64,000 nucleotides of DNA from a virus, in the IMG/VR virus record IMGVR_UViG_3300029892_000001. One strand, written 5' to 3'. The notes under the pieces were generated by a model. It was not told the origin of the DNA and did not search any database. It saw nothing but the letters and a program-made list of their open reading frames with translations. Both the position numbers and the translations under genes were made by a program. The number at the start of each line of letters is the position of its first letter. Position 1 is the first letter of the stretch. This document shows positions 1 to 64,000 of the stretch, piece after piece.

Positions 1-261
1 GATCAAATCGATAAGGCTCGTCTGCTACTCGGGTTGCCCAAAAAGCGGACAAGTAGTCACAAGGAACGAGTCGACAGCGCGAAAGAGGTCGTTGAGACCA
101 TCATCGAAGCGACCGATGCAATTCAATCGCTCAGAGAGACCATCCAAATGGTCGCTAAGTCGAATGCCGAAGTCCACGCTGGACTTCGTGCTGCAATTAA
201 GCGCAGGCAGGAGCTAAACAGGAAGCTTGCAGCAGCATTCGGAATCTCTCTGGACGACTGA
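1..261 (+). CDS. hypothetical coiled-coil protein, 5'-partial
   Basis: Frame open from base 1 to the TGA at 259-261; helical charged sequence. Confidence 0.6.
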   Translation, partial: DQIDKARLLLGLPKKRTSSHKERVDSAKEVVETIIEATDAIQSLRETIQMVAKSNAEVHAGLRAAIKRRQELNRKLAAAFGISLDD

Positions 262-276
262 ACCCTGCTGATACTA
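260..276 (+). promoter_or_regulatory. 17-bp phage motif copy 1 (GAACCCTGCTGATACTA)
   Basis: Matches recurring consensus; directly upstream of ORF 288. Confidence 0.7.
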
Positions 277-287
277 GCAGAGGCGGC

Positions 288-509
288 ATGAAGCACTGGA
301 CAGAGATGAGCCTGGAGGAGATTCTCTGGACGCTCTACACCACAGATAAGAAGGTGTGCGAATGGTGTGGAGGTCTAGGATACAGGGATATAGTGCGAAC
401 CGTTTGGAACCCGTCTCGTCAGAGTCCTGAGGTTGTAGTGGATCAGTACGCCTGTGACGCTTGTCGGGCAACGGGCACTGCGGAATCAGCCCTCAGGCTT
501 CGAGATTGA
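288..509 (+). CDS. small Zn-ribbon protein
   Basis: CEWCGGLG and CDACRATG DnaJ-type CxxCxGxG pairs; GAGG RBS. Confidence 0.6.
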   Translation: MKHWTEMSLEEILWTLYTTDKKVCEWCGGLGYRDIVRTVWNPSRQSPEVVVDQYACDACRATGTAESALRLRD

Positions 510-610
510 TTATCAGCAATATCAATTGATATTCGTTTATAACGAGCGGTTTGGACCGTTTCTACCAGCCGATATAAGTGAATATCAATTGATACGGAGG
601 GAAGGCGGAT

Positions 611-853
611 ATGCCACGCAGGAAGACGCAAGCCGAGCAGATCGCAGAGCGCGAGATCAAGCTCGCAAAAGCGGAGCTTGGAGCGGGATGGAATCATATC
701 AGCGCCAGCCTTCGACAGGGGCTTGTAATGCGAAATATCTTGCTCGTAGTTCTGGGGCAAGACGAATCAATTCCGGCAGACCGAGTTTTGGAGTATGCGA
801 GGGAGTTGACACAGGCCGCGCAGCGAATCTTGGATGAAGAGGAAAATCGGTAA
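611..853 (+). CDS. hypothetical protein
   Basis: ATG with upstream purine-rich RBS, 80 aa. Confidence 0.55.
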   Translation: MPRRKTQAEQIAEREIKLAKAELGAGWNHISASLRQGLVMRNILLVVLGQDESIPADRVLEYARELTQAAQRILDEEENR

Positions 854-900
854 TTAGCGTCTAACTTGGTGTTATCCTTCGATAGAAGGAGACGAGGTAG

Positions 901-1061
901 ATGCTTCCTGCTCACATCATCACTGAAATACGTGAACGTGAAGCCAGGCGCCAGAAAGAACAGCGCCCACACCAACTGTTGAACTACCTCAACCCCCGCT
1001 ATCTGAATTTCCGCGTCCTGAGCCCGCCCCAGAACGTGGAATAGTGATCATCGACTTGTAA
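901..1061 (+). pseudogene. frameshifted small protein (MLPAHIITEIRERE...ERGIVIIDL)
   Basis: RBS+ATG at 901; a plausible C-terminus PTVELPQPP...ERGIVIIDL* lies in a shifted frame after cgcccacaccaact (~964-977). Confidence 0.4.
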
Positions 1062-1379
1062 AAGGGACCACATGTCTGATGACGATTTCGACGCCGATGA
1101 CTTCCTCGCAGGGTTTCTCGTTGCGTCAGCAGGAGACTCGCCCCGATCGAAGAAGGACAAGCTTGGCTGCGTGATCTTCTTTCTGGTCGACGCCGCTATC
1201 CTTGCGGCAATTCTGTGGTACTTTTCACAGGCGTCGTAGGAGGCAACGTGGAAAAGACCTGGACCGGCGGCCTTTGAGCCACTAACATTCAACCACTAAC
1301 GGAGAAGAAAATGATCTTCAGCACGGAAAGGATTGTTCGCGTTTCAGAACTTTAGGTTACCCCAACCGAAAGGAATGAA

Positions 1380-2156
1380 ATGCGTAACGATATCGCTAAG
1401 AAGCTCGTGGAAAGGCCCCGCTTCGGCGGAGACGGTAAGGCGAACCTTCGTTCCGACCGACGTAAGGGCAAGAACCCGGAGAAGTGGGACGATCTCCCGA
1501 AGAAGGAGTCGATGAAGTTCCCCAACATCCGGTACTACAGCGGAAAGTATCTCAACGAGTATTTTCCGCCCTTGAAGGGTTTCCTTCGAAAGAATGTGGG
1601 GCGGCCCTGGAACAAGGTGAATTCGGAAATCCGGGAGCACCTTCGCCCGAGCAGCACCACCCAGAAGCACGTCCTTGACCACCTGTATCGGGATTTTGTG
1701 GAGCTGACGCCCATGTGGATCGATGGGGTTCCCCATCGCTCCGACCTCGGTTACGGTGGCGAATTCATGCCGCTCTCGCCCGGCGAATTCTACGTGGATC
1801 CGCACGGTCTGTTGAAGGCGTTCAAGCCGAAGAAGGGTTATCGAGGTAGGAGGTTCCGGCGTCGTCCCTCCGCTCATGATCCCCGAAAGGTCATCAACGA
1901 CTTCGAGGAATACCGCCAGATCCTGGGTGTTTGGTTCTGGGTCCGTTACACCCATCTTCGTTTTGGCCACAGCGGCTACGACGTGGTTCTCCGGAAGGAG
2001 TTCAAGGTGGGCCCCTACGGATGCATGGAGCTTTCCGGAGCCCACGGTAACGCCACTCACGCCGGAGAGATCGTTCCCGGCTGTGTTCGTCTCGCCGTCG
2101 AGAAGAGGCAGCTCTCGAAGAAGACCATCCGAGACGAAGGTCTCGACAAGCTCTGA
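1380..2156 (+). CDS. conserved basic hypothetical protein
   Basis: 258 aa, biased codon usage, VGRPWNKVxSEI motif recalled from uncharacterised bacterial proteins; followed by terminator. Confidence 0.75.
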   Translation: MRNDIAKKLVERPRFGGDGKANLRSDRRKGKNPEKWDDLPKKESMKFPNIRYYSGKYLNEYFPPLKGFLRKNVGRPWNKVNSEIREHLRPSSTTQKHVLDHLYRDFVELTPMWIDGVPHRSDLGYGGEFMPLSPGEFYVDPHGLLKAFKPKKGYRGRRFRRRPSAHDPRKVINDFEEYRQILGVWFWVRYTHLRFGHSGYDVVLRKEFKVGPYGCMELSGAHGNATHAGEIVPGCVRLAVEKRQLSKKTIRDEGLDKL

Positions 2157-2162
2157 AACAAC

Positions 2163-2213
2163 AAAACCAAACGGCGGAGGGTGCCAATCAGGTATCCTCC
2201 GCCGTTTGGTTTT
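2163..2213 (+). terminator. intrinsic terminator
   Basis: AAAACCAAACGGCGGAGG...CCTCCGCCGTTTGGTTTT long stem after the stop. Confidence 0.7.
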
Positions 2214-2350
2214 GAGTACGGAGACAGACACATGGAATTCGGGGAATATGCCTACCTATACACGGTCGACGATGAATGGGTGGCAACTCACCGCTCCGTA
2301 AACAAACTCGTGAAGCTCACGCCCGAAATGTGCGAATAGGAAACGAAACC

Positions 2351-4423
2351 ATGACTCTTTTCTCTGCGTTCGCTCGCATAGTCGCCGCCTCTTTCCAGGA
2401 CATCGTGAAGAACAACGCCGTCTTCGTCGCAGATTTGGACGGTGACGCCCTCTGGTCGACATACCTGGCGTCCTTCCCGGAGGGGACCGACCCCATTTTC
2501 AAGGTGCGCACCGAGCATGACTGCTCGTGCTGTCGAAATTTCATCCGCCGTGCCGGCTGTGTGGTTACCCTCTCGAATGGAAAGGTGCGTACTATCTGGG
2601 ATCACGCAGCAGAGCGTGCCCCTGAGCACTATGCCACAGTCGCTGCGGCGCTTCGGAACGCCGTAAATTCGGTGGGCATTCGCGACATCTTCCGTGTCGG
2701 GAAGAATGAGACGCAGTTCGGCGCGCAGCAGTCGCACTCGCTCGACAAGGAGTCGCATAAGGCCCTGACCTGGGAGCACTTCTATACGGAGGTGATCCCG
2801 CATGGCTTCCGTTCCGCTACTCCGGACGCCGATCGCGGAAATTACCGGACCACGGTCCATGTCTTCGAGCGTGGTCTTCTCGAACTCACGCCCGATGCCG
2901 TCAGCACCGTCCTCTCTCTTATCGAGAGCAACAGCTTGTATCGCGGCGAGGAACACAAGCGTGCCGTTGTCGAATTCCAGAAGATGCAGCGCGATTTCCT
3001 ATCGAAGAAGGCTGCAGAGCGTTTGCTCTTCACGTGGGCGAATGCTGGCAGTCCTGCTGCCAGGTTTCGTAATACTGTCATCGGCACTCTAGTTCAGGAT
3101 CTCTCTGATGGTCAGGAGCTTGAACGTGCGGTGCGTAGCTTCGAGACGAAGGTCGCTCCACAGAATTATAAGCGGACGACGGCCCTCATCACGCCTGGAA
3201 TGGTTAAGAAGGCGATGGAAACCATCGAAGCACTAGGCCTTGAACAGGCTCTGGAGCGTCGGTTCGCTGTCATCGGCGATGTGTCGGTGAACGACGTGAA
3301 ATGGGTCGATGGTGCTGCTCGCCCCCTGATGAAGGGCGGCATCGGCGACGTGCTCATGAAGCACGCCAGGGCAACGGCCCAAAGCCACACAAAGGACGAA
3401 GAGCGCGCAGAGGACATCTCGCTCGAAGACTTCATGACCAGCGTGCTTCCCAAGACGCAGGCCATGGAAGTCTTCTTCACCGGGAAGCACCTCGGGAACC
3501 TGATGGCCCTGACGGCGCCAGTGTATCCGGAACCGAAGCAGCTCTTCCGCTGGACCAACGACTTCGCGTGGTCCTATGGTGGCAACGTCGCCGACTCGAT
3601 CAAGGAGCGCGTGAAGAAGGCCGGCGGCAAGGTGGATGGTGCGATCCTCCGGGTCTCGCTGTCGTGGTTCAACTACGATGATCTCGACCTCCACATCCAC
3701 GAGCCCTCGGGGCGCGGAATGCGGGGCCTGAGTGACCACATCTACTTCGGGAACAAGCGTGGCTGGACAGGCGGCACCCTCGACGTCGACATGAACGCCG
3801 GCCGCGGCACGACGCGCGAGCCCGTCGAGAACGTGGTATGGGCGACCCAGCCGCCGGATGGGCCGTACCGAGTCGTCGTGAATAACTACACCTTCCGCGA
3901 GAGCAGCAACCCCGGGTTCGTCATCGAGGTGGAGAGCGAGGGCAAGCTCACGCACTACTCGTACAACAAGCCGGTCCGCAACCATCAGAATGTCACGGTG
4001 GTGACGCTGCACATGAGGAACGGCGTCATCGAGCGCATCGAGCCGGGCGACTCCGGCATCACGGCCTCGAACATCTCTCAGGAGAAGTGGGGCCTGACGA
4101 CCGAGCAGTACGTCAAGGTTAACATGGTGATGCTCAGCCCGAACTACTGGGGTGACAACGCCGTGGGGAACAAGCACACCTTCTTTGTCCTGGAGGGCGC
4201 GAAGAGCGACGAGGACATGCGCGGGTTCTACAACGAGTTCCTCCACCCGCGTCTTGAAGAGCACCGGAAGGTGTTCGAGGTCATCGGCGACAAGACCAAG
4301 TGCCGCCCCACGGATGGGCACCTGGCTGGTCTTGGCTTTTCTTCCACTAAGAAGGACACGTTCCTCGTCCGCGCCCAGCAGGGCAAGAAGCAGCGCATCT
4401 TTAACATCCACGTCGGTATCTGA
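2351..4423 (+). CDS. large phage protein with HDCxCC motif and YfaP/DUF2135-like domain
   Basis: 690 aa; LRVSLSW..DDLDLH and LDVDMN...PVENVVW motifs typical of YfaP-like domains. Confidence 0.65.
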   Translation: MTLFSAFARIVAASFQDIVKNNAVFVADLDGDALWSTYLASFPEGTDPIFKVRTEHDCSCCRNFIRRAGCVVTLSNGKVRTIWDHAAERAPEHYATVAAALRNAVNSVGIRDIFRVGKNETQFGAQQSHSLDKESHKALTWEHFYTEVIPHGFRSATPDADRGNYRTTVHVFERGLLELTPDAVSTVLSLIESNSLYRGEEHKRAVVEFQKMQRDFLSKKAAERLLFTWANAGSPAARFRNTVIGTLVQDLSDGQELERAVRSFETKVAPQNYKRTTALITPGMVKKAMETIEALGLEQALERRFAVIGDVSVNDVKWVDGAARPLMKGGIGDVLMKHARATAQSHTKDEERAEDISLEDFMTSVLPKTQAMEVFFTGKHLGNLMALTAPVYPEPKQLFRWTNDFAWSYGGNVADSIKERVKKAGGKVDGAILRVSLSWFNYDDLDLHIHEPSGRGMRGLSDHIYFGNKRGWTGGTLDVDMNAGRGTTREPVENVVWATQPPDGPYRVVVNNYTFRESSNPGFVIEVESEGKLTHYSYNKPVRNHQNVTVVTLHMRNGVIERIEPGDSGITASNISQEKWGLTTEQYVKVNMVMLSPNYWGDNAVGNKHTFFVLEGAKSDEDMRGFYNEFLHPRLEEHRKVFEVIGDKTKCRPTDGHLAGLGFSSTKKDTFLVRAQQGKKQRIFNIHVGI

Positions 4424-4449
4424 ACCACAACAGACAGGAGATAGAGAAC

Positions 4450-4860
4450 ATGAACAGCAACGATCTCTTCGAGTACGCCACCCGCAACAAGCTCCGCTTC
4501 ACGTCTACGCGTGGTGAGCTGTCAGTTGAGGCGCTCTGGGATGTCCCGCTGCGCTCGACCGACGGCTTCAACCTCGACGCCATTGCTCGTGCTGTCAACA
4601 AGGCATTCAAGGACGCGACCGAGGAGAGCTTCGTGTCGACTGCCAAGACCCCGGCTCACACCCGGCTGGAGATGACGCTCGAAGTCGTCAAGCGCGTTAT
4701 CGCGGTCAAGCTCGCCGACGAGGAGAACGCAAAGCGTCGCGCAGAGAACAAGAAGGAGAGGGAGAAGCTGCTCCAGATTCTCGCCGAGAAGCAGGACGGC
4801 AAGCTTTCCGCACTCTCGGAGAAGGAACTTCAGAAGCGGATCGCCGCTCTCGAATCCTGA
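4450..4860 (+). CDS. conserved phage coiled-coil protein (partner of upstream YfaP-like gene)
   Basis: LFEYATRNKLRF...GELSVEALWDVPL N-terminus, coiled-coil C-terminus. Confidence 0.75.
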   Translation: MNSNDLFEYATRNKLRFTSTRGELSVEALWDVPLRSTDGFNLDAIARAVNKAFKDATEESFVSTAKTPAHTRLEMTLEVVKRVIAVKLADEENAKRRAENKKEREKLLQILAEKQDGKLSALSEKELQKRIAALES

Positions 4861-4872
4861 GCGGAGCGCTCC

Positions 4873-5235
4873 TTGCCGCATCTGCATAGGCTGACAACAG
4901 AGGCATTGGTCAGGAAGGTTCAAACCTTCCTGACCGATGACCTGCGTCAACCCCCATACAGAGGAAACCCCAACCCGCTAGCTGGGCACTGTTATGTTGC
5001 GAGTGAGGTGTTATTCCACCTCCTCGGAGACGAATGGAAACCGTGCTTCATATGGCATGAAGGGGAGCCTCACTGGTTCTTGAAACACCGCCGTACCGAT
5101 AGAGTTCTCGACGCGACGGCAGGCCAATTCAAGACTCCAGTGCCGTACGAAAACGGCCGAGGCAAAGGATTCTTGACTCCGAGTACCGGCGCGACGGCCG
5201 GCCCATCGGCGCCGAGGACCCGGAGGCCGGGATGA
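4873..5235 (+). pseudogene. phage hypothetical protein with C-terminus replaced by foreign sequence
   Basis: GHCYVASE...HWFL...GKGFLT, then abrupt GC rise at ~5180. Confidence 0.5.
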
Positions 5236-5251
5236 GCGTTGCGAGGTGAGC

Positions 5252-5420
5252 ATGTCCTTCAGCCAGTTCGACGACGACATCGAGGCCCACGACACCCGGC
5301 GGTTCGGGATGTACGTCGGCTACGTCACCCACCGGAAGGACCCCGAGGGCCTCGGCCGCGTGCGCGTGTGCATCCCGGGCGTGCTCGAACCGCACAGCGC
5401 GTGGGCCTGGCCGCTCGGGT
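5252..5420 (+). pseudogene. N-terminal fragment of baseplate assembly protein V / gp5-OB-like protein
   Basis: [23 protein letters not shown]...SAWAWP motif, truncated at ~5420. Confidence 0.7.
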
Positions 5421-5897
5421 ACGCTCGAACGTCGTCACGCGGACGGTCCCGCCGGCGTGCGGCTCCGAGGTGATGCCGCCGCCGAGATCTGGAAGCCCTT
5501 TGAGGGCGCGCGGCGGCCGGACCGCCACGAACTCGCTCCCCTGGAAGGTCAGCGGACGCACGTGGCTGCGAGTGAGGACGGTGAAGCGGTGCCACACCGA
5601 GTACGTCTTGCCCCGGAACTGCAGCGCGGCGTGGTAGGCGACGGCCGCATCGGGGGCGAGCTTGGTCGCCAGCAGGAACGGATCCACCTGGAACGTGTCC
5701 GGCGTCGCGCCGGCCGGTACGGACGCGTACAGCCCCCGGCGGACGCGTAGGATCCTTCCGGCGGCGGCATGGCGGGTGAGCAGGCTGTCGGCCGTCCGAG
5801 GGCTCCGGTCCCCACGCCCTCCGCGTGCCGCGAGGTACTCCTCGTGCGTGAACACGGGGTGGGTGGCGAAGAACTCGGCGGATCGCATGGTTGCCAT
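5420..5897 (-). pseudogene. abiEi: truncated type IV TA AbiEi-family antitoxin/regulator
   Basis: [31 protein letters not shown] motifs; truncated right after ERT; no abiEii. Confidence 0.7.
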
Positions 5898-6038
5898 CTC
5901 GAAGCGGTACGCGGATCAAAGGTACGCGTAACGACCGCGATTGGCAAGTCGAGATGCGAGCCCACTTGCCAGAATGATGCGAAAGGCGGACATTAAGTCC
6001 GCGCTTCGCTGTCGAACGGCAAGTAGCCGACATCACCA

Positions 6039-6419
6039 TTGCTGCAAAAAGCAATCGGACGATACGCCAAACTATCGCTGGTGAAGAAGCGCCAAGATAA
6101 TGGTGCAGTCGAAGTTCGTGAGGCCCTTCACCGGAAGCGGCACGGTAACATCGTTACTGTCTGCGGCATCAATCTAGATGCTTGCGTGATGGATACTGTT
6201 ACTGGTCTTGTCTGTGCTGGTTTCAAGTGCAGAGTGATCCGAGAAGCCACTGCGAACACTTGGGACAACGTGTACATCGCAGACGCAAGATTTCCCGCAC
6301 GTGTAGCTCAAAACTCTGCGTACTTCACGTCCACGGGGGCCCGTGCGAGGGGTGGGGGCAACGAAGGGCTCAAGGGCATAGGCCGAAACGTGCGAATCGT
6401 TAGCCTAAAGAACGCCTGA
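6039..6419 (+). pseudogene. C-terminal part of isochorismatase/cysteine-hydrolase family protein
   Basis: VCGINLDACVMDT...CRVIREAT motif; N-terminal catalytic Asp region and RBS missing. Confidence 0.55.
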
Positions 6420-6428
6420 GGGATCTAC

Positions 6429-6887
6429 ATGAAGTTTCGATGTCGAATGGTGAAGCCGAACCAAACTGCGTGGTTTGAAGTGGAAGCCGAGACCTGGGAA
6501 GACGCAGTCCAGGACCTTCATTTCTACTCTTTCGACCGAGCTGGCATTTCGGTGGTAGTATACCCTGAACAGAATCCGTTCGGTGACCACCGGCTAGACG
6601 TAAACCTTGCGCTGATGGAAGCGGAAGGACACGGACAAGTAGTCACTCGGGTATTCCACTCCGGAATCTATCGCAAGGGCGGGGTGAGACCGCATTACAA
6701 GCCTCTAAATGCAAAGCTCAAAGAGGTGGCAGATGTATTGGGCTGGGAACATGAGCCGCTGAATCTCATTGAACCGAACTGGGATCTAGAGAGCGACAGC
6801 AGGGATGGGTGGGAGGCCCGGTCCAACCGCAAGTACTACCCTAAGGCGGACTCCGAACCCGATCAGTTTGATCCTGAAGGCGGGTGA
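6429..6887 (+). CDS. hypothetical protein
   Basis: 152 aa with RBS. Confidence 0.65.
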   Translation: MKFRCRMVKPNQTAWFEVEAETWEDAVQDLHFYSFDRAGISVVVYPEQNPFGDHRLDVNLALMEAEGHGQVVTRVFHSGIYRKGGVRPHYKPLNAKLKEVADVLGWEHEPLNLIEPNWDLESDSRDGWEARSNRKYYPKADSEPDQFDPEGG

Positions 6888-6891
6888 GCGT

Positions 6892-6906
6892 CAAAGCCTT
6901 TTAACA
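6892..6906 (+). repeat. CAAAGCCTTTTAACA 15-mer copy
   Basis: Identical copies at 30982 and 47118, variant at 61955; all intergenic. Confidence 0.7.
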
Positions 6907-6917
6907 TCGGAGCCTCC

Positions 6918-7559
6918 ATGGCCAAAAAGCTCAAGGAAGTTGACTACAAGTCTGTTCCGATACGTGGTGTAGAGGGAAAGACCATTCGTCGAGTCTACAA
7001 ATCAGACTCAGGGTGGAAAAGCACGGCTTGTCGCACCAAAATTCCTCCGCTTTCGAAGCTCACGAATTTCAACTTGAAATTCGGAGATCAGACGCTTCTT
7101 GTCCTCGATCCGTACGGAAACGAGCTTCTGACAGAAGAAGTTAGCACAAGAATCTTTGGTGGCATTTCGTACAGATCTCCCGGGTGGACTATTGCGATCT
7201 GCCGAAAGAGCGGACAAATCTACCAGATCGGCTACGGAACAGAACGAACCGATCGCGGCTCCAAAAGAAAGCTCGTTGCTGTCTACTGGGATTTTTATTC
7301 TGACGGTGGGGAGGAAATACGAGTCCCTTCGCAGTATCTTGACCGACTCGACGAGTTGAAATCTTCGAAGCGCCCATTTTGCGTAACATTCGCAGAGCAC
7401 GCGCTACTCAACTTCATGACCCAAGAATACGGGTACAACGACATGAGGGACAACCTTGTTGTTCGTCTGAACTTTAGGGATATTTCCCTAGAGATTGAAG
7501 GGCACTACTACCGTGAAGTGGGCCGCTGGGAAGTTAGTCAGACGGAGGAAGCAGTATGA
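6918..7559 (+). CDS. hypothetical protein
   Basis: 213 aa, GGAG RBS. Confidence 0.65.
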   Translation: MAKKLKEVDYKSVPIRGVEGKTIRRVYKSDSGWKSTACRTKIPPLSKLTNFNLKFGDQTLLVLDPYGNELLTEEVSTRIFGGISYRSPGWTIAICRKSGQIYQIGYGTERTDRGSKRKLVAVYWDFYSDGGEEIRVPSQYLDRLDELKSSKRPFCVTFAEHALLNFMTQEYGYNDMRDNLVVRLNFRDISLEIEGHYYREVGRWEVSQTEEAV

Positions 7560-7801
7560 AACGCTCGATGCATACCACTGACCGAGCCGTGCATTCGTCA
7601 CTGCGCAGCCTCCTGAAGCTATTCGGCGGGGCTTGGCTCGCCTGGATGCTGTTGTGCTGTGTGCTGAGCGGTGCTATGATTTCTGGTATCGGCTACGCTA
7701 TCTACTGGGGACTCTCCCTAGCAGAACGCGCAGTTGAGGTACAGGAAAGTGGCCGAGGTTCAGTGGAAAGCCAGCCTGAAGCACCTGCAAGTCGCCCTTG
7801 A
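7556..7801 (+). CDS. small membrane protein
   Basis: Hydrophobic segment; ATGA overlap with previous gene. Confidence 0.55.
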   Translation: MKRSMHTTDRAVHSSLRSLLKLFGGAWLAWMLLCCVLSGAMISGIGYAIYWGLSLAERAVEVQESGRGSVESQPEAPASRP

Positions 7802-7909
7802 GCGGGTGATTCACAATTTCTCCGAGCATACTGGGATCGGAAAGAAAGTTGCTGCGGCTCACGTGGAACGGATAGCTAAAGATATCCGCGAACGTGAGGA
7901 AAAGAAACG

Positions 7910-8194
7910 ATGATCGTCTTCTTCAAAGCCCGCACAGAATTCACCGATCGCATAACTCGTGACTTCTGGAGGAAGCTCCGGAAGAACATCGATCCCTTTC
8001 TTAAGCTTACCGCAGTGGGTGGAGCCAAGCAGGGCCATTTCTCTGGTACACTACCCATCGAGCTTGAAAATCCTTCGGACGAAGAGCTGGCTTATGAAAT
8101 CACTTCGGCTCTTGTTCAGAAGGTCGAGCTGCTTTCTGCGGTCGGGGTAACGAACATCGAATTCGACGAAATCACAGTGGGAGTCCTTTCATGA
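7910..8194 (+). CDS. hypothetical protein
   Basis: RBS; coupled to next ORF. Confidence 0.55.
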   Translation: MIVFFKARTEFTDRITRDFWRKLRKNIDPFLKLTAVGGAKQGHFSGTLPIELENPSDEELAYEITSALVQKVELLSAVGVTNIEFDEITVGVLS

Positions 8195-8538
8195 CGGAAC
8201 ACGTTTTGGGAAATACGTTTGTGAAGGAGCACATTGCTGACCAACTGGACGATTTCCTCCACATGCACCGGAGGCGAGCAGTCCATTTCAACGTGGCACC
8301 GCGCTACACCCCGGGGAGTCCTGCCCCTGTGGACATGGACACTGCCTTGCGTGTAGCCTCCGACGAGGAAGGCGGGTATCAGCATGCCCACGTCGGTCGC
8401 TATGGTGCTAAGTACCAGGAAATCGCCCAGAAGTTGGGAACGCTTGGGATCGTCGAGGTGAGGGCGGAGACCCGGAAGGGCTGGGACGTCCTCGACTTAC
8501 TGACTGGCGAAAGATTCACGCGGCCGTTTCGCTCATGA
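8191..8538 (+). CDS. hypothetical protein
   Basis: ATGA overlap, 115 aa. Confidence 0.6.
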   Translation: MTEHVLGNTFVKEHIADQLDDFLHMHRRRAVHFNVAPRYTPGSPAPVDMDTALRVASDEEGGYQHAHVGRYGAKYQEIAQKLGTLGIVEVRAETRKGWDVLDLLTGERFTRPFRS

Positions 8539-8682
8539 GCGACTTATTCGCCTGTGTGGCATGTGGGTGCACCGTCTATTGTGACGGAGACGGGCGGTGG
8601 CGACACTGTCTCGAAGACGGAACGACCACCGAAGAAACCGAAGCTCAGGATCAAGATCACGTAGCAGAGCCCGACGAAGACT

Positions 8683-8699
8683 GAACCCTGCCGATATTA
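8683..8699 (+). promoter_or_regulatory. 17-bp motif copy 2 (GAACCCTGCCGATATTA)
   Basis: Consensus match upstream of ORF 8742. Confidence 0.7.
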
Positions 8700-8741
8700 A
8701 AGCCTTGACCGCCGGAGTCCCGGCAGAAAGGCGAAAATTCA

Positions 8742-9452
8742 ATGCTAATCCAGCGTTTTCGACGCGAGGAGCACGAAGACTATGGGGAGGATGGCTGGCT
8801 CCTTGTAGGAGCACCGTCGACGTACGTCCCGCTCTGGGGGATGGGCGTCGCGCACGATCTTCTCGAACATCGACGGAATGACACAGGCACCGTCGAGGAA
8901 GAGCTGCTGGCTTTCGGGGCCGCCCTCTACGTCCGTGGAGAGGGCGGCTATTGGAATCGTAAGGCAAGTGGCCTCTGCCCCGGTACTCACGTCGGTGAGG
9001 AGATCGGACGCGATCTGGGTCTGAAGTATGGGGGCATCGAGAATGGAATCGATGACCCCGGACGGACCACCCGACTGGACGGTCATGTCGAAGAATGGAT
9101 CGAGACGGCAGTCCGAGAAGCGCGAAAGGCAATCCGAGAGGATTGCGAGGACTGCGAAGACTGCAAGGACACGTCTTCACAAGACGCGGGGCGATGGGGC
9201 CATGTCGTAGAGCTTTTTCTTCGTCGGGTCGTTGGGTGGTTGCGTCGTGGGTATCGACTTGCGGCCCGGCGCTACTACGGAATCAGCCCATACAGGCTTG
9301 CGACCATGTTCGCCGAGATCGAGCAAAAGGCAGACAAACTACTTCGAGACGACATGTCGTCTTACTGCGAGATGGTAATTCGTCTCGATGTTCGAAAGGG
9401 ACGGGTCAGCGTGTACCTGGATGAGTCAGGCCTTGACGAATGGGCAGCATGA
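8742..9452 (+). CDS. hypothetical protein, possible metalloprotein
   Basis: 236 aa; AHDLLEH motif; EDC x3 repeat. Confidence 0.7.
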   Translation: MLIQRFRREEHEDYGEDGWLLVGAPSTYVPLWGMGVAHDLLEHRRNDTGTVEEELLAFGAALYVRGEGGYWNRKASGLCPGTHVGEEIGRDLGLKYGGIENGIDDPGRTTRLDGHVEEWIETAVREARKAIREDCEDCEDCKDTSSQDAGRWGHVVELFLRRVVGWLRRGYRLAARRYYGISPYRLATMFAEIEQKADKLLRDDMSSYCEMVIRLDVRKGRVSVYLDESGLDEWAA

Positions 9453-9865
9453 TGACCGTACGAAGAGTTGACGATGACGTGCTTCGAAGCTTGCGGGAGG
9501 AGGCCGAGGCGCAGTTGGCTGAGCCAGACCACGAAGACCCGGTCATCGCGAACTACGACTACCCAGCACAAGTTTCGCCTCGGGACCTCATTGCTGTACT
9601 AGACGAGTTGAAGGAGCTTCGTACGAGACTTTCGGCCGCAAACCGAAAGTATCTTGGTCGATTGCTCGATGAGTACTGGTGCGCTGCTCGCGAGTCTGAG
9701 AGGCAAGAGTCTGTCGCTTTCCACGCGAATACTCGGCCCATCAGCGATGAATACAGGAAGCGCTTGGTGGTCGAAGTAGACCTTGCCAGAGAGAAGGCTG
9801 CTAAGACCCGAGCACAAATCGACCAAGAGCTAAACGCATTGTTCATCGGTAAGGAGGAGTGTTAG
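9449..9865 (+). CDS. hypothetical coiled-coil protein
   Basis: ATGA overlap. Confidence 0.6.
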   Translation: MMTVRRVDDDVLRSLREEAEAQLAEPDHEDPVIANYDYPAQVSPRDLIAVLDELKELRTRLSAANRKYLGRLLDEYWCAARESERQESVAFHANTRPISDEYRKRLVVEVDLAREKAAKTRAQIDQELNALFIGKEEC

Positions 9866-9868
9866 AAA

Positions 9869-10285
9869 ATGGGCTATCACATCAGCATGATGGATTCGAA
9901 GTTTAGAATTCCTGCCTCTGTGAAAGAACAGGCGCTTGCTGCCATGAAGCGAATGAATCCTTCCAAGAAGGGATCCGGCTACTGGCAGGACAAGCCACAG
10001 TGGGCCTGGGTCGACCAGGAAATCGTCAACAAGGCGCCCACTCTCGAAGATGCCATGACTGAATGGCGCTACGTTCCCGAGATGGATGACGAGGGCAACA
10101 TCGTCGATATCTCCTTCGAGGGCGAGAAGATCGGTGACGAGATGGAGATGTTCAAGACCATCGCACCATTCGTCGAAGAGGGAAGTTACATCGAGATGCA
10201 GGGCGAAGACGGCGCCTTCTGGCGCTGGGTTTTCAAGAACGGCCAGGTCAAGGAAGTCACCCCCAGGGTTGAATGGGACGACTGA
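9869..10285 (+). CDS. conserved phage hypothetical protein
   Basis: Strong RBS; GEK..D...IAPFVEEGSYIEMQGEDG..WRW motif. Confidence 0.75.
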   Translation: MGYHISMMDSKFRIPASVKEQALAAMKRMNPSKKGSGYWQDKPQWAWVDQEIVNKAPTLEDAMTEWRYVPEMDDEGNIVDISFEGEKIGDEMEMFKTIAPFVEEGSYIEMQGEDGAFWRWVFKNGQVKEVTPRVEWDD

Positions 10286-11368
10286 GTGCCTGACAAATTC
10301 GACATGGAAAAAGCGCTTGCTCGGCTCGAAGAGGCCGAGCGGCGCTTTCGCGCTGGTAAACCCCTAGCCCGCACTGTGCTTGACGTTCAGCTTAGCACGG
10401 CGGCAGCGGAGGCTGAAATCAAGGGAGGAGGTGCCCTTGATTATCCGAGTCCTGTCGAGATGCTACAGGCTGAAGGTCCTCACGCTATCGAACGAGAAAT
10501 CGGAATCCGTAGCGGTGTCGTCACCGTTATCATGCGATGGATTGCTCGTAAGATTCTCGCAGTCTCTTCGAGCCCCAACATCTTCGAGGTTTCCGAACCG
10601 CTAGCACTTCGACTCGCTGCTACAGATCTTCGTGGTCTTACAGTCGAAGACCTTCATCTGCCGTTCGAAGCTTTCGTCGTTACCATTCCTCGTGGTATCA
10701 TCGAGATTTGGAGCGACGACACCGGATGGCATGACTGTACGATGATCCTCGTGGCACGCGGCGTCTGGGAAAAGCAATTCCCACGTCTTGCTATGGCGGT
10801 GTATGGCGAACCGAACCGAGCCAGCAAAACGGCGTCCGATGACGCTGCGCTAACATTCTCTCTTCCGCTTGTCCCTGGGCTCGACCTCGCAGAAGCGGCG
10901 CTGCTTAACCGTTACCCGTCCAAGGTTCAAGCACGTAGGCCGGACGGGACTGAGTTGACGTGGACGGAAACGTCGCTGTTTTTTGCTCAGTTCGTGGCAA
11001 ATCTTTGCCTCTATCTATCCAGCCCGGACCCTGATGTTATCCAGCCTGCGATTCTTCAGATCAACAAGCTGAAGGGAAAGAAGGGCAGGAAGGCACAGGA
11101 GAGGCGTCGTAAGCTACAAGCCACTCGTTTGCACGTCGTTGGTAGCCGCCAAAAGATGAGCCGCGAAGAGCGAGAAGCTCTGCGGACCGGAGACACTCGT
11201 TCGGTTGCCTATAAGAGCCTGGTGCGTGGACATTGGCGACGGCAAGCCTACGGACCTGGGCGCGAGTTACGGAAAATCATTTGGATTGCGCCTCATGTGA
11301 GGCACAAGGATCTCGATACGGCGCTTCACGGTCACACGTATGTCCTTTCGAAGGATCGGGAGGAATAA
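10286..11368 (+). CDS. hypothetical protein with C-terminal VRGHWR motif
   Basis: 360 aa; VRGHWRRQAYG...IWIAPH basic C-terminal module common in phages. Confidence 0.75.
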   Translation: MPDKFDMEKALARLEEAERRFRAGKPLARTVLDVQLSTAAAEAEIKGGGALDYPSPVEMLQAEGPHAIEREIGIRSGVVTVIMRWIARKILAVSSSPNIFEVSEPLALRLAATDLRGLTVEDLHLPFEAFVVTIPRGIIEIWSDDTGWHDCTMILVARGVWEKQFPRLAMAVYGEPNRASKTASDDAALTFSLPLVPGLDLAEAALLNRYPSKVQARRPDGTELTWTETSLFFAQFVANLCLYLSSPDPDVIQPAILQINKLKGKKGRKAQERRRKLQATRLHVVGSRQKMSREEREALRTGDTRSVAYKSLVRGHWRRQAYGPGRELRKIIWIAPHVRHKDLDTALHGHTYVLSKDREE

Positions 11369-11370
11369 CC

Positions 11371-11619
11371 GTGGATTTCAGCGAGGCGCTGCAGAACATG
11401 CGGGAAGGTAAGCGAGTGCGCCGGCCCGAGCATGCACCATCGTACCTGGTGATGCACGAGTTCCGAACACCAATGGGTCGGCCGTTTACTCAGATTGTAG
11501 TTAGCGATCCCACGGACAAGTGGCCGGATGTGGAATGGCGGCCCAGTCAGTGTCAGATTCTTGCGACTGACTGGGAAGTTGTGGAGGATGAGCATGGTGG
11601 ACCCCAAGGATCTATCTGA
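11371..11619 (+). CDS. DUF2829 / Thoeris anti-defence Tad2-like protein
   Basis: MDFSEAL..MREGKRVRR and W.PSQ..ILATDWEVV termini characteristic of DUF2829; GGAGG RBS before GTG. Confidence 0.7.
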   Translation: MDFSEALQNMREGKRVRRPEHAPSYLVMHEFRTPMGRPFTQIVVSDPTDKWPDVEWRPSQCQILATDWEVVEDEHGGPQGSI

Positions 11620-11920
11620 CGAAGAGCTTTACGCCGAACTAAACCGGCGTGAACAGGCCCGGAAGGCGCAAGCAGAAGCCGAACGTCTAGAGCGCGAACG
11701 GCGCGAACGGGAGGCAAAGGAAGCCATGTTTGCCGTCATCCGGGAGCGATCTGACGCTTTCCTGGCCATCACTCCGCATACGAGAACATCTTGTTCGGAT
11801 GAGAATCCGAACAACTCCCGACGGGGCTGCACCCGCTGCGTCCTTCTAGAGTTCCTGAAAGAAAGCTGGGCCAGCACTGAAGACTGGGACATCGAGTTCG
11901 ATCTAAAACGCATGTACTGA
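11588..11920 (+). CDS. hypothetical protein (coiled coil + HxxxSCSD...CxRC)
   Basis: RBS; Cys/His motif. Confidence 0.6.
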   Translation: MSMVDPKDLSDEELYAELNRREQARKAQAEAERLERERREREAKEAMFAVIRERSDAFLAITPHTRTSCSDENPNNSRRGCTRCVLLEFLKESWASTEDWDIEFDLKRMY

Positions 11921-12192
11921 TGATTGTTGTCAAGATCGAATTGTGGCCTTTGGGGTCCGAGGAACGCCGTCGTGAGATCGGGCGAATGTACATCGCTAAC
12001 GACGGATCAGGAACACAAGTCAGAGGCAACTACAAGGCTGTAGTTTGTCGGCGGGGGACGACTGAGAATCCACTACGTGGTCGTGTGAGGGCTGTTCGAG
12101 AAGGTCACGTCGAGAACTATCCACGCAAATCAGCAAACGTCTGGAAGCTCATCATGAGGTGTCTTCGTTCTGCCTTTCCAGAGGAAAAGTGA
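11920..12192 (+). CDS. conserved small phage protein
   Basis: MIVVKIELWP.G...EIGRMYIANDG.G...GNY pattern. Confidence 0.65.
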   Translation: MIVVKIELWPLGSEERRREIGRMYIANDGSGTQVRGNYKAVVCRRGTTENPLRGRVRAVREGHVENYPRKSANVWKLIMRCLRSAFPEEK

Positions 12193-12408
12193 TGGATTAC
12201 TCCTACCCTCCTACCCATGTTCCATGCCGGCCTATCGAGCCAGACATTCGCCTGGCTGGTGACGGTCGTGTCACTTTTGAATTCGAGGGAAGAGACTACG
12301 AAACGTTCATTCCCTATACGTGGAAACTGCGAGGCAAAGACTATCGATTTGTCGAGATCATCCTTTCGGCCGAACGGACGATCATCGCCGAACTTTCGGA
12401 GGACTGAC

Positions 12409-12774
12409 ATGAGCGTCACACCTAAGCGAGAAAAGTCAAGCCTTGAAGGCTGGGCGGAGGCCATCGAACAGTCGGGCCGACAGTACCAGGAGAAGAGAGC
12501 GAAGCAACGACAGGAGCGATGCGAGTTCCTACGGAACTATTTCCGTGAGAATCCCTCCAGAATTCAGCGCTTTGACGAGGATCGCGTACTCCTCTGGAAG
12601 GACGACGAAAAGAATCGAGAAGTCATCCTCAACGAGAAATTCGCAGACGATATTCTAGCCAACGAGAAGGTTCTTGAGGCCCTCTGGGAAGAAATCGCCC
12701 GGCGTGCAAGCTTCGACGAATACCTTCTCGACATGTTGGAGGCCGAATGCCGAAATTCTACTGCAAGGTCGTAG
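12409..12774 (+). CDS. hypothetical protein
   Basis: GGAGG RBS. Confidence 0.6.
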   Translation: MSVTPKREKSSLEGWAEAIEQSGRQYQEKRAKQRQERCEFLRNYFRENPSRIQRFDEDRVLLWKDDEKNREVILNEKFADDILANEKVLEALWEEIARRASFDEYLLDMLEAECRNSTARS

Positions 12775-13307
12775 TCGACGGTCGACCTATATGGGGATAC
12801 CGGAACGCGAAGACTGATGAATTGGCCCTGGCCTGCTTTCTCCAAGACCATGGCCTCTCAGAAGAGCACGCTAAGAGAGGTTTTGCCGACACGGTAGACC
12901 TCCTTAAGATGGCCCGTCTACTGGAATTCATTCCTGAGGACCTCGACCCATGGGGATGTGATACGCCCTTCACTCTTCAGGACGTAGAAGAAGTGGACGA
13001 GGACCACATCGAAGACCTTCGAGCCTACGAATCACACGACCTGGCAACGTCGCGAGTCACTGATCGTTTTTGGCACGCTGCCCGCATTCTTTGGCTCATC
13101 AAGAACCCCGAGTCTCTTGAAGATCCCATTTCGGTCGACAACCACTGTCATTACGGAAACGTCTATCCTCTTCCAGAGATCATGGATGGATGGCATCGTT
13201 TCTTTGCTCACCGCTTTCTCGGGAACGAGACGATTCCTGCACTGTACTCTGGTCGCGTAGACCTGCTTCGCTACCTTCAGGGCAAAACGGATAAGCTACC
13301 GGAGTAA
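12747..13307 (+). CDS. ParB/Srx-like domain protein
   Basis: DPISV...IMDGWHRFFAH..LG..TIP motif. Confidence 0.55.
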   Translation: MPKFYCKVVVDGRPIWGYRNAKTDELALACFLQDHGLSEEHAKRGFADTVDLLKMARLLEFIPEDLDPWGCDTPFTLQDVEEVDEDHIEDLRAYESHDLATSRVTDRFWHAARILWLIKNPESLEDPISVDNHCHYGNVYPLPEIMDGWHRFFAHRFLGNETIPALYSGRVDLLRYLQGKTDKLPE

Positions 13308-13583
13308 AAATGGCCTCGCAATTCCAGCTAAAGGATAGAGTCCGAAACCACCAACATCAGGAGGAAGGAATCGTCATTGAAACGGCCGTCCGAATTGGTG
13401 TTGGAAACGTATACCGGGTCAACTGGAAGGGCCTCCCAGAGGAGAAGAATTACACCTGGCATACCGAAGACGAGCTAATCCACGCCAGTGTCGTTCAGGA
13501 CGTCCTTCAAAGCTTTGCGCCGAACGATCCAGAAGTCCAGTCGAGACTGAGTCAGTGGGCGCAAATCGCAACACGGAAGAAAG

Positions 13584-14159
13584 ATGGAAACTGTGGTAAT
13601 CGAGGGCCAGACGGTTCGACGTGAAGGTGGGCGGGTTCATCTCCTCGAAGCACGTCTAGATTCTCTGCCTGCATACCGAACGTTCCGCGGGTGGGCAGAC
13701 CACTGGGATGACCCTGGTACGATCTTGGTCGCGGAGACCACAGTCAATTTTGATTTCGAAGTGTTCTTCGCAATCTCAGTTGACGAAGTTTATCCCGACT
13801 GGGTAAAGCCTTTGTGGCGAGCAACGCTACATGCTGTCGCTCCTGATGCTCCGGATCCCGCTGTTCTGGAGGCAGCATTGGATCTTGCGGTGCTGGACCC
13901 TGACCAACTGCCCGTCAAAGACCGCAATGCGGCAAAGATTGAGGCAATGATTTGGTATGGGGCTACGGCCACGCTGGCAGAATTCTTCTCCAAAAATCCA
14001 CGATCCGCTGTGCTAGCTGCGATGGCCGAGAGCACCGGGGCGATGGCAAATCTACCGGTGTATCTTGACGACCAGGTAAACCAGCTCGGACATACTGGAT
14101 GGGATTTCTTGAAGGGCCTAATCCCTCGCCAAGAGAAATCCAAGGCTGAAATAGCGTAA
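13584..14159 (+). CDS. hypothetical protein
   Basis: 191 aa. Confidence 0.6.
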   Translation: METVVIEGQTVRREGGRVHLLEARLDSLPAYRTFRGWADHWDDPGTILVAETTVNFDFEVFFAISVDEVYPDWVKPLWRATLHAVAPDAPDPAVLEAALDLAVLDPDQLPVKDRNAAKIEAMIWYGATATLAEFFSKNPRSAVLAAMAESTGAMANLPVYLDDQVNQLGHTGWDFLKGLIPRQEKSKAEIA

Positions 14160-14185
14160 CAATTGGCTCTAGTCCAGAGAAGCTC

Positions 14186-14202
14186 GAACCCTGCCGATAA
14201 TA
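14186..14202 (+). promoter_or_regulatory. 17-bp motif copy 3 (GAACCCTGCCGATAATA)
   Basis: Consensus; AGGAGG RBS 8 nt downstream. Confidence 0.75.
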
Positions 14203-14497
14203 AGAGCAAAAGGAGGCCCGGATGGGTTTGGTCGGTAATCCCAGCTCGGTTCTTCTGACTACCGGCGAAATGAGTGCGGAACAGTTCGCTGAGTTCAAGA
14301 AGGGCTGGATTCGATACGAAGCCATCAAGCTTCAACGTGACGGCATTTCCGAGGCTATTGCTCATAGGACAGCCGAGGATGAATTTGCTTTCATGGAGAA
14401 GACTGGTTTCGAGGCCGTGAACGACGTCACGCTCCGTAACCGCGCAATTCGTCGTAGCCTGCGCTCAGAATAGTCAACGTCGGCAAGGGAGGTTCTC

Positions 14498-14866
14498 ATG
14501 TGGTTGGTGTTCATGATGTACCCGGAGGTCAACACGGTCCAGGGTCACAGGAAGGGAGCAACCCTGATGGCACAGGGACTCCTGCGCGTGGCAGAGATGC
14601 AAGTCGGCCACGCACGATCTGAGGAAGAGGCGAAGCGGCTGTGCGTGAAGCTCGCACTTCAAACCCTCAAGGATCGTAAGCTGGATTCGACCGTCATCGG
14701 GTACGGCATCCGGAATTACCACGCGAAGAAGGGCGCGAAGCTGGTCTGGAAGGTTTCGATTCCCCAGATGATTCGGGTTCTTAAGGCACGCAAGGCGCGA
14801 CGTGATGCCGCAGTCAAGCTCCTTAGGACCGCCGGCACCAAGAAGAGGAAGGAAAAGGCCGCATGA
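14498..14866 (+). CDS. basic hypothetical protein
   Basis: GGGAGG RBS. Confidence 0.6.
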   Translation: MWLVFMMYPEVNTVQGHRKGATLMAQGLLRVAEMQVGHARSEEEAKRLCVKLALQTLKDRKLDSTVIGYGIRNYHAKKGAKLVWKVSIPQMIRVLKARKARRDAAVKLLRTAGTKKRKEKAA

Positions 14867-15639
14867 CGTTGAGAAGCACGAACCTCATTCAGCGGCTGAA
14901 GGGTCCGCGACCGTACGCCAACGAGGAAGGCATCAAGCCGCACCACGTATTCGGAGGAGGCCTGCTGGGGTTATCTAAGGATGCGTGGAGCGTCCTCGAC
15001 CCCATCTGTACTATCGACTACATGGGGGCCGCCGAATACGAATTCGGCACGCTCCCTCAGTGTCTCAATACACTGGCGCAATATGCGCAAGAACAGAAGT
15101 TGCGATCCTTCGCATTCGTGGTTGGACCGCATGAACGCGAACTGAATTGGAGTCGGAAGTACCCTAAGAAGGGGCAGGCGTTTCCTCCCGCCAAGTACGT
15201 AGGAATCTACGGCATCGCCGTCGACTACATGCTCGAAGAAGTCCAAGACAGAGTTCGTCTTCTTCTTTCCGACTCCAACTCATTCCATGTCAAGCGCGGA
15301 ACCGATTTCACTCGTGCTCTTGACCCGTTGTCGGAGTATGAGGCTCGCGAGCCTACGCTCGGATGGTTCGAGCTGAACAACCACTTCCTCATCTTCCAGG
15401 ACCGGACGATGTGGGAAAACTTCTGCGCCCTATTCGAGGTCCAGAAGTGTGATCTTCCAGCCGTTCCGGTTACGGTGGACTACACCAAGATGGACAAGAA
15501 GGCATTGGTGGCTACCGCTGTAAGCCTCGGAATGTTCAGGAACAAGACGCATGCTGGAAAGGTGCGTAAGGGAGACCTGATCAAGGCTCTTCTCGATGCA
15601 CAGGCAGAATCCAACGCCAGTCTGTCAGGAGCAGCATGA
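14863..15639 (+). CDS. hypothetical protein with C-terminal Rho-N/HEH-like helix
   Basis: DYMGAAEYEFG motif; C-terminal DYTKMDKKAL...RKGDLIKAL. Confidence 0.65.
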   Translation: MTLRSTNLIQRLKGPRPYANEEGIKPHHVFGGGLLGLSKDAWSVLDPICTIDYMGAAEYEFGTLPQCLNTLAQYAQEQKLRSFAFVVGPHERELNWSRKYPKKGQAFPPAKYVGIYGIAVDYMLEEVQDRVRLLLSDSNSFHVKRGTDFTRALDPLSEYEAREPTLGWFELNNHFLIFQDRTMWENFCALFEVQKCDLPAVPVTVDYTKMDKKALVATAVSLGMFRNKTHAGKVRKGDLIKALLDAQAESNASLSGAA

Positions 15640-16058
15640 CTCTGAAGAGGAAGCTAAAGCGGAAAAAGCAAAAGCTTCAGAAGGCCAGGGATACCTATCA
15701 AGGCGCGTTGCGCCTCTCCTCTTCTGACGAATGGTTCTTCGTGCCCAGGCCTACCCCAGAACCGCCGCCTCCTAGAGAGATGGAGCCAGAACGAGATGAA
15801 CAAGAGGTAAAGATCGCCTGCGAATTGGTTCTGCTCTTTGCTCTCATGCACCGCAAGCGTAACAATGCATGGTGGGGCTGGTGCCAGGAGATGGCGTTCT
15901 CCCGGCCTTCGGGCAGTTACTCTGAGGTTTTCTTCTGGTCGATGCGAACCCTCGGAGGGACCGACGATACTCTAAACGACTTCAGAGAGTACCTTGCCTG
16001 GAAGTGGGAGGAATTCGAATCTGGTCGGCTGCGGCGAGAAGGACCGCGGTGGGCCTAG
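15636..16058 (+). CDS. hypothetical protein
   Basis: ATGA overlap. Confidence 0.55.
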   Translation: MTLKRKLKRKKQKLQKARDTYQGALRLSSSDEWFFVPRPTPEPPPPREMEPERDEQEVKIACELVLLFALMHRKRNNAWWGWCQEMAFSRPSGSYSEVFFWSMRTLGGTDDTLNDFREYLAWKWEEFESGRLRREGPRWA

Positions 16059-16284
16059 GAGACTGAGATGTTCTTCATCGTGATTCGCAGTAAGAAGAGC
16101 GGCCAAGAGATTCGACACTTCTTTACCGGTACGAAGGAATCGGTGATCAACGAAGCCAAGACGATTCGTCGAGAGAGCCGAGACCCTGTAGAAGTCTACT
16201 CGACCAGGCAGACAGCCTGGGGCGAGTTCATATGCGATTATCGGATCGCATCGTTCGGAAAGAAGTAATCAGGAGGGCCACGAC

Positions 16285-16443
16285 ATGACACAGGAAACCA
16301 AGGAAGACTGCTCCTGCTCGAAGAACAAGTCGGATAGCGGAAGCTCGGACGGATCGTGCTTTCTGTTCGGGATTTCCATCGATGGTGAGCACTACGACGT
16401 AGGGTGCTCGTGCGACGGCATCGAAGTAACACCTTCTCGGTGA
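16285..16443 (+). CDS. 52-aa protein, paralog of 19617-19781
   Basis: AGGAGG RBS; GSSDG..FLFG.S..G.HYDVGCS..GIE shared with 19617. Confidence 0.55.
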   Translation: MTQETKEDCSCSKNKSDSGSSDGSCFLFGISIDGEHYDVGCSCDGIEVTPSR

Positions 16444-16608
16444 ATTATGGCTTTTGAACTCACAGCCAGCGATGCCTTCTTCCTAGGTAAAGTCTACCAC
16501 TGCCATCAAAAGACTGGCGGTGGTAGTCTTGATTTCTATCCGGACCAAAATCCGGAAGACTACATGATGGCCGTCCGTCTGCAACAGCAGGGTCTTGTTC
16601 ACGTGGAA

Positions 16609-16650
16609 CTATTTCCACGCCAAGCCCTGCTATTTCCACGCCAAGCCCTG
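16609..16650 (+). repeat. perfect 21-bp tandem duplication in ORF 16447-16749
   Basis: CTATTTCCACGCCAAGCCCTG x2 (LFPRQAL x2). Confidence 0.85.
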
Positions 16651-16745
16651 ATGGTGGGTGAAAAACAAATCCTTCCACGCACGGCAGCAGTAATATTGAC
16701 TCCGGCTGGGGACGCCGTGTGTGAATCATTGAAAATGGTGAAGAC

Positions 16746-17102
16746 ATGATGAAATGGAAGTTGTGGCTGGACGATCTGCGTAACCCTTCTGTCGAGTGTC
16801 CGGAAATCACCGACTTCATTTGGTGTCGCGATTGCGACCAAGCCATGTATTACGTGAAGATGTGGGGTCCTCCGTTCTTCATGGCACTGGATCACGATCT
16901 AGGCGTGCCGGTACCCAGGTATGCAATCTCTGGCCCTGGGGCAGCACCCGAAACGGTCATGAAGTTCCTTCGCTGGCTGGAAAGAAACTATCCGGACTCG
17001 TGCCCTGACTACCGAATCCATTCCGCAAACCCTGTTGGACAGGAAAACATCCAGTCCTTCATGGAGTCATGGAAGGCTGTTGTTTTTGGTGGGAAGCGAT
17101 GA
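16746..17102 (+). CDS. cyclic-phosphate-processing receiver domain protein
   Basis: LWLDDLR, LDHDLG and IHSANPVG motifs. Confidence 0.75.
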   Translation: MMKWKLWLDDLRNPSVECPEITDFIWCRDCDQAMYYVKMWGPPFFMALDHDLGVPVPRYAISGPGAAPETVMKFLRWLERNYPDSCPDYRIHSANPVGQENIQSFMESWKAVVFGGKR

Positions 17103-17321
17103 ACATCAAAGACAAAATCAACCAAGTGAGTCAACGTCTTACTAGTATGTCGGTGTCATCGGAGAACACCGATGCAATCATCGACTCTGGCAATTCACTT
17201 GGAGAAGCACGAGAAGCTCTAGAGTCTGGAGACATCAAGAGGGCTAGCGAGCTAGTTAAGCTCGCAGACGAGCAACTGGATTGCGGAGAGCCGTAAGTCT
17301 ACGCTCACGAGGGAGGTCATA

Positions 17322-18584
17322 ATGAAAATAGATCCTACGCTAATCCCTGAGCCTGTCCGTCAGGTCGCGGCAACGCTCCGCAGCGCAGGCTTTCAGGCCT
17401 GGATTGTAGGTGGTTGCGTTCGTGACCTTCTTCGAGGCGCAGGAAATCAAATAGCAGATTGGGATTTGACGACCGAGGCTCTCCCCGGAGACGTCCAGTC
17501 GCTATTTCCCCACACGATCCCAACTGGAATCCAGCACGGGACCGTAACGGTGATGATTGGCCGTGAAGGATATGAGGTCACCACTCTTCGTGGTGAAGGT
17601 GCATATTCGGACGGTAGGCGACCTGACGAAGTTTTCTTCGTGAAGTCAGTCGAAGAAGACTTGGCACGTCGGGATTTCACCGTCAACGCCATCGCAGCCG
17701 ATCCTGTTTCAGGGGAAATCACAGACCCATGGGGCGGAAGAAAGGACCTCCAAGCCAAAGTCATTCGGGCGGTCGGCAACCCGATGGAAAGGTTCAAGGA
17801 GGACGGCCTTCGAGTTCTGAGGGCTGCTCGATTCTGTGCGGCACTCCAGTGTGAATTGGAGCGCTCCACGGAAGAGGCAATTCGTCCGAACTTAGAGACT
17901 TTCTCTAAGGTGGCGTCGGAACGGATTCTAGCCGAGTGGGTGAAGGCAGTAGAAAAGGCACGCTGGCCCTCTACCGCTTTCTACATCATGAAGCGAACCG
18001 GGATTCTAGACTCAATCGGAGGCCCCCTGGCTGAGTTAGAGGCAGCCAGATTCTCTAGGGCGATGACTCGGCTAGATTCGGCACCCAGGAACTTTCCTTT
18101 GGCAATGGCTGCTGTTCTTCTGGAGGCCAGGGCCAGTGAACGAGCCATTGAAATCTGGCTTAGAGCAATGAAGACGTCCAACGCGGACCGAGAGCTTATC
18201 AAGCGGGTAGCTCTTGGACTTCGTGAGGCACCTTCAGTGTCAGAGATGCTAGCCTGGGAAGATTCCGCAATTCGAAGGTGGGCCAGCAATATCGGTGTTC
18301 GTTACCTACGCGACGCTGAGCTGGTGTACCTGTCGAACCCCTACGGCAGCTCGGAGAGCGATCGAATCGCCCTCCGGGAGCGTCTCAGGAAGGTTCTGGA
18401 CCCAGGCGTGCCGCTGGAGTTAAAAGGCCTTGCCGTTTCCGGCGATGAACTGCAAGAGCACCTAGGCATCCCTCCCTCGCGCAAGCTAGGAGAGTTGCTT
18501 AAGCAGCTCCTGGAGTTCGTGCTCGACGACCCGGCACGAAACGAGAAGCAGATTCTTCTCACCAAAGCTCGTACTCTTCTCTAA
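17322..18584 (+). CDS. cca: class II tRNA nucleotidyltransferase (CCA-adding enzyme)
   Basis: VGGCVRD, DWD, EVTTLR.E..Y.DGRRP, DLARRDFTVNA, EDGLRVLRAARF motifs. Confidence 0.9.
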   Translation: MKIDPTLIPEPVRQVAATLRSAGFQAWIVGGCVRDLLRGAGNQIADWDLTTEALPGDVQSLFPHTIPTGIQHGTVTVMIGREGYEVTTLRGEGAYSDGRRPDEVFFVKSVEEDLARRDFTVNAIAADPVSGEITDPWGGRKDLQAKVIRAVGNPMERFKEDGLRVLRAARFCAALQCELERSTEEAIRPNLETFSKVASERILAEWVKAVEKARWPSTAFYIMKRTGILDSIGGPLAELEAARFSRAMTRLDSAPRNFPLAMAAVLLEARASERAIEIWLRAMKTSNADRELIKRVALGLREAPSVSEMLAWEDSAIRRWASNIGVRYLRDAELVYLSNPYGSSESDRIALRERLRKVLDPGVPLELKGLAVSGDELQEHLGIPPSRKLGELLKQLLEFVLDDPARNEKQILLTKARTLL

Positions 18585-18620
18585 AATGGGGGTCGCTTCG
18601 GCGGCCCCCATTTTCTTTTT
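18583..18620 (+). terminator. intrinsic terminator
   Basis: AAAATGGGGGTCGC-TTCG-GCGGCCCCCATTTT + T-tract. Confidence 0.8.
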
Positions 18621-18631
18621 GGAGGAACTAA

Positions 18632-19141
18632 ATGACGCTAGCTTTCATCGTTCTCGGCCTGTTTTGCTTTTTCGCAGTTGTTCGATGGGCCATGACCAGT
18701 CAGGACGCAAATCATTTTCGACGCCTTACAGCCGATCTCGAAAGCGAAGTCGCACATCTTCAAAGAAGGATCCGTCATTTTGAAATGCCGGAACATGAAC
18801 CGGACGACGAGGAGATGGCACTTCTGAAAGTTGGAAGTCCGGTCGAAATCGTAGTCGGTGGCTTTAGAATCCGTGGTAAGATGGAATCTATTGCATCTCC
18901 TAGTCCTCACCAAGATTCGTGTCTCGGTTTTTGTTTTCGTGCTGACGGGGACCCTAACACGATGTGGATCGACCCCGATTATGGCCAAGTATATGTGTTG
19001 GACGACTCGGATACCGAGCACCATAACGAACATGTTGTAGCTCAGCTTGAAAAGGTGCGAGAGCGTTTGTCGGAAGAGGAGGAAATAGAATGGAACTACG
19101 GAACCTTGCTGAATTTGCAGACATCTTCTTGGCGGTCCTAG
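18632..19141 (+). CDS. membrane-anchored hypothetical protein
   Basis: N-terminal TM helix; GGAGG RBS. Confidence 0.6.
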   Translation: MTLAFIVLGLFCFFAVVRWAMTSQDANHFRRLTADLESEVAHLQRRIRHFEMPEHEPDDEEMALLKVGSPVEIVVGGFRIRGKMESIASPSPHQDSCLGFCFRADGDPNTMWIDPDYGQVYVLDDSDTEHHNEHVVAQLEKVRERLSEEEEIEWNYGTLLNLQTSSWRS

Positions 19142-19321
19142 TCTTGGGAACGTTCGTCATGACGACCGCCATGCTTTGGACAGGCCCAGGATTCAGCTCA
19201 GACGACGACGGCGACGAACCGTGGCCGTAACGTGGATCTGGGGCTACTATACTTGGCTGGGTGGGTAGCTTTAGGCTACGTGCTTTTGCAGTTTCTGTGG
19301 CCAGACGAGAAGGAGTAGCCA

Positions 19322-19606
19322 GTGGAAGCCTACATCACAAAAGGTACCAGAGTCCACGTTGAGAGACTCCATGTCACGGGGCCGGCGGCACTCGCAGGGG
19401 CCCAAATGAAGTTCGGAGCAGAACTTCACAGCTTCGAAGGAACTGTTCGTCACGTTCGAGGCGACGATCCAGTCAATCCCACCAAGATTGGTTTATGGGT
19501 CGAACCGGACGAAGGCGCTGAAAAATACGACGGCAAGATGTGTCCTAAGTGCGGCGTCCTTGAAGTAGGGCCTATTGCGCTAGAGAACATTCGTCCCATT
19601 GCGTAG
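19322..19606 (+). CDS. hypothetical protein with CxxC
   Basis: AGGAG RBS, GTG start. Confidence 0.55.
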   Translation: MEAYITKGTRVHVERLHVTGPAALAGAQMKFGAELHSFEGTVRHVRGDDPVNPTKIGLWVEPDEGAEKYDGKMCPKCGVLEVGPIALENIRPIA

Positions 19607-19616
19607 GAGGAGACCA

Positions 19617-19781
19617 ATGTCTGACAATGAAGGAAGCTCTGATGGATACGCAAGTTGCGGTGGGTGCCTTGTGGTATTCCTCGTCGTCTGGGTATTTTTG
19701 TTTGGGGTCTCCTTCGGTGGAGCCCATTACGATGTCGGCTGCTCAGCATCGCAGGGCATCGAGATCAACGAAGACCGATGA
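19617..19781 (+). CDS. 54-aa single-TM protein
   Basis: AGGAGG RBS; TM segment; paralog of 16285. Confidence 0.55.
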   Translation: MSDNEGSSDGYASCGGCLVVFLVVWVFLFGVSFGGAHYDVGCSASQGIEINEDR

Positions 19782-20015
19782 GCGAGCCACGTAATACACC
19801 GTCCTATTCGGCCACCAATGCTGTTGGTGGCCGAATCATTTTGCAGTTCTGCGAATGGCGTAACGGTCAGGCCTACATGGTTACGGACGGGTGCGCGGCT
19901 TACTTAGTAGATCCTCAAACGGGAATCTGCGAGGGGATCGAAAGCGTTCGTGGGGTGGTGCTCACTCTTGTTCCGAACGCCTTACGACGGCTGCGGCGTG
20001 CATACGAAGAGCGCT

Positions 20016-20032
20016 GAACCCTGCCGATAATA
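20016..20032 (+). promoter_or_regulatory. 17-bp motif copy 4
   Basis: GAACCCTGCCGATAATA; core complementary to CGGCAGGG at 20057-20064, which overlaps the RBS. Confidence 0.75.
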
Positions 20033-20069
20033 AAGCCCGTGATCGCCGCTTGTCAGCGGCAGGGAGGAA

Positions 20070-20657
20070 ATGATCATGGGTCACTACATGAAGGTCAGCG
20101 AACTTCCGCCCTCCATCCAGAAGGGGCTGGGGATGGCCGGCTATTGCCGAAAGGACGTCGAGGTGTGCGTCCAAGAGACTTTCTTCACGCGACCGCCCAG
20201 CGGACGAGGCCGTCGCGGGTACGTCGTGGCATGTCGTCTCGACGATACCGAAGAGTGTAAGATCACGTGGGGCTCCTTCGGGGGCTCGAACATGTTCACG
20301 AAGACGATCGATGACTCTGACGAGAGTGTCGAGATTCCGCGCGATATCGCCTTCATCTCTGGGATGGGGAGTGGGGGCACGGGATATCCGGCTTCGGCGA
20401 CCATCTACATCAGTCCGAAGAATATGAATCCCCAGCTCCTTCCGCCGACGACGAACGTCAGCGAAAAGGAAGCAAAGATTCTCGGCGTCTTCAAGGGAAT
20501 CAAGAGCAGCTACAGGAAAGAATACCTGGAGCGACTGGGGGCGACTGCATCGGAAATCGATTCGCTGGTGGCACGAGGTTTCTTGAGCCGCAACAAAGCA
20601 GGCGCGACGAGCATCACCACGGAAGGGCGGAACGCCGCCGAAAAGAGCTACTACTAA
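20070..20657 (+). CDS. hypothetical protein with C-terminal winged-helix-like segment
   Basis: 195 aa; IDSLVARGFL......ITTEG pattern. Confidence 0.7.
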   Translation: MIMGHYMKVSELPPSIQKGLGMAGYCRKDVEVCVQETFFTRPPSGRGRRGYVVACRLDDTEECKITWGSFGGSNMFTKTIDDSDESVEIPRDIAFISGMGSGGTGYPASATIYISPKNMNPQLLPPTTNVSEKEAKILGVFKGIKSSYRKEYLERLGATASEIDSLVARGFLSRNKAGATSITTEGRNAAEKSYY

Positions 20658-21277
20658 TGGCCAGGCATATCCTCTGCGCACTCATTCTCTGTGGGTGCTC
20701 GTTCGACCTGAGCGCCCTCGGTCCTCGGGACGGAGGCCCCCGCGATTCAATGGCCGACGCTCAAATCGATGCTCAAATCCTAGTCGATGCAAGCGACGCT
20801 GAAATCGACGCCACGACAGAAATCGATTCAGGCAGCGATTCGGGTTCGGACGTTGGAACAGACGCAGCGGTGTTCGATTCTGGTTCTGACGCGAGCATGT
20901 TTGCTGACGCCGGGCCGGACTCCGGACCTCCGCTAACCTGCACCGATGTACCAGATATTTCTGGTAGTTACCGAATCACCCATCGACTGATGGGGTGCAC
21001 AGAGACGGATTACGGATACGTTCCGTTGACTCGTCTTAGTGCATGCGAGTATGAATTCGATGATGGCACGGTTACGAATCCCATCTTTGATGGTCCTTGT
21101 GACGTCATCCTCCTGGGGTCGTTGTACACCTATGAATGCGATATCAGGCATGGTGTATGGCGATATCGTTGCACTCTGGTGCCCGTATCTGGTGGTCTAA
21201 ATGTGGACTGCCGATTTGTGTCGGGAACGTCGCCACTCACCACTGATCCGTGTTCATTCTTCGCCCCGTCTGCCTGA
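20657..21277 (+). CDS. myxobacterial-style lipoprotein
   Basis: Lipobox-like ILCGC, Asp/Ala/Gly-rich (DA/DSG/DAG) linker, Cys-rich C-terminal domain. Confidence 0.65.
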   Translation: MARHILCALILCGCSFDLSALGPRDGGPRDSMADAQIDAQILVDASDAEIDATTEIDSGSDSGSDVGTDAAVFDSGSDASMFADAGPDSGPPLTCTDVPDISGSYRITHRLMGCTETDYGYVPLTRLSACEYEFDDGTVTNPIFDGPCDVILLGSLYTYECDIRHGVWRYRCTLVPVSGGLNVDCRFVSGTSPLTTDPCSFFAPSA

Positions 21278-21545
21278 ACATGAGCCACGCATTTCTCAGA
21301 ATGATGGAAGCGTTCCACGCTTTCATGAGCGGACCTCGCTGTCGAATATGCGACAGCCGGATATGCACCAGACCAGGATGCTGTGACGATCACGCTCAAA
21401 TCGATCGAGCGATTGTGACCTGTGCCAACGTCTGTTCGTATGTCTCGTTGGAGGACTGCCTGACGTCCGATTCGTTTCGGGGGATGGACGCAGGACAAGT
21501 ATTCCTCGCGTACAAGGCCGGCGAGTTGCTCGCCAGAAAGCGATA

Positions 21546-21869
21546 GTGATGTCGTACGATAAGAATCTTCGTGAACAGAAGGTAAGGGAGTACCTTCGTC
21601 ACCTGGCTGCGGTGATCGTCGATACCGAATTCAGCGAAGACGAAACCCTGGATCACAGTTCTCCGGAGGCTAAGAAGGCCCGGGAGATCGCAGCGGAAGC
21701 ACTTCTGGGGATGGCCGAGGGGGCATTCGTTCAATCAACACCCCAAGAGCTTGCTCTGAATCTACTTGCCTTTTACCAAAGGCAAGCTTCACTCATGCGA
21801 AATCCCCACGATGATGGAGCAATCGAGGCGCTCACGCGACTGACCCAGCAGATTGGAGCTAAGCGATGA
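21546..21869 (+). CDS. hypothetical protein
   Basis: Coupled to neighbours. Confidence 0.55.
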   Translation: MMSYDKNLREQKVREYLRHLAAVIVDTEFSEDETLDHSSPEAKKAREIAAEALLGMAEGAFVQSTPQELALNLLAFYQRQASLMRNPHDDGAIEALTRLTQQIGAKR

Positions 21870-22396
21870 CGACCATTGATTCGTTCTTCACGCTCAAGAA
21901 CGTTTGGTTGGGTAGGGGAGAGGAAACTCCTCAATTCGAGGCCATCTTGGTAATCAAGGGGCGTGACGTCGCGTACGTCAAGAATCGAGGAACCGGTGGT
22001 TCGAATTCCTATCAGTGGATCGAGCCCTTCTCACATCAGTGGGCTGAGAAGAAACTGCTTCCCGTCGCGGTGAAGGTTGCCTCGGCAAAAGAGCCCGAGT
22101 TCGCCGATCTGTACTCCCGAAGTGCCAGTACCGCTCTGGACTCGTTGGTCTTCGACGCCGTCGAAACTTACCGGTTTACGCGAGGCAAGGACAAGATCCC
22201 GACTTCCGCTCCGCAAGGCCTTAAGAGAGGCGCGACCGTGGAGTTTGGTCGGGAAAACGGGGAAAAGACGAGGGGCCGAGTTCTCAAGATCAACAAGAAG
22301 AGCGTGCTCGTGGAAACATTGGAAGACCGCGGATCGAGGCACGTGAAAGGAGCCAAGTTCCGAGTACATCCTTCTCTAGTCACCGTCGTCTCTTGA
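21866..22396 (+). CDS. hypothetical protein with C-terminal SH3/KOW-like barrel
   Basis: LKRGATVEF...GRVLKINKKSVLV...FRVHPSLV. Confidence 0.6.
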   Translation: MTTIDSFFTLKNVWLGRGEETPQFEAILVIKGRDVAYVKNRGTGGSNSYQWIEPFSHQWAEKKLLPVAVKVASAKEPEFADLYSRSASTALDSLVFDAVETYRFTRGKDKIPTSAPQGLKRGATVEFGRENGEKTRGRVLKINKKSVLVETLEDRGSRHVKGAKFRVHPSLVTVVS

Positions 22397-22651
22397 CTAA
22401 CGGATGACAAGGAATATTGTACCGATTCATACAGAATCGGAGGAACCAGAAAAACTTCTCACCCTGTCCGACGCCCGAGCCATTGCATCGGACAGGGTGA
22501 AAATCGAGAACATCCCGTTCGTTATATGGTGGGTGATGAACCGGGGTTATGTCATCCTGCCCCAAGGGACACGCCCAAAATGGTTCTTCGCTTCTGAGGA
22601 GGAGATTATTCTCCCACCGGGTGACTAAATGGATATGGATTGGCGCAACCC

Positions 22652-22699
22652 TCTTGACGAATTCACTCTCAGGTTTCTTGACGAATTCACTCTCAGGTT
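22652..22699 (+). repeat. perfect 24-bp tandem duplication in ORF 22629-22934
   Basis: TCTTGACGAATTCACTCTCAGGTT x2 (LDEFTLRF x2). Confidence 0.85.
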
Positions 22700-23006
22700 C
22701 CTGATGTCGCAGCTCACGAACGACCGTGAGGCGTACCTCAGGATGGCCCGAGAGGTCAAGAGTCTGGACGAGACCGCCGGAGAGGCGTTCATGATCCGCG
22801 CCGAAGAGTGCGGACGCATCATCCAGCAGCTTCGTCGGCAGCTCGAAAGGGCGGCATCGTTGCCTCCTCCCGAGCCTCCTGCCGCACCGCGTCATCCATT
22901 CGATCCCATGGACCCACCGCGCAAGAAGTGGTGAGCTAACACCAAGCCACCAGAAATCGTCGCAATCCGCGCCCAATAGACTTGACTGCACGTTGCCGTC
23001 GGCCTA

Positions 23007-23309
23007 TTGGTTGGATGTGATGTTGGACTGGTTTTGTCGTATGGAGTATGCGACGGGATTGAGAATCTACTTCAGCATCCAGACTACCATGAGGTCCTAA
23101 TGGGACCGCGAAAGTTCACGGTGTTCCTGACCGAAGTACGGAAAGGTCATAATGGTGGGTGGAGGTGGCACAAGTGGGGCCCCTACATCGGACACCAAGA
23201 GCGTAGCGGATGTGAATACCTCGACGAAGAACCCAACATCGAAAGCGTGTTCCTATTCAACATCGTCGAGCATCGAATTCCGCCCGAGGAACTCGCGACT
23301 ACTCCATAA
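23007..23309 (+). CDS. phage hypothetical protein (WRWHKWGPYIG motif), start uncertain
   Basis: Motif recurrent in phage proteins; no clear RBS. Confidence 0.5.
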   Translation: MVGCDVGLVLSYGVCDGIENLLQHPDYHEVLMGPRKFTVFLTEVRKGHNGGWRWHKWGPYIGHQERSGCEYLDEEPNIESVFLFNIVEHRIPPEELATTP

Positions 23310-23335
23310 ATCCCACGCACTATCGGTGGGGACAT

Positions 23336-23352
23336 GAACCCTGCCGATAATA
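23336..23352 (+). promoter_or_regulatory. 17-bp motif copy 5
   Basis: GAACCCTGCCGATAATA. Confidence 0.75.
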
Positions 23353-23426
23353 GATAGCGTCTGGCGGCAGTTCGCCGCCGAGAGTTCTACAACAACGGTA
23401 CCTGTTCCTAAGGAGATACATACATC

Positions 23427-24152
23427 ATGGCAAAGACCAAGCCTCAGACCCGCACCCACACCCCGAAGCCGATTCCCGCGATGCTGGAGGGTGCGTTCAG
23501 CACCGTCATCGAGAACCGCGTCGCGGAGCTGAACAACCAGCTCGCCCGAGAGGGCCGTCTGACCAACGACCCGCTCGCGGTTTCGCTCCGCAACCTGCGC
23601 ATCGCCCTGAAGGAGCAGGGCTTCAGCTTCGAGCGCATCCCGGTCGGGGCGGCTCCGGTCGCCGCCGCTCCCGCGGCTCCGGCCCCCGCGAAGGCCAGGC
23701 AGGCGCCCGCGAAGACGAAGACCACGCCCCCGGCGGCGGGGCCCACCAAGAAGGTTCGTACGATCAAGGAGGAGCAGATCGAGGCTCTTCAGGTTCCGGG
23801 TTCGGTTTCGGAGACCGCGCCGTACGGAACGGACGCCGATGGTCGGCCGCTGGCGCCCTACGGTGTGAAGCAGGACGGCACGCCGATGAAGCGTCGTGGT
23901 CGTCGGAAGGAGACGCCCGCCGCCGCTCCGGCGAAGGCGGCCCCCTCGAAGCCGGCCGCTCAGGCGGTGGCCTCGGAGGAGACCGAGGAGGAAGAGACCG
24001 AGGAGGCCTCGGAGGACGAGGACGAGGTCGCGGCGGCGGTCGCAGCGCTCACCTCGGACGAGGAGGAGACGGAGGAGGCTTCGGAGGAGAACGGGTCCGA
24101 GGACCTTTCTTCGGAAGACCTCGACGGGCTCCTGGACAGCCTGGACATCTGA
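23427..24152 (+). CDS. low-complexity protein: Ala/Pro/Lys linker, AT-hook-like KRRGRRK, acidic tail
   Basis: Strong TAAGGAG RBS; strongly G/C-ending codons; flanked by motif and hairpin-TTTAA. Confidence 0.8.
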   Translation: MAKTKPQTRTHTPKPIPAMLEGAFSTVIENRVAELNNQLAREGRLTNDPLAVSLRNLRIALKEQGFSFERIPVGAAPVAAAPAAPAPAKARQAPAKTKTTPPAAGPTKKVRTIKEEQIEALQVPGSVSETAPYGTDADGRPLAPYGVKQDGTPMKRRGRRKETPAAAPAKAAPSKPAAQAVASEETEEEETEEASEDEDEVAAAVAALTSDEEETEEASEENGSEDLSSEDLDGLLDSLDI

Positions 24153-24182
24153 TCCTCTTCCTCTAGGACAGGACCGATAAAC

Positions 24183-24230
24183 CGATAAAACGGGCCCCGA
24201 GCAATGTGCTCGGGGCCCGTTTTCGTTTAA
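24183..24230 (+). terminator. hairpin + TTTAA element
   Basis: AAAACGGGCCCCGAGCA/TGCTCGGGGCCCGTTTT then CGTTTAA. Confidence 0.75.
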
Positions 24231-24857
24231 TCACGGGCGCGCTCGATATTATCTCGTCATTATGACAAAGCCCGAATTTGTAGCGTACGCATACTTCTCA
24301 CGTGGCGGACGTTTCAAATTCGTGGCAAATAGTTATGACGACGCAATGGCTCGGGCGCAATTTTGGTACGACCTCTTCATGACAGAGTGGGGCGGCCGTT
24401 CTGTAGAAGGAGAGGAAGTAACTTCGATTTGCGTCGTCAAGCCCTGTGGGACTGAAGTCGAATTGTTGAGGTGAAAGGGGTTCGACGACATTGTGGTGGT
24501 TGTACCCGAGAACCCTCCGAGCGAATCCTACGCGCAGGAAACGAGCTTCAACAATGCTTGCGGTGTCCTCACCGTGAACCTCATCCTACGCCAAATGTCA
24601 GCGATACGGAAGAAGTAGCTATGTCACAAACCACAGTTGCAACGGGTCAGCGATGGCAGGGAAAGCCCATCGGATTCGATCTATGCTCATGGGAGGTGAC
24701 AGCGATCGGCGAAGATGGTACAGTAGCACTCGCTGGACCAGGGCGCGGTCGTCCAGTAATCTATGTCTCCGTGGACGAGTTAGAACAGGATTTTCGTTTG
24801 GTGCCGGCACATTGGGACGAGGATCCGGAAGGTGCGTCAGAAGACTTCTAGTAGAGC

Positions 24858-24874
24858 GAACCCTCCCGATAGTA
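24858..24874 (+). promoter_or_regulatory. 17-bp motif copy 6 (GAACCCTCCCGATAGTA)
   Basis: Variant core CCTCCCG complementary to CGGGAGG (RBS) at 24900-24906. Confidence 0.7.
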
Positions 24875-24912
24875 AGCCGTAGCCGCCTACATCGGGCAGC
24901 GGGAGGTCAATT

Positions 24913-25245
24913 GTGACTGATAAAGATGACAAGAAAGAGCCTTCCGAACACGTGGGAATCATTCTGGGCGAATGTGAAACCCACGAAGGTCAACACGTTC
25001 TCTTCGAACGCGATGGCGCGGTAGCGCTAGGAACCCTCCGCCCCTTCGAGGAAGGGAAGCCTCTCGATCCCAACGTGGAACTGGTGGAAATCCAGCAGGC
25101 CGGTCCTTTCACTCTCCTTCGAAACCACGGCCGTGTGGGAAGGGCCACGTCTCAGGGACCCGCGATGGTCAACAGCAAGGCATTCAAGACCGGCTGGGAC
25201 CAAATCTTCGGTGCGAAGAACACCGCACAGAAGATGGTGAACTGA
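24913..25245 (+). CDS. hypothetical protein
   Basis: GPAMVNSKAFKTGWDQIFG C-terminal motif. Confidence 0.6.
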   Translation: MTDKDDKKEPSEHVGIILGECETHEGQHVLFERDGAVALGTLRPFEEGKPLDPNVELVEIQQAGPFTLLRNHGRVGRATSQGPAMVNSKAFKTGWDQIFGAKNTAQKMVN

Positions 25246-25446
25246 ATGACGGACGAGGAGATTCTTCGGAGTCTATTCAAAGTCCTACAAGAAGCTGCAC
25301 ACCGAGAGATCCCTCTCAAGACGATCGTTGAACACGTGAAGACGAAACAGCGATCTTGGGACGTGTGGCAGAAAAACAAGGTTCATCTGGTGACCTTCTT
25401 CACGATGGAGTGGAAGAGGGCCCGGGAACAAGACCGCAAGGTCGCC

Positions 25447-25486
25447 TGACTGAAGAGCCTGCTAATGCAGGCTTTTCGTCATTTAA
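25447..25486 (+). terminator. hairpin + TTTAA element
   Basis: GAAGAGCCTGC-TAAT-GCAGGCTTTTC...TTTAA. Confidence 0.7.
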
Positions 25487-25814
25487 GCCGGAGGCTCTGT
25501 CATGTCGCAGGAGATCTATCTGGTAGTCGACGGCGATGAACGTCGAGTTTCACCGTGAACTCTCTCGTCGAGAAAAGCGTTGAGAACTATGACGTCGCGG
25601 CGCAAGTCAAAAGAGAAGTACGACAAGTATCAAGCAGACCGTGCACAACTGGAAAAGGCTGTAGCTGACGCCGAAAAGAAGCTCTCCGCTGCCAAGAAAC
25701 GCCTTGCGCGTTTCGACTCCGAGCGTCTAAATCCCCATCTTGCTTGCGGCTGGTGTAGTGCATGTCTGGTGGGTGAAGAACGACTGTGCGACGGGGCGCC
25801 GGTCTAGGTAGACC

Positions 25815-25831
25815 GAACCCTGCCGATACTA
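25815..25831 (+). promoter_or_regulatory. 17-bp motif copy 7
   Basis: GAACCCTGCCGATACTA. Confidence 0.75.
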
Positions 25832-25873
25832 GCCAGGGCAGTCGACCACCGACCGCAGAAAGGAAAATGAATA

Positions 25874-27172
25874 ATGGACCGTCGAGACAGGATGGCAATG
25901 TATGGGTCCGACCTCAAGTCGCTTCCCGAGGTCGAGATCGACCTGGATGCCATGACCGCGACTTTCTACGTCGAGCCCGATCTTCCCGCGGCTCCTCTGC
26001 GGGAGAAGTCGGAGTTGGAGCTTCGAGGGGAGCAACTCGACGAGAGTATCTCGAAGTTCATCGATGAGGTGATCGATCGTCTCGTCGATAGCAAGAAGAT
26101 CGAGCCCAAGTACATGGGAAGCTGCTACGGGTGGAGCATCCATTTCCCCGAGCGACCCGAGGGATACATGGACTTCCTTCCGGAGTCCCGGCGTACCTGG
26201 TTTCAGGGCACGCTTCGAGAGATGTTGGTGGACGCCCTTCGTACGAAGAGCTTCTACAACTTCTTCAAGGGATACCTCTCAGTGGATCTTGCGAGCCGCT
26301 GGCAAAGCCAATGGGACACCGAAAGGCCCAAGGCTCCGCATACGATCGTTCTGTCTCTGCAATTCGGTCCCCGCGATTGGATTCAGCTAGATAAGGACGA
26401 CTCGCAAAATCGTACTCGTCCGAGCATTCGCCTGTGGTTCAAGAAGAACGGACGTAAGGTTTTCTCGCTTCGAGAGATCCAGCAAGACAACCTGCCATAC
26501 TACATGACGCAGGGCTCCGGACCAAGGATTCCGTTCCACTTCGGAATCGGTGCCATGGAATGGATCATTCGTGACCAGGAGGACGAGCAAGGCCTGAACT
26601 TCTTCCAGAAGTGCAAGCTCCGTGCGTCGAAGGGCTGGGACATGTTCTCGACTGGAAGCATTTCGTTCGGTAGCCTTGGCCGGGCGCTGAATAGGATGGT
26701 CCACGGAGAGACCACGAAGGAGCAGTACGAGGAGACGCTCCGGTCCTGGCTCGGTCTCCAGGACTACGACATGGAGCAGTGGCCTAACGCTTCGATGGAA
26801 CTCGTTCAGAAGGCGCGAGAGGAACTCGGAGATTGGGTTCTTCGATTCCTGGAACCCGGCATGGTCGAGCACGTGCTGCACCTCAAGTGGGAGGTCTGCG
26901 GGACCTGCGACGGAAAGGGCGAGCACGTGAACCCCAGCATCGACGCTCACGGAATCACGGCGGACGAATTCAGCGAGGACCCTGATTTCGCTGAGGAGTA
27001 CTTCCGTGGATCGTACAACGTCAACTGCTACGAGTGTGGGGGCCGTACGACGTCACTCGTGATCAATCGCGAGCGAACCAGCGAGGTTGCCCTAAAGGCG
27101 GCTGACGAGATCATCAACGACCACTACGACTACATCCGTGAGTCCGAGGCCGAACGAAGGATGGGCGCATGA
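25874..27172 (+). CDS. hypothetical protein with C-terminal Zn-finger module
   Basis: 432 aa; WEVCGTCDGKG..VNPSID.HG and CYECGG. Confidence 0.75.
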   Translation: MDRRDRMAMYGSDLKSLPEVEIDLDAMTATFYVEPDLPAAPLREKSELELRGEQLDESISKFIDEVIDRLVDSKKIEPKYMGSCYGWSIHFPERPEGYMDFLPESRRTWFQGTLREMLVDALRTKSFYNFFKGYLSVDLASRWQSQWDTERPKAPHTIVLSLQFGPRDWIQLDKDDSQNRTRPSIRLWFKKNGRKVFSLREIQQDNLPYYMTQGSGPRIPFHFGIGAMEWIIRDQEDEQGLNFFQKCKLRASKGWDMFSTGSISFGSLGRALNRMVHGETTKEQYEETLRSWLGLQDYDMEQWPNASMELVQKAREELGDWVLRFLEPGMVEHVLHLKWEVCGTCDGKGEHVNPSIDAHGITADEFSEDPDFAEEYFRGSYNVNCYECGGRTTSLVINRERTSEVALKAADEIINDHYDYIRESEAERRMGA

Positions 27173-27513
27173 CCGAAGCTGACCGTGAAGACGCCGAAGA
27201 AGAAAAGTGTGTGGTCTTCAATAAGTTCACTGGTGCATACCTGATCGTCTTCAATCGGCCAGTCCCGCAGGGCAGCGAACCATCAGAGATGCATATCGAC
27301 ACTCTGGACCCTAGTGAGGCAACGGTGTTCCCCTCACATGAGAAGGCCCAGGAGTACGTCGATTTCGAGAACAAGGAAGAACCGGGAGAGCCGTGGATGA
27401 TTGGCATTCCTGGTGTTCTCGATCCCGAGAGCGTTCGAGACTTCGTCGCCAGGTCAACAACTTGCAGCCCAAGAGATCATAAATCTTCGGGCCCGTCTTC
27501 GTTGAAGGGATGA
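27169..27513 (+). CDS. hypothetical protein
   Basis: ATGA overlap. Confidence 0.5.
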   Translation: MTEADREDAEEEKCVVFNKFTGAYLIVFNRPVPQGSEPSEMHIDTLDPSEATVFPSHEKAQEYVDFENKEEPGEPWMIGIPGVLDPESVRDFVARSTTCSPRDHKSSGPSSLKG

Positions 27514-27898
27514 AAATGAACGACCGAAAGCGTCTCCTTCTGATGAAGGATGTATACACCGCAGTCCTGGTCAGCACCGAGACTTTCCGCGGTAGAGTCG
27601 GAGCGGATCTCGCCTACTTACTTGGTGCAATTGCCTCCGTAGGCGATGACAAAAAGAAGTGTGCCTTCTCACCTCGGTCTCGAATCGTCAAGATTCTGAA
27701 GGCACACTTCTCGGAGGACCACACGGTTTGGTCCTTCATCGACCTCACGTCCTAGTATAAAGCACGCTCCTGCGTGCAATGAGTGCGGTTTTCTCTGGCA
27801 CCAGCCACACCCACAACATAGCGCTTCCGCGCCCTCAGATTGCTCTTTTAGGGAAAATCGCTCTCGTTGCACGCAGGAGCCGAAAATAAGGAAGGAGA

Positions 27899-28354
27899 AT
27901 GATGATGTCCAATGGTAAGAACGACGAGGTTTCAAAGTTCGAGGTTGACTGCGGCCCACCGGACGGGTTCAAGGTTCAGATCGACGTTTCTGCCCGAGAT
28001 GTTGCCAGTCTGATCTGCTCTGGCTTCGAGGGCGGAGTCAGTTACTGGTGTCGCATCATGGACTACCGAGAGCCGAAGGTTGTCCGCCCCGTCATTGACG
28101 AAGACGAGGTATTCAAGCACAACGATTACCCGCTTCTGGATGGCGGTGCGGTGATCTGTCGCGTCTTCGACGAGGGCACGGACAAGAAGTACGCTCCTCT
28201 CGTACTCGACCGCGATGCGGTACAGCGAGGACTGACTCTCATGGCAGAGAAGTACCCGCGCCATTGGGGAGATTTCCTCAGCACGAACTACGACGCGTGT
28301 ACCGGAGATGTTTTCCTTCAGCTCTGCCTTCTGGGCGAGGTCGTGTACGGATGA
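27899..28354 (+). CDS. conserved phage hypothetical protein
   Basis: EGGVSYW...DACTGDVFLQLCLLGEVVYG motif. Confidence 0.75.
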   Translation: MMMSNGKNDEVSKFEVDCGPPDGFKVQIDVSARDVASLICSGFEGGVSYWCRIMDYREPKVVRPVIDEDEVFKHNDYPLLDGGAVICRVFDEGTDKKYAPLVLDRDAVQRGLTLMAEKYPRHWGDFLSTNYDACTGDVFLQLCLLGEVVYG

Positions 28355-28852
28355 CCATCGACGAAATGATCGCTGAGCTGAAGCGAGTTAGGGAAGAATC
28401 CCCTCTGAAAGGGGACACCGTGGTCGTCGTGTGCCTAGAAGGAAGTGGGATTTCCGACAGCCAACCTACTTCGGTACTACTCGACACCGATCCCCACATG
28501 AAGGATTGGGACAACAGGTACGTTCCGAATGGAGTCGCTCAGGTCTTTGTGCCTGAAAGCAACCACGAGGTGAGGGAGTAATGATCAAGAAGCTGGAGTC
28601 TTTCATCTGGGCTCTTCCGATCTCGTTCACAGTCCGTGGCATTCTGGCGGACAGTGAAGCCCGTGAGGCATTCAAGATCGGAGTCATCGACGGCCTCGTC
28701 GCAGAGCGCGAACAGGATGAGAGTTATATCGGGATGACGTGGGACGACAACCAGAACGCGAACGAGTGCTACGACGCCGGAGCCAATTTCGGCCAACGCA
28801 TCGGTCGTGTCCTGATGGCGGCCACGGATTTTCCCTTCCGTGAGGTCGTGAG

Positions 28853-29152
28853 ATGAGTACTCCGGATATCCTGGAGAGGGTCCGTTCGGCAATCGACGAA
28901 GTCTTCGGTCGATACATTTCGGCGGACCCGGCTCGTCGTCGCAAGATCATCGAGGAAGCAACCTTTCTCGGTGAAGACGATCCAGGGGAATGGGCGCCGA
29001 ACGCCGATGTCGTGATTCACTGTGAGTCGGGAATCCCGAGTGGCTCATGGAACCCCAAGGAACTGGAAATGTGGTTCGAAGTGAGCGACAAGCTCAAGAC
29101 CCATTTCTGTGAACACGTCAACTCGGCCGTCATCGGAGTCTATCCGGGTTAA
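28853..29152 (+). CDS. hypothetical protein
   Basis: Coupled ORF, 99 aa. Confidence 0.55.
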   Translation: MSTPDILERVRSAIDEVFGRYISADPARRRKIIEEATFLGEDDPGEWAPNADVVIHCESGIPSGSWNPKELEMWFEVSDKLKTHFCEHVNSAVIGVYPG

Positions 29153-29418
29153 TGATATGGCAAAGATCGTTGAAGGTCCGAAGCCGAAACGCGTAACCTG
29201 CCGGGACTGTGAAGCAGTCATAGAATACCTTCCAGAAGAGGTCGAACGTTACTCCGGGAGGGATTACAGCGGAGGTCCTGACGGATACGAACGGGTCAAG
29301 TGCCCTCGTACCGGCTGCCCCGGTTACGGCTACGTTCGGTCCTGGTAATCAGAGTTCGGGGGCTAACTACCTCCAACCAATTTCCCCACCTGTCAATTCG
29401 AAAAGGAACCTGTCAATC

Positions 29419-29709
29419 ATGAGTATCCCTGCACGTCGAATCCATGAGTTCGTCCCTCCGTCGGCTCCTCCTTCGGCCACGGCGCAGCCGGTAGGGGAGG
29501 CACCGAAGTTCGTCGGTCATCTTCTGGAGATGCCTCTCACGAACGGAGAGAGCGCGATGATCGATCCCGACGAGGTCATCAGTGTCTCGGCCCATCGTCA
29601 GGAAGCAAACGTGACTGTCCTGCGACAGCGAGACGACAAGTTCACCTACTTCATCAATCGACCTTATGGTCTGGTGAAGCAGTGGATCGAACAGGCGCTA
29701 GACGATTGA
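29419..29709 (+). CDS. hypothetical protein
   Basis: RBS, biased codons. Confidence 0.55.
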   Translation: MSIPARRIHEFVPPSAPPSATAQPVGEAPKFVGHLLEMPLTNGESAMIDPDEVISVSAHRQEANVTVLRQRDDKFTYFINRPYGLVKQWIEQALDD

Positions 29710-29920
29710 TGACACCCGGCTCTGTGAAGTGGGCGTTGCTCAACGCGAAGGATCAGGCCAGTCGAGGCCGAAAGGATTCCGCTCTCCGTTGGCTACGTGA
29801 CGCGAAGAACCGAGCAATTCTCTCCGGAGAAGAGATTCGCCTCTCTCCTGAGGAGATGGCAGATCTCGTCGATACGGTCGACGCCCTCATTGGGAATCCC
29901 CCGCTCGACTAGTAAAGGAC

Positions 29921-29960
29921 GTCAACCCTGCCGATACTAAACGGTGTCGGCAGGGTTGAC
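29921..29960 (+). promoter_or_regulatory. 17-bp motif copy 8 embedded in 17-bp inverted repeat
   Basis: GTCAACCCTGCCGATAC-TAAACG-GTGTCGGCAGGGTTGAC (16/17 Watson-Crick, one G-T). Confidence 0.8.
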
Positions 29961-30010
29961 CCTGCTAGTCCCAACAACCCGTGAAGCACAAGAAAGTGTG
30001 GAGGTAAATC

Positions 30011-30487
30011 ATGTCGAATCGTGCACGTTTCGAGACCACGGACGGAGAGCACCTGCGCATCAGCCGTGGGACGCTCATGATCTTCAAGGGCGAGACCGGA
30101 GAGTACATCGAGTTTTCGCTGTCCGGTGAGATGAGCTACGATCCCAAGAAGAAGAAGCTCGTCGTCCCGATCTACGTGAAGTCGAGCGAGAAGCTCATCA
30201 CCACCACGTTCGAGTACAACATCACGAAGGGCCCCGAGCAGTTCCGGAAGGAAATGCTGGAGACGTTCATCGCGACCGAGAAGAGCCGTCTCGTGAACAA
30301 GGTCAAGTCCCTTCCCGAGACGGTGGACGCGGATCCTTCGGGAACCGGTGGTTCACCGAACCCGGAGTTCGAGAAGGCGAGGAGCGCGCTCAGCGACTTC
30401 TGCGTCCGATACGGACTCGACTTCTACGAGGAGATGGGCTGGACGCGGCCGAAGTCCGAGAAGTCCAAGAAGAAGGCGAAGGCCTGA
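30011..30487 (+). CDS. hypothetical protein, basic C-terminus
   Basis: GGAGG RBS, strongly G/C-ending codons. Confidence 0.75.
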   Translation: MSNRARFETTDGEHLRISRGTLMIFKGETGEYIEFSLSGEMSYDPKKKKLVVPIYVKSSEKLITTTFEYNITKGPEQFRKEMLETFIATEKSRLVNKVKSLPETVDADPSGTGGSPNPEFEKARSALSDFCVRYGLDFYEEMGWTRPKSEKSKKKAKA

Positions 30488-30715
30488 TTCCAATGGAGAG
30501 GCCCGAGGAGGAAGAGGACTGGACCGGTCTGTACGACTGGCACACGGCGACGTGCGCTGAGGTCCCGCACGTTGCTGTCTTCCGACATGAAGGCGGATTG
30601 GACGAGACGCGCATCGCCGATTTCTATATCATCGATGGAGATTGGCAGACTGCGGAAAATCTGGCCATCGAACTCGTGGATCTCTTGAACGAGAGAGCAA
30701 AAAGCTCGAAGGACT

Positions 30716-30755
30716 GAAAGAAAGGGCCGGAACACCGGCCCTTTCTTTCGTTTAA
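30716..30755 (+). terminator. hairpin + TTTAA element
   Basis: GAAAGAAAGGGCCGG-AACA-CCGGCCCTTTCTTTC-G-TTTAA. Confidence 0.75.
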
Positions 30756-30981
30756 CGTCCAAGCTCAGAGGGACATATGCCCACGTGGTACGAAGTAGAT
30801 GAGTATACCGAAAGCGATGAACTGGATACTCACGACAAGGAAATGTTTGATACTCTAGAAGAGGCACTAGAGTATAAGAACCAGCAGCCCAAAGAGCCGC
30901 CCTTGTTTGTGTACGAGTGTGTAGACGCGGATCGCTACTCGTACCGCCGTATCGTAGAGGAGACCTAGCCGTCCAGGCGCC

Positions 30982-30996
30982 CAAAGCCTTTTAACA
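30982..30996 (+). repeat. CAAAGCCTTTTAACA 15-mer copy
   Basis: Identical to 6892 and 47118. Confidence 0.7.
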
Positions 30997-31014
30997 CGCG
31001 AGCCTGGTCGCGGT

Positions 31015-31031
31015 GAACCCTGGCGATAATA
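31015..31031 (+). promoter_or_regulatory. 17-bp motif copy 9 (GAACCCTGGCGATAATA)
   Basis: Core CTGGCG can pair with CGCCGG(AGG) at 31055-31063. Confidence 0.75.
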
Positions 31032-31072
31032 ACCCCGGCTGGGAAATATCCCGCCGCCGGAGGAAAATAGTC

Positions 31073-31519
31073 ATGGCAATCAAAATCATCCGTCATCGTG
31101 AGCTGGTCGAGACGGTTAGCTACACCCTTTCCTTCAGAAGGAAGGATTGTCCAGGTGCAAGCTGGGGACCGGAGTGCGATAAGGACGGGAACATCGACGA
31201 GTCGAAGATGAATCCCGTCATTCGTGGCATCTGGGAGGACGTGAAGAAGCGTCGTGAGGCGATCGACGCTGGCCTGGATCCGGAGTACAGGCGTCCCTTC
31301 GTTCAGGAATTCAGGAATCACTATTGGGAGCCGGCAATTGGCCGGTGCGTCTGCGGTGCCGAAGTGGCGCTGGATGGATTCACGAACACCTGCGACGACT
31401 GCGGAAGAGACTACAACTCGGCCGGCCAGGAATTAGCCCCTCGTTCTCAATGGGGCGACGAGACTGGAGAGACGGCCGCAGATATCCTCGGTCCGCAGAC
31501 TGACGAGACGGAGTGGTGA
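31073..31519 (+). CDS. Zn-ribbon hypothetical protein
   Basis: CVCG...NTCDDCGRDYN..GQ.LAPRSQW motif. Confidence 0.7.
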   Translation: MAIKIIRHRELVETVSYTLSFRRKDCPGASWGPECDKDGNIDESKMNPVIRGIWEDVKKRREAIDAGLDPEYRRPFVQEFRNHYWEPAIGRCVCGAEVALDGFTNTCDDCGRDYNSAGQELAPRSQWGDETGETAADILGPQTDETEW

Positions 31520-31521
31520 GA

Positions 31522-32019
31522 ATGCGTACTCGAAATGAGAAGGACATCAGTTACGCTCTATCGATCGCCGAGTATGACGCCGGGATGGATCCTGAGCGTC
31601 ATGTGGTTCTCAAGGTTCAAGACCAAGCGACTCACTTGACAGACGCAGAGGTCGAGAGCCTCAATGTCTGGACGAGTCGATACCTTGGTCGTGCACGAGG
31701 ACCGAAGGTCACACATCGATGCTATCTTTGCATGGTCTCTCGGTGGAAGCGCGATGACGCTACCCCTCGATTCATGGGATACCGCACCTATTCTTCCGAG
31801 CCGTGGAACCTCACGAATACTAGTGAGCTATTCTCGGCCATTTTCATGACGGAGGCAGATTCCTTTCAGGAGGCTCTCGACGAAATGATCGCGGCGGTCC
31901 GAAGTCTCAGCCAGTCGATGCCGTTTTGGGCGTCGGTCTGGCCGTGGATCGATCCAAGCCAAGAGGGCCATGAGAAGCGACTTCAGCTTTTCCTTGAGCT
32001 TCAAAAGGAAAACGTCTGA
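31522..32019 (+). CDS. hypothetical protein
   Basis: 165 aa. Confidence 0.55.
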   Translation: MRTRNEKDISYALSIAEYDAGMDPERHVVLKVQDQATHLTDAEVESLNVWTSRYLGRARGPKVTHRCYLCMVSRWKRDDATPRFMGYRTYSSEPWNLTNTSELFSAIFMTEADSFQEALDEMIAAVRSLSQSMPFWASVWPWIDPSQEGHEKRLQLFLELQKENV

Positions 32020-32463
32020 TGGAACAGAGCACGAGGGCATACGTCCACGTCCATGACGACGGGAGCGCTACGCTCCACATGCCACTAGGAGGAAAGTGGC
32101 CTGCACACTCGTGCTAGAACGGGGATGCCTGTGATCGGCAACTACCAGCACATGGAGGAAATGTCCTGTGCAGCCCTGAGGGTGCTTCGACAAGTTCAGG
32201 GCAATTACGCAGACCTCCTCGAAAAGGCAGCCACCAGTGAGCTATAATCAATGAGAAACCCTCAACGAGCAAATCTGTTCCTAGACGCGGCCAACGCAAT
32301 AGAGAATGGATCATTTCACTCATTCATGTTGAGGGCCAAGCATGCCTCGCCAGATGACCTGGAAAGTCTTATTCAGGCGGTGAAGGCCCAACGAAATCCC
32401 AGCTCAACCATTTCATCTCTTCGAGAGCTGGCGAGGTGTTATTCATAATCAAGTGGAGTCACT

Positions 32464-33186
32464 GTGAAACTGTACCATGGAACGAGCGAACCTATTGCTC
32501 GTCTCATTCTCGAACAGGGACTAAGACCCAGGAGCCTGACCGGTGTCCCTGGGAACTGGACACACACGGTCGATTCAAGTCCGGATTGCGTCTATTTCTC
32601 GGTCGCATACGCTCCATATTTCGCTGCAATAGCATCGAATGAAGATGAAAGGTGGGCGATCGTAGAAGTCGAAACCGATCGGCTCGAACCCAGCCTGATG
32701 CGTCCTGACGAGGATTTCCTGGAACAGGCCACTAGAGGTGAGGGCCTCAAGCTTCTACCGTCTGACATTCAGCGCTGCCTTCGAAAGCTCAAGACCGTGA
32801 AGGACCGAACGCTTTGGTTTCGTGAGAACCTATGCTTGTTCGCCCCTTCATGGTCTCAGTCCATTGAAGGTCTCGGCAACGCAGCCTACGAGGGAGTCGT
32901 TCCTCCCAGTGCAATCACGAGGGTTGCTTTCTTCGACCAAGACTCCAATCCCATGATTGCCATGGATGCGTGCGACCCCGTCGTTGGGATGCTCGCATTC
33001 AAAGTCATGGGGCAGAAACACTGCGCCGTAACGAAATGGTTCTTTGACCCACAGGAATTCTTTCCTGGTGATCTGCAACCAGACCAAGTGCCTGATGACG
33101 AGCGGTTCAGCATTCTCAGAAAGACTGCTGAACGACGGCAGGAGGCGCTACAAAAGCGCGACGGTCTTGAGATACTAGTACGTTAG
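32464..33186 (+). CDS. ADP-ribosyltransferase / Tpt1-like fold protein
   Basis: N-terminal LYHGTS...ILEQGLRP, then VYFS...A..FA...IVEV pattern. Confidence 0.55.
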   Translation: MKLYHGTSEPIARLILEQGLRPRSLTGVPGNWTHTVDSSPDCVYFSVAYAPYFAAIASNEDERWAIVEVETDRLEPSLMRPDEDFLEQATRGEGLKLLPSDIQRCLRKLKTVKDRTLWFRENLCLFAPSWSQSIEGLGNAAYEGVVPPSAITRVAFFDQDSNPMIAMDACDPVVGMLAFKVMGQKHCAVTKWFFDPQEFFPGDLQPDQVPDDERFSILRKTAERRQEALQKRDGLEILVR

Positions 33187-33195
33187 TGAACTTCA

Positions 33196-33308
33196 AGCGC
33201 TGCCCTGTGCGCAATGTGTACAGGGAGGAGCCCCCGACAAAGTTAGCAGTCAACAGGTATTGGCCCGCTAATGCGGTTTGGGCGTGGGTTCGACTCCCAC
33301 CGGCGCTA
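33196..33308 (+). ncRNA. oversized tRNA-like RNA 1
   Basis: Acceptor AGCGCTG/CGGCGCT+A; T-arm GTGGG-TTCGACT-CCCAC; non-canonical long internal arms. Confidence 0.65.
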
Positions 33309-33319
33309 TTCATATGGAT

Positions 33320-33336
33320 GAACCCTGCGGATAATA
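33320..33336 (+). promoter_or_regulatory. 17-bp motif copy 10 (GAACCCTGCGGATAATA)
   Basis: Consensus match upstream of ORF 33369. Confidence 0.75.
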
Positions 33337-33368
33337 ATGGGGAACACCCCGACGGGAGGAGAGTAATC

Positions 33369-33872
33369 ATGATCAAGATCGATGTGATTCGAATGGCAAG
33401 GATCTTGGGCGTCAAGACGCCGGAGGAATTCGACGAGGAGCTTCGCACGATCCCTCGTGACACCTACGGCATCGTTCTCCGGGAGGCCATCGACGAAGGA
33501 TGCTCGGATGAGGAGGCCGAAGAGAAGGCAATGGCGGCAGAGGATGCCGAGCTGGCCGAACTCGTTCGGAAGTACGAGAGCGATCTGGTCAGCATCTTCG
33601 AGAACGAAGCGGCGAATCTCAAGCTCGAAATCTCCGCGCTGAAGACCAAGCCCGGCGTCTATGCCATCACCCCCAAGGATAGCTGGGCAAAAAGCGCTCA
33701 GGCCGTCCGTTCCATCGTCCATGGAATCGCCGGATGGTGGTTTCCGTCCTTCAGAGAATTCCTAGACTCGGGCCCGTACACGCCTCGCCAGGCGGTCGAT
33801 GCTCACCTGGGATACTTGGGAGAGCAGTGGAAGCTCTACGGGTACGCCTCCCCGCAGCGCCGACTCCTCTAG
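33369..33872 (+). CDS. hypothetical protein
   Basis: GGGAGG RBS + TAATCATG context. Confidence 0.7.
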   Translation: MIKIDVIRMARILGVKTPEEFDEELRTIPRDTYGIVLREAIDEGCSDEEAEEKAMAAEDAELAELVRKYESDLVSIFENEAANLKLEISALKTKPGVYAITPKDSWAKSAQAVRSIVHGIAGWWFPSFREFLDSGPYTPRQAVDAHLGYLGEQWKLYGYASPQRRLL

Positions 33873-34127
33873 GAAGGGAAAGTCCATGGGATACAGACCT
33901 TCCAACCGACGAGGTACGGCTCTATTCACGCTCGAATACAGAGTGTGGTGCATAGTTACTGTCCGGAACAAAGACAGGAGTGAGACGAGCCACAAGTGGA
34001 CAGGACGCAGCCGCAAGGCAATCATGAAGAAAGCACGTATGGCGTACGGTGATCGTGGTGGCAAGGTGCTTCGCGTCAGTCCAGGAATCTCATATCTACC
34101 CTGAAATCGACGGGCCAAGGGGAAGTA

Positions 34128-34448
34128 ATGGCCTCAAACAAACTTCTGTATCGGGTGTGGAAGACCCTAGATGAGGGGCTTTCCATTCTCGAAGAGGCCG
34201 CAGCAATCGTTGGTGCTAGCACCCGCCGGCTAGAGCGTGGAATCTACGTCGGCGGGTGCTTGATCCAGCCCACCGGAATCCCTTCTAGATCGGCGATGTA
34301 CAGCCGATTCAAGATGCAGGGCTTTCGTGTGTATCAGGTCTCCAAAGACGAAAAAGGAAAACCGTGCCTGGGCAAGGTGTTGTACGAAGGCATGGACCCT
34401 GTGATGGCAATTCGTTTTGCCGTAGCACAGAAGGAAGGAGAATCGTAA
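34128..34448 (+). CDS. hypothetical protein
   Basis: RBS; coupled. Confidence 0.55.
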   Translation: MASNKLLYRVWKTLDEGLSILEEAAAIVGASTRRLERGIYVGGCLIQPTGIPSRSAMYSRFKMQGFRVYQVSKDEKGKPCLGKVLYEGMDPVMAIRFAVAQKEGES

Positions 34449-34997
34449 TGCAATTCATCCTATGGAATCCTGCGGAACCCGGGCCCCATTACGATGGGGA
34501 GCACATCGTGAGTAGTGGGGTCATCGGCCGAGTAGGGCCTGATAACGTCTATCTCACAGCGTACGGAGTCTACCCGGACGAGAGGCGCCCTGCCGACCTG
34601 AAGGTGGGGGAGGTCATTCGCGGCGTCGAGTATCGTCTGAGCGGCCAGCGGGGCATCTACGATATCTATCGTGTTGCCTGATGGAAACGCGTGCCACCAT
34701 GATGACGCGCCATCAGTACCTAGCAATCGGCGGCCAAGAAGCTCACCGCCAATATTACAGCCAGTTCGTCTCGACGGGGGTCAAAACTGACGTCCTTCAG
34801 AGGATCGGGCTGAATCGACTGCTCAAGTCTAGCGACCCCCACTTCAACGATATCCCTCTAATGGAGTGGGACCGCATCTCTACTTGCACCACAAGTATCG
34901 ATCGTGCTCTTCGCGAGGCTGGTGACTATCCAACGCTCGGTGGACTTGTGTGCATCTACAAAGAGGCTGCTAGACAAATAGTTGAGGGAGAGATTTC

Positions 34998-35453
34998 ATG
35001 CGACCTGTAAGGGTGGTTGACGGCCAGTGGGTGTGCGTCGATTGCCTCTTCTTCATCGCAAACGGGGATCTGCCAGACGATACAGAAGCCGCAGCCAGAG
35101 TGGTGACTGGAGTCGAACAGCAAGCCCCGTACGTATGGGTCTGTGATGGCCCACACGAAAACGAAGAGGAGGGAGTCGACACCAAGGATTTCTCCTGGAC
35201 TCCATGCTATTGCTGTGGCTCAGACCTAGGTGGTTCGAGACACCGTACCGCCCTCATTTGGCATCCGAATGAGGGCGACTTGGATTTCGAGTATGCTCCC
35301 GATATCGAGGGCTACGATCCAAACGGATATCGAATTGTGCGCTTCGAAGGCGGCAAGTGGGTAGAATTCTCACGGGGGCACACATTCGCTAGGGCACGAC
35401 AAATCGTCGACGAAAGCCGAGCCAAGAAGTCCGATGACAATCCTAAGCACTGA
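34998..35453 (+). CDS. Cys-rich hypothetical protein
   Basis: CVDC...FSWTPCYCCGS.LGG.RH motif. Confidence 0.65.
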   Translation: MRPVRVVDGQWVCVDCLFFIANGDLPDDTEAAARVVTGVEQQAPYVWVCDGPHENEEEGVDTKDFSWTPCYCCGSDLGGSRHRTALIWHPNEGDLDFEYAPDIEGYDPNGYRIVRFEGGKWVEFSRGHTFARARQIVDESRAKKSDDNPKH

Positions 35454-36128
35454 GCATGAGTGCACAGAGTGCGGCCACACGCATGCGGAAAAGAAAATCT
35501 GCACGTGTGGCCGCTGCATGTACGGCAGCTGTAAGCAGATCGATGACGTCTTCACGGCGGAAGACTGTGAGGATCGCCCCGAACTCATCGGAGAACTGGT
35601 GGTAACGATGTACCCCATCTTCGAATGCAGCTGCGGGGAGAGGCATTTCTGGGATTGAGGAGGGTCAATGTCCGAGGAAACCTGGTCGGTCGTAAGTCTT
35701 GGGCGAAACGATGGCTACGCCGCCGAAGTCTGGACCTTTGATACGAAGTCTGCTGCCGTGGAATTCGCTAAGGAAACTGGCGATGTTCACGTCGTCAAAG
35801 GGACACAGATGTGGAATGAGCCCCTCGGGCAAATCGAAGAGTCGGATCGGTGCTCGACCTTCGTGAGGTACTACCGGGGAGACAGGTAGTCGTGTACAAC
35901 TATAAGTGTTGGATGCACGGACTTAAGGAGGATGGCCCTACCGCCCAGTTAATATTCGCTGCTAGCCCATCTAAGGCAGCGAGCTTCTGGGCTGATCGTG
36001 TCGGAATCGATAGAGCCGGTCAACAGGTACGTGTATGTGTTCGACACGAGAGGCATGAGAAAATACGTACATACCTGGTTGAAGTGAAGCGAACCATACG
36101 GCCCTGTTCCTAAACCTCAGTAAGGAGC

Positions 36129-36145
36129 GAACCCTGGCGATAATA
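36129..36145 (+). promoter_or_regulatory. 17-bp motif copy 11 (GAACCCTGGCGATAATA)
   Basis: Consensus match at start of a structured leader. Confidence 0.75.
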
Positions 36146-36154
36146 AAGTGGCGA

Positions 36155-36260
36155 GGGCAGCGAGTAGCCCGGTTCACAACAATAGTGTTCCCCGTGTGAG
36201 GCTAAGGACACTCACCGGCATGAAGCTTTAGAACCACCTCGCTGCCCGTTCTTTCCCCCT
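36155..36260 (+). ncRNA. structured ~100-nt leader or sRNA
   Basis: 10-bp closing stem GGGCAGCGAG/CTCGCTGCCC enclosing nested CCGGT/ACCGG and AGTGTTC/GGACACT helices; pyrimidine tail. Confidence 0.5.
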
Positions 36261-36278
36261 TCAACCAACAGAAGGAGA

Positions 36279-36680
36279 ATGATCATGAACGTCCTCTTCC
36301 GCTCGCGTCAGGACAAGGTCGCCAGTCTCAAGGATCGCCTCGCCAAGCTCGACGCGCAGATCGCCGCGCAGCAAGAGCGCATCAAGAGTCGCGAGTCGAT
36401 GATCCGGTCGCTCCAGGTCGAGCAGGCGCAGCGTTCGGACAAGAAGGGGCATCGCTCCTTCGGATTCCCGGCGCCAAAGTCGCCGGCCGGGCGGAATGGG
36501 CTCCACAAGGTGGCCTGCCAGATCGTCGATCATCGGAACGCGATCATCGATATCAAGGGGTCGATCCGGAAGCTCGACCGGCAGCGCCGTGTCCTCCTCG
36601 CCGAGATTCAGCACGAGGAGAACATTCTCTCCGCCGGAGCCCCGCTGCTTCGGGACAATCGTCCCGTTCCGCGACTCTGA
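36279..36680 (+). CDS. basic coiled-coil protein (helical hairpin)
   Basis: AAGGAG RBS, strongly G/C-ending codons, two heptad helices. Confidence 0.75.
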   Translation: MIMNVLFRSRQDKVASLKDRLAKLDAQIAAQQERIKSRESMIRSLQVEQAQRSDKKGHRSFGFPAPKSPAGRNGLHKVACQIVDHRNAIIDIKGSIRKLDRQRRVLLAEIQHEENILSAGAPLLRDNRPVPRL

Positions 36681-37178
36681 CCCCTACGGTTTTGCAAGGT
36701 TAGTAAACCTTGCACGCTCTGAAGAGAGGCGTTGAAGACGATTCGTCGTCGGAGCTACAAACCTCTTGAGAGCAAAGTCGAGCCAGCAGACAATAAAGAG
36801 ACTGGCCTCGAAAGGTAAATCCGCCACGGGAAACCGAGTAGGAGTATTGAACAAGTGGGGTTTCCGGTCATCCACAAACCGGGCTTTGTATTCCGTGGTG
36901 GTTGAGAGCCGAGGCTCTCTCCTCCCGTCGACTGAGAAGCTGACTCGATCGAATAGTTGAGAGGTCTTCTACCTCTCCTGGCCTCTGGATGTATCAAGCT
37001 AGGAGTCGAGTTTCTCAGCCGACGGGAGGACGATATGTAAACCGCAGCGCGGAGCGCGCCTTCCAGACACAAACACCTACCACAAAAGACATCGAATGTT
37101 GGCCTGAAAACGATAGATCTAAGTGGAGGATGCCATGCGTAGCTGACCTGACGTAACGCTAAACGCGAACCAAAGATA
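36681..37178 (+). ncRNA. candidate large structured ncRNA (~500 nt)
   Basis: No credible ORF; at least 8 nested helices including a ~26-bp stem 36920-36946/37003-37030. Confidence 0.65.
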
Positions 37179-37218
37179 AGGAAAAGGGCGGGAGAAATCC
37201 CGCCCTTTTCCTGTTTAA
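37179..37218 (+). terminator. hairpin + TTTAA element
   Basis: AGGAAAAGGGCGGGA-GAAA-TCCCGCCCTTTTCCT-G-TTTAA. Confidence 0.75.
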
Positions 37219-37235
37219 CAGGAAGGAAATCAATC

Positions 37236-38036
37236 ATGGACCTGACTCCGGATCACCGTCTAAAGGATCTCATTCGCATCGAGCGAAGGGGCATCGAAAG
37301 AATCGCGACCTTCCCAGAAATCCTTCGGGACTCGAACGGGAAGTACATCGGTATTGTTTCGCTCGATGGCGTGCGGATCGACAATCCGATGGTCGCTTTC
37401 TTGATCGACCTGATCAAGTGGGGCTACGAAAATCTGGAGAGCCACAGCAAGCTCAAGAGGCCTCTTCCGGAAGGGGAGACGCTCAATCTTCCGGAGCCTG
37501 CGTACGTCGAGGGCCTGCGCTTCAAGACCTCAAGACCTCTTCGCGAGTTCTTCCAATTCGTCACGGAGACCCCTGGAGGAACAAAGAAGAGCCGAACGTG
37601 GTTCCACTCGCCTGGACTTTCCACAGGACGCCGCGGATACAAAGACGTCTACTCTGGGGGCACCGCCTTCGAGGCGGCCTGTCTGGCTGCGGTGCAGACG
37701 GGCTACATGATCAGGATGTACGACAATGGGATCCCCAACTTCCATGTCGACGATACGCAAGAGCGCCTTGCGTACCTCGGTACTCGCATGGCTGCCCATG
37801 ATTTCCCGTCCATCGTAAGGGACTCCAGATGGGGGATGATGGACAACTCGATGCCGAGTCGTGGGGTCTGTCACTACGAACGTCGAGTCGTGTTCAACCG
37901 AGAGTTGACACAGGAGCAGCTCGACGTGTACCGTGAGTACCTGAGTCTCGACAACTGTCCCGGCTGGACGGAAATCTACGTGCGCCGTGAAGGCACGGAA
38001 TACATTTTCCGGACCACGATGGATTCGAGCGACTGA
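37236..38036 (+). CDS. hypothetical protein
   Basis: 266 aa; C-terminal DNCPGWT...TTMDSSD. Confidence 0.75.
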   Translation: MDLTPDHRLKDLIRIERRGIERIATFPEILRDSNGKYIGIVSLDGVRIDNPMVAFLIDLIKWGYENLESHSKLKRPLPEGETLNLPEPAYVEGLRFKTSRPLREFFQFVTETPGGTKKSRTWFHSPGLSTGRRGYKDVYSGGTAFEAACLAAVQTGYMIRMYDNGIPNFHVDDTQERLAYLGTRMAAHDFPSIVRDSRWGMMDNSMPSRGVCHYERRVVFNRELTQEQLDVYREYLSLDNCPGWTEIYVRREGTEYIFRTTMDSSD

Positions 38037-38723
38037 GGATGACAGACGTGGAACGGGCAGCGGTCGAAGAAACAGACCGCATTTTTGCGCAGACGCGCTT
38101 TGCGTCGGTTCATCGAACTGTGCGGCTGAATGGGCACGCCATCGTTTCCCAAGGCTGTGGGCACGTACGTTGTGTGGGGTGCGACGGGCGCACGCAGTAC
38201 GGAAGCAACGACGGTACTCTCACTATCAACTACTGCCCTAGTAATGTGCGCGTTAGGCTTGTGCGATAACGCTCACTAAATGGAGGGACAAAATGTCATA
38301 CGAGCAGAAGGTCTTCAAGATCGAAATCGATCTTGGCAACGAGGAAATGCAATCCGGTGAGGATATCGCAGCAGCCCTAGAAAAGGTTGCATCCCAGGTG
38401 AGAGCGCACAAGAGGCCCGAGCCTTTCCACAGTCTCAGGATTCACGATCGGAACGGAAATACCGTCGGCGGCTGGAACATCGAATACCAGCTTCGTGAGG
38501 AGTAATCGTGGTCAGTATCGTTGAGACCATTACTGTCCACAGTTACCAGACCGGGGAGACGATTCGCGAGGCAAGCGCCAAAGAAATCCCTGTGCTTCGT
38601 GACGCGTACGAGCAAGAGGGGTACGATCCTGGCACTGGCGCGTTCTCCGATCCGTTTACCGGAACGTCCATATATCTGGACGGAATCGAGCACGACGGGA
38701 CTAGGTACGTTTGGTAACTGAAT

Positions 38724-38754
38724 GGCCGCCTTCGGGCGGCCTTTCCGGCTTTAA
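38724..38754 (+). terminator. hairpin + TTTAA element
   Basis: GGCCGCC-TTCG-GGCGGCC...TTTAA. Confidence 0.7.
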
Positions 38755-39015
38755 GGAGGGACTCGATGGATGAAACACTCAGGCCGCTCGTTGCCATTGC
38801 GCATTATGCGTCGAGCGCAGCACTCGACGCAGATGGTATGGCAAACTCCCAGGCCGCAAAAGAGAGGTTCAAGGAAAACATCCGCGGAATGTTCACTGCC
38901 ATGGATCTCTTGTTGGCAGAGATGGACAGCGATGATATGTGCCAGGAGTTCTTCGTGACCCTTCGAGAGAAGGGTTTTGTGTACGACCCTCCAGAACGAA
39001 GCTAACACGAGCGGC

Positions 39016-39032
39016 GAACCCTGCTGATAGTA
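39016..39032 (+). promoter_or_regulatory. 17-bp motif copy 12 (GAACCCTGCTGATAGTA)
   Basis: Consensus; AGGAGG RBS follows. Confidence 0.75.
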
Positions 39033-39278
39033 GTGGCGAAAGGAGGCGAATAATGACCATTCAAGCCGCAATCGGAGAGAAGCTCAAGGAGACCCTCGAT
39101 TTCTACCGGGGTGAAGCCGCGCACTACACCGAGTTGGCCAACAAGCTCAACGAGGCGTGGGGAACGTGGGACATCGACGCTCTCCGTGACCACGGGTTCA
39201 TCACCGAGCGCGAAGCCCAGCAGCTTCGTGAAGAACAGCAGAAGTAATAATCGTTGCCAGTAACGAGGGGAAATCATC

Positions 39279-39758
39279 ATGGGACGAGGCAACTGGATGC
39301 CGGACAATCCGGCTCGGCACAGCAACCCGGACACTTTCCGGAATCAGCTCTACGTGGAGGTCATGGAATACGACGGGGAAGACCCGCCGGATGATTTCCT
39401 CGTGACCGAAGCGTACGACATTCTCAAGACGGTTCTCGAAGAATGTCTTCCGGAAAGCTTCCTCAAGGCAGACCGGCGACAGAACAGCAATTGGTTTGGT
39501 GGCGGCTTTGCCGTTGACACCGAGGCGCTTTTCTGGAATCGTCAGGTGCTAGTCACGTGGTCCACTCGGGACGACGTGTACTATCAGGGTGTCGGGGTCG
39601 TGGTGAATCCCGATGCGTACGAGGGAGGATACGGCGGGCTCGCCGAACGAGCTGCGGCCGACACCTTCGAGCGTATCAAGAAGGCTCTGCTTCGCGCCTA
39701 TCCAAACCGAGTCTCGGTCCGAACGAGTGCATGGACCAGCGCCAAGTTGGTAGCGTAA
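39279..39758 (+). CDS. hypothetical protein
   Basis: 159 aa; RTSAWTS C-terminus. Confidence 0.7.
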   Translation: MGRGNWMPDNPARHSNPDTFRNQLYVEVMEYDGEDPPDDFLVTEAYDILKTVLEECLPESFLKADRRQNSNWFGGGFAVDTEALFWNRQVLVTWSTRDDVYYQGVGVVVNPDAYEGGYGGLAERAAADTFERIKKALLRAYPNRVSVRTSAWTSAKLVA

Positions 39759-40162
39759 AGGAACCACAACGTGCATATCTGCGCCGACGAGATCATCCAA
39801 TTCCTGATGGGTATCTCCATGCTCGGTGGGGCTCTCACGATCCTCCGAGCGAAGGTCTCGAAGTGGAGAGCTTCCAGGACGAATAAGCGATGAAGAAGTA
39901 CACTGATTACTTCTATCACGTCAGTCCGCACCCAGGAGCAGCCGGCGTCTTCACCATCACGGAGACCGGGTACAGAGGAGACGATGACTACGACAACATC
40001 GATTCCTATGAAATGGAAGGTGAACAGCGTGCTGTGGAATACGCTGTGAATCTTGCACGTGGTACTGCCAACGCAGAACGTGTTGCTGTCTTCGACAAGG
40101 AAGGCAACATCGCCTGGTCGTCTCCCTCTCCAGAGTTCAGCGCCTGAAAGGCAATCACAATC

Positions 40163-40510
40163 ATGGCCAATGTCGAAACCGAGAACCACAAGCTCCAAGG
40201 CCGCATCAAGAAGGCCGAATGCATCCCTAGCCCCTCCCACTCGCTGGTGGAGTATTGTCCTGGGAACATGACGAAGTACATCGTTTTGTTCCAGACTGTG
40301 GGCGCAGAACTGGCCATTCCAATGGGATGCATCAGCTCCGCTACCATCGTCGTGTTCGTCAACATGCGTCACTCGCCTTCCATCCTGATCCCGGATACCA
40401 TGGGGTACCTCAGCCTGAGCTACTTCATGGAGAAGACGGGCCTCAAAGAGGGTGACGCCGCTCCGCTCGTGAAGCTCTTGAGGCACGAACTCAACCTTCA
40501 AGGAAACTAA
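40163..40510 (+). CDS. hypothetical protein
   Basis: 115 aa, biased codons. Confidence 0.6.
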   Translation: MANVETENHKLQGRIKKAECIPSPSHSLVEYCPGNMTKYIVLFQTVGAELAIPMGCISSATIVVFVNMRHSPSILIPDTMGYLSLSYFMEKTGLKEGDAAPLVKLLRHELNLQGN

Positions 40511-40780
40511 AATCATGAACTGGTTTCAGCCCAGGGAATACAAGACCGTCAAGGCTCTCAGGGCCGGTGAGGTCGTGGAGATCGAGGGGGTCAGATTCCG
40601 TGCCATCGAAGGGGAGATCCAGCCCGGAGATTGGTACGTCGCAGAGCGAAATACCGGGCCCCACTTGCTGACCTGCCGAGAAAACGACAAAGAGAATCGC
40701 TGGATCGTTCCGGTCGAGGAGAAGTACTCTTTCGACACTGGCGAGTGCGTCCGTGTCGAAATGGTCGAGGAGGAATAGAC

Positions 40781-41233
40781 ATGGGTTGGGAGGGCTACAG
40801 CCAAAACTTCTGCGAGAATGGACACTTCTTCCGGGCGGCCATGGGCCCTGGAGAGGACGAGGACGTCACCGCGTGTGCGTGCGGGGCTGCAATCTCCAGG
40901 TCCAATATCGTGGATGACACGAACTGCGATGCTGTCGGGGTGATTCCCGACGAGGTATTGGCAGCCCTCCTCATCCGAGAACAGAAGACGGAACTTTGCA
41001 ATCTTGGCCACATACATGTGGTCGAGCGAGCAGTGTACCGAATTCCTTCCGAGGAAGAGTTCGAGGCCGTTCAACACCGCTGGGATTACGTCAACGAGAA
41101 GTTCGAACCTCTCGACACAAAGCTTTGGGAGGTCATCTGCGCAGTCCTAGACCGGCTCAAGTCCAACTTGGACAAGGCAGCGAAGGAAGCGCAGGAGTTC
41201 GCGGACGAGTTGGCGCGACGGGATTCCGACTAG
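40781..41233 (+). CDS. Cys/His-rich hypothetical protein
   Basis: EGYSQ.FCENGH, CACG, VDDTN motifs; AGGAGG RBS. Confidence 0.7.
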   Translation: MGWEGYSQNFCENGHFFRAAMGPGEDEDVTACACGAAISRSNIVDDTNCDAVGVIPDEVLAALLIREQKTELCNLGHIHVVERAVYRIPSEEEFEAVQHRWDYVNEKFEPLDTKLWEVICAVLDRLKSNLDKAAKEAQEFADELARRDSD

Positions 41234-41255
41234 CAAACGCTAGTTTGGATAATAC

Positions 41256-41408
41256 ACCGGTAGTTGTGGGTCATCTACCGGGGAAGAATAACCCTCCGAA
41301 GAGGAACGGGAGCACGGCCTGCGTAGGATGAAAGTGACGCCTACGTCGGCTTGGCTTCCAGGCAGATGCCTCCACGCGGGATGATACACACCCTAGGCCC
41401 GCACTTGT
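41256..41408 (+). ncRNA. structured intergenic RNA upstream of tRNA-like RNA 2
   Basis: Helices CCGGTAG/CTACCGG, CCTC-CGAA-GAGG, GCGTAGG/CCTACGT, GCGGG/CCCGC. Confidence 0.45.
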
Positions 41409-41553
41409 GGAGAGGTTGGCGGAAAACGTAGCGTTAGCGCAACGCTACGGTGGCAGACGCAACGGTATTAGGAGGCGACGCACCTCTGAATCCGTTGGGC
41501 ACTGATGGTGCTCGACATTGGTGCTCATGCTGGTTCGAATCCAGCACCTCTCC
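41409..41553 (+). ncRNA. oversized tRNA-like RNA 2 (145 nt)
   Basis: Acceptor GGAGAGGT/ACCTCTCC; D-stem GCG/CGC with GGAA and TGGCAGA; T-arm GCTGG-TTCGAAT-CCAGC; extra helices in D-loop, anticodon and variable arms. Confidence 0.75.
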
Positions 41554-41586
41554 CTCCTGAATTAATCTCAATAAGGAGGAATCTAC

Positions 41587-41916
41587 ATGACTACGGCAAG
41601 AGATGAGATCGAAGCTATCGTCAAGGATCTGAACGAGAAGTATCCGAAGGCACGGTTCTCGTTCGGCTACCTCTTCAATCACCCCTGTCCTCAGGACAGG
41701 CAGCAGTGGTACATGTTCACGCAGGTTTGCTGCGGGAATCCATACGATCCGGTTCCTCAGCGATTCCGATACGCCTTCAACGGCAAGGGATACTTCGACG
41801 CGATCCTAGACGAGACGAAGAGTCCTTCCTTCGAGCAGTGGGTCGAAAAGGTTGTGTCCCGGATCGACTCTCCAGAGAACCAGTCCTGGTTGGATCGCAT
41901 CGCACGTGAGGCCTGA
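41587..41916 (+). CDS. hypothetical protein
   Basis: TAAGGAGG RBS. Confidence 0.7.
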   Translation: MTTARDEIEAIVKDLNEKYPKARFSFGYLFNHPCPQDRQQWYMFTQVCCGNPYDPVPQRFRYAFNGKGYFDAILDETKSPSFEQWVEKVVSRIDSPENQSWLDRIAREA

Positions 41917-41918
41917 GA

Positions 41919-42326
41919 ATGACTCGTGAAGAAATGATCGCAGTCCTGGAGTCGCTTCCTGCGGGTACCGAAGTTCTTCTCGTTAGAGGAGACAATGCGT
42001 GGCCTCCTCTCGTGCGGCAGGACCACGGCGATAAAGTCGCATACATTTGCGTCGACACCGACAAGGCAAATGAGCATCGGAACTTTCACATCGGCGAGGT
42101 GTTCTCAAGGCCGGTCGAGCCGCCGAAGTCACGGCGCGAGAATCTCAAGACGTGGAAGGATATCTGTGCTCTGGCCGATCAGTACGGATTCCACGACGTA
42201 GAATTGACATTCGACATCGGAGAGGTGGTCATCTACACGGGCTTCGGTGTACGCCGTAAGGACGAGACGCTCGTCGAGATCGGCGAGGGATCTGAGGAGC
42301 GGATCAAGCGTACGCCAGCTAGGTAA
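41919..42326 (+). CDS. hypothetical protein
   Basis: 135 aa. Confidence 0.6.
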   Translation: MTREEMIAVLESLPAGTEVLLVRGDNAWPPLVRQDHGDKVAYICVDTDKANEHRNFHIGEVFSRPVEPPKSRRENLKTWKDICALADQYGFHDVELTFDIGEVVIYTGFGVRRKDETLVEIGEGSEERIKRTPAR

Positions 42327-42330
42327 CTAC

Positions 42331-42437
42331 GGAATGGCTGTCCTGCCGGCAGCCTTTTCCTACGGGCGGACAGCGCAAGCTGGTTTTTCACTAGGTAGCC
42401 GAGGGTGCCTAGGCCCGGAAAATCCCTCGGGCTTTTA
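42331..42437 (+). ncRNA. cluster of four consecutive hairpins (possible sRNA or terminator)
   Basis: GGCTGTC/GGCAGCC, CAGC-GCAA-GCTG, CTAGGTA/TGCCTAG, GGCCCG/CGGGCT+TTT. Confidence 0.4.
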
Positions 42438-42731
42438 GTCGGAGCCAAACATGAGACTGTTTGAAATCGTTCGTAGAGATACGAACATCATTCGAGTCAC
42501 TGTTGCCAAGGATCGAACGACGGTCAAGCTTCCGACCTACCTGTCAGAAGAGGACGAGCAAACGATCGTCGGATTCGTAAAGCGAATCGAGGACGACGTT
42601 CGATCCAAGTTCGACAAGACAATGCGTGGGCAAGTATACTACGACTTCGAGAAGAAGTGGGACCACCTGGTTCTTTTGTCGGACAACAAGAAGGACAAGG
42701 TCGAGTACAAAATCTAATCCAGCAGGTAACC

Positions 42732-43142
42732 GTGCGGCTCTTCCAAAAGGTCAAAGAGATTCGAAGTCGGCAGGGCGCTCTTCACTTCGAGCGCTTTGCT
42801 GTATTCGAGACTTCTCTTTTGTCCTTGTACATACATCGTATACACAAGGCAGACGAGGACGCTCACCTACACAGCCACCCGTGGAACTTTGTGGCCATGG
42901 TCCTGAGCGGTGCCTACACTGCCCGGGATACAAGAGGGTCAAGGCGAAAGGGCCCGCTGTCTGTTTCGTGGATGACGCGAAATGGATTCCACAAAATAGA
43001 GTCCATCCTAGATGGACCGGTAACCACCATTTTCCTGGCATATGGAAAACACCAACCCTGGGGATACTTGGTGGACGGCCAGACCGTGGACTCCGAAACC
43101 TATCGCCGCCTCAAGAACGAAAAGAGATGGACTGATGGATAA
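42732..43142 (+). CDS. cupin-like phage protein
   Basis: LYIH.I..AD.D..LHSHPW.F...VLSG.Y...FH.I motif; start uncertain. Confidence 0.65.
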   Translation: MRLFQKVKEIRSRQGALHFERFAVFETSLLSLYIHRIHKADEDAHLHSHPWNFVAMVLSGAYTARDTRGSRRKGPLSVSWMTRNGFHKIESILDGPVTTIFLAYGKHQPWGYLVDGQTVDSETYRRLKNEKRWTDG

Positions 43143-43293
43143 CACGGTGTTTGTACTAACGCTGAACGATATGGTGGGCCTCGCGGTATTGGCGGCGTTC
43201 GTTCTGGTTCTTGTCCTATTTTTGGCATGGACAGGCGTACAAAGTCTGTGGTTCCGTGTCAAAAAGGCACTAAGGAAGAAGGACACCTGAGCA

Positions 43294-44526
43294 ATGCTGC
43301 TAGTCCAAGAATTCCTGAAGACGAAGACGCTAGCGGCTCTCGAACAGGAGCACGGCGTCAAGGGTCGGATCGAACGAGGCTATAAGGTCTCGCTTAACTA
43401 CGACCAAATTCTAGCCAAGGAATCGGATAAGCTCGCACAACAGTGCCGTGGGCTTGTCTTGAGGACGCGTCTAGGGGACCCTCCGATCGTCGAGGACAAG
43501 GCCCTCGGAGAGACAGTCGTACTTGCTCGTCCGTTCGATCGCTTTTTCAACCACGGTCAGGAAGCAGCGGCCACCGTCGACCTGGAGCACCCGGAGACTG
43601 CGGTCTTCGAAAAGCTCGACGGTACTCTCTGCATCGTCTACCACGACGATCTACAGGGAGACTGGCACGTGGCAACCCGAGCCGTGTCGGAAGCAAACCT
43701 TCCGGTCAACGGCTGGGATCAATTCACGTTTCGAACTCTGTTCGAAAAGGCCCTATCGGAAAGTCTCGGAGCAAAGTTCAAGGAGTGGACGGGCGATCTC
43801 GATCGCTCTCACACTTACATGTTCGAGCTTTGTACTCCAATGAACCAAGTCGTCGTGGCCCACGAAGACTATTCGGTGACCCTAATCGGCTGCCGTGAAA
43901 CGCAGACTGGTAGGGAGTTCTGGCCGCACGAGATCGCACCACAAATCAAGGTTCCCCACGTCGATCGGCATCGCTTCGGCAACGTCGAGGAAATGCTGGA
44001 GTTCGTGAGGCAGCGAGACCCGAGGAAGTTCGAGGGAATCGTCGCCTGCCAAGAGGCGGAGCCGGGATTCTTCCGACGAATCAAGATCAAGAACGCACAA
44101 TACTTGGCGTTCTCTCGTCTGAAGGACGCGATCTCGTCGCCCCGAAACGTCATGATGCTCATCCTCGGCGAGAACCTGGACGATGCATTCGTGGTCATGC
44201 CAGAAGAAATCAAGGAGCGGGCCCTCAACATGCAAGAGGGAATTCGCCGGATGTTCTTCGACTACAAGCGAGACTACCAGCGTCTCTACGACAGCGTCTG
44301 TGCATCCGTGCCGGACGAACCGCACGGTTCCAAGGAGCACCGGAAGGCGTTTGCTCTCGCAGCAAAGTCTTCTGGAATCTGGTTCGAGCCGGCAATGCTG
44401 CAATACAGTGGCAAGTGCAGAGACGCTCACCACTTCGTGTGGCAAAAGCGCGACGACAACGGCAGCTATCCACCGAGCTTCTTGGATTACCTGATAGACC
44501 AGGCAGAAAAGAAGGTCGCTCCCTGA
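43294..44526 (+). CDS. T4 Rnl1-like RNA ligase
   Basis: CRGLVL, FDRFFN, EKLDGT (motif I), TYMFEL, EGIV, IKIKN..YL. Confidence 0.85.
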   Translation: MLLVQEFLKTKTLAALEQEHGVKGRIERGYKVSLNYDQILAKESDKLAQQCRGLVLRTRLGDPPIVEDKALGETVVLARPFDRFFNHGQEAAATVDLEHPETAVFEKLDGTLCIVYHDDLQGDWHVATRAVSEANLPVNGWDQFTFRTLFEKALSESLGAKFKEWTGDLDRSHTYMFELCTPMNQVVVAHEDYSVTLIGCRETQTGREFWPHEIAPQIKVPHVDRHRFGNVEEMLEFVRQRDPRKFEGIVACQEAEPGFFRRIKIKNAQYLAFSRLKDAISSPRNVMMLILGENLDDAFVVMPEEIKERALNMQEGIRRMFFDYKRDYQRLYDSVCASVPDEPHGSKEHRKAFALAAKSSGIWFEPAMLQYSGKCRDAHHFVWQKRDDNGSYPPSFLDYLIDQAEKKVAP

Positions 44527-44564
44527 GAATAGAGGGTCGCTTCGGCGGCCCTCTTCTCGTTTAA
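44525..44564 (+). terminator. hairpin + TTTAA element
   Basis: AGAGGGTCGC-TTCG-GCGGCCCTCT...G-TTTAA. Confidence 0.75.
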
Positions 44565-44768
44565 GGGGACGAAATGCCGTATCGAAAAGAAGAGCTTCGG
44601 TGCCATTTCCACGAGCGACATCCGGGTCACTTGGTTACGTTGGGGTCGTGGGTGGTCTGGAATGTATAAGTGGCGGTGCCTCGTCTGCGGAGGCCACGCG
44701 CCGTTTTGGCGTTGGTTTATGGCTCTATTCGTAGAGGTTCACATACCTACTGGACCTCCTGAGAGAAC

Positions 44769-44785
44769 GAACCCAGCAGATAATA
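44769..44785 (+). promoter_or_regulatory. 17-bp motif copy 13 (GAACCCAGCAGATAATA)
   Basis: Consensus; AGGAGG RBS follows. Confidence 0.7.
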
Positions 44786-45095
44786 GGCGCTAGGAGGCGA
44801 CGATAATGAATCTGAACGACAGAATGTTCGCCGAGCGATACGGCGGTCACGAAGGATACGGTCCCTGCTTGTGCTGCGGGCGTCCGTACATTCACGAGGC
44901 TCCATACTGCGAGTGCACCATTCTCATGGATCTTCAAGAGGATGGTGTCTCCGACCCGGTTCGAGAGGAGTACCAGTTGAGAAATCCTCCTCTCCAGGGA
45001 CCGCTGCCGGAATCCGAATATGGGTACATAAGGATTCCCAGCCTGGACGAGCTGTTCAGCAAGTAGGCAAGCAAGTAGGTAGGAAGGTCAGGATA

Positions 45096-45605
45096 ATGAA
45101 TAGACATCAAAGAGTGAGGCAGGCCCTGGAGTCTCTGGTCAGCCCGAGTGACCGCTATCACCCCGAGAGTCCGAAAGAGCCGATCAAGCCTCGCGAACCT
45201 CTACCCACGATTTCCAAGTGGGAAAAGATCATGGGCGATGCTAGTTGCCGCAGTCTTTCGGAGATCGTCGACGAGAGCCTCTGCAAGGCCGGAATCGATC
45301 CGGAGTCTGTTCCTGAGAATCTTCGAGAGGCTTTCGACCGTACCTCGATCGAAGTAGACCGAGATTCGTACGATGACTCGCCGTCCATTCGAGTAGATTG
45401 GGAAGAGCGTTCTCCCAACCCGATCTACGAAGTACAAAAGAAGTACTACGACGAGGCTCTTGTTCTCTACGAAAAGGAGTGCCAAGAGTACGTCGAGAAG
45501 ATCGAAAAGTGGGTGCAGAATCGGAACGCACACCACGCCAAGCTCGAAGAGCAGAAAGAACTCGCCGAGCTTGCAAGGCTCCAGGCGAAGTACGGAAAGA
45601 AGTAA
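45096..45605 (+). CDS. hypothetical coiled-coil protein
   Basis: C-terminal ELAELARLQAKYG. Confidence 0.6.
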   Translation: MNRHQRVRQALESLVSPSDRYHPESPKEPIKPREPLPTISKWEKIMGDASCRSLSEIVDESLCKAGIDPESVPENLREAFDRTSIEVDRDSYDDSPSIRVDWEERSPNPIYEVQKKYYDEALVLYEKECQEYVEKIEKWVQNRNAHHAKLEEQKELAELARLQAKYGKK

Positions 45606-46249
45606 GTAATGCTGACCAAGAAACCTCGTCGTTGGACGATGCCTGGGAGATCATGAAGCGCAATAGCTTCGATGTTCGAGCCAGCTCGGAAACGGAGGCT
45701 GCGGAGAAGGCTCTGAAAGGCCTAGTCAAAGAACACGAAATCCAAGAGGGACTTTCTGTAGTCCTTCATTACAACTGAGGTAGGAAATAATGAAGGCAAA
45801 GCATTTTCTCGGTGCTACAATGGCACTCCTCGGAGCGGATAACCCGCTCCTGGACTACCGACCGAAGTTCCGGGAGCGGGACCTACGGTCGGACCAAACC
45901 TCGAACAGACTCCTGAAGGAAGCCGAGGAAAAGCGGGCGAGGAAGGCCGCCAAGAGACTTTCCAATGCGAAGTCTTCTGGACAAGATTGACCAGATCCTA
46001 GTCGTCGAAAGCGATCTGTACCAAAAGAAGCTGAGGAACAAGGCGACAGGAAAGGTCTACGAAATCGAGAAAGTCCTAGCCCAGAAATGGAAACTCAATA
46101 ACCACACTGGCTGGCTACTCGCACTTCTGATAGAAATCAACGGCTCTCACGGATTCATCTACTGGCAGAATATCAACTGCACTGAGCCATACGTCAGAGC
46201 TGCCTGTGAGAGAAACGCCAATGCCTATGAATGGGTTTAGGAGCAAGTC

Positions 46250-46999
46250 ATGAGTCGAACATTCATTTTCGGAGACGTTCACGGCTGTCTCGTCGAGTTG
46301 GACGCCCTCCTGGACCAACTCAAGCTGACGAATAAGGACAGGCTCGTTTTCGCGGGCGACCTTGTGGACAAGGGCCCTGACTCCGCTGGGGTCGTCCGTC
46401 GTGTCCGTGAGCTTTCCAAGCGCATGCAGGTGGACCTCGTGCTCGGCAATCACGAGGAAAACCACATTCGCTGGATGGGAAAGACGCCCGATGAAAAGGC
46501 GAAGATGAAGCGCCACGTCGAGTTCACCAAGATCCACAAGAACATGAGCGATGCCGACCGAGAATATCTCAAGTCGGCTCGTCTCTATGTCGAGATCCCG
46601 GGTGGCCTCGTAACTCACGCAGGCATTCCGGAATTCCTGAAGCGCCTGCCCGAGTTGGGTGATTTCGACAAGCTGCCACGCAAGGCCAGAGACCTTGCAA
46701 AGCAAATGTGCCGGCTTCGGTACATCGATGCAGAAGGCAAGTTTGTTGGCCTGTACGATACGGATCCCACGATCCATACGTATTGGGCCGAGGTATACGA
46801 CGGCCGATTCGGAAAGGTGTTCTTCGGGCACCAGCCATTCATGCAAGACGAACCGAAGGTTTTCGAGAATGCGGTCGGGATCGATCTTGGCTGTGTGTTC
46901 GGAGGCTACCTCTGCGCGATCGAGCTACTCGAATCAGGCTACACGGTCCACTTGGAAAAGGGACGTCAGCAGTACGCTCCGCTATACGGAGAAGAGTAG
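46250..46999 (+). CDS. PPP-family metallophosphoesterase (PrpE/ApaH-like)
   Basis: GDVHG, GDLVDKG, GNHE, HAG, FGH, IDLGCVFGG motifs. Confidence 0.9.
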   Translation: MSRTFIFGDVHGCLVELDALLDQLKLTNKDRLVFAGDLVDKGPDSAGVVRRVRELSKRMQVDLVLGNHEENHIRWMGKTPDEKAKMKRHVEFTKIHKNMSDADREYLKSARLYVEIPGGLVTHAGIPEFLKRLPELGDFDKLPRKARDLAKQMCRLRYIDAEGKFVGLYDTDPTIHTYWAEVYDGRFGKVFFGHQPFMQDEPKVFENAVGIDLGCVFGGYLCAIELLESGYTVHLEKGRQQYAPLYGEE

Positions 47000-47093
47000 T
47001 GCTTCTGCCATCTTCCAGCCACGTTCGGTAGGCTCGAATCTGGCGATTGGAGATCGGAACTGGCGATTTCCAGGTCGTCAAGGTGCTCTGAGA

Positions 47094-47132
47094 AGGCTAG
47101 GCCCGCCTCGTGCGGGCCAAAGCCTTTTAACA
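47094..47132 (+). terminator. hairpin ending in CAAAGCCTTTTAACA
   Basis: AAGGCT-A-GGCCCGC...GCGGGCC-AA-AGCCTT-TTAA; 15-mer at 47118-47132. Confidence 0.65.
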
Positions 47133-47220
47133 CGTACGGCTGCCGTAGCAGTCCAGCCAGAAAAGTTGCGCAAAAGTTGAACAGTGGCCAAAACTCCTAT
47201 AGTTTATGAGTGGAGGCCTC

Positions 47221-47499
47221 ATGATGTTACGTAAGTTCCTTGTCATTTTGTTCCTTTTGCTGGCCGCTTGTGCACCACCAACAGATTTCAGCCGGCAAGG
47301 GTGTATCGATCGCTGCACTCAATGTGGAATTGACGTCTGTGATCAAATATGCACAAGCCTTGACGAGGGCTTTCAAAGCACCAACTGCCACCAACCTTCT
47401 GAACAGGTGTGGGAGTGTGCGCTAGTTGCCGAGTGTGAATTCCCCACTACATGCTCATACGAAATCACTGAGTTTCTGGGCTGTCAGCCTGCCTTCTAG
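47221..47499 (+). CDS. Cys-rich lipoprotein
   Basis: Signal peptide with LAAC lipobox; ~10 Cys in mature part. Confidence 0.65.
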   Translation: MMLRKFLVILFLLLAACAPPTDFSRQGCIDRCTQCGIDVCDQICTSLDEGFQSTNCHQPSEQVWECALVAECEFPTTCSYEITEFLGCQPAF

Positions 47500-47507
47500 C
47501 GAGTAGC

Positions 47508-47524
47508 GAACCCAGCCGATAGTA
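47508..47524 (+). promoter_or_regulatory. 17-bp motif copy 14 (GAACCCAGCCGATAGTA)
   Basis: Core CCAGCCG complementary to CGGCTGG at 47536-47542. Confidence 0.75.
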
Positions 47525-48198
47525 AATAGTAGCAACGGCTGGCGCCGGGAGGGCAGAATGTTGAACCTCGACAAGGACCGTGAACGTATCCTCAACGGCT
47601 GGATGCGTACGTATCTCGACATGGAATACATCCTGACGGAGGAGAGTTTCAAGACGCTTCTCCGACGGGAGGGGCTCAGGCTGTCTCGGATCTACCGAGC
47701 CATGCTCAGGCCGGTGGAACTCGGCGAGACTTCGCAGAAGGTCCTCGATATCTACGAGGAGCAGTTCGCGAATGTCATGACGGTCCACGGCGGATTCTTC
47801 ATCGAGTGCTGAAGCCTCCGCACCCGCTTCCATCGAGAGGGATGAATAATGAGAAAGCACAAGCTGTTCTTCACGACACCGGCTGCGGCTGGCTACGGTG
47901 CGCGAATCTACCTGTCGAGAGAAGCGACGGGAGAAAGCGAACGAGCGCACGAGACCCTCACATTCGTGTCTCGTTGGCAGGGATCCGACAAGACGTTCAA
48001 GGATTCGCTGGGCACGACATTCCTGGGCTACGAAATGGCCCAGAAGATGGCGGATGCCATGACGGATCTGCTGGAGCGAAAGGGGTTCCAGCAGGAAGTC
48101 CCCTTCCAGGAGTGATGCAACGATCCTTGGGGCAATAGTATCATCTACACTCACATCTACGGGCCTCGACGCCATCGGGATCCGTGGGAGGACTAATC

Positions 48199-48618
48199 AT
48201 GGAAGACGTCGCCGAGGAGCGCAAGGTCCCGCCGGACTACTGGCTGGTCAAGGTTCCCTGTCGCGGATTCTGGAGAGAAGACATCCAGGAGATGACGACT
48301 GCGATCTGGACAGTGTACGTGTTCGATCGCAATCTGCACGTCCACATCTGCTCGCTCACTCCGTCTTACGAGCTACACTTCGCTGGATACGATTACATCG
48401 AAGTCGATGGTTTGCTGGACGAAGTGAGTAACGATCTGAACGAGATGATCGTCACGGCAGAGTCCGAGTTGATCGACTACTCGGACGTCAGCACCATCGA
48501 CAGGATCATCGAAGCCAATCCGCAGTTGGCCAAGCAAGTCGACTGGAACCTGGACCCCGACAGTGATCCCTTCCAAGAGATTGCTGAAGCCTGGTGTACG
48601 GGCTCGGCGACGTTCTGA
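48199..48618 (+). CDS. acidic hypothetical protein
   Basis: GGAGG + TAATCATG. Confidence 0.65.
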   Translation: MEDVAEERKVPPDYWLVKVPCRGFWREDIQEMTTAIWTVYVFDRNLHVHICSLTPSYELHFAGYDYIEVDGLLDEVSNDLNEMIVTAESELIDYSDVSTIDRIIEANPQLAKQVDWNLDPDSDPFQEIAEAWCTGSATF

Positions 48619-48650
48619 GCATGGGCCCTGCGGGGCCCTTGCTCGTTTAA
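48617..48650 (+). terminator. hairpin + TTTAA element
   Basis: GAGCA.GGGCCC-TGCG-GGGCCC.TGCTC-G-TTTAA. Confidence 0.7.
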
Positions 48651-48969
48651 GGAGGTCTTATGTGGCAGCGCGTGATGCCGAATCAGCCTGGGGTATACTG
48701 GACTCGGGCTAATAATTGGGATGTAGTTGGGTTGCTTACAGTGGCGAGCCTACCCAGCGGCGCCCTATTTTGCCCGCAGCATCCTGTACGGGGGCTTGAC
48801 CACGTACTTGTTGAAGGGACTTCCTGGAAGGGATGGTGGTGGAGCGAACCGATTTCAGAATGTCCCCCGATTCCTGGACCGGATGAGGCCGTCGTAGAGG
48901 ATGGTTCAATCTATTACTGCAACTGCAACGACGCAGACCTTCCTATCACAAGGCAGTGTCCAGTTCACG

Positions 48970-49434
48970 ATGCCTAAGAAATACGTACCTAAGACGAAGG
49001 CTTCCAAAGATATCAATCTGCTTAGGCAGCCGTCCTTCATCGTCGAAGTTGAGGATGAAAACAAACTCAGAAGCGTTTGCCGAGAAGCAATAGAAAAGGC
49101 CCGAGACCGCTTCGGTCCCGAGATTGGAGAGGGACGAAATCGGATCTGCTTTCGCATCAGCCCTACCGAAGTAATCAAGATCCCTCTCAATGAGACCGGT
49201 TTCCACGCCAACTTCTACGAGGCAAACTCTTGGGATGAACAGCCCGAGTTCCTTGCCCGATGTAACTTCGACGACAGTTTGGGAAAAGAACTTGGCATCG
49301 CTGTACTCCGGATGGAATATGTCGAACATGTTGGTTGGTCTGAGAAACCAGATTGGACATGGGGAATCGATGGTGGGCAAGTGGGTCGCACTGTAGACGG
49401 TCGACTCGTTGCATACGATTGGGACCACTGCTAA
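48970..49434 (+). CDS. minimal protein-kinase-like fold protein
   Basis: IGEG.NR..F......VIKIP.....N..E, MEYV, Q.G....G.LVAYDW. Confidence 0.5.
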   Translation: MPKKYVPKTKASKDINLLRQPSFIVEVEDENKLRSVCREAIEKARDRFGPEIGEGRNRICFRISPTEVIKIPLNETGFHANFYEANSWDEQPEFLARCNFDDSLGKELGIAVLRMEYVEHVGWSEKPDWTWGIDGGQVGRTVDGRLVAYDWDHC

Positions 49435-49436
49435 CC

Positions 49437-49453
49437 GAACCCTGCTGATAGTA
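49437..49453 (+). promoter_or_regulatory. 17-bp motif copy 15 (GAACCCTGCTGATAGTA)
   Basis: Core CTGCTG complementary to CAGCAG at 49468-49473. Confidence 0.75.
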
Positions 49454-49486
49454 AAGCGAAACCAGGGCAGCAGCGGAGGAATAATC

Positions 49487-50065
49487 ATGAGCGATAACGA
49501 GAATCCGAAGTTCGTGGTCAGCTACGATCTCGAAGCCGAGTACGATTTCCAGGGGAAGCGATACCGCATCCGAGTCGGTGCTCATCGCAGCCTCACGAAT
49601 CCCGAGTACTTCCCGAAGATCGTGAAGTGCATCGGGACGGTCATGCATCACGACCACCGGGAATTCCACACGTTCCCGGATCGTGAAGTGGTCAAGGTGT
49701 TCTCCGAGATGGAAGGCTTCCCTCTGGTCGGGGCTCGCTGGAAGGATGACTACTCCGACGTCGAGTACGACGGCGAGCGGGGAGACCTTTGGGGCGACGA
49801 GCACACCGTGTACCTCAAGGCTCACGCCCTGAAGTTCCGTACCATCCCGTCCTTCAAGAAGATCGAGGTCTACTTCCTGACCGAATACGGTTGGGATACT
49901 GGGATGGTCGAGGTTCCGGCGGATGTGGCCCAATCGGAATCCCAAGACGCGTTCTTGAATTGGGTCCATTCTGAGAAGGGCGAGGGTTTCCGGGAAACCT
50001 GGACGCCATCCATGGTGGCAGTCTTCGTCGCCAACTGGAATGCTCACGAAGAAGAGGAGGTCTAA
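49487..50065 (+). CDS. hypothetical protein
   Basis: GGAGGAATAATCATG context. Confidence 0.7.
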   Translation: MSDNENPKFVVSYDLEAEYDFQGKRYRIRVGAHRSLTNPEYFPKIVKCIGTVMHHDHREFHTFPDREVVKVFSEMEGFPLVGARWKDDYSDVEYDGERGDLWGDEHTVYLKAHALKFRTIPSFKKIEVYFLTEYGWDTGMVEVPADVAQSESQDAFLNWVHSEKGEGFRETWTPSMVAVFVANWNAHEEEEV

Positions 50066-50394
50066 TCAATCATGATGCCACTCACAGCAAATCTGGTCAC
50101 GGTCTATCAGGTGGACGACACCGACGGAGACCGACGCCACACTCCGAAGTACTTCCTCCAAAAGGCGGAAGCGATGGCCTACCAGAAAGAGGGCGGCGGG
50201 TATCGCTCCTACGCTGGAGAGAAGAAGGCCATCGCGGTGCTCGACGAAGATGACAATGATTCCAAGTCATACTTCCTCGTCGAAGACATCACGATGAAGA
50301 TGTCTCACGTAAACGTCAAGAAGCTCCGAGAACAGGCGATCGCAAAGCTCACGCGAGTCGAGCGAGTCGCTCTCGGAATCTCGGAGGACTGACG

Positions 50395-50751
50395 ATGAGC
50401 TACGACATCGACCTGAAGGACCCCGTCTCGAAAGAGACGATTCACTTCGACACAATCCATCACATGCGCGGTGGTACGTATGCGATGGGCGGCACGACGG
50501 AAGCCTCGCTGAACATCACCTACAACTACAGCAAGCACTACTACCGAGTGTTCGGGGAGAAGGGAATCCGTACCATCTACGGGATGACCGGAGCGGAATC
50601 GATTCCGGTTCTCCAGAGGGCAGCAGAGCAACTCGGGGACGACGTGGACGAAGACTACTGGAGCCCCACGGAGGGAAATGCCAAGCGTCCACTGTTCCAG
50701 CTGATCGCAATGGCACAGCTTCGACCGGACGGTGTGTGGGATGGAGACTGA
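50395..50751 (+). CDS. conserved phage hypothetical protein
   Basis: MSYDIDL...LNITYNY...GMTG.ES...PDGVW motif. Confidence 0.75.
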   Translation: MSYDIDLKDPVSKETIHFDTIHHMRGGTYAMGGTTEASLNITYNYSKHYYRVFGEKGIRTIYGMTGAESIPVLQRAAEQLGDDVDEDYWSPTEGNAKRPLFQLIAMAQLRPDGVWDGD

Positions 50752-50933
50752 CAAGCCAACCTGGCACGTCGTGACCAGCGAAGGTCGCATTGTCCTCGGA
50801 GTCTTCGGGGAGGCTCTGCTCTCCGAGGCTCAGGAATGTGCACGAAAGGCACAGCGAAAGACCGGCCTACCGACATTCGTCGAGCAAGTGAGGGGCGAGC
50901 GTCCCCACGTCGGTCAGAAACTTTCATAGTCCT

Positions 50934-50972
50934 GTAGAAAGAGTCGGCCACCCCGGCTCTTTCTGCGTTTAA
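50934..50972 (+). terminator. hairpin + TTTAA element
   Basis: GTAGAAAGAGTCGG/CCGGCTCTTTCTGC-G-TTTAA. Confidence 0.75.
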
Positions 50973-51160
50973 GGAGTGGAGGTTACTGATGTTCATTCCC
51001 CTTTGGATTCTCGCTGGTCTTGGTCTTCTGTATCTGGCTGCTGGATTGTGGTGGTGCCTAGCGGCATTCATCACTAGCCCGCCTGAGGGTCCGCGCCCTA
51101 CGCTTCTTGATTACGCGACGTGCCTTTTCGCGTGGCCGTGGATGATGCCTCGGCGCTAAC

Positions 51161-51177
51161 GAACCCAGACGATAGTA
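51161..51177 (+). promoter_or_regulatory. 17-bp motif copy 16 (GAACCCAGACGATAGTA)
   Basis: Consensus match. Confidence 0.7.
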
Positions 51178-51669
51178 GCGAATTGGAACAAGATGGGTAG
51201 TTCAAACTACAAGCTAGTTTTGGCGTACGTAAATCAGCGTATCAAGCCAATAGTTGGTGAGATGTTTACCAACGAGGACATCACACTACAAGAAGAACGT
51301 GCTTTGCTTAAGGAGGCTAGTGGCATCAAGACCTTCCAGCAACTAGTAACTTTCTGTGAAAAGAGACTAGGAATGGAAGACTACAAGATCCTTAAGTCTC
51401 TTGTCGACTTTCTTGATAGTTGGCCTAGTGCCGCGCCAGATGATACGTAATTCAGAGCTGAATAAGCGGAGACGAAAAGCCATGAGGTTCAAGGTCCGTG
51501 CCGAAGGGCGCCAAGTCGGGGCTATCGGAATCTTCTACATGCTACCGGATCTCGAAGTGGATGCTCCCGACCGAGAGTCGGCAGAGTCAGTGGCCCGTGA
51601 GGAATGGGGAAAGACGTACGAGCACGTCCACATCCGATCGATCAGAGAAATCGAGGAAGGCGAAAAGCG

Positions 51670-52164
51670 ATGAAGATGCAGAGTCTAATCATCCTTCGAG
51701 GAATCTCGGGAGCAGGTAAGTCCACGTTCACCGAGGTGTTGAAGATCATCGTGCCGACGCTCGTCCACTGCTCGGCCGATTTCATCCACCTCGACTCCGA
51801 AGGAGTGTACCGCTTCGATCCCTCGAAGCTGGCCGACGGCCATGGGCTGTGCTTCCGGACGGCGGTCGAGGCTCTCCAGAGGGGCGAGCGTCTGGTCGTG
51901 GTGGACAATACTCATACGCAAAATTGGGAGATGGCTCCCTACGTCCAGGCCGGACGGGCATATGGATACAAGACGGGCATCGTTCGTCTTGATATCGATG
52001 CTATTACGGCGGCACAACGGAACGTCCACGGCGTTGCGCTGGGTCACGTCAAGAACATGGAGAAGCGCTTCGAGGATCCGATGAAGTTCTGGCCCCGTGA
52101 GTACAGGTTCTCCAATCCGTCGGAAGATGAGGTGCTCGACTTCTTCATGGAGTTCGAGGGCTGA
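51670..52164 (+). CDS. P-loop kinase (AAA_33 / polynucleotide-kinase-like)
   Basis: LRGISGAGKST Walker A, SAD, VVVDNT, RNVHGV motifs. Confidence 0.8.
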   Translation: MKMQSLIILRGISGAGKSTFTEVLKIIVPTLVHCSADFIHLDSEGVYRFDPSKLADGHGLCFRTAVEALQRGERLVVVDNTHTQNWEMAPYVQAGRAYGYKTGIVRLDIDAITAAQRNVHGVALGHVKNMEKRFEDPMKFWPREYRFSNPSEDEVLDFFMEFEG

Positions 52165-52367
52165 TGAAGTGGGCCTACAATATCATTGCCTACGATGAAT
52201 CAGGAGATCCGATCAAGGAGATCCTGCGGACCCCGAGCAAGAGCAAGGCTGAGGCGATTCTCGACGAACTCGAAGAGGCTCTAGAGAAGAGGGCCAAACG
52301 CATTCGTGGAGTCAGAGTCGCCGAGTACGGAATCGAAAGAGATCTCATCTGAAAGGATGAATCCGTT

Positions 52368-52841
52368 ATGGAAACAGTGGTGGAGGTTGTTACTGGAAGT
52401 ACCCTGGGAGTGCTTGCTCTGCTGGGGATACTCTCCGCGATCGCGATGTTCTACATCACGAGGAATCGTAAGATGTGGGAAGTGGTGCTCGAAAGGCAAA
52501 GGAAGGATTACGAAGATCGTCTTCTTTCCGACCGTAAGTTCTTCTATGAGCACGGAAGAGCCAAGGCACTTGCCGAGATGAACAGGATTCGAGAGGATAG
52601 GAGCGTTGGGTACCGGGAGGCTGCTAAGGTCGTGCGTCGAGTGTGCGCCTCCTGCGATCGCAAGTGTCTCCACTGCGCTCTAGCAGAGCAGCACTTTGCC
52701 CCCAACTCTGAACGACGAATCCAAGAAGCCTTCGATAAGGTCAATGCGATTCTTGCCGACGGTGGAGGACCCGCTCTACCCACCGACACCTACGATCTGG
52801 TAGCGTCAGAACTCGATCTCGACAAGACGCAAGTGGTGTGA
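52368..52841 (+). CDS. membrane-anchored protein with CxxCxxxCxxC
   Basis: N-terminal TM helix; Cys cluster. Confidence 0.55.
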   Translation: METVVEVVTGSTLGVLALLGILSAIAMFYITRNRKMWEVVLERQRKDYEDRLLSDRKFFYEHGRAKALAEMNRIREDRSVGYREAAKVVRRVCASCDRKCLHCALAEQHFAPNSERRIQEAFDKVNAILADGGGPALPTDTYDLVASELDLDKTQVV

Positions 52842-53019
52842 GATGGTCTATCTAGAGCTTTCCCTAGAAGAGCTGTTGCTCCTGATCGAACATATGGAGC
52901 GCATTAACGAGGACACAAAAGTGCTCGGAGGAGCCACTCCAGAAACCAAGCGTCGGCAATTCAAGGAACTGCTCTCGAAGCTCCACGACGCTCGCCGCGC
53001 CGCTTCTCCGTAGAAGCGT

Positions 53020-53036
53020 GAACCCCGCCGATAGTA
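53020..53036 (+). promoter_or_regulatory. 17-bp motif copy 17 (GAACCCCGCCGATAGTA)
   Basis: Consensus match. Confidence 0.7.
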
Positions 53037-53079
53037 GTCAGCACAAGGCGGCAAAGGGTCGCCGAAGGAGAAGTAATCA

Positions 53080-53409
53080 ATGCTGAATCTCTCCCACATG
53101 TCGAGCGGCAGCGAAATCCCGGAGCGCTACGAGACGGACGAGGCGAGCGAGGACGCGCCGCAACTCATCACCCGCACGCTCTCCAGCAAGGAGCGCATCA
53201 TCGAGTGCCTTCGGGATGCCGGCGGCGACTCGCTCTCGGCGGCGGAGATCGCCGAGGAGACAGGGCTCCCCAAGAAGAAGATCCAGAAGTTCCTGGAGAA
53301 GGTGAGCAACGTCGAGCTGAACAGCCGCGAGGTGTTCGAGGACGAGAACGCTCCCGGTTCGTACTTCCTGACGGAGCCGCTGTTCGAGAAGCTGGCGGTC
53401 GGGTTCTAG
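53080..53409 (+). CDS. winged helix-turn-helix protein
   Basis: RIIECL......LSAAEIAEETGLPKKKIQKFL. Confidence 0.7.
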   Translation: MLNLSHMSSGSEIPERYETDEASEDAPQLITRTLSSKERIIECLRDAGGDSLSAAEIAEETGLPKKKIQKFLEKVSNVELNSREVFEDENAPGSYFLTEPLFEKLAVGF

Positions 53410-53505
53410 TCATGAACGACGAGGTTCTACTGCTGCGAATGGCGCAAGTCGTCGCCCTCCTCGCAATTGCCTCCGGTGTGCTGCTCGCAGCAGCTAGACT
53501 CCTCT

Positions 53506-53546
53506 GAAAGGGGGCGGGCCGGTGGCCCGCCCCCTTTCGCATTTAA
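53506..53546 (+). terminator. hairpin + TTTAA element
   Basis: GAAAGGGGGCGGGCC-GGT-GGCCCGCCCCCTTTC-GCA-TTTAA. Confidence 0.75.
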
Positions 53547-54416
53547 CCTGGACTCTACCATGTCTCCTGAAGAAATCAGATCAAAGAGAAAAGAGCTAGA
53601 CGACAAACGTCATAAGCTCGAAGAGGAGCTTCGCGTACTACAAAAGGAGTACGTGTCTCTTCGAAATAAATGCAAGCACTCTACTCCAGCCGGCCCGATG
53701 GCAACTAGTTGCCCAGACTGCGGGAAGGATTGGTTTTGGGGAGACATGTAGGAGACCGAAATGACCACTCAATACTACGAAGCCGGCATTCATTACTCGC
53801 GAGACCGATCTGACGTTTTCATCAAGGAAGTCAAGTACCGATGGACGGAAAAGGTTTCCGGACAAAGCGGAGTAAGCTCTGTCTTCCTAATGCCGAGCCA
53901 GAAGATTGCACCTCTCCTGGAGTACTGGAACCGCAAGCTCAACAAGCAAGACGTTCACGCTGATCGCGAGTGGCACTACGAGGAACTATGACTCCTCTAT
54001 TCAAGCAGTTTCTTAGACACGTCGAGAAGAATGCTCGGGCCGATGCAAGAACGGAAGTCGAAGCAATCCTCGATGGTGACCCGGAGGCCGTTCTCGACGA
54101 GGCTGAGGCCGAAGAGCGCCTTGGTGAGTCGGAGAGTTACGCTTCGATCATGGATTCGGAAGTCAAGGAAGTGTACCGCAAGGCATACGTAAACGAGTTC
54201 GTTTCACTCGGGGAGGAGAAGAACTAATATGGACCACGACCGCCAAGAGCTAGTCGCTATCAACGACGAGATCAACAATCTTCTTCGTAGACTTAGGGAA
54301 ACCAATTGGAAGAAGGAAGTCACTGAGCCTGCTGCTGAAAAGCTGGAGGAGGCTTCGGTGGCTCTCTACGCAGCACGTGTCAAGGTGGATGCACTGTAGA
54401 CGAGGCAGGACTAATC

Positions 54417-54773
54417 ATGAATAGAGTGAATCTCGATGTTGCTCCGATCAATCTTGCAGATTTTGTGAGCTACCTTCCTCGTACTTGTGCCTTCAAGGGG
54501 ACCTCCCTGATTCAGGTGCAAGACTTTGGGACTGTTCTTATCGGGGAACTTTCCGACGAAGAGGCCGCTATCTCTATTCCACAGAAGGGAACGTTTCTTT
54601 TCACGGCCCCTCCTGACTGGAGAATGCCACAGCTCTTGAAGTCGCTGTCGGTTTTCAAGAGCACCACCGAGGCCAGAAAGAATGGATGGGACAAAGACAT
54701 CCCATCAGGATGCTCTTCTATCCTGGTGAGGATCAGAAAGGTCCTCGGTGAGGTCTGGATCCACAAGGCGTGA
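54417..54773 (+). CDS. hypothetical protein, possible S4-like RNA-binding segment
   Basis: LLKSLSVFKSTTEARK resembles the S4 motif of TyrRS. Confidence 0.5.
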   Translation: MNRVNLDVAPINLADFVSYLPRTCAFKGTSLIQVQDFGTVLIGELSDEEAAISIPQKGTFLFTAPPDWRMPQLLKSLSVFKSTTEARKNGWDKDIPSGCSSILVRIRKVLGEVWIHKA

Positions 54774-54788
54774 ACCCGGCTGATAATA
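54772..54788 (+). promoter_or_regulatory. 17-bp motif copy 18 (GAACCCGGCTGATAATA)
   Basis: Consensus; GAGGAGG RBS follows. Confidence 0.7.
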
Positions 54789-54805
54789 AAAGTGAGGAGG
54801 CAATA

Positions 54806-55522
54806 ATGTCGATCACTCGAATCAAGGTACGTCGGGACGGAGATAACATCATCGTCCAGTCGAACGACATCAATATCAAGCAGGCATTCTTCTCGTGGGC
54901 CTCGTGGGGCACCGGGATGAATATCAAGGAGCACCCGGAGTTCTACGGACGCTCCGCCGAGACTGGCCGTGCCGTCCGAGCTGGCCGCGACGAGGAAATG
55001 TGGCAGTGGGATCTCAGTGAGGAATCCGCGAACGATCTCATCGAGATGATGCGTGGAAATCTCGGAGAGCTTCCTACCGAAGTCAAGGCCAGCCAAGACG
55101 TGATGCGAGCACTCCTGGCATGTCTCGAAGGCAATCAGGAGGAACTCGACGAGTTCACCGAGGCGTATATCGAAGCCGCTCTGTGGAGCAGCTCCGACGA
55201 CGCGGACGATCCTCTGGAGGACCACTACGGAGTTCACGACATCGCCTCCGAATCGATGGTCAAGATCAAGTCCGACTGCCAGAAGTTTCAGCAAGACAAC
55301 GCCGAGCTTCTCGCCGCGGCATACGAGATGTACGCGCCACGAGACGGCTACACGGGGCCGGCGCTGGCAGGGCACGACTTCTGGTTGACGCGTCAGGGGC
55401 ACGGGGTCGGATTCTGGGACCGCGGGCTGGGAGATGTGGGCAAGAAGCTCACGGAAGCCTGTAAGAAGTTCGGAGAGACGTACTTCTACGTCGGCGACGA
55501 CGGCCAAATCTTCTGCGACTGA
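54806..55522 (+). CDS. conserved phage protein (GHDFWLTR.GHG.GFWDR domain)
   Basis: YIEAALWSS and AGHDFWLTRQGHGVGFWDRG motifs. Confidence 0.75.
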   Translation: MSITRIKVRRDGDNIIVQSNDINIKQAFFSWASWGTGMNIKEHPEFYGRSAETGRAVRAGRDEEMWQWDLSEESANDLIEMMRGNLGELPTEVKASQDVMRALLACLEGNQEELDEFTEAYIEAALWSSSDDADDPLEDHYGVHDIASESMVKIKSDCQKFQQDNAELLAAAYEMYAPRDGYTGPALAGHDFWLTRQGHGVGFWDRGLGDVGKKLTEACKKFGETYFYVGDDGQIFCD

Positions 55523-56424
55523 GGAGAACAAGATGGCACGATACATCTACCGAGTGTCGGTGAAGAACATCGAAGGCCGAAAGCCTTTGGTGTCCTTCCA
55601 CCCATCCAGGGAAGAGGCGGAGGTGCGGGCTGCCACCTACCCGGATAGCCCTTCGGTGATTGCTCGAAGCTCTCTCAACAAGAAGGGAAATCGGACGATC
55701 ATTCATCGTGGGGCTGGAAAGAAGCTCATGTCCATGAGACGGTACTGGAAGCTGGTCAACGAGAAGTACCAGCACGTCAGGGGGATGTGCTGATGGCCGA
55801 GCCGTACAATGAATACAAGGGCCAGATGTTCCCTCCAGCCTTTCCTCCTCCGTCATTCGACCGTGAGGAGAAGTACATCGCTAGGATGATTCAGAGGGAT
55901 CGCCTCTACGAGACGCGGGACACCACGATTCCATACCGCCCGACCCGGAAGTAATCATGGCACCTGAAAAGAAGGAACAGCACGGTTCGTTCATGTACCG
56001 ATGTACTCGTGAGGCTCCGTACATCGGTAAGAACGTTCCAGGTGCGATGGATACCTCAGCGCGTCAGGGGTACTACATCCGAGCGAATTCGGCCGGCGAG
56101 GCGTACAGGGAAATGTGCGACCGCTTCCCTGATGAGGCTGACGTCGGATTCACCGTGGCGCCATGGAAGGAGTGTTGAACGTGGGGAAGCGCTCGCGAAA
56201 CGACGAAGAGCGAGAACTCTGGGTTCGGAACGACGAGGGTCTCTACAGGTGGTGGCGGTCCGAAATGGGTGGCGAGCGAAAGCTTCGTCAATTCATTCGA
56301 GAGAACCGAACTGCAATCGATGAGGCGATCGATCGGGTCCTCAATAAAGAACCCGAAGAGCGATCGTCGTACTACATGATCGGGCGGGGTGCCGTCGATC
56401 CTGGCACGACTCCGAGAGAGTAAG

Positions 56425-56468
56425 AAAAAAGGGCAGGCCAGAAATGGCCTGCCCTTTTTTTGTTTTTC
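56425..56468. terminator. bidirectional intrinsic terminator
   Basis: A6-GGGCAGGCCA-GAAA-TGGCCTGCCC-T7 between convergent genes. Confidence 0.85.
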
Positions 56469-56478
56469 TGTCCTACGA

Positions 56479-57297
56479 TCAGGCGTCGACTTCGTACGTA
56501 AGAGCGTAGTCGCGGGTGCCGTCTGGCACCGACGCTGCCGTGTAACCGGTGACAGCGCTTCCAGACGGGGTAGCAAACGTGCCTGTAGTGACTACCGCCC
56601 CGGCAACTACCTGGCGAATAGGAGCGAGGAGACCAGCACGAGATTTCATCTTAGCCGCCAGGCCAAGCATATCTCCAAATCCAAACTGGAGAGAGCCGCC
56701 GGTGCCGGCCATGGCTGGTACTGTGATAGAACTCACAATACTCATAGGCCTATCGCCTGCGTCTGTGACACCACCACCGTCTGTGACGGTAACAGTGCAT
56801 GTCTGGGCCACAAGTTCTCCTGCTTCGTTTCTAACGAAGCCCGAGAAAACAACAGCGACTGCATCTACATCCGCGTGAGCCGATGAGGTCACGGTGGGAT
56901 TACGCGGAGGAATCATTTCATCGGAGCCGACAGCGCCGTTAAGAGCAGCACCGGAATACACCTGCTGTGCATCAGCAGTTGCAATGGATGTCTTAATGGC
57001 GTCAACATCTGCTGCCGCAGGGTTAGTGAACTCATCCGTGCGGAGATTTGCACCCTTGCCACTAAGGTGAACGCTAACCGGAGAAAGCTCAATCGAATCA
57101 GGGACGCTGGGATCGGAGCCTACCACGACAGTAATCGTGCCGGCCTCCATAGCGTCCTTAAATGGAACAGACCGTTCCATTTCGGTGAGGGACACGCCGT
57201 CAAAGATTTCGGTTTCACCCGCCGTAAGCCTCTTCCTAATAGGAGCAGGGACTACGTACTGGCTGCTTTGGTTGTTGGTGATTGTTACCCTAGCCAT
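56479..57297 (-). CDS. putative virion structural (decoration/fibre-like) protein
   Basis: 272 aa Ala/Thr/Val/Gly-rich, beta-type composition; GGAG RBS; only intact minus-strand gene. Confidence 0.65.
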   Translation of the reverse strand: MARVTITNNQSSQYVVPAPIRKRLTAGETEIFDGVSLTEMERSVPFKDAMEAGTITVVVGSDPSVPDSIELSPVSVHLSGKGANLRTDEFTNPAAADVDAIKTSIATADAQQVYSGAALNGAVGSDEMIPPRNPTVTSSAHADVDAVAVVFSGFVRNEAGELVAQTCTVTVTDGGGVTDAGDRPMSIVSSITVPAMAGTGGSLQFGFGDMLGLAAKMKSRAGLLAPIRQVVAGAVVTTGTFATPSGSAVTGYTAASVPDGTRDYALTYEVDA

Positions 57298-57362
57298 ATC
57301 AATATTCTCCGGTGGAGGGAAGTGACGTCCCCAAATAACTGCCAGGAGATTTTGATTGAACC

Positions 57363-57379
57363 GGACCCTGCCGATACTA
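57363..57379 (+). promoter_or_regulatory. 17-bp motif copy 19 (GGACCCTGCCGATACTA)
   Basis: One mismatch to consensus. Confidence 0.7.
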
Positions 57380-57412
57380 ACCGAGGACAAAAATCAGCGG
57401 GAGGTAATCATC

Positions 57413-57868
57413 ATGTCGCTCATCCATTCCAAGCCTGATATTCGCCGCTTCGTCCTCGGGGGGCATGCGATCTTCACAATCGAAAACCGGCTCAGCAAAG
57501 GCCGGTACACGTTCAAGGTGACTCAGAAGAAGAAGGGCGACATCTTCTGGGTGTCCCTTCTGAACGGCCCGGACAATACCAGCGACTATCGGTTCTTCGG
57601 AACCATCTTCCCAGCCTACGGTTTCGAAAGGCACACTCACCCGCCGCGCTTCAAGCACTCCAGTAGGGGGCAAATCAGCGAGGCCGCTCCGTCGGCAGTG
57701 GCCTGGAAATGGTTCTTCCAGCGCCTCTTCCACGACCAGAGGGACTTCCCGATCGAGTTCGAGTTTCATCACGCCGGACGCTGCGGACGCTGCGGTCGAC
57801 AGCTCACCGTACCGGAATCCATTCGGACTGGCTTCGGTCCCGAGTGTGCGGAAAGGGTGGGAATCTAA
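57413..57868 (+). CDS. DUF6011-domain protein
   Basis: C-terminal CGRCGRQLT.PESI..GFGPECA; N-terminal L.GPDN..DY...G. Confidence 0.75.
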   Translation: MSLIHSKPDIRRFVLGGHAIFTIENRLSKGRYTFKVTQKKKGDIFWVSLLNGPDNTSDYRFFGTIFPAYGFERHTHPPRFKHSSRGQISEAAPSAVAWKWFFQRLFHDQRDFPIEFEFHHAGRCGRCGRQLTVPESIRTGFGPECAERVGI

Positions 57869-58444
57869 TGAAGGACCGACGAGAATTCCTCGCTGCACTC
57901 GTGAGTCTGTGCTCCGAGTACGGCGTAGAAATCAACGGCGACTTCGCAATCTGGCCTTCGGACGCCGACGCTCAGGCTGCGGCACTCCTACCGGAAATCG
58001 AATCCGTGAGTGCCGAGGGAATTCAGGTGGGCCGCCGAGCGGATCGCCACTTCCCACGCCCCTGGACGGACGAAATGCACCAAGCCTATCGGCTTGGATA
58101 CATGCACAAGGTAGTCGCAGGAGTAGCAAAACCCTTGTGCTCTCCTGGATACGAGCCATACTACTGGCTTGGATGGTCCCACGGTGGAAAAGAAATACAT
58201 GACAATGGATGACGACAAGGTGTGTTCGAAGTGCGGAGAAGTAGTCACCGTAGACTACGAACCCTACGGGTATGGCCGCTACGAAGCGCACTGCCGCTGC
58301 ACACAGAAAGCCAAAGAGGAGGCCGAGCGAAAAGAGCGCTACGACTTCCGAAGCGGCTGTCGGGATAAGAGCTACAAACAGCCCACGCTCGGCGACCTGC
58401 TTCGCCTTCAGCAGGAGAAGAAGTAGCGTCACCCGATGCCAACT

Positions 58445-58495
58445 GACGAAGGGTCCCAATGGGGCCCTTTCGTCGTTTGGACCCTGCCGATATTA
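58445..58495 (+). promoter_or_regulatory. hairpin followed by 17-bp motif copy 20 (58479-58495)
   Basis: GACGAAGGGTCCC/GGGGCCCTTTCGTC, then GGACCCTGCCGATATTA; TGCCGAT pairs with ATCGGCA at 58496. Confidence 0.7.
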
Positions 58496-59631
58496 ATCGG
58501 CAAGCGAGGTGAGCAAATGGGAATGATCATCTATCACAAAATCACCGCCGAGATCACGGGACCGGATGGCCGAGAGTGGCTTGTCAGCATCGAGCCCCCA
58601 GCAAAGGAACAAAAGCCTGGCGAGGTCTGGGTCAAATGGGATGCCACCATCCGGAGACTCTTCACGAGGGAGGAGCTGGAGCAGCTCGGTGGTGTCGAGC
58701 CGGAGCCGATCACCTACCAGGTTCCGTCCGACGAGGGGATGTTCAAGGCGCTGAATCTGGCGCTCGATCTCGTTCCGAGGACGTGAGGAGGGGAGATATG
58801 TACTGCGATCAGTGCGGCAACAAAATGGTGTTGCTTCTGCTCACCGTAGTGTGCGACACTTGCGAGGGCCGTCAATCCAACGCACCAGAATTGGCCCGCG
58901 GCTATATCGTCTGGCGTTCGCGTCCTCCCGGGACGGCCGAATACGTCTTCCGAACACGTCATGACGCGGAGCGGTGGAGAGCCGCCGCTGGCCTGGATCG
59001 CTATCCGATTCGTACCGTCTTCTCGCGAGTCCCTTTCAAGTGGACACTCAGCACTGGAAGTGTGCGGGACATTGAATGGGCGAATCGCATGTTCGAAGTT
59101 TTTCCTAGTGAGGATCACGAGCCAGGTCCGAACCGCGTGTTTCTAGACTGAAAGAGGTGAATAATGGACCCGCAAGCAGCACTCGACTGCGCTGAAAGCG
59201 CCATCGAAGACGGCGATCTCGAAGAGGCAGAGGAGTTCCTCGCGAACTACAGAGAGTGGCGTCGCAAGGGAGGTTTCGCTCCCGAAGGCGGCGACTTGCG
59301 CTGCGAGCGTCTCTCGATGCGCATGGCAGCCAAGGCGTCGGAGCTTCTCGACGAGCCAGTCTGATGGCCGATGTCTCGCCGTACGATCTCGTTCGGGTCG
59401 AAGCCATTAAGAAGTTCATGGCGGACAATCCGAACGAGGCACACTCCGTTCTCAACGCGGTCATCTTCTATCTCGAACGGGGAGATGAGGACGCAGCTCG
59501 ATACAAAATCGAGTTGGACTCGGACAAGTTCAGCTATCGAAAAGAAGTTCTCCACTTCCTCGACACGCTGGATTTGATTCGTGAGGAATACAAGGCTCGC
59601 CTAGTTCGCTGGGATCTCTGGTGAAAGGGAA

Positions 59632-59976
59632 ATGATGATCATGGAAAAGCTCACGAAGGAACTCAAGGTCGAGACCCTCAACATCGATCCCGCCAAGGGA
59701 GTACCGCTCGACAGCGCGACCGTCTCCTACTACCGGAGCATTCGGCTGAGCGCTCATTGCACCGCCGAGAAGCTCGGCAAGCTCGATCCGAAGACGCCGC
59801 TTTTGCCGGAAGAGATCAGGGCGCTCGAAGAGGTCAAGGTGTACGCCGATCTTCGGTACGCATGCGACGTGATGAAGCTTCGCCGCGGTCACGCCTATCC
59901 ACCCGACTGGTGGAACAAGGTGATGGCCTCCGGAATGTACGACAAGATTCTCGAACGCATCGATCAGGGGACGTGA
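59632..59976 (+). CDS. hypothetical protein
   Basis: YPPDWWNKV motif, biased codons. Confidence 0.6.
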   Translation: MMIMEKLTKELKVETLNIDPAKGVPLDSATVSYYRSIRLSAHCTAEKLGKLDPKTPLLPEEIRALEEVKVYADLRYACDVMKLRRGHAYPPDWWNKVMASGMYDKILERIDQGT

Positions 59977-60292
59977 ACGTGTCAACCGAATTGAGGGAAC
60001 ACGTACAGGAGCTTTGCGAAAAGCTGGCGAAGCGTGCCGCCACGCTGCCCACCGATACGCTCGAAACCATCGAAGCGATGTTGGTCGACGCCAGCAACCT
60101 GTCGTCTGGGGAGGGTCCGCAGACTTACTACGCGGCTCCTTACTACGGGAGTGACAGGCCCGCCGCCCCGGACAACACACTGAATACGGCTGACTAGGAG
60201 GCGTGTCATGAAGCAGGACAAGGTGAAGGTCCCCAAGGAAGAGCAGGACGAGGACCATCCGAAGTTCAACTGAACTACCAAGGTCATCAATC

Positions 60293-60661
60293 ATGAGCGA
60301 AAACGAACGCGAGTTCCGAAAGCACCTCGGCGAGTACAACGCCAAGAACGTCGACATGCATCGTCTCAGTGAGATCAGCAAGATCGTCTGCCGAAAGGCG
60401 TCGAGAATGCGAATGCTCGCTGAGCACGACTGCAATCGTGGCCTCACCGAGAGGGAAAAGCAGGAGGACGAGCGGCTTCAGGATGAAATCCGCACGCTCC
60501 TTCGGGAAGTGAACGACGAGATTCGTGTCCGCTTCGATGGAGATCCTCGCGGGTACGTCGTCAGGGTGCTGTTCCCGCAGCGTAGGCATCCGAACGGATT
60601 CATGACTCGGCCCTACAATACGTGGGGCGGCGAGGACTACGGGTTCGGAATCGGATCGTGA
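60293..60661 (+). CDS. hypothetical protein
   Basis: CN...GDPRG..V...NTWGG motif. Confidence 0.65.
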   Translation: MSENEREFRKHLGEYNAKNVDMHRLSEISKIVCRKASRMRMLAEHDCNRGLTEREKQEDERLQDEIRTLLREVNDEIRVRFDGDPRGYVVRVLFPQRRHPNGFMTRPYNTWGGEDYGFGIGS

Positions 60662-60696
60662 GAGGGGCGCCCTCAAGGGCGCCATTCTCGCTTTAA
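60658..60696 (+). terminator. hairpin + TTTAA element
   Basis: GGCGCCC-TCAA-GGGCGCC with outer GTGAGA/TCTCGC, then TTTAA. Confidence 0.7.
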
Positions 60697-60704
60697 TCAA
60701 GCAC

Positions 60705-60721
60705 GAACCCCGACGATAGTA
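60705..60721 (+). promoter_or_regulatory. 17-bp motif copy 21 (GAACCCCGACGATAGTA)
   Basis: Consensus match. Confidence 0.7.
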
Positions 60722-60757
60722 TAGATGGCGGCGTCATCGCCGCAGAAGGAGCGAATA

Positions 60758-61039
60758 ATGGCCCACGAGAAAAACACCGTCGTCGAGATTCGGAGCGCGC
60801 TCCTCCACCTTCACAGTGTGGTGAGTGATGGCACCGGCCTCTCCGAGGAGGCTCAAGAGGCCATCGATAGGCTCGCCGCTGACCTCGGTGACATCTATGG
60901 GGAAGATTTCTCCGACCTGGAGAAGGGCGACTCCTACGGTGAGATCGAATATCTCCGGTGGGCTGTCGATGGCATGCAGACGCTCCTCGGCTATTCGTCG
61001 GACGACGAAATGGAAGAGGCCCTCAGCATCGATGAATAG
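60758..61039 (+). CDS. small acidic protein (single-gene module)
   Basis: AAGGAG RBS; lies between a motif and a hairpin-TTTAA. Confidence 0.65.
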   Translation: MAHEKNTVVEIRSALLHLHSVVSDGTGLSEEAQEAIDRLAADLGDIYGEDFSDLEKGDSYGEIEYLRWAVDGMQTLLGYSSDDEMEEALSIDE

Positions 61040-61040
61040 A

Positions 61041-61076
61041 GATTAGGGGAGCCAAAGCTCCCCTAATCGCGTTTAA
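61041..61076 (+). terminator. hairpin + TTTAA element
   Basis: GATTAGGGGAGC-CAAA-GCTCCCCTAATC-GCG-TTTAA. Confidence 0.75.
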
Positions 61077-61403
61077 TGAGGAGGAACCATGGACGACGAA
61101 GTCTCGATCCACGAACACAAGAAGACTGTCGCAGCCGAAATGACCTTCGGCGTGGCCGGCGAAAGCGTAATCTTCGCAAGGAATTCCGATGGGGTCGTCG
61201 AACTGCACGTTCTCGACTCCAGCGGAAAGGAGATTGTGAAGCGACGAATCCCCGACACGAAGTTCAACGACTTCAGGAACACTCTTCAGAAGGTCTGATG
61301 GAGAGATTCTGGTACATCTTCGACAACTATTTCGCCCCCGTTGCAATAGTAGCGGCGGGGGTCGTCTACGTGTACCTAATGTTCTTCTACTGACCGAGGG
61401 GCA

Positions 61404-61952
61404 GTGATGGAAAGCTATAAGATGTTCGCTCTGTGCCATCCGCTGACGGAGCTATCGAAGACGTTGGAGAATCGGGTCCTGTACGGGGAGGGAGGCGGGG
61501 CTCTCCTGTTTCAGACCGAAAGGGACGCCCAAAACTACAGGGACGTCTATCTCCAGAACTACATCTCGATGACCCGGATTCAGCCGGTTATCGAGGAAGT
61601 TTCGATTTGCAAGTCGAGCGAATATCGGCTGATGGTTCGTCTGCTCGACACGGCTCCATCTCTGAGCGTCCAAGAAGAGATGAAGCGAATCATGGAGAAG
61701 CACTGGACTACGATCTTCTATAAGTTCCAGGCAACTCACGAAGATCTTCCTGCTCAGATTCGCGCGGTCCTGTGGATGGAAGGTATTTCCATGAAGCGGA
61801 TTGGCGAGGGTCGAGCACTCGTCCGGCTACAGCGACGCAAGCCTGATACGCGAAGCGAACTGGCCAAGAAGCTCGGAGACATTCCTCCCGAATGGGAAGA
61901 CGTCCCGTATTCCCCGCAGCTGGAGTACGAAGTCGTGGTCCGCGACTCCTGA
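61404..61952 (+). CDS. hypothetical protein
   Basis: 182 aa. Confidence 0.6.
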   Translation: MMESYKMFALCHPLTELSKTLENRVLYGEGGGALLFQTERDAQNYRDVYLQNYISMTRIQPVIEEVSICKSSEYRLMVRLLDTAPSLSVQEEMKRIMEKHWTTIFYKFQATHEDLPAQIRAVLWMEGISMKRIGEGRALVRLQRRKPDTRSELAKKLGDIPPEWEDVPYSPQLEYEVVVRDS

Positions 61953-62002
61953 CGCCAAGGCCTTTTAACCGAGGCGGCCCATCCGGGGCCCTTCGGCGTG
62001 TC

Positions 62003-62019
62003 GAACCCTGGGGATATTA
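62003..62019 (+). promoter_or_regulatory. 17-bp motif copy 22 (GAACCCTGGGGATATTA)
   Basis: Consensus match. Confidence 0.7.
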
Positions 62020-62055
62020 GACAGCAGGCAATGACAATCCAATCGTGAGGAATCA

Positions 62056-62310
62056 ATGCGACGTCCAGAGCTTTCTGAGTCCGCTGCCCTTGCCGAGGGC
62101 CTGCACGAATATTCTCTGGGGCCGATTCTTCCCTACGAGGATTTCTTCGTCGACCACGACGAGGAGAAGAATTGGTACCTTTACCAGGAGTCGTTGACGG
62201 ACAGCTACGACTACACGGATTGGGATTCCGAGTGGGAGTTGGATCGTCAAGACGAATTGGATGGGTACGACGACTACGGGTACGACTACGAACTCGACTA
62301 CGACTACTAA
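62056..62310 (+). CDS. Asp/Glu/Tyr-rich 84-aa protein
   Basis: GAGG RBS; DY-repeat C-terminus. Confidence 0.6.
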   Translation: MRRPELSESAALAEGLHEYSLGPILPYEDFFVDHDEEKNWYLYQESLTDSYDYTDWDSEWELDRQDELDGYDDYGYDYELDYDY

Positions 62311-62329
62311 TCAACCAACAGGGAAAATC

Positions 62330-62812
62330 ATGGTCAGCCAAAAGGAAATCGACATCGCGAAGGGCCGCACCACCGAAGAGGAAATCCTCCATCAGGAGGA
62401 GATCCAGCGGGCAGCACAGTTGGCGCTCGACGCCCAGAGTGCCTGCAATCTGAGGGCGGTTCTCCGCAGCTACTCGAAGGTCATGGATCTCCTGTGGAAG
62501 GAGGCCCACCGCGAAGACATCATGGACGTCTCGAAGCCGCAGCGGGGATCGGATTGGGTGCATCTGCATCCGATTTCCGTGCTGTTCGCTACGCAGGTCG
62601 GACACCTGACACGAGTCGCCGTGCTCGCCGACGACGCCTGTCACTGGAACGAGTGCGAAGCAATCTGCCAGCGCCTCGCGGCCGGAGAGTGGGTGGATTC
62701 CTCGGAGTTCCCCTACGAGAAGGAGTGGCAGGAAGGCCGGGCGAAGGCCCGGGCGAAGACTCTCGTGATGGAATCCGGAGGAGTCAAGTTCGAGATCGAG
62801 ACAGACGACTGA
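62330..62812 (+). CDS. hypothetical protein
   Basis: Q.ACNL..V...HPISVLF motif. Confidence 0.65.
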   Translation: MVSQKEIDIAKGRTTEEEILHQEEIQRAAQLALDAQSACNLRAVLRSYSKVMDLLWKEAHREDIMDVSKPQRGSDWVHLHPISVLFATQVGHLTRVAVLADDACHWNECEAICQRLAAGEWVDSSEFPYEKEWQEGRAKARAKTLVMESGGVKFEIETDD

Positions 62813-62844
62813 GAGAGGGCCCGTAAGGGCCCTTTCTCGTTTAA
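62811..62844 (+). terminator. hairpin + TTTAA element
   Basis: GAGAGAGGGCCC-GTAA-GGGCCCTTTCTC-G-TTTAA. Confidence 0.75.
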
Positions 62845-63518
62845 GGGGCCAAGCAAATATGCGCTATAGCGTGCGACACAAAACGGATGATGCGGAGATC
62901 GATCACATCCAGTTTGAAGTAGGCGAACTTGCTTCGCAGCAAGTGGTCCTAATTGGGGCTGGGATTCTCTACATTCGAGGGCTCGGCGAGGGAGATTGGT
63001 GCGTTTATGACGACACCAATACGCCCCTTCCTCAGGGAGACCACGTTTCAGAAACCTATCGGGACGACGATCTTGTCCTCTCGGAGAGTGAGCCTACCGA
63101 GTTCTTCGACATAGACTTCTAAGGGAGCACAGACTTGTCCAGCAACGAAATTGATCTGAGCAGCAAGCAACAAATATTCAACGCAATAGCTGTTGCATGG
63201 CTCAGCGGACGGTTTGAACATCCAAGGGAGATCCTTAAAGGAGAGCCACCGAAGACGGCGGTCAGGGCTCGCTGGCTGTATGATGTGATATCCGATCGCT
63301 TCGAGATGGAAGGGCCGTATCCGCTACGCATATTGCGTTCGACGGCTCACACCTGCCACTGTGACATCCAAAACGACCACTACAACCTTTGGATAAACGG
63401 TCGTCGACACCAGGAAGGATACTGGATAGAAGACCGCTGGTCGCCTGAGGCTGAAACTCCGGAGGCCCTTAGAACCCATTTAGTGTCCGGGCCCGAAGAC
63501 TAATACTAATAAAGGGCT

Positions 63519-63535
63519 GAACCCGGCTGATAGTA
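63519..63535 (+). promoter_or_regulatory. 17-bp motif copy 23 (GAACCCGGCTGATAGTA)
   Basis: Core CCCGGCTG complementary to CAGCCGGG(AGG) at 63549-63556, overlapping the RBS. Confidence 0.75.
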
Positions 63536-63566
63536 GTTGAGACAACCCCAGCCGGGAGGAATAATC

Positions 63567-63866
63567 ATGCTCCAGCCCATTCGCACCGAGCCCTACAAGT
63601 TCAACGGCGTGCCCCTCACGGATGAGGAGAAGAAGCGCCTCCTCAAGTTCGGCGAGAAGCCGAAGCAGATCCGTGGTACGTTCCGCTACCAGGGCGTGAA
63701 GGGGAAGCGCACGAGGACGTTCGTCTTCGTGGAGGACACGAAGAAGGAGGACGGCGTGTACGTCGCCGGCCGCACCGTCACGATGACGCCCGACGACTTC
63801 GAGATCGGGCTGGACCTCGGCAAGATCAAGGGCCGCGCGAAGAAGGTGCGTCGCCCCAAGAGCTGA
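63567..63866 (+). CDS. basic hypothetical protein
   Basis: GGAGGAATAATCATG context; strongly G/C-ending codons. Confidence 0.7.
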   Translation: MLQPIRTEPYKFNGVPLTDEEKKRLLKFGEKPKQIRGTFRYQGVKGKRTRTFVFVEDTKKEDGVYVAGRTVTMTPDDFEIGLDLGKIKGRAKKVRRPKS

Positions 63867-64000
63867 CCATGGACCTCACCAACGTTCTAGAGAGGCAGCG
63901 AGCGCTGCGAAACAAATCGCTACCTATGACTGAAGCCGAAGCACAAGAAATAGCCCAGCTTCAATGGGGCCCTCGTGGATTTGCGTACGTATTGCGACGC

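Follow-up and report, generated by a model that had tools for sequence, protein, structure and literature searches.

In phage T4, the leaders of genes e, soc, 49 and I-TevI sequester the RBS and a proximal promoter bypasses the structure. According to PMC3014915, the arrangement sets a late promoter against early read-through at a few genes, a 100-fold repression has been measured for gene e, and the leaders are similar in close relatives; the masking device itself is already known from T4. Here we analysed a stretch of viral DNA of 64,000 nt (the window), in which a 17-letter motif recurs before genes. As in T4 genes e and soc, the probable promoter directly precedes the RBS and occupies the stretch encoding the 5' strand of the helix, if its start site is placed as inferred below. 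Unlike in T4, many early/middle promoters are concerned, the masks are weak, predicted and poorly conserved, and the upstream promoters, having the same motif, appear to be of the same class; because of this, a temporal gain in the T4 style is not evident here. The structure is also not kept at orthologous genes, since of the 4 orthologous pairs in which both members gave values 1 agreed in masking, in a comparison that takes in distant relatives only (27-77% protein identity).

A profile scan of the window detected 23 strong motif copies, all on the plus strand and 16-94 letters before the called starts, and the best minus-strand score was only 8.9 (Table 1). They were compared with 78 copies from closer relatives (groups A-D) and with those of a complete 424-kb relative (G006). 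The relatives carry the same motif or a diverged form of it: GAACCCTG is the form in the window and in the relative G001, and AAAGTCCG that in G006. All 78 copies in G006 lie on one strand, 22 of them within the first 20 kb, and the virion-gene block of about 120 kb (251.2-371.3 kb; baseplate, terminase, portal, protease and major head genes) has zero copies. The motif also precedes tRNA genes (5/78 copies in A-D and 5/78 in G006) and near-leaderless genes in the relatives. The motif is likely the phage's own early/middle promoter, in a family of large uncultured phages; the promoter reading put forward in the preliminary description is well supported by the co-oriented copies before genes, the sigma-28-like -10 and the tRNA genes of the relatives.

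Table 1. Motif copies and associated predicted structures in the window.
Position	Strand	Feature	Basis
260..276	+	Promoter-like motif copy, core CCCTGCTG	profile scan
8683..8699	+	Motif copy; leader with own hairpin	profile scan, folding
14186..14202	+	Motif copy; SD begins at putative start site 14209; masking not predicted	profile scan, folding
20016..20032	+	Motif copy with consensus core; CGGCAGGG at 20057-20064 as partner	pairing tests, folding
23336..23352	+	Motif copy; leader hairpin distant from SD; masking not predicted	profile scan, folding
24858..24874	+	Motif copy, unique core CCCTCCCG; partner 24900-24906 over most of SD	folding
25815..25831	+	Motif copy; hairpin of the leader itself followed by AGAAAGGA	folding, orthologue comparison
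29907..29970	+	28-bp stem enclosing motif copy 29923-29939	folding vs shuffles
31015..31031	+	Motif copy; quoted partner 31055-31060 includes G-U pair	folding
33320..33336	+	Motif copy	profile scan
36129..36145	+	Motif copy without close SD/start call	profile scan
39016..39032	+	Motif copy with short leader	profile scan
44769..44785	+	Motif copy; SD begins at putative start site 44792	profile scan
47489..47556	+	Best predicted lock; includes motif copy 47508-47524; gene start 47558	folding
49437..49453	+	Motif copy; partner CAGCAG 49468-49473 stops just short of SD (49475)	pairing
51161..51177	+	Motif copy	profile scan
53020..53036	+	Motif copy with own leader hairpin	profile scan, folding
54772..54788	+	Motif copy; SD begins at putative start site 54795	profile scan
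57363..57379	+	Motif copy; moderate masking predicted	folding
58479..58502	+	Motif copy and 7-bp apex hairpin	folding
60705..60721	+	Motif copy; terminator tail upstream predicted to pair with SD region	folding
62003..62019	+	Motif copy	profile scan
63519..63535	+	Motif copy, core CCCGGCTG; 8-bp partner 63549-63556 touching 2 nt of SD	folding

We infer that transcription starts about 7 letters past the motif, at offset 23, where a purine was found in 20/23 (window), 68/78 (A-D) and 61/75 (G006) copies, compared with a fraction of about 0.64 at nearby positions. An open ATG falls precisely at this offset in 4/78 (A-D) and 3/75 (G006) copies. Because an ATG stands 8 letters after the motif in 5 copies of G006 and 6 letters after it in 3, our placement of the start could be off by 1-2 letters. 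The -10 element of sigma-28 is (-15)GCCGATAA(-8) (PMC12784957), and the motif core matches it; the core GCCGATA(A) would lie at about -16 to -9 from the putative start, similar to the known -15 to -8 of sigma-28 (FliA/WhiG) promoters (PMC12784957, PMC4183435). GCCGATA is present in 10/23 (window), 62/77 (A-D) and 5/75 (G006) copies, and CGATA in 15, 64 and 38 copies, respectively. Unlike those sigma-28 promoters, the motif is without a -35 TAAA, which was found at the expected place, about 15 letters upstream, in 0/175 copies and nearby in 3/175; moreover, it has invariant letters in the would-be spacer (GAACCC, or AAAGTCC in G006) and an invariant TA following the core. A search upstream of the motif found no conserved block.

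The promoter is most likely read by the host RNA polymerase together with a phage sigma factor. This combination is described for group 2 jumbo phages (PMC7824862), and G006 is like them in that a search of it yielded no RNA polymerase beta subunit and it encodes a stand-alone, RpoD-like sigma among the recombination genes. It differs from that description in a second sigma-like module, carried by a giant protein whose gene closes the head operon, and this module is our favoured candidate for the putative reader of the early promoter. In G001, whose motif is identical to that of the window, the giant protein has 2637 aa and shares 53% identity (aa 330-1000) with a 2813-aa protein. In hhalign, its segment 725-860 matched regions 3.2-4 of bacterial sigma factors (83.6%, E 8e-6), its segment 385-520 aligned weakly with sigma region 2 (E 0.02), and the other segments and reversed controls gave E 0.03 or worse. 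The Atlas lead for the giant protein was Sigma70_r2 at 0.94, with low recognition, and sequence searches of Pfam, NCBIfam and PDB gave no match to the module. Between the window/G001 and G006, the sigma-2 segment of the giant protein is about 40% identical and the stand-alone sigma 68%.

According to the preliminary description, the variable core of the motif co-varies with a complementary strand in its own leader, often overlapping the RBS. All seven quoted pairs were found in place and six of them are exact Watson-Crick matches, the seventh (31015) needing a G-U pair. In a permutation of own against other leaders over all 23 window copies, motifs paired better with their own: the longest helix averaged 5.48 vs 4.83 (p=0.002-0.003) and the duplex energy gave p=0.002. 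The excess survived dropping any single copy (p<=0.016), 0/77 control windows reached the motif-leader z (maximum 2.57 vs 3.06), and the control for direct (non-inverted) co-variation gave z -0.2. This signal is driven by a minority of copies: helices of at least 6 bp between motif and own leader occur in 9/23, and the 16 copies absent from the earlier list gave z 0.9-1.2, a value biased downward by removal of the top cases. The partner word CGGGAGG was found in 5/23 window leaders and is hence unspecific. The same test gave z +2.14 in G006 (75 copies) and z -2.22 in A-D (78 copies), and pooled over these independent sets it was null (z -0.06). Thus the co-variation of core and partner holds in the window and weakly in G006, and fails in A-D and on pooling. 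The overlap with the RBS was overstated, because 4/7 partners touch the SD (24858 most of it; 20016, 31015 and 63519 by 2-3 nt) and those quoted at 47508, 49437 and 58479 miss it.

Masking was measured as the predicted opening energy from SD to start, with the gene's own upstream block or a swapped one. The results showed a higher energy with the own block in the window (7.38 vs 6.23, z 2.79, n=20), in G006 (7.25 vs 6.41, z 2.44, n=38) and in A-D (5.56 vs 5.25, z 1.05, n=45). The two independent sets (G006 and A-D) combined gave p=0.007, or p=0.010 when the six letters after the motif were kept, values to be read with the many tests run and the partial paralogy of motif copies inside one genome in mind. 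At motif-free genes, the same upstream swap gave z -0.04 in the window (24/45) and z -3.16 in G006 (60/158). These predictions suggest that a gene's initiation region tends to be closed by its own sequence from before the putative start, with none or the reverse of this at motif-free genes. When the motif alone was swapped, z was 2.6-2.9 in G006 (n=45; 2.71, or 2.91 with swaps kept within regions); the window gave 1.49 and A-D -0.62. The opening of the SD alone did not differ significantly between own and swapped blocks (window p=0.06, G006 p=0.15, A-D p=0.44). The predicted effect is small, averaging +0.3 to +1.2 kcal/mol. With T4-like strength set at 2.8 kcal/mol (about 100-fold repression) specific to the own upstream strand, such masking was predicted for 4/18 window, 9/45 G006 and 8/45 A-D copies (total 21/108); a closing excess of at least 2 kcal was found in 23/108 copies and a deficit of at least 2 in 8/108. 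Masking was equally frequent with or without an upstream terminator (p=0.70). The masks are predicted to be sporadic and labile, of the T4 gene e type and present in about one copy in five, and do not amount to a region-wide switch.

At the best predicted lock, two helices are expected, one between the upstream flank (47489-47497) and the SD region (47548-47556) and one between the motif core and 47536-47542; the predicted opening of the SD is 1.0 on the short RNA, 10.2 on the long RNA and 6.1 with non-cognate sequence. On the long RNA at 8683, a predicted helix joins letters 8702-8706 to the SD AGAAAGG (8725-8731), with openings of 0.5 (short), 7.9 (long) and 2.9 (non-cognate). Masking is predicted at 31015 when the whole upstream block is included, and to a moderate degree at 57363 and also at its orthologue L229; the initiation region at 25815 is predicted to be open on both short and long RNA. 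The partner at 20016 also supplies the 3' arm of a hairpin internal to the leader, together with the start of the SD, and the core-leader pairing has a probability of 0.02 with 40 upstream letters, the helix forming without them. The partner of 58479 lies before or at the putative start site, off the SD, and a terminator-like hairpin (58451-58467) is directly upstream of this copy.

The reading we prefer, with a probability of about 0.5, is that the motif is an early/middle promoter and that about one-fifth of the copies or their flanks mask their own RBS on read-through RNA until the promoter fires. Promoter-made RNA would start about 7 letters past the motif; because the start follows the motif, this RNA would be without it and often open with a small hairpin and an open SD. 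RNA coming from upstream would keep an extra 5' strand able to close the SD or the start codon, much as in T4 gene e, and firing of the own promoter would relieve the block. The predicted masking strand, which had been taken to be the variable core, is often the flank before the motif or the six letters that follow it, and all three may serve interchangeably. As the masks are weak, use interchangeable strands and come and go among relatives, they would form a layer added here and there, with the promoter as such not having masking built in. Less probable, in our view, is that the motif acts as a promoter but its pairing is a by-product of a C-rich promoter lying beside SD words rich in G and 5' hairpins rich in GC that end in GGC/CGC + AG, the sequence before the start site being free of pressure to leave the ribosome site open. 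The null pooled core-partner test, the recurrent CGGGAGG, the poor orthologue agreement, the unlinked upstream terminators, control cells at z 2.9-3.6 (3.57 in one of 24 window cells) and the leader hairpin kept between 25815 and L156 with changed sequence and without motif pairing would all be expected then; however, shared composition is controlled by the swapping, relaxed selection predicts z near 0 where +2.8, +2.4 and +1.05 were observed, the leader beats 77/77 control windows, and chance does not account for the 28-bp stem at 29907. That the variable core is a built-in, region-wide anti-RBS, each gene being translated only from its own promoter, had been proposed in the preliminary description and is very improbable. 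The window permutation (p~0.002) and the motif-only swap in G006 speak for it, but T4-like strength is reached by the minority of copies given above, the motif-only swap is weak in the window and negative in A-D, one identical motif stands above unrelated leaders in 48/78 A-D copies, tRNA genes are also motif-driven, and orthologous promoters mostly disagree; in silico, this form is largely refuted.

The early RNAs of T7 and SPO1 undergo RNase III processing, and similar long irregular intergenic stems occur in the early-gene array here. The strongest pairing case of the window, absent from the earlier list, is the stem 29907-29970 (-46 kcal/mol, z -9.4; 0/200 shuffles as stable), a candidate RNase III-type substrate on read-through RNA. 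Unlike in T7/SPO1, the promoter is enclosed by the stem, which could form only on read-through RNA, and few motif copies have one. It seems unlikely that the promoter-enclosing stems are generally such processing sites, with SD masking incidental, the cut read-through RNA ending near the promoter-made end or being triggered to decay. This would explain why the 28-bp stem misses the RBS, stopping short of the SD at 30000-30005, why copies in relatives are also stem-enclosed (including L111, before two tRNA-Gln genes, and L110 15867), why long stems that differ in sequence enclose both 47508 and its orthologue L232, with the SD covered only in the window's, and why cross-start pairing replicates better than SD closure (independent z 3.97, G006 and A-D). 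But RNase III needs about two helical turns and most helices, at 5-10 bp, are too short, and cross-junction pairing is raised at motif-free window genes too (z 2.87; G006 z 0.56). Replication template switching, perfecting chance inverted repeats at an often-melted promoter without RNA selection, so that tolerant core positions copy their neighbours, is improbable. It would account for inverted but not direct co-variation and for the lability, and it agrees with pairing at 63519 and 49437 being at least as good on the antisense strand and with the alike sense and antisense excess in G006 (0.73 vs 0.61); against it, the window excess is larger on the sense strand (2.86 vs 1.17, p=0.024; pooled p=0.058), in agreement with the prediction of RNA pairing, and the top stems depend on G-U pairs. 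Least probable of all is a single-stranded DNA hairpin or cruciform read by a polymerase or recombinase, in the way that the N4 virion RNA polymerase uses hairpin promoters. An inverted repeat does accompany the promoter in some copies, and among the pairing registers scanned the one centred on ANTA ranked first or second in each of the three sets (35-38% of pairs, against an average of 27-28%). A fixed DNA-hairpin promoter was nevertheless rejected, because the copies do not share one hairpin at a constant distance: an uninterrupted apex helix of at least 5 bp occurs in 1/23, 13/78 and 4/75 copies, partner distance is highly variable, within-genome co-variation is absent in the window (z -1.1) and A-D (0.7; G006 1.9), and the copies are strictly co-oriented with genes. 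The PF00940 (single-subunit RNA polymerase) profile had no match in G006, G001 and G007, the control genomes also being matchless.

Two things are added here. One is a compact probable promoter that has a sigma-28-like -10 but lacks a -35 and occurs, in varying form, throughout a family of uncultured phages of about 400 kb; it offers a concrete candidate target for the proposed particle-borne sigma module. The other is three sequence sets in which promoter-proximal sequence is predicted to have a tendency to close the initiation region, unlike before promoter-less genes. If real, gene-by-gene translational insulation in phages would be wider than the few T4 cases suggest. A more speculative extension, to which we give a rather low probability, is that the particle-borne sigma reads dozens of early promoters and selection tunes tolerant letters or flanks into anti-RBS strands, as a fail-safe against leaky expression. 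If so, host-takeover genes would stay untranslated on RNA not started by the phage sigma, and the fail-safe would be distributed across promoters and fast-evolving; the divergence of the two motif forms alongside that of the giant sigma-2 segment and the stand-alone sigma fits this. Among the genes downstream of motif copies, that at 53080-53409, following the copy at 53020, gave a weak helix-turn-helix match.

The profile scan of the window returned 23 strong copies of the motif, Y-GAACCC(T)G(C)(C)GATA-N-TA-R, every one of them on the + strand; two weak copies were excluded from this set (see Table). Pattern scans of metagenome contigs found the motif many times, and several of these contigs show homology to the window, with DNA identities of 66-76%. 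The contigs with at least two copies, together with the single-copy contigs of those or like-numbered assemblies, gave a set of 78 de-duplicated copies in four groups of relatives (A-D, with 62, 12, 2 and 2 copies), and the remaining single-copy matches were left out as likely chance. An identical motif occurs in 48 of the 78 copies, a set skewed toward the consensus core because the scan pattern required it. The first viral pattern scan (43 of 64 parts) gave mostly single matches, at chance level. A complete relative of 424 kb (G006), reached via a giant protein with a sigma-like module, carries a diverged form of the motif, AAA(G/C)(T/C)CC(G)N(C)GAT(A/G)NTA, in 78 copies that share one strand; of these, 75, with 46 distinct cores, passed the score and flank filter and form its test set. 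Some promoter-leader modules are repeated almost letter for letter before unrelated genes (see Table), a sign that promoter cassettes may have been duplicated or recombined. A further relative, G007 (93.5 kb), has one motif copy only (L337-L341; L-numbers denote sequences matched by the scans); its leader and that of the L117 copy are closely alike, and the two are apparently an orthologous small-RNA-like unit. The 76 matches in bacterial and archaeal genomes were single or lay inside a repeated element of one archaeal genome, and the 18 inspected were judged unrelated. In one Methanotrichaceae genome the pattern lies within a longer repeat in seven near-identical stretches (L241, L242, L244, L248, L262, L271 and L275); this is probably a multi-copy element with no relation to the phage promoter.

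We concluded that the motif family is a real promoter family, and infer that it acts as an early/middle phage promoter. It stands ahead of tRNA genes in 5 of the 78 A-D copies and 5 of the 78 G006 copies. At offset 23, the inferred transcription start, a purine is found in 20/23 window, 68/78 A-D and 61/75 G006 copies, against about 0.64 at nearby positions. An open ATG lies exactly at this offset in 4/78 A-D and 3/75 G006 copies, and three Shine-Dalgarno sequences (SDs) of the window start there; since in G006 an ATG two letters later is commoner (5 copies), the inferred start could be off by 1-2 letters. In G006, 22 copies are crowded into the first 20 kb, and zero strong copies and four weaker matches occur in 251.2-371.3 kb, which holds the baseplate, tail, terminase, portal, protease and major head genes and some recombination genes. 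The core agrees with the -10 element of sigma-28 promoters, which an excerpt of PMC12784957 gives as (-15)GCCGATAA(-8) (for E. coli sigma-28 sites, see the excerpt of PMC4183435), but the -35 TAAA is at the expected place in 0 of 175 motif copies; the motif resembles a sigma-28 promoter at -10 yet is not one. On L142 the motif lies ahead of a tRNA that has a CUA anticodon and is labelled Pyl by ARAGORN; it is a possible amber suppressor. TAG is still the stop codon of 38 of 221 ORFs in the relatives and of 15 of 112 in the window, and the coding density shows no clear sign of recoding.

Most genes of the window are short, unknown and on the + strand; the 96 ORFs scanned include RNA-repair genes of phage type (tRNA nucleotidyltransferase, RNA ligase, phosphatase and kinase-like ATPase). 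The relatives L136, L142, L175, L190 and L206 have a large RNA-repair set (RtcB, Ro60/TROVE, several RNA ligases, Thg1 and RlaP) together with NAD genes. No DNA match to window 19001-26900 was found among GenBank phages. The matches of a 715-aa window protein are all distant, at 48% or below, and a 432-aa window protein gave no viral relatives. Neither tRNAs nor Rfam families were found in the window, and the open-licence literature yielded no paper on the motif or phage family. Of the genes behind the motifs, 22/23 have no Pfam family over the cut-off, so that no toxic function is indicated. A sigma-70 scan of window 14001-33900 stayed at chance level (10 against 7.6). One small motif-led gene, which may encode a transcription regulator, weakly matches helix-turn-helix and Sigma70_r3 families (E 9e-5, short of the cut-off).

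Coordinates of the features in the window and in related sequences
Feature	Sequence	Position (strand)	Detail
Weak motif copies	window	43053, 36779	
Small motif-led gene	window	53080-53409	
Terminator-like hairpin family	window	24191, 44532, 48623, 58451, 60666, 62809	common TCGTTTAA-type tail
Second repeat CAAAGCCTTTTAACA	window	6892, 30982, 47118	resembles terminator end
28-bp stem	window	29907-29970	z -9.4
Largest whole-block masking excess	window	31015, 8683, 47508, 20016, 60705, 49437	
Orthologous pair, masking excess	window / L200	14186	-2.7 / +5.1, disagree
Orthologous pair, masking excess	window / L156	25815	-1.1 / +3.0, disagree
Orthologous pair, masking excess	window / L232	47508	+5.0 / -1.4, disagree
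Orthologous pair, masking excess	window / L229	57363	+2.0 / +2.8, agree
Long stem	L110	15867	
Long stem	L111		before tRNA-Gln
Promoter-leader modules	G006	7442/8990, 14247/17334/19116, 2233/2677	
Promoter-leader modules	L167, L153		
Motif copy ahead of tRNA with CUA anticodon	L142	index 4062 (reverse)	
Stand-alone sigma gene	L330 (G006)	12532-13785 (-)	
TTATCTA before starts	G006	287077 (-), 318671 (-), 328315 (-), 331093 (+), 338757 (+)	

In the window, the motif pairs better with its own 50-letter leader than with other leaders, as the preliminary description had proposed: over the 23 copies the longest helix was 5.48 against 4.83 (p=0.002-0.003), with p=0.002 for duplex energy and p=0.012 for whole-fold energy. 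After removal of any single copy p was 0.016 or lower, and 0 of 77 control windows reached the z of the leader; by the permutation, leave-one-out and control results the signal is therefore real within the window. It is a minority signal, with helices of at least 6 bp in 9 of the 23 copies and z of 0.9-1.2 for the 16 copies outside the original list. The seven partner words originally quoted all lie where they were placed and six are exact complements, but that of 31015 needs a G-U pair; their overlap with the ribosome-binding site (RBS), described as frequent, is limited: one spans the greater part of the SD, three overlap it by 2-3 letters and three miss it. The strongest structure of the window, a 28-bp stem absent from that list, is clear of the RBS. 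The helix quoted for 20016 forms if the fold begins at the motif and has a probability of 0.02 with 40 upstream letters, because its partner also forms the 3' arm of a hairpin within the leader itself. The trend toward such leader hairpins is only modest: mean z lies between -0.65 and -0.9, and z of -2 or lower occurs in 3/23, 20/78 and 9/75 copies.

The test of whether the partner changes with the core was positive in the window (p about 0.002), weakly positive in G006 (z +2.14 for helix, +1.39 for energy) and negative in A-D (z -2.22 and -0.80), and the two independent sets pooled were null (z -0.06 and 0.42). Neither direct-repeat co-variation nor pairing confined to the 12 letters after the motif was found. 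Pairing of the upstream flank alone with the leader was marginal (p 0.07-0.08 in the window, 0.018 and 0.26 in A-D), and a control cell gave a stronger false alarm. We concluded that the pairing is real but sporadic.

A wider test, on predicted masking, had a better outcome. For copies with a called SD and start, we computed the energy to open the SD-to-start region when the 48-letter block ahead of the inferred start was that of the gene itself or came from other copies. The own block gave z 2.79 in the window (n=20), 2.44 in G006 (n=38) and 1.05 in A-D (n=45), and p=0.007 for the two independent sets; with the own six letters after the motif retained, z was 2.33, 2.17 and 1.11 (n=18, 42/45 and 42/45) and the independent p=0.010, p-values that are generous since many tests were run and the copies are partly paralogous. 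Swapping the motif only gave z 1.49 in the window, 2.58 in G006 (2.91 within regions) and -0.62 in A-D; shuffling the upstream 25 letters alone gave 1.95, 0.19 and 1.24 over the three sets. SD-only opening energy was without significance in the window, G006 and A-D. For motif-free genes z was -0.04 (24/45) and -3.16 (60/158), and in the latter the own upstream sequence is predicted to tend to leave the initiation site open. The masking strand is predicted in the flank or post-motif letters of the window as often as in the core. Taking the 100-fold repression of T4 gene e (excerpt of PMC3014915) as a guide, we set a threshold of about 2.8 kcal/mol more closed on the long read-through RNA and at least 2 kcal above the swapped controls; 4/18 window, 9/45 G006 and 8/45 A-D copies have this predicted strength.

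A region-wide switch, by which each gene would be translated only from its own promoter, is not borne out by these data. Orthologous promoter-gene pairs disagree in masking in three of four cases (see Table), and masking is no stronger where an upstream terminator-like hairpin is absent (0.72 without, 0.58 with; p=0.70), the three sets differing in direction. Some control cells also give false signals. A serious rival is that the pairing is a by-product of C-rich promoters next to G-rich SDs. Template switching as its source would act equally on both strands; the excess in the window is larger on the sense strand (p=0.024), but that in G006 is not, and the pooled p is 0.058. The few long stems, namely the 28-bp stem, those on L110 and L111 and those of 47508 and its L232 orthologue, which both enclose the promoter but differ in sequence, may be accounted for by RNase III processing. 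The alternative of a fixed single-stranded DNA hairpin recognised by an RNA polymerase or recombinase was rejected, an apex helix of at least 5 bp occurring in 1/23, 13/78 and 4/75 copies.

For T4 genes e, soc, 49 and I-TevI, the 5' strand of the mask is encoded in the promoter region, according to the excerpt of PMC3014915, and the masks predicted in the window would work alike. Since, unlike these, they are mostly not conserved between orthologues, and the earlier RNA class that they would need is hypothetical, the region is not classed as an e/soc-type member. A T4-type mask is plausible at a few genes, as judged from the folding models.

G006 has no RNA polymerase beta match (the control was positive in 14/14); a search for a single-subunit polymerase was blank there and in its control genomes alike. 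G006 has a gene for a stand-alone RpoD-like sigma, located with recombination genes, between ribonucleotide reductase and the SSB/UvsX/SbcD genes, and the encoded protein is 68% identical to a homologous protein. The stand-alone phage sigma has many homologues, with identities of 42-73%, and contigs of 265-404 kb carry some of them. In the virion-gene zone of G006, G001 (a further relative) and G007, TTATCTA stands shortly before several starts and is a possible late promoter for the stand-alone sigma; G006 has 21 TTATCTA against 3 TTATTTA, without enrichment over a rough composition estimate of about 24.

G001 has a motif identical to that of the window, and its giant protein is 2637 aa long. 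Set against 18 homologues, this protein resembles bacterial sigma regions 3.2-4 in segment 725-860 (83.6%, E 8e-6) and, weakly, sigma region 2 in segment 385-520 (E 0.02); its eight further segments and every reversed control gave E 0.03 or worse. The module was missed by Pfam, NCBIfam and PDB sequence searches, and no match emerged when the profile of the stand-alone sigma was compared directly with those of the giant proteins. The region-2-like segment of G001 is 62% identical to that of a 2813-aa homologue, which shares its motif if this protein belongs to the genome of the window, and 40-42% identical to that of G006, whose motif has diverged. This pattern of identities, over three data points only, fits a giant protein whose sigma module would read the motif.

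What the first reader, a model, noticed from the sequence alone, without database searches (positions are those of the whole stretch)
36681..37178. Candidate ~500-nt ornate ncRNA co-transcribed with a small basic coiled-coil protein
Seen: this is the largest gap without a credible ORF in a densely coding window. Helices include TGCAAGGTT/AACCTTGCA (36693-36714), TCGAGCCAG/CTGGCCTCGA (36778-36811), CCGCCACGGGA/TTCCGTGGTGG (36821-36902) enclosing CCGGT/ACCGG with a possible GTGG/CCAC pseudoknot, and GAGAGCC/GGCTCTC. A ~26-bp stem (36920-36946/37003-37030) encloses GAGAGGT/ACCTCTC, and AGCTAC (36753)/GTAGCT (37139) could close the whole domain. It sits in a self-contained unit: motif 36129, structured leader, 133-aa protein, RNA, hairpin-TTTAA. 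Known: large phage ncRNAs (GOLLD, ROOL) occur near tRNAs; I could not recognise group I/II intron, RNase P or tmRNA signatures. Inference: a new large RNA class, possibly an RNP with the 36279 protein.
Basis: partly seen in the sequence, partly recalled or inferred. Interest (0 to 1): 0.85.

Follow-up and report, generated by a model that had tools for sequence, protein, structure and literature searches.

The report
Orphan folded RNA in giant phage
A giant uncultured bacterial virus carries 500 protein-free bases, predicted to fold into several helices, between a small gene and a likely transcription stop; this is likely an undescribed non-coding RNA, but no relative of it was found, its expression is untested, and a related virus has the same gene without it.

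Summary
The observation mostly holds. 36681-37178 has no credible ORF and no Rfam match. Its 26-bp long-range helix beats 100 of 100 shuffles. It sits in a unit made of a promoter-like motif, a leader, a 131/133-aa gene, the element and a terminator-like hairpin; 11 of 14 such hairpins lie within 34 nt of a stop codon, this one 498 nt away. Caveats: the whole genome folds better than its shuffles (the element ranks 5 of 59 tiles), the last 150 nt fold no better than chance, and the proposed AGCTAC/GTAGCT closure has probability 0.016. No DNA homolog was found, so covariation could not be tested; expression is untested. A syntenic phage contig has the same protein (42% identity) with its stop directly on the terminator and tmRNA plus six tRNAs upstream. 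This weakens the obligate-RNP idea and suggests a slot with swappable stable-RNA cargo. Best reading: an undescribed orphan phage ncRNA of about 350-490 nt, in the functional category of ROOL/GOLLD but not a member of either family. The scan's index shows no earlier look-alike of this sequence.

The parts
36129..36146 (+). Phage promoter-like motif (AACCC-N4-GATANTA type); promoter function inferred
   Evidence: 23 copies on +, 0 on -, 0 in 10 shuffles; in related contigs it precedes tRNA genes and tmRNA
36155..36247 (+). Leader domain closed by a perfect 10-bp helix (36155-36164/36238-36247)
   Evidence: z about -2 only; no Rfam or phage BLAST hit
36258..36277 (+). 5-bp hairpin predicted to cover the ribosome-binding site GAAGGAG
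   Evidence: fold; sequence
36279..36680 (+). 133-aa ORF (131 aa from ATG 36285, which has the better RBS spacing); basic helical hairpin of unknown function
   Evidence: codon score +24; AF2 helices 10-54 and 69-119, pLDDT 81; pI 11.1; 13-sequence family; no fold or family hit
36681..37178 (+). Candidate non-coding RNA, whole element
36688..37171 (+). Predicted 5-bp closing helix 36688-36692 / 37167-37171
   Evidence: pair probability 0.86; short, no covariation
36693..36773 (+). Helices P1 (36693-36714) and P2 (36716-36773)
   Evidence: p 0.88-0.98; z -4.9 with boundaries chosen after the fact
36778..36901 (+). P3 (36778-36811) and P4 (36821-36901), with a possible pseudoknot 36855-36858/36872-36875 plus 36864-36868/36878-36882
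   Evidence: z -1.7 without the pseudoknot
36904..37030 (+). P5 hairpin directly abutting the 26-bp P6 stem, which closes a branched loop
   Evidence: 0 of 100 shuffles, rank 2 of 127 tiles; z -6.0 with boundaries chosen after the fact
37032..37178 (+). Weakly structured 3' segment, A/C-rich in its first half
   Evidence: z +0.3; 88 of 150 shuffles fold as well
37179..37218 (+). 15-bp hairpin followed by TTTAA; terminator function inferred
   Evidence: one of 14 hairpin-TTTAA sites in the window; same feature behind the homolog in L002
37236..38036 (+). 266-aa hypothetical protein, conserved downstream neighbour; not part of the unit
   Evidence: 9 database homologs and one in L002; no Pfam

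Best explanation
The stretch is a protein-free insert that likely encodes a stable, multi-helix non-coding RNA of about 350-490 nt, predicted to be made as the 3' half of one transcript with the small coiled-coil gene and likely acting in trans as a scaffold or decoy for proteins during infection. Shown: no ORF, the helices, the unit's layout, and the absence of the element beside the same gene in a syntenic phage that has tmRNA and tRNAs there instead. Inferred: transcription from the motif at 36129 to the hairpin at 37179-37218. Inferred: release by cleavage after the stop codon, or survival after decay of the mRNA part, since no promoter-motif copy lies inside the unit; the 5-bp end-to-end helix and the terminator hairpin would protect the ends. 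Inferred and least certain: a trans role binding host or phage proteins, in a genome region that also encodes RNA-repair and anti-defence domains. The locus looks like an expression slot for stable RNAs with exchangeable cargo, not a fixed RNA-protein pair.
For: No coding signal. 26-bp helix beyond all shuffles; the three top-ranked tiles (27681, 36681, 181) each contain a long stem lying between called genes. P1-P5 domain z -3.8, 0 of 150 shuffles. Stop-to-hairpin distance 498 nt against 34 nt or less for 11 of 14. Motif strictly on the coding strand, 23 to 0; no copy with up to 2 mismatches inside 36141-37240. In syntenic L002 the homolog follows motif, tmRNA and 6 tRNAs. Window context: T4-type RNA ligase, phosphoesterase, AAA_33 domain, tRNA-nucleotidyltransferase-like protein, Tad2-like domain (8 of 96 ORFs had a Pfam hit). 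Precedent: ROOL and GOLLD are phage RNAs near tRNA islands (PMC12286853, passages); PA5oct has highly transcribed ORF-free RNAs with no database match (PMC7318152, passages).
Against: No homolog found: phage and plasmid BLAST, one viral pattern scan (50 of 50 loci unrelated), models R1/R2 over 10 sources and 5 genomes. Hence no covariation. No expression data. Total folding is not unusual for this genome (5 of 59, 4 of 55, 27 of 65), and a Watson-Crick helix count is ordinary (59 bp against a tile mean of 54 +/- 12). The minus strand folds at least as well. The last 150 nt are unstructured by the shuffle test. The trans role rests on analogy only.
Confidence: 0.5

Rival explanations
1. A long structured 3' UTR acting in cis: it would set the stability or translation of the coiled-coil gene's mRNA, perhaps together with the structured leader.
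For: No internal promoter motif. Leader and 3' element are both absent beside the homolog in L002. The RBS sits in a predicted hairpin. A 9-bp complement links leader 36166-36174 and element 36877-36885.
Against: At least four such long-range 9-bp complements occur in the 1.1-kb unit, so that one is at chance level. The homolog is kept without any 3' extension. 500 nt is far more than phage mRNA stabilisation usually uses (own knowledge).
Confidence: 0.2
2. A dedicated ribonucleoprotein: the basic helical hairpin binds this RNA.
For: Co-transcription is inferred. 11 of 13 family members have pI above 10. The hairpin tip and base are conserved while 7-residue blocks drop out of both helices together. 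The homolog sits in a stable-RNA cluster in L002.
Against: L002 has the gene without the element nearby; only 13,086 of 48,566 bp of that contig are held, so a distant copy is not excluded. No RNA-binding fold or family match.
Confidence: 0.12
3. Not one RNA but a string of two or three independent small hairpin cassettes, or a recently acquired and decaying piece of foreign DNA with no current role.
For: The fold is a row of local helices; long-range support is one 5-bp helix. Strong folding is confined to two blocks. No conservation was found.
Against: No terminal inverted repeat of 6 nt or more, and only one 6-nt direct repeat at the ends. No transposase, reverse transcriptase or homing nuclease among 96 window ORFs. 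No pseudogene signal. Helices abut with linkers of 0-9 nt over 340 nt.
Confidence: 0.15
4. A DNA-level element such as a replication origin or recombination site.
For: ORF-free, with inverted repeats.
Against: No iteron-like family among the 20 largest repeat families. No AT-rich block, and no switch in cumulative GC skew. Stems need G-U pairs on + (P4 two, P6 one). It lies inside an inferred transcription unit.
Confidence: 0.03

Closest known systems
ROOL RNA (PMC5737381, PMC12286853; passages read)
   Same: Large (average 581 nt), phage-encoded, orphan function, multi-helix, often near tRNA islands; here the syntenic locus of a relative is a tRNA/tmRNA cluster
   Different: No Rfam match even at E 10; six junctions and three pseudoknots are not shown here; no tRNA in this window; sits behind a protein gene; no homologs found
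GOLLD RNA (PMC12286853; passages read)
   Same: Phage-encoded large orphan RNA category
   Different: Shorter (GOLLD often exceeds 800 nt); no match to the GOLLD model; multimer formation untested
OLE RNA with OapA/B/C (PMC12286853; passages read)
   Same: Model for a large RNA with protein partners
   Different: No model match; the neighbouring protein here is a soluble helical hairpin, not a membrane protein, and occurs without the element
PA5oct ncRNA001-004 (PMC7318152; passages read) and the multi-copy RNA of phage RaK2
   Same: ORF-free 230-620-nt RNAs in jumbo phages with no database match
   Different: Three RaK2 copies show no alignment to this element, straight or circularly rotated; the PA5oct sequences were not compared directly beyond the phage-collection BLAST

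Membership tests
ROOL / GOLLD / OLE | Match to the family's covariance model | tested here: not met
   0 hits at gathering score; none of these among 16 weak hits at E up to 10; whole window at E 0.5 gave one unrelated fragment
ROOL / GOLLD | Often near tRNA islands | tested here: inconclusive
   0 tRNA in the window; the syntenic relative has 6 tRNAs and tmRNA at this locus but lacks the element
ROOL / GOLLD / OLE | Junctions and pseudoknots supported by covariation | not testable with these tools
   No homolog found, so no alignment
ROOL / GOLLD | RNA-only multimers or cages | not testable with these tools
   Needs mass photometry or cryo-EM
tmRNA (one- or two-piece) | tRNA-like ends and a tag reading frame | tested here: not met
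   ARAGORN 0 genes; no Rfam hit; alignment to the L002 tmRNA below the shuffle mean, 83 of 100 shuffles score as high
RNase P RNA | CR-I and CR-V motifs forming P4 | tested here: not met
   No Rfam hit; recalled consensus motifs absent on both strands; only a loose CR-V resemblance at 36875-36887, seen by eye
Group I intron | R/S motifs (P7) and exon context | tested here: not met
   Recalled motifs absent; no Rfam hit; lies outside any gene
Group II intron | 5' GUGYG and domain V | tested here: not met
   Recalled GTGCG and domain V motifs absent; no Rfam hit
Hammerhead ribozyme | CUGANGA and GAAA core with stems I-III | tested here: not met
   CTGAAGA at 36719 and GAAA at 36810 exist, but no NUH site gives both stem I and stem III (checked by eye), and the needed stem II conflicts with P2/P3; no Rfam hit
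RaK2-type multi-copy jumbo-phage RNA (earlier scan notes) | Sequence profile match | tested here: not met
   Profile of 3 copies has no hit on the element; pairwise z -2.8 to +0.9 against a positive control 13 sd above shuffles; rotated alignments no better; an 8-mer excess (21 against 10) ranks 3 of 256 tile scores
IS / MITE / retron-type mobile or RT-linked RNA | Terminal repeats or a linked transposase or reverse transcriptase | tested here: not met
   only this 64-kb window of a 403-kb contig could be scanned

The most novel reading that the evidence does not exclude
The founding member of a new class of large phage RNA, confined to an uncultured clade of ~400-kb phages, cut out of a protein-coding transcript and folding into a compact pseudoknotted particle that oligomerises or docks on the co-expressed coiled-coil hairpin to disarm a host defence or remodel translation.
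Probability: 0.2. Interest if true: 0.8.

Novelty: new variant of a known kind. Interest (0 to 1): 0.45.

Why it matters
Large bacterial and phage RNAs are rare, and the known ones (ROOL, GOLLD, OLE) have unknown functions and unexpected quaternary structures. A further unrelated one, made from the tail of a protein-coding transcript in a slot where a relative keeps tmRNA and tRNAs, would widen that class and give a defined, synthesisable 500-nt target for probing and cryo-EM. As it stands it is a single sequence without covariation or expression data, so it is a good candidate, not a discovery.

Tried and rejected
Homolog hunts without result: phage BLAST and plasmid BLAST. The best short hits were inspected and are chance: a hairpin in a 117-nt gap of Aeromonas phage LAh10, a tRNA-cluster spacer in LR745208, and an open frame in a Sinorhizobium plasmid. 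Viral scans with the protein or its alignments gave one false hit, a capsid gene, and four blanks with this protein and neighbours' proteins, plus a blank. Genome scans were blank. The metagenome scan stopped at 45 of 64 parts and gave 3 loci; only L002 is a full-length homolog, while L003 and L004 match 50 residues at 35% and were not used. One RNA pattern scan gave 50 loci, none related. Two contigs sharing the promoter motif (G001, G002) do not overlap this region; the 18-nt hit in G002 lies in an ORF. Single-sequence covariance models found only the element itself and weak generic-hairpin hits; such models are insensitive. A weak nhmmer hit in L002 (E 0.056) straddles two ORFs. Rejected readings: hammerhead core, RNase P CR-V resemblance, permuted tmRNA, leader-element 9-bp pairing, kinship with the RaK2 RNA, the 160-aa antisense ORF, and an internal sigma70 site at 36766-36794 (9 of 12; 2 found against 0.6 expected; not relied on). 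An alternative pseudoknot 36984-36989/37062-37067 has no support. For the protein, Foldseek, PDB, PHROG and Atlas searches gave only generic coiled coils or scores under 0.9; one source's label 'small-conductance mechanosensitive channel' for P0002 fits neither the fold nor Pfam. One script timed out with no output; one nhmmer run against the window passed no residues and was redone.

Full report
Setting. The window belongs to a 403,515-bp contig and reads as a giant-phage accessory region: 130 of 131 called genes are on +, 8 of 96 scanned ORFs have a Pfam hit, and no tRNA or Rfam family reaches threshold. No whole genome was available, so all statements about the genome cover only these 64 kb.

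Is it non-coding? A codon model trained on 23 long ORFs scores every ORF over 36681-37178 at or below zero; the 160-aa antisense frame scores -44.5, while the flanking genes score +24 and +37. Six-frame read-through has no Pfam or PHROG hit. Five larger gaps in my gene calls hold ORFs or long open frames on inspection.

Is it structured beyond chance? Partly. The listed helices are there, and MFE z is -4.3. The shuffle test flatters it: most tiles of this genome beat their shuffles. The element ranks 5 of 59 by excess energy (the run ended at 57.7 kb), 4 of 55 after dropping tiles with perfect hairpins, and 26 of 64 tiles hold more high-probability pairs. One feature is clearly exceptional: the 26-bp stem 36920-36946/37003-37030, reached by 0 of 100 shuffles (maximum 18) and by only 1 of the other 126 tiles. 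By sub-domain, with boundaries chosen after seeing the fold, P1-P2 gives z -4.9, P3-P4 -1.7, P5-P6 -6.0 and the last 147 nt +0.3. The pseudoknot in P4 is possible but unscored. Energy does not fix the strand; gene orientation, the promoter motif and three G-U pairs in P4 and P6 favour +, and one A-C mismatch in P6 favours -.

The unit. The motif at 36129 has 23 copies on +, none on - and none in shuffles. In related contigs it precedes tRNA genes, so it is likely the phage promoter. No copy with up to two mismatches lies inside the unit. The hairpin-TTTAA at 37179-37218 is one of 14. Of 14 hairpins measured (13 of those, leaving out the weakest at 61964, plus one at 18586 added by eye), 11 lie within 34 nt of a called stop, two about 100 nt, and this one 498 nt. 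The element is therefore an unusual insert between a stop codon and its terminator.

The protein. It is predicted as a two-helix hairpin, basic, with 12 relatives aligned. Tip and base are conserved and seven-residue blocks are lost from both helices together. It has no family or fold assignment.

The key comparison. L002, a metagenome contig, is collinear with the window over at least five genes. Its homolog (42% identity) ends with the stop codon directly on a hairpin-TTTAA. Upstream lie one promoter motif, tmRNA and six tRNAs, with two HNH-like ORFs among them. Neither leader nor element is detectable in the 13,086 bp held. So the protein does not need this RNA beside it, and in both phages the gene appears to share a unit with non-coding RNA of different kinds. 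This is one comparison on a fragment. The closest relatives, at 68-77% protein identity, could not be fetched.

Homologs and known families. No DNA homolog was found in phages, plasmids, viral contigs or five large phage genomes. These searches need exact words or rest on single-sequence models, so they do not exclude distant relatives. Rfam at E up to 10 hits mainly the terminator, all far below gathering scores. Signature motifs of group I and II introns and RNase P, recalled from memory, are absent. Earlier scan notes described a multi-copy RNA in RaK2-like phages. I located three related non-coding copies in RaK2, which I take to be that family, and found no relation to this element.

Literature. 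Four searches returned no paper describing this element; the library lacks most subscription papers, and I opened no supplements, so the supplementary motif tables of PMC5737381 and PMC8040213 could bear on novelty. I read matched passages of PMC12286853, PMC5737381, PMC7318152 and PMC10085705 (nothing relevant); other papers were seen only as listings.

Mechanism. Most likely (0.5) one transcript runs from about 36152 to about 37212, and its 3' half persists as a stable folded RNA that binds proteins in trans as scaffold or decoy. Layout and helices are shown; transcription, processing and the trans role are inferred. The role is suggested only by analogy with ROOL/GOLLD and by the neighbouring RNA-repair and anti-defence domains. 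Rivals: cis-acting 3' UTR (0.2), independent hairpin cassettes or a remnant (0.15), dedicated RNP (0.12), DNA element (0.03).

Verdict. A real, ORF-free, partly well-folded element with no known family. It works, most likely, like an orphan phage ncRNA and is not a member of ROOL, GOLLD or OLE. Class status awaits homologs and expression. Interest 0.45.

Noticed in passing
window 27766-27880: A 31-32-bp stem enclosing a 53-nt C/A-rich loop just upstream of the RBS of ORF 27899; z -9.6, the strongest long-range helix of 127 tiles. Absent at the syntenic place in L002. Candidate small RNA or leader.
   Followed up: partly
window 41234-41586: Second 353-nt gap without a called gene, a row of hairpins, z -4.0, no Rfam hit.
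   Followed up: partly
window 520-594: AT-rich 25-bp inverted repeat in a GC-rich genome, between genes.
   Followed up: no
window, 23 sites from 261 to 63520: Strand-specific promoter-like motif, shared with L002, G001 and G002; 14 hairpin-TTTAA sites recur as a likely terminator type.
   Followed up: partly
window 11371, 17322, 43294, 46250, 51670, 16746: Tad2-like domain, tRNA-nucleotidyltransferase-like protein, T4-type RNA ligase, phosphoesterase, AAA_33 domain and cREC domain: a likely RNA-repair and anti-defence set.
   Followed up: no
L002 7700-8049 and 9754-9877: Structured spacers in the tRNA cluster: one with a T-arm-like hairpin at 7816-7830 that ARAGORN does not call, one with a possible H-type pseudoknot (seen by eye); no Rfam family at threshold.
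   Followed up: no
L002 7015-7379: Phage tmRNA with tag ANDNAISHFAAAA, and two HNH-like ORFs inserted among the tRNAs.
   Followed up: no
window 56424-57356: Region with long open frames that my caller left empty; possibly a minus-strand gene in an otherwise one-stranded window.
   Followed up: no
L092 11320-11820, L101 280-780, L083 6790-7430 (phage RaK2): Three related non-coding copies; two are nearly identical over their 3' part.
   Followed up: partly
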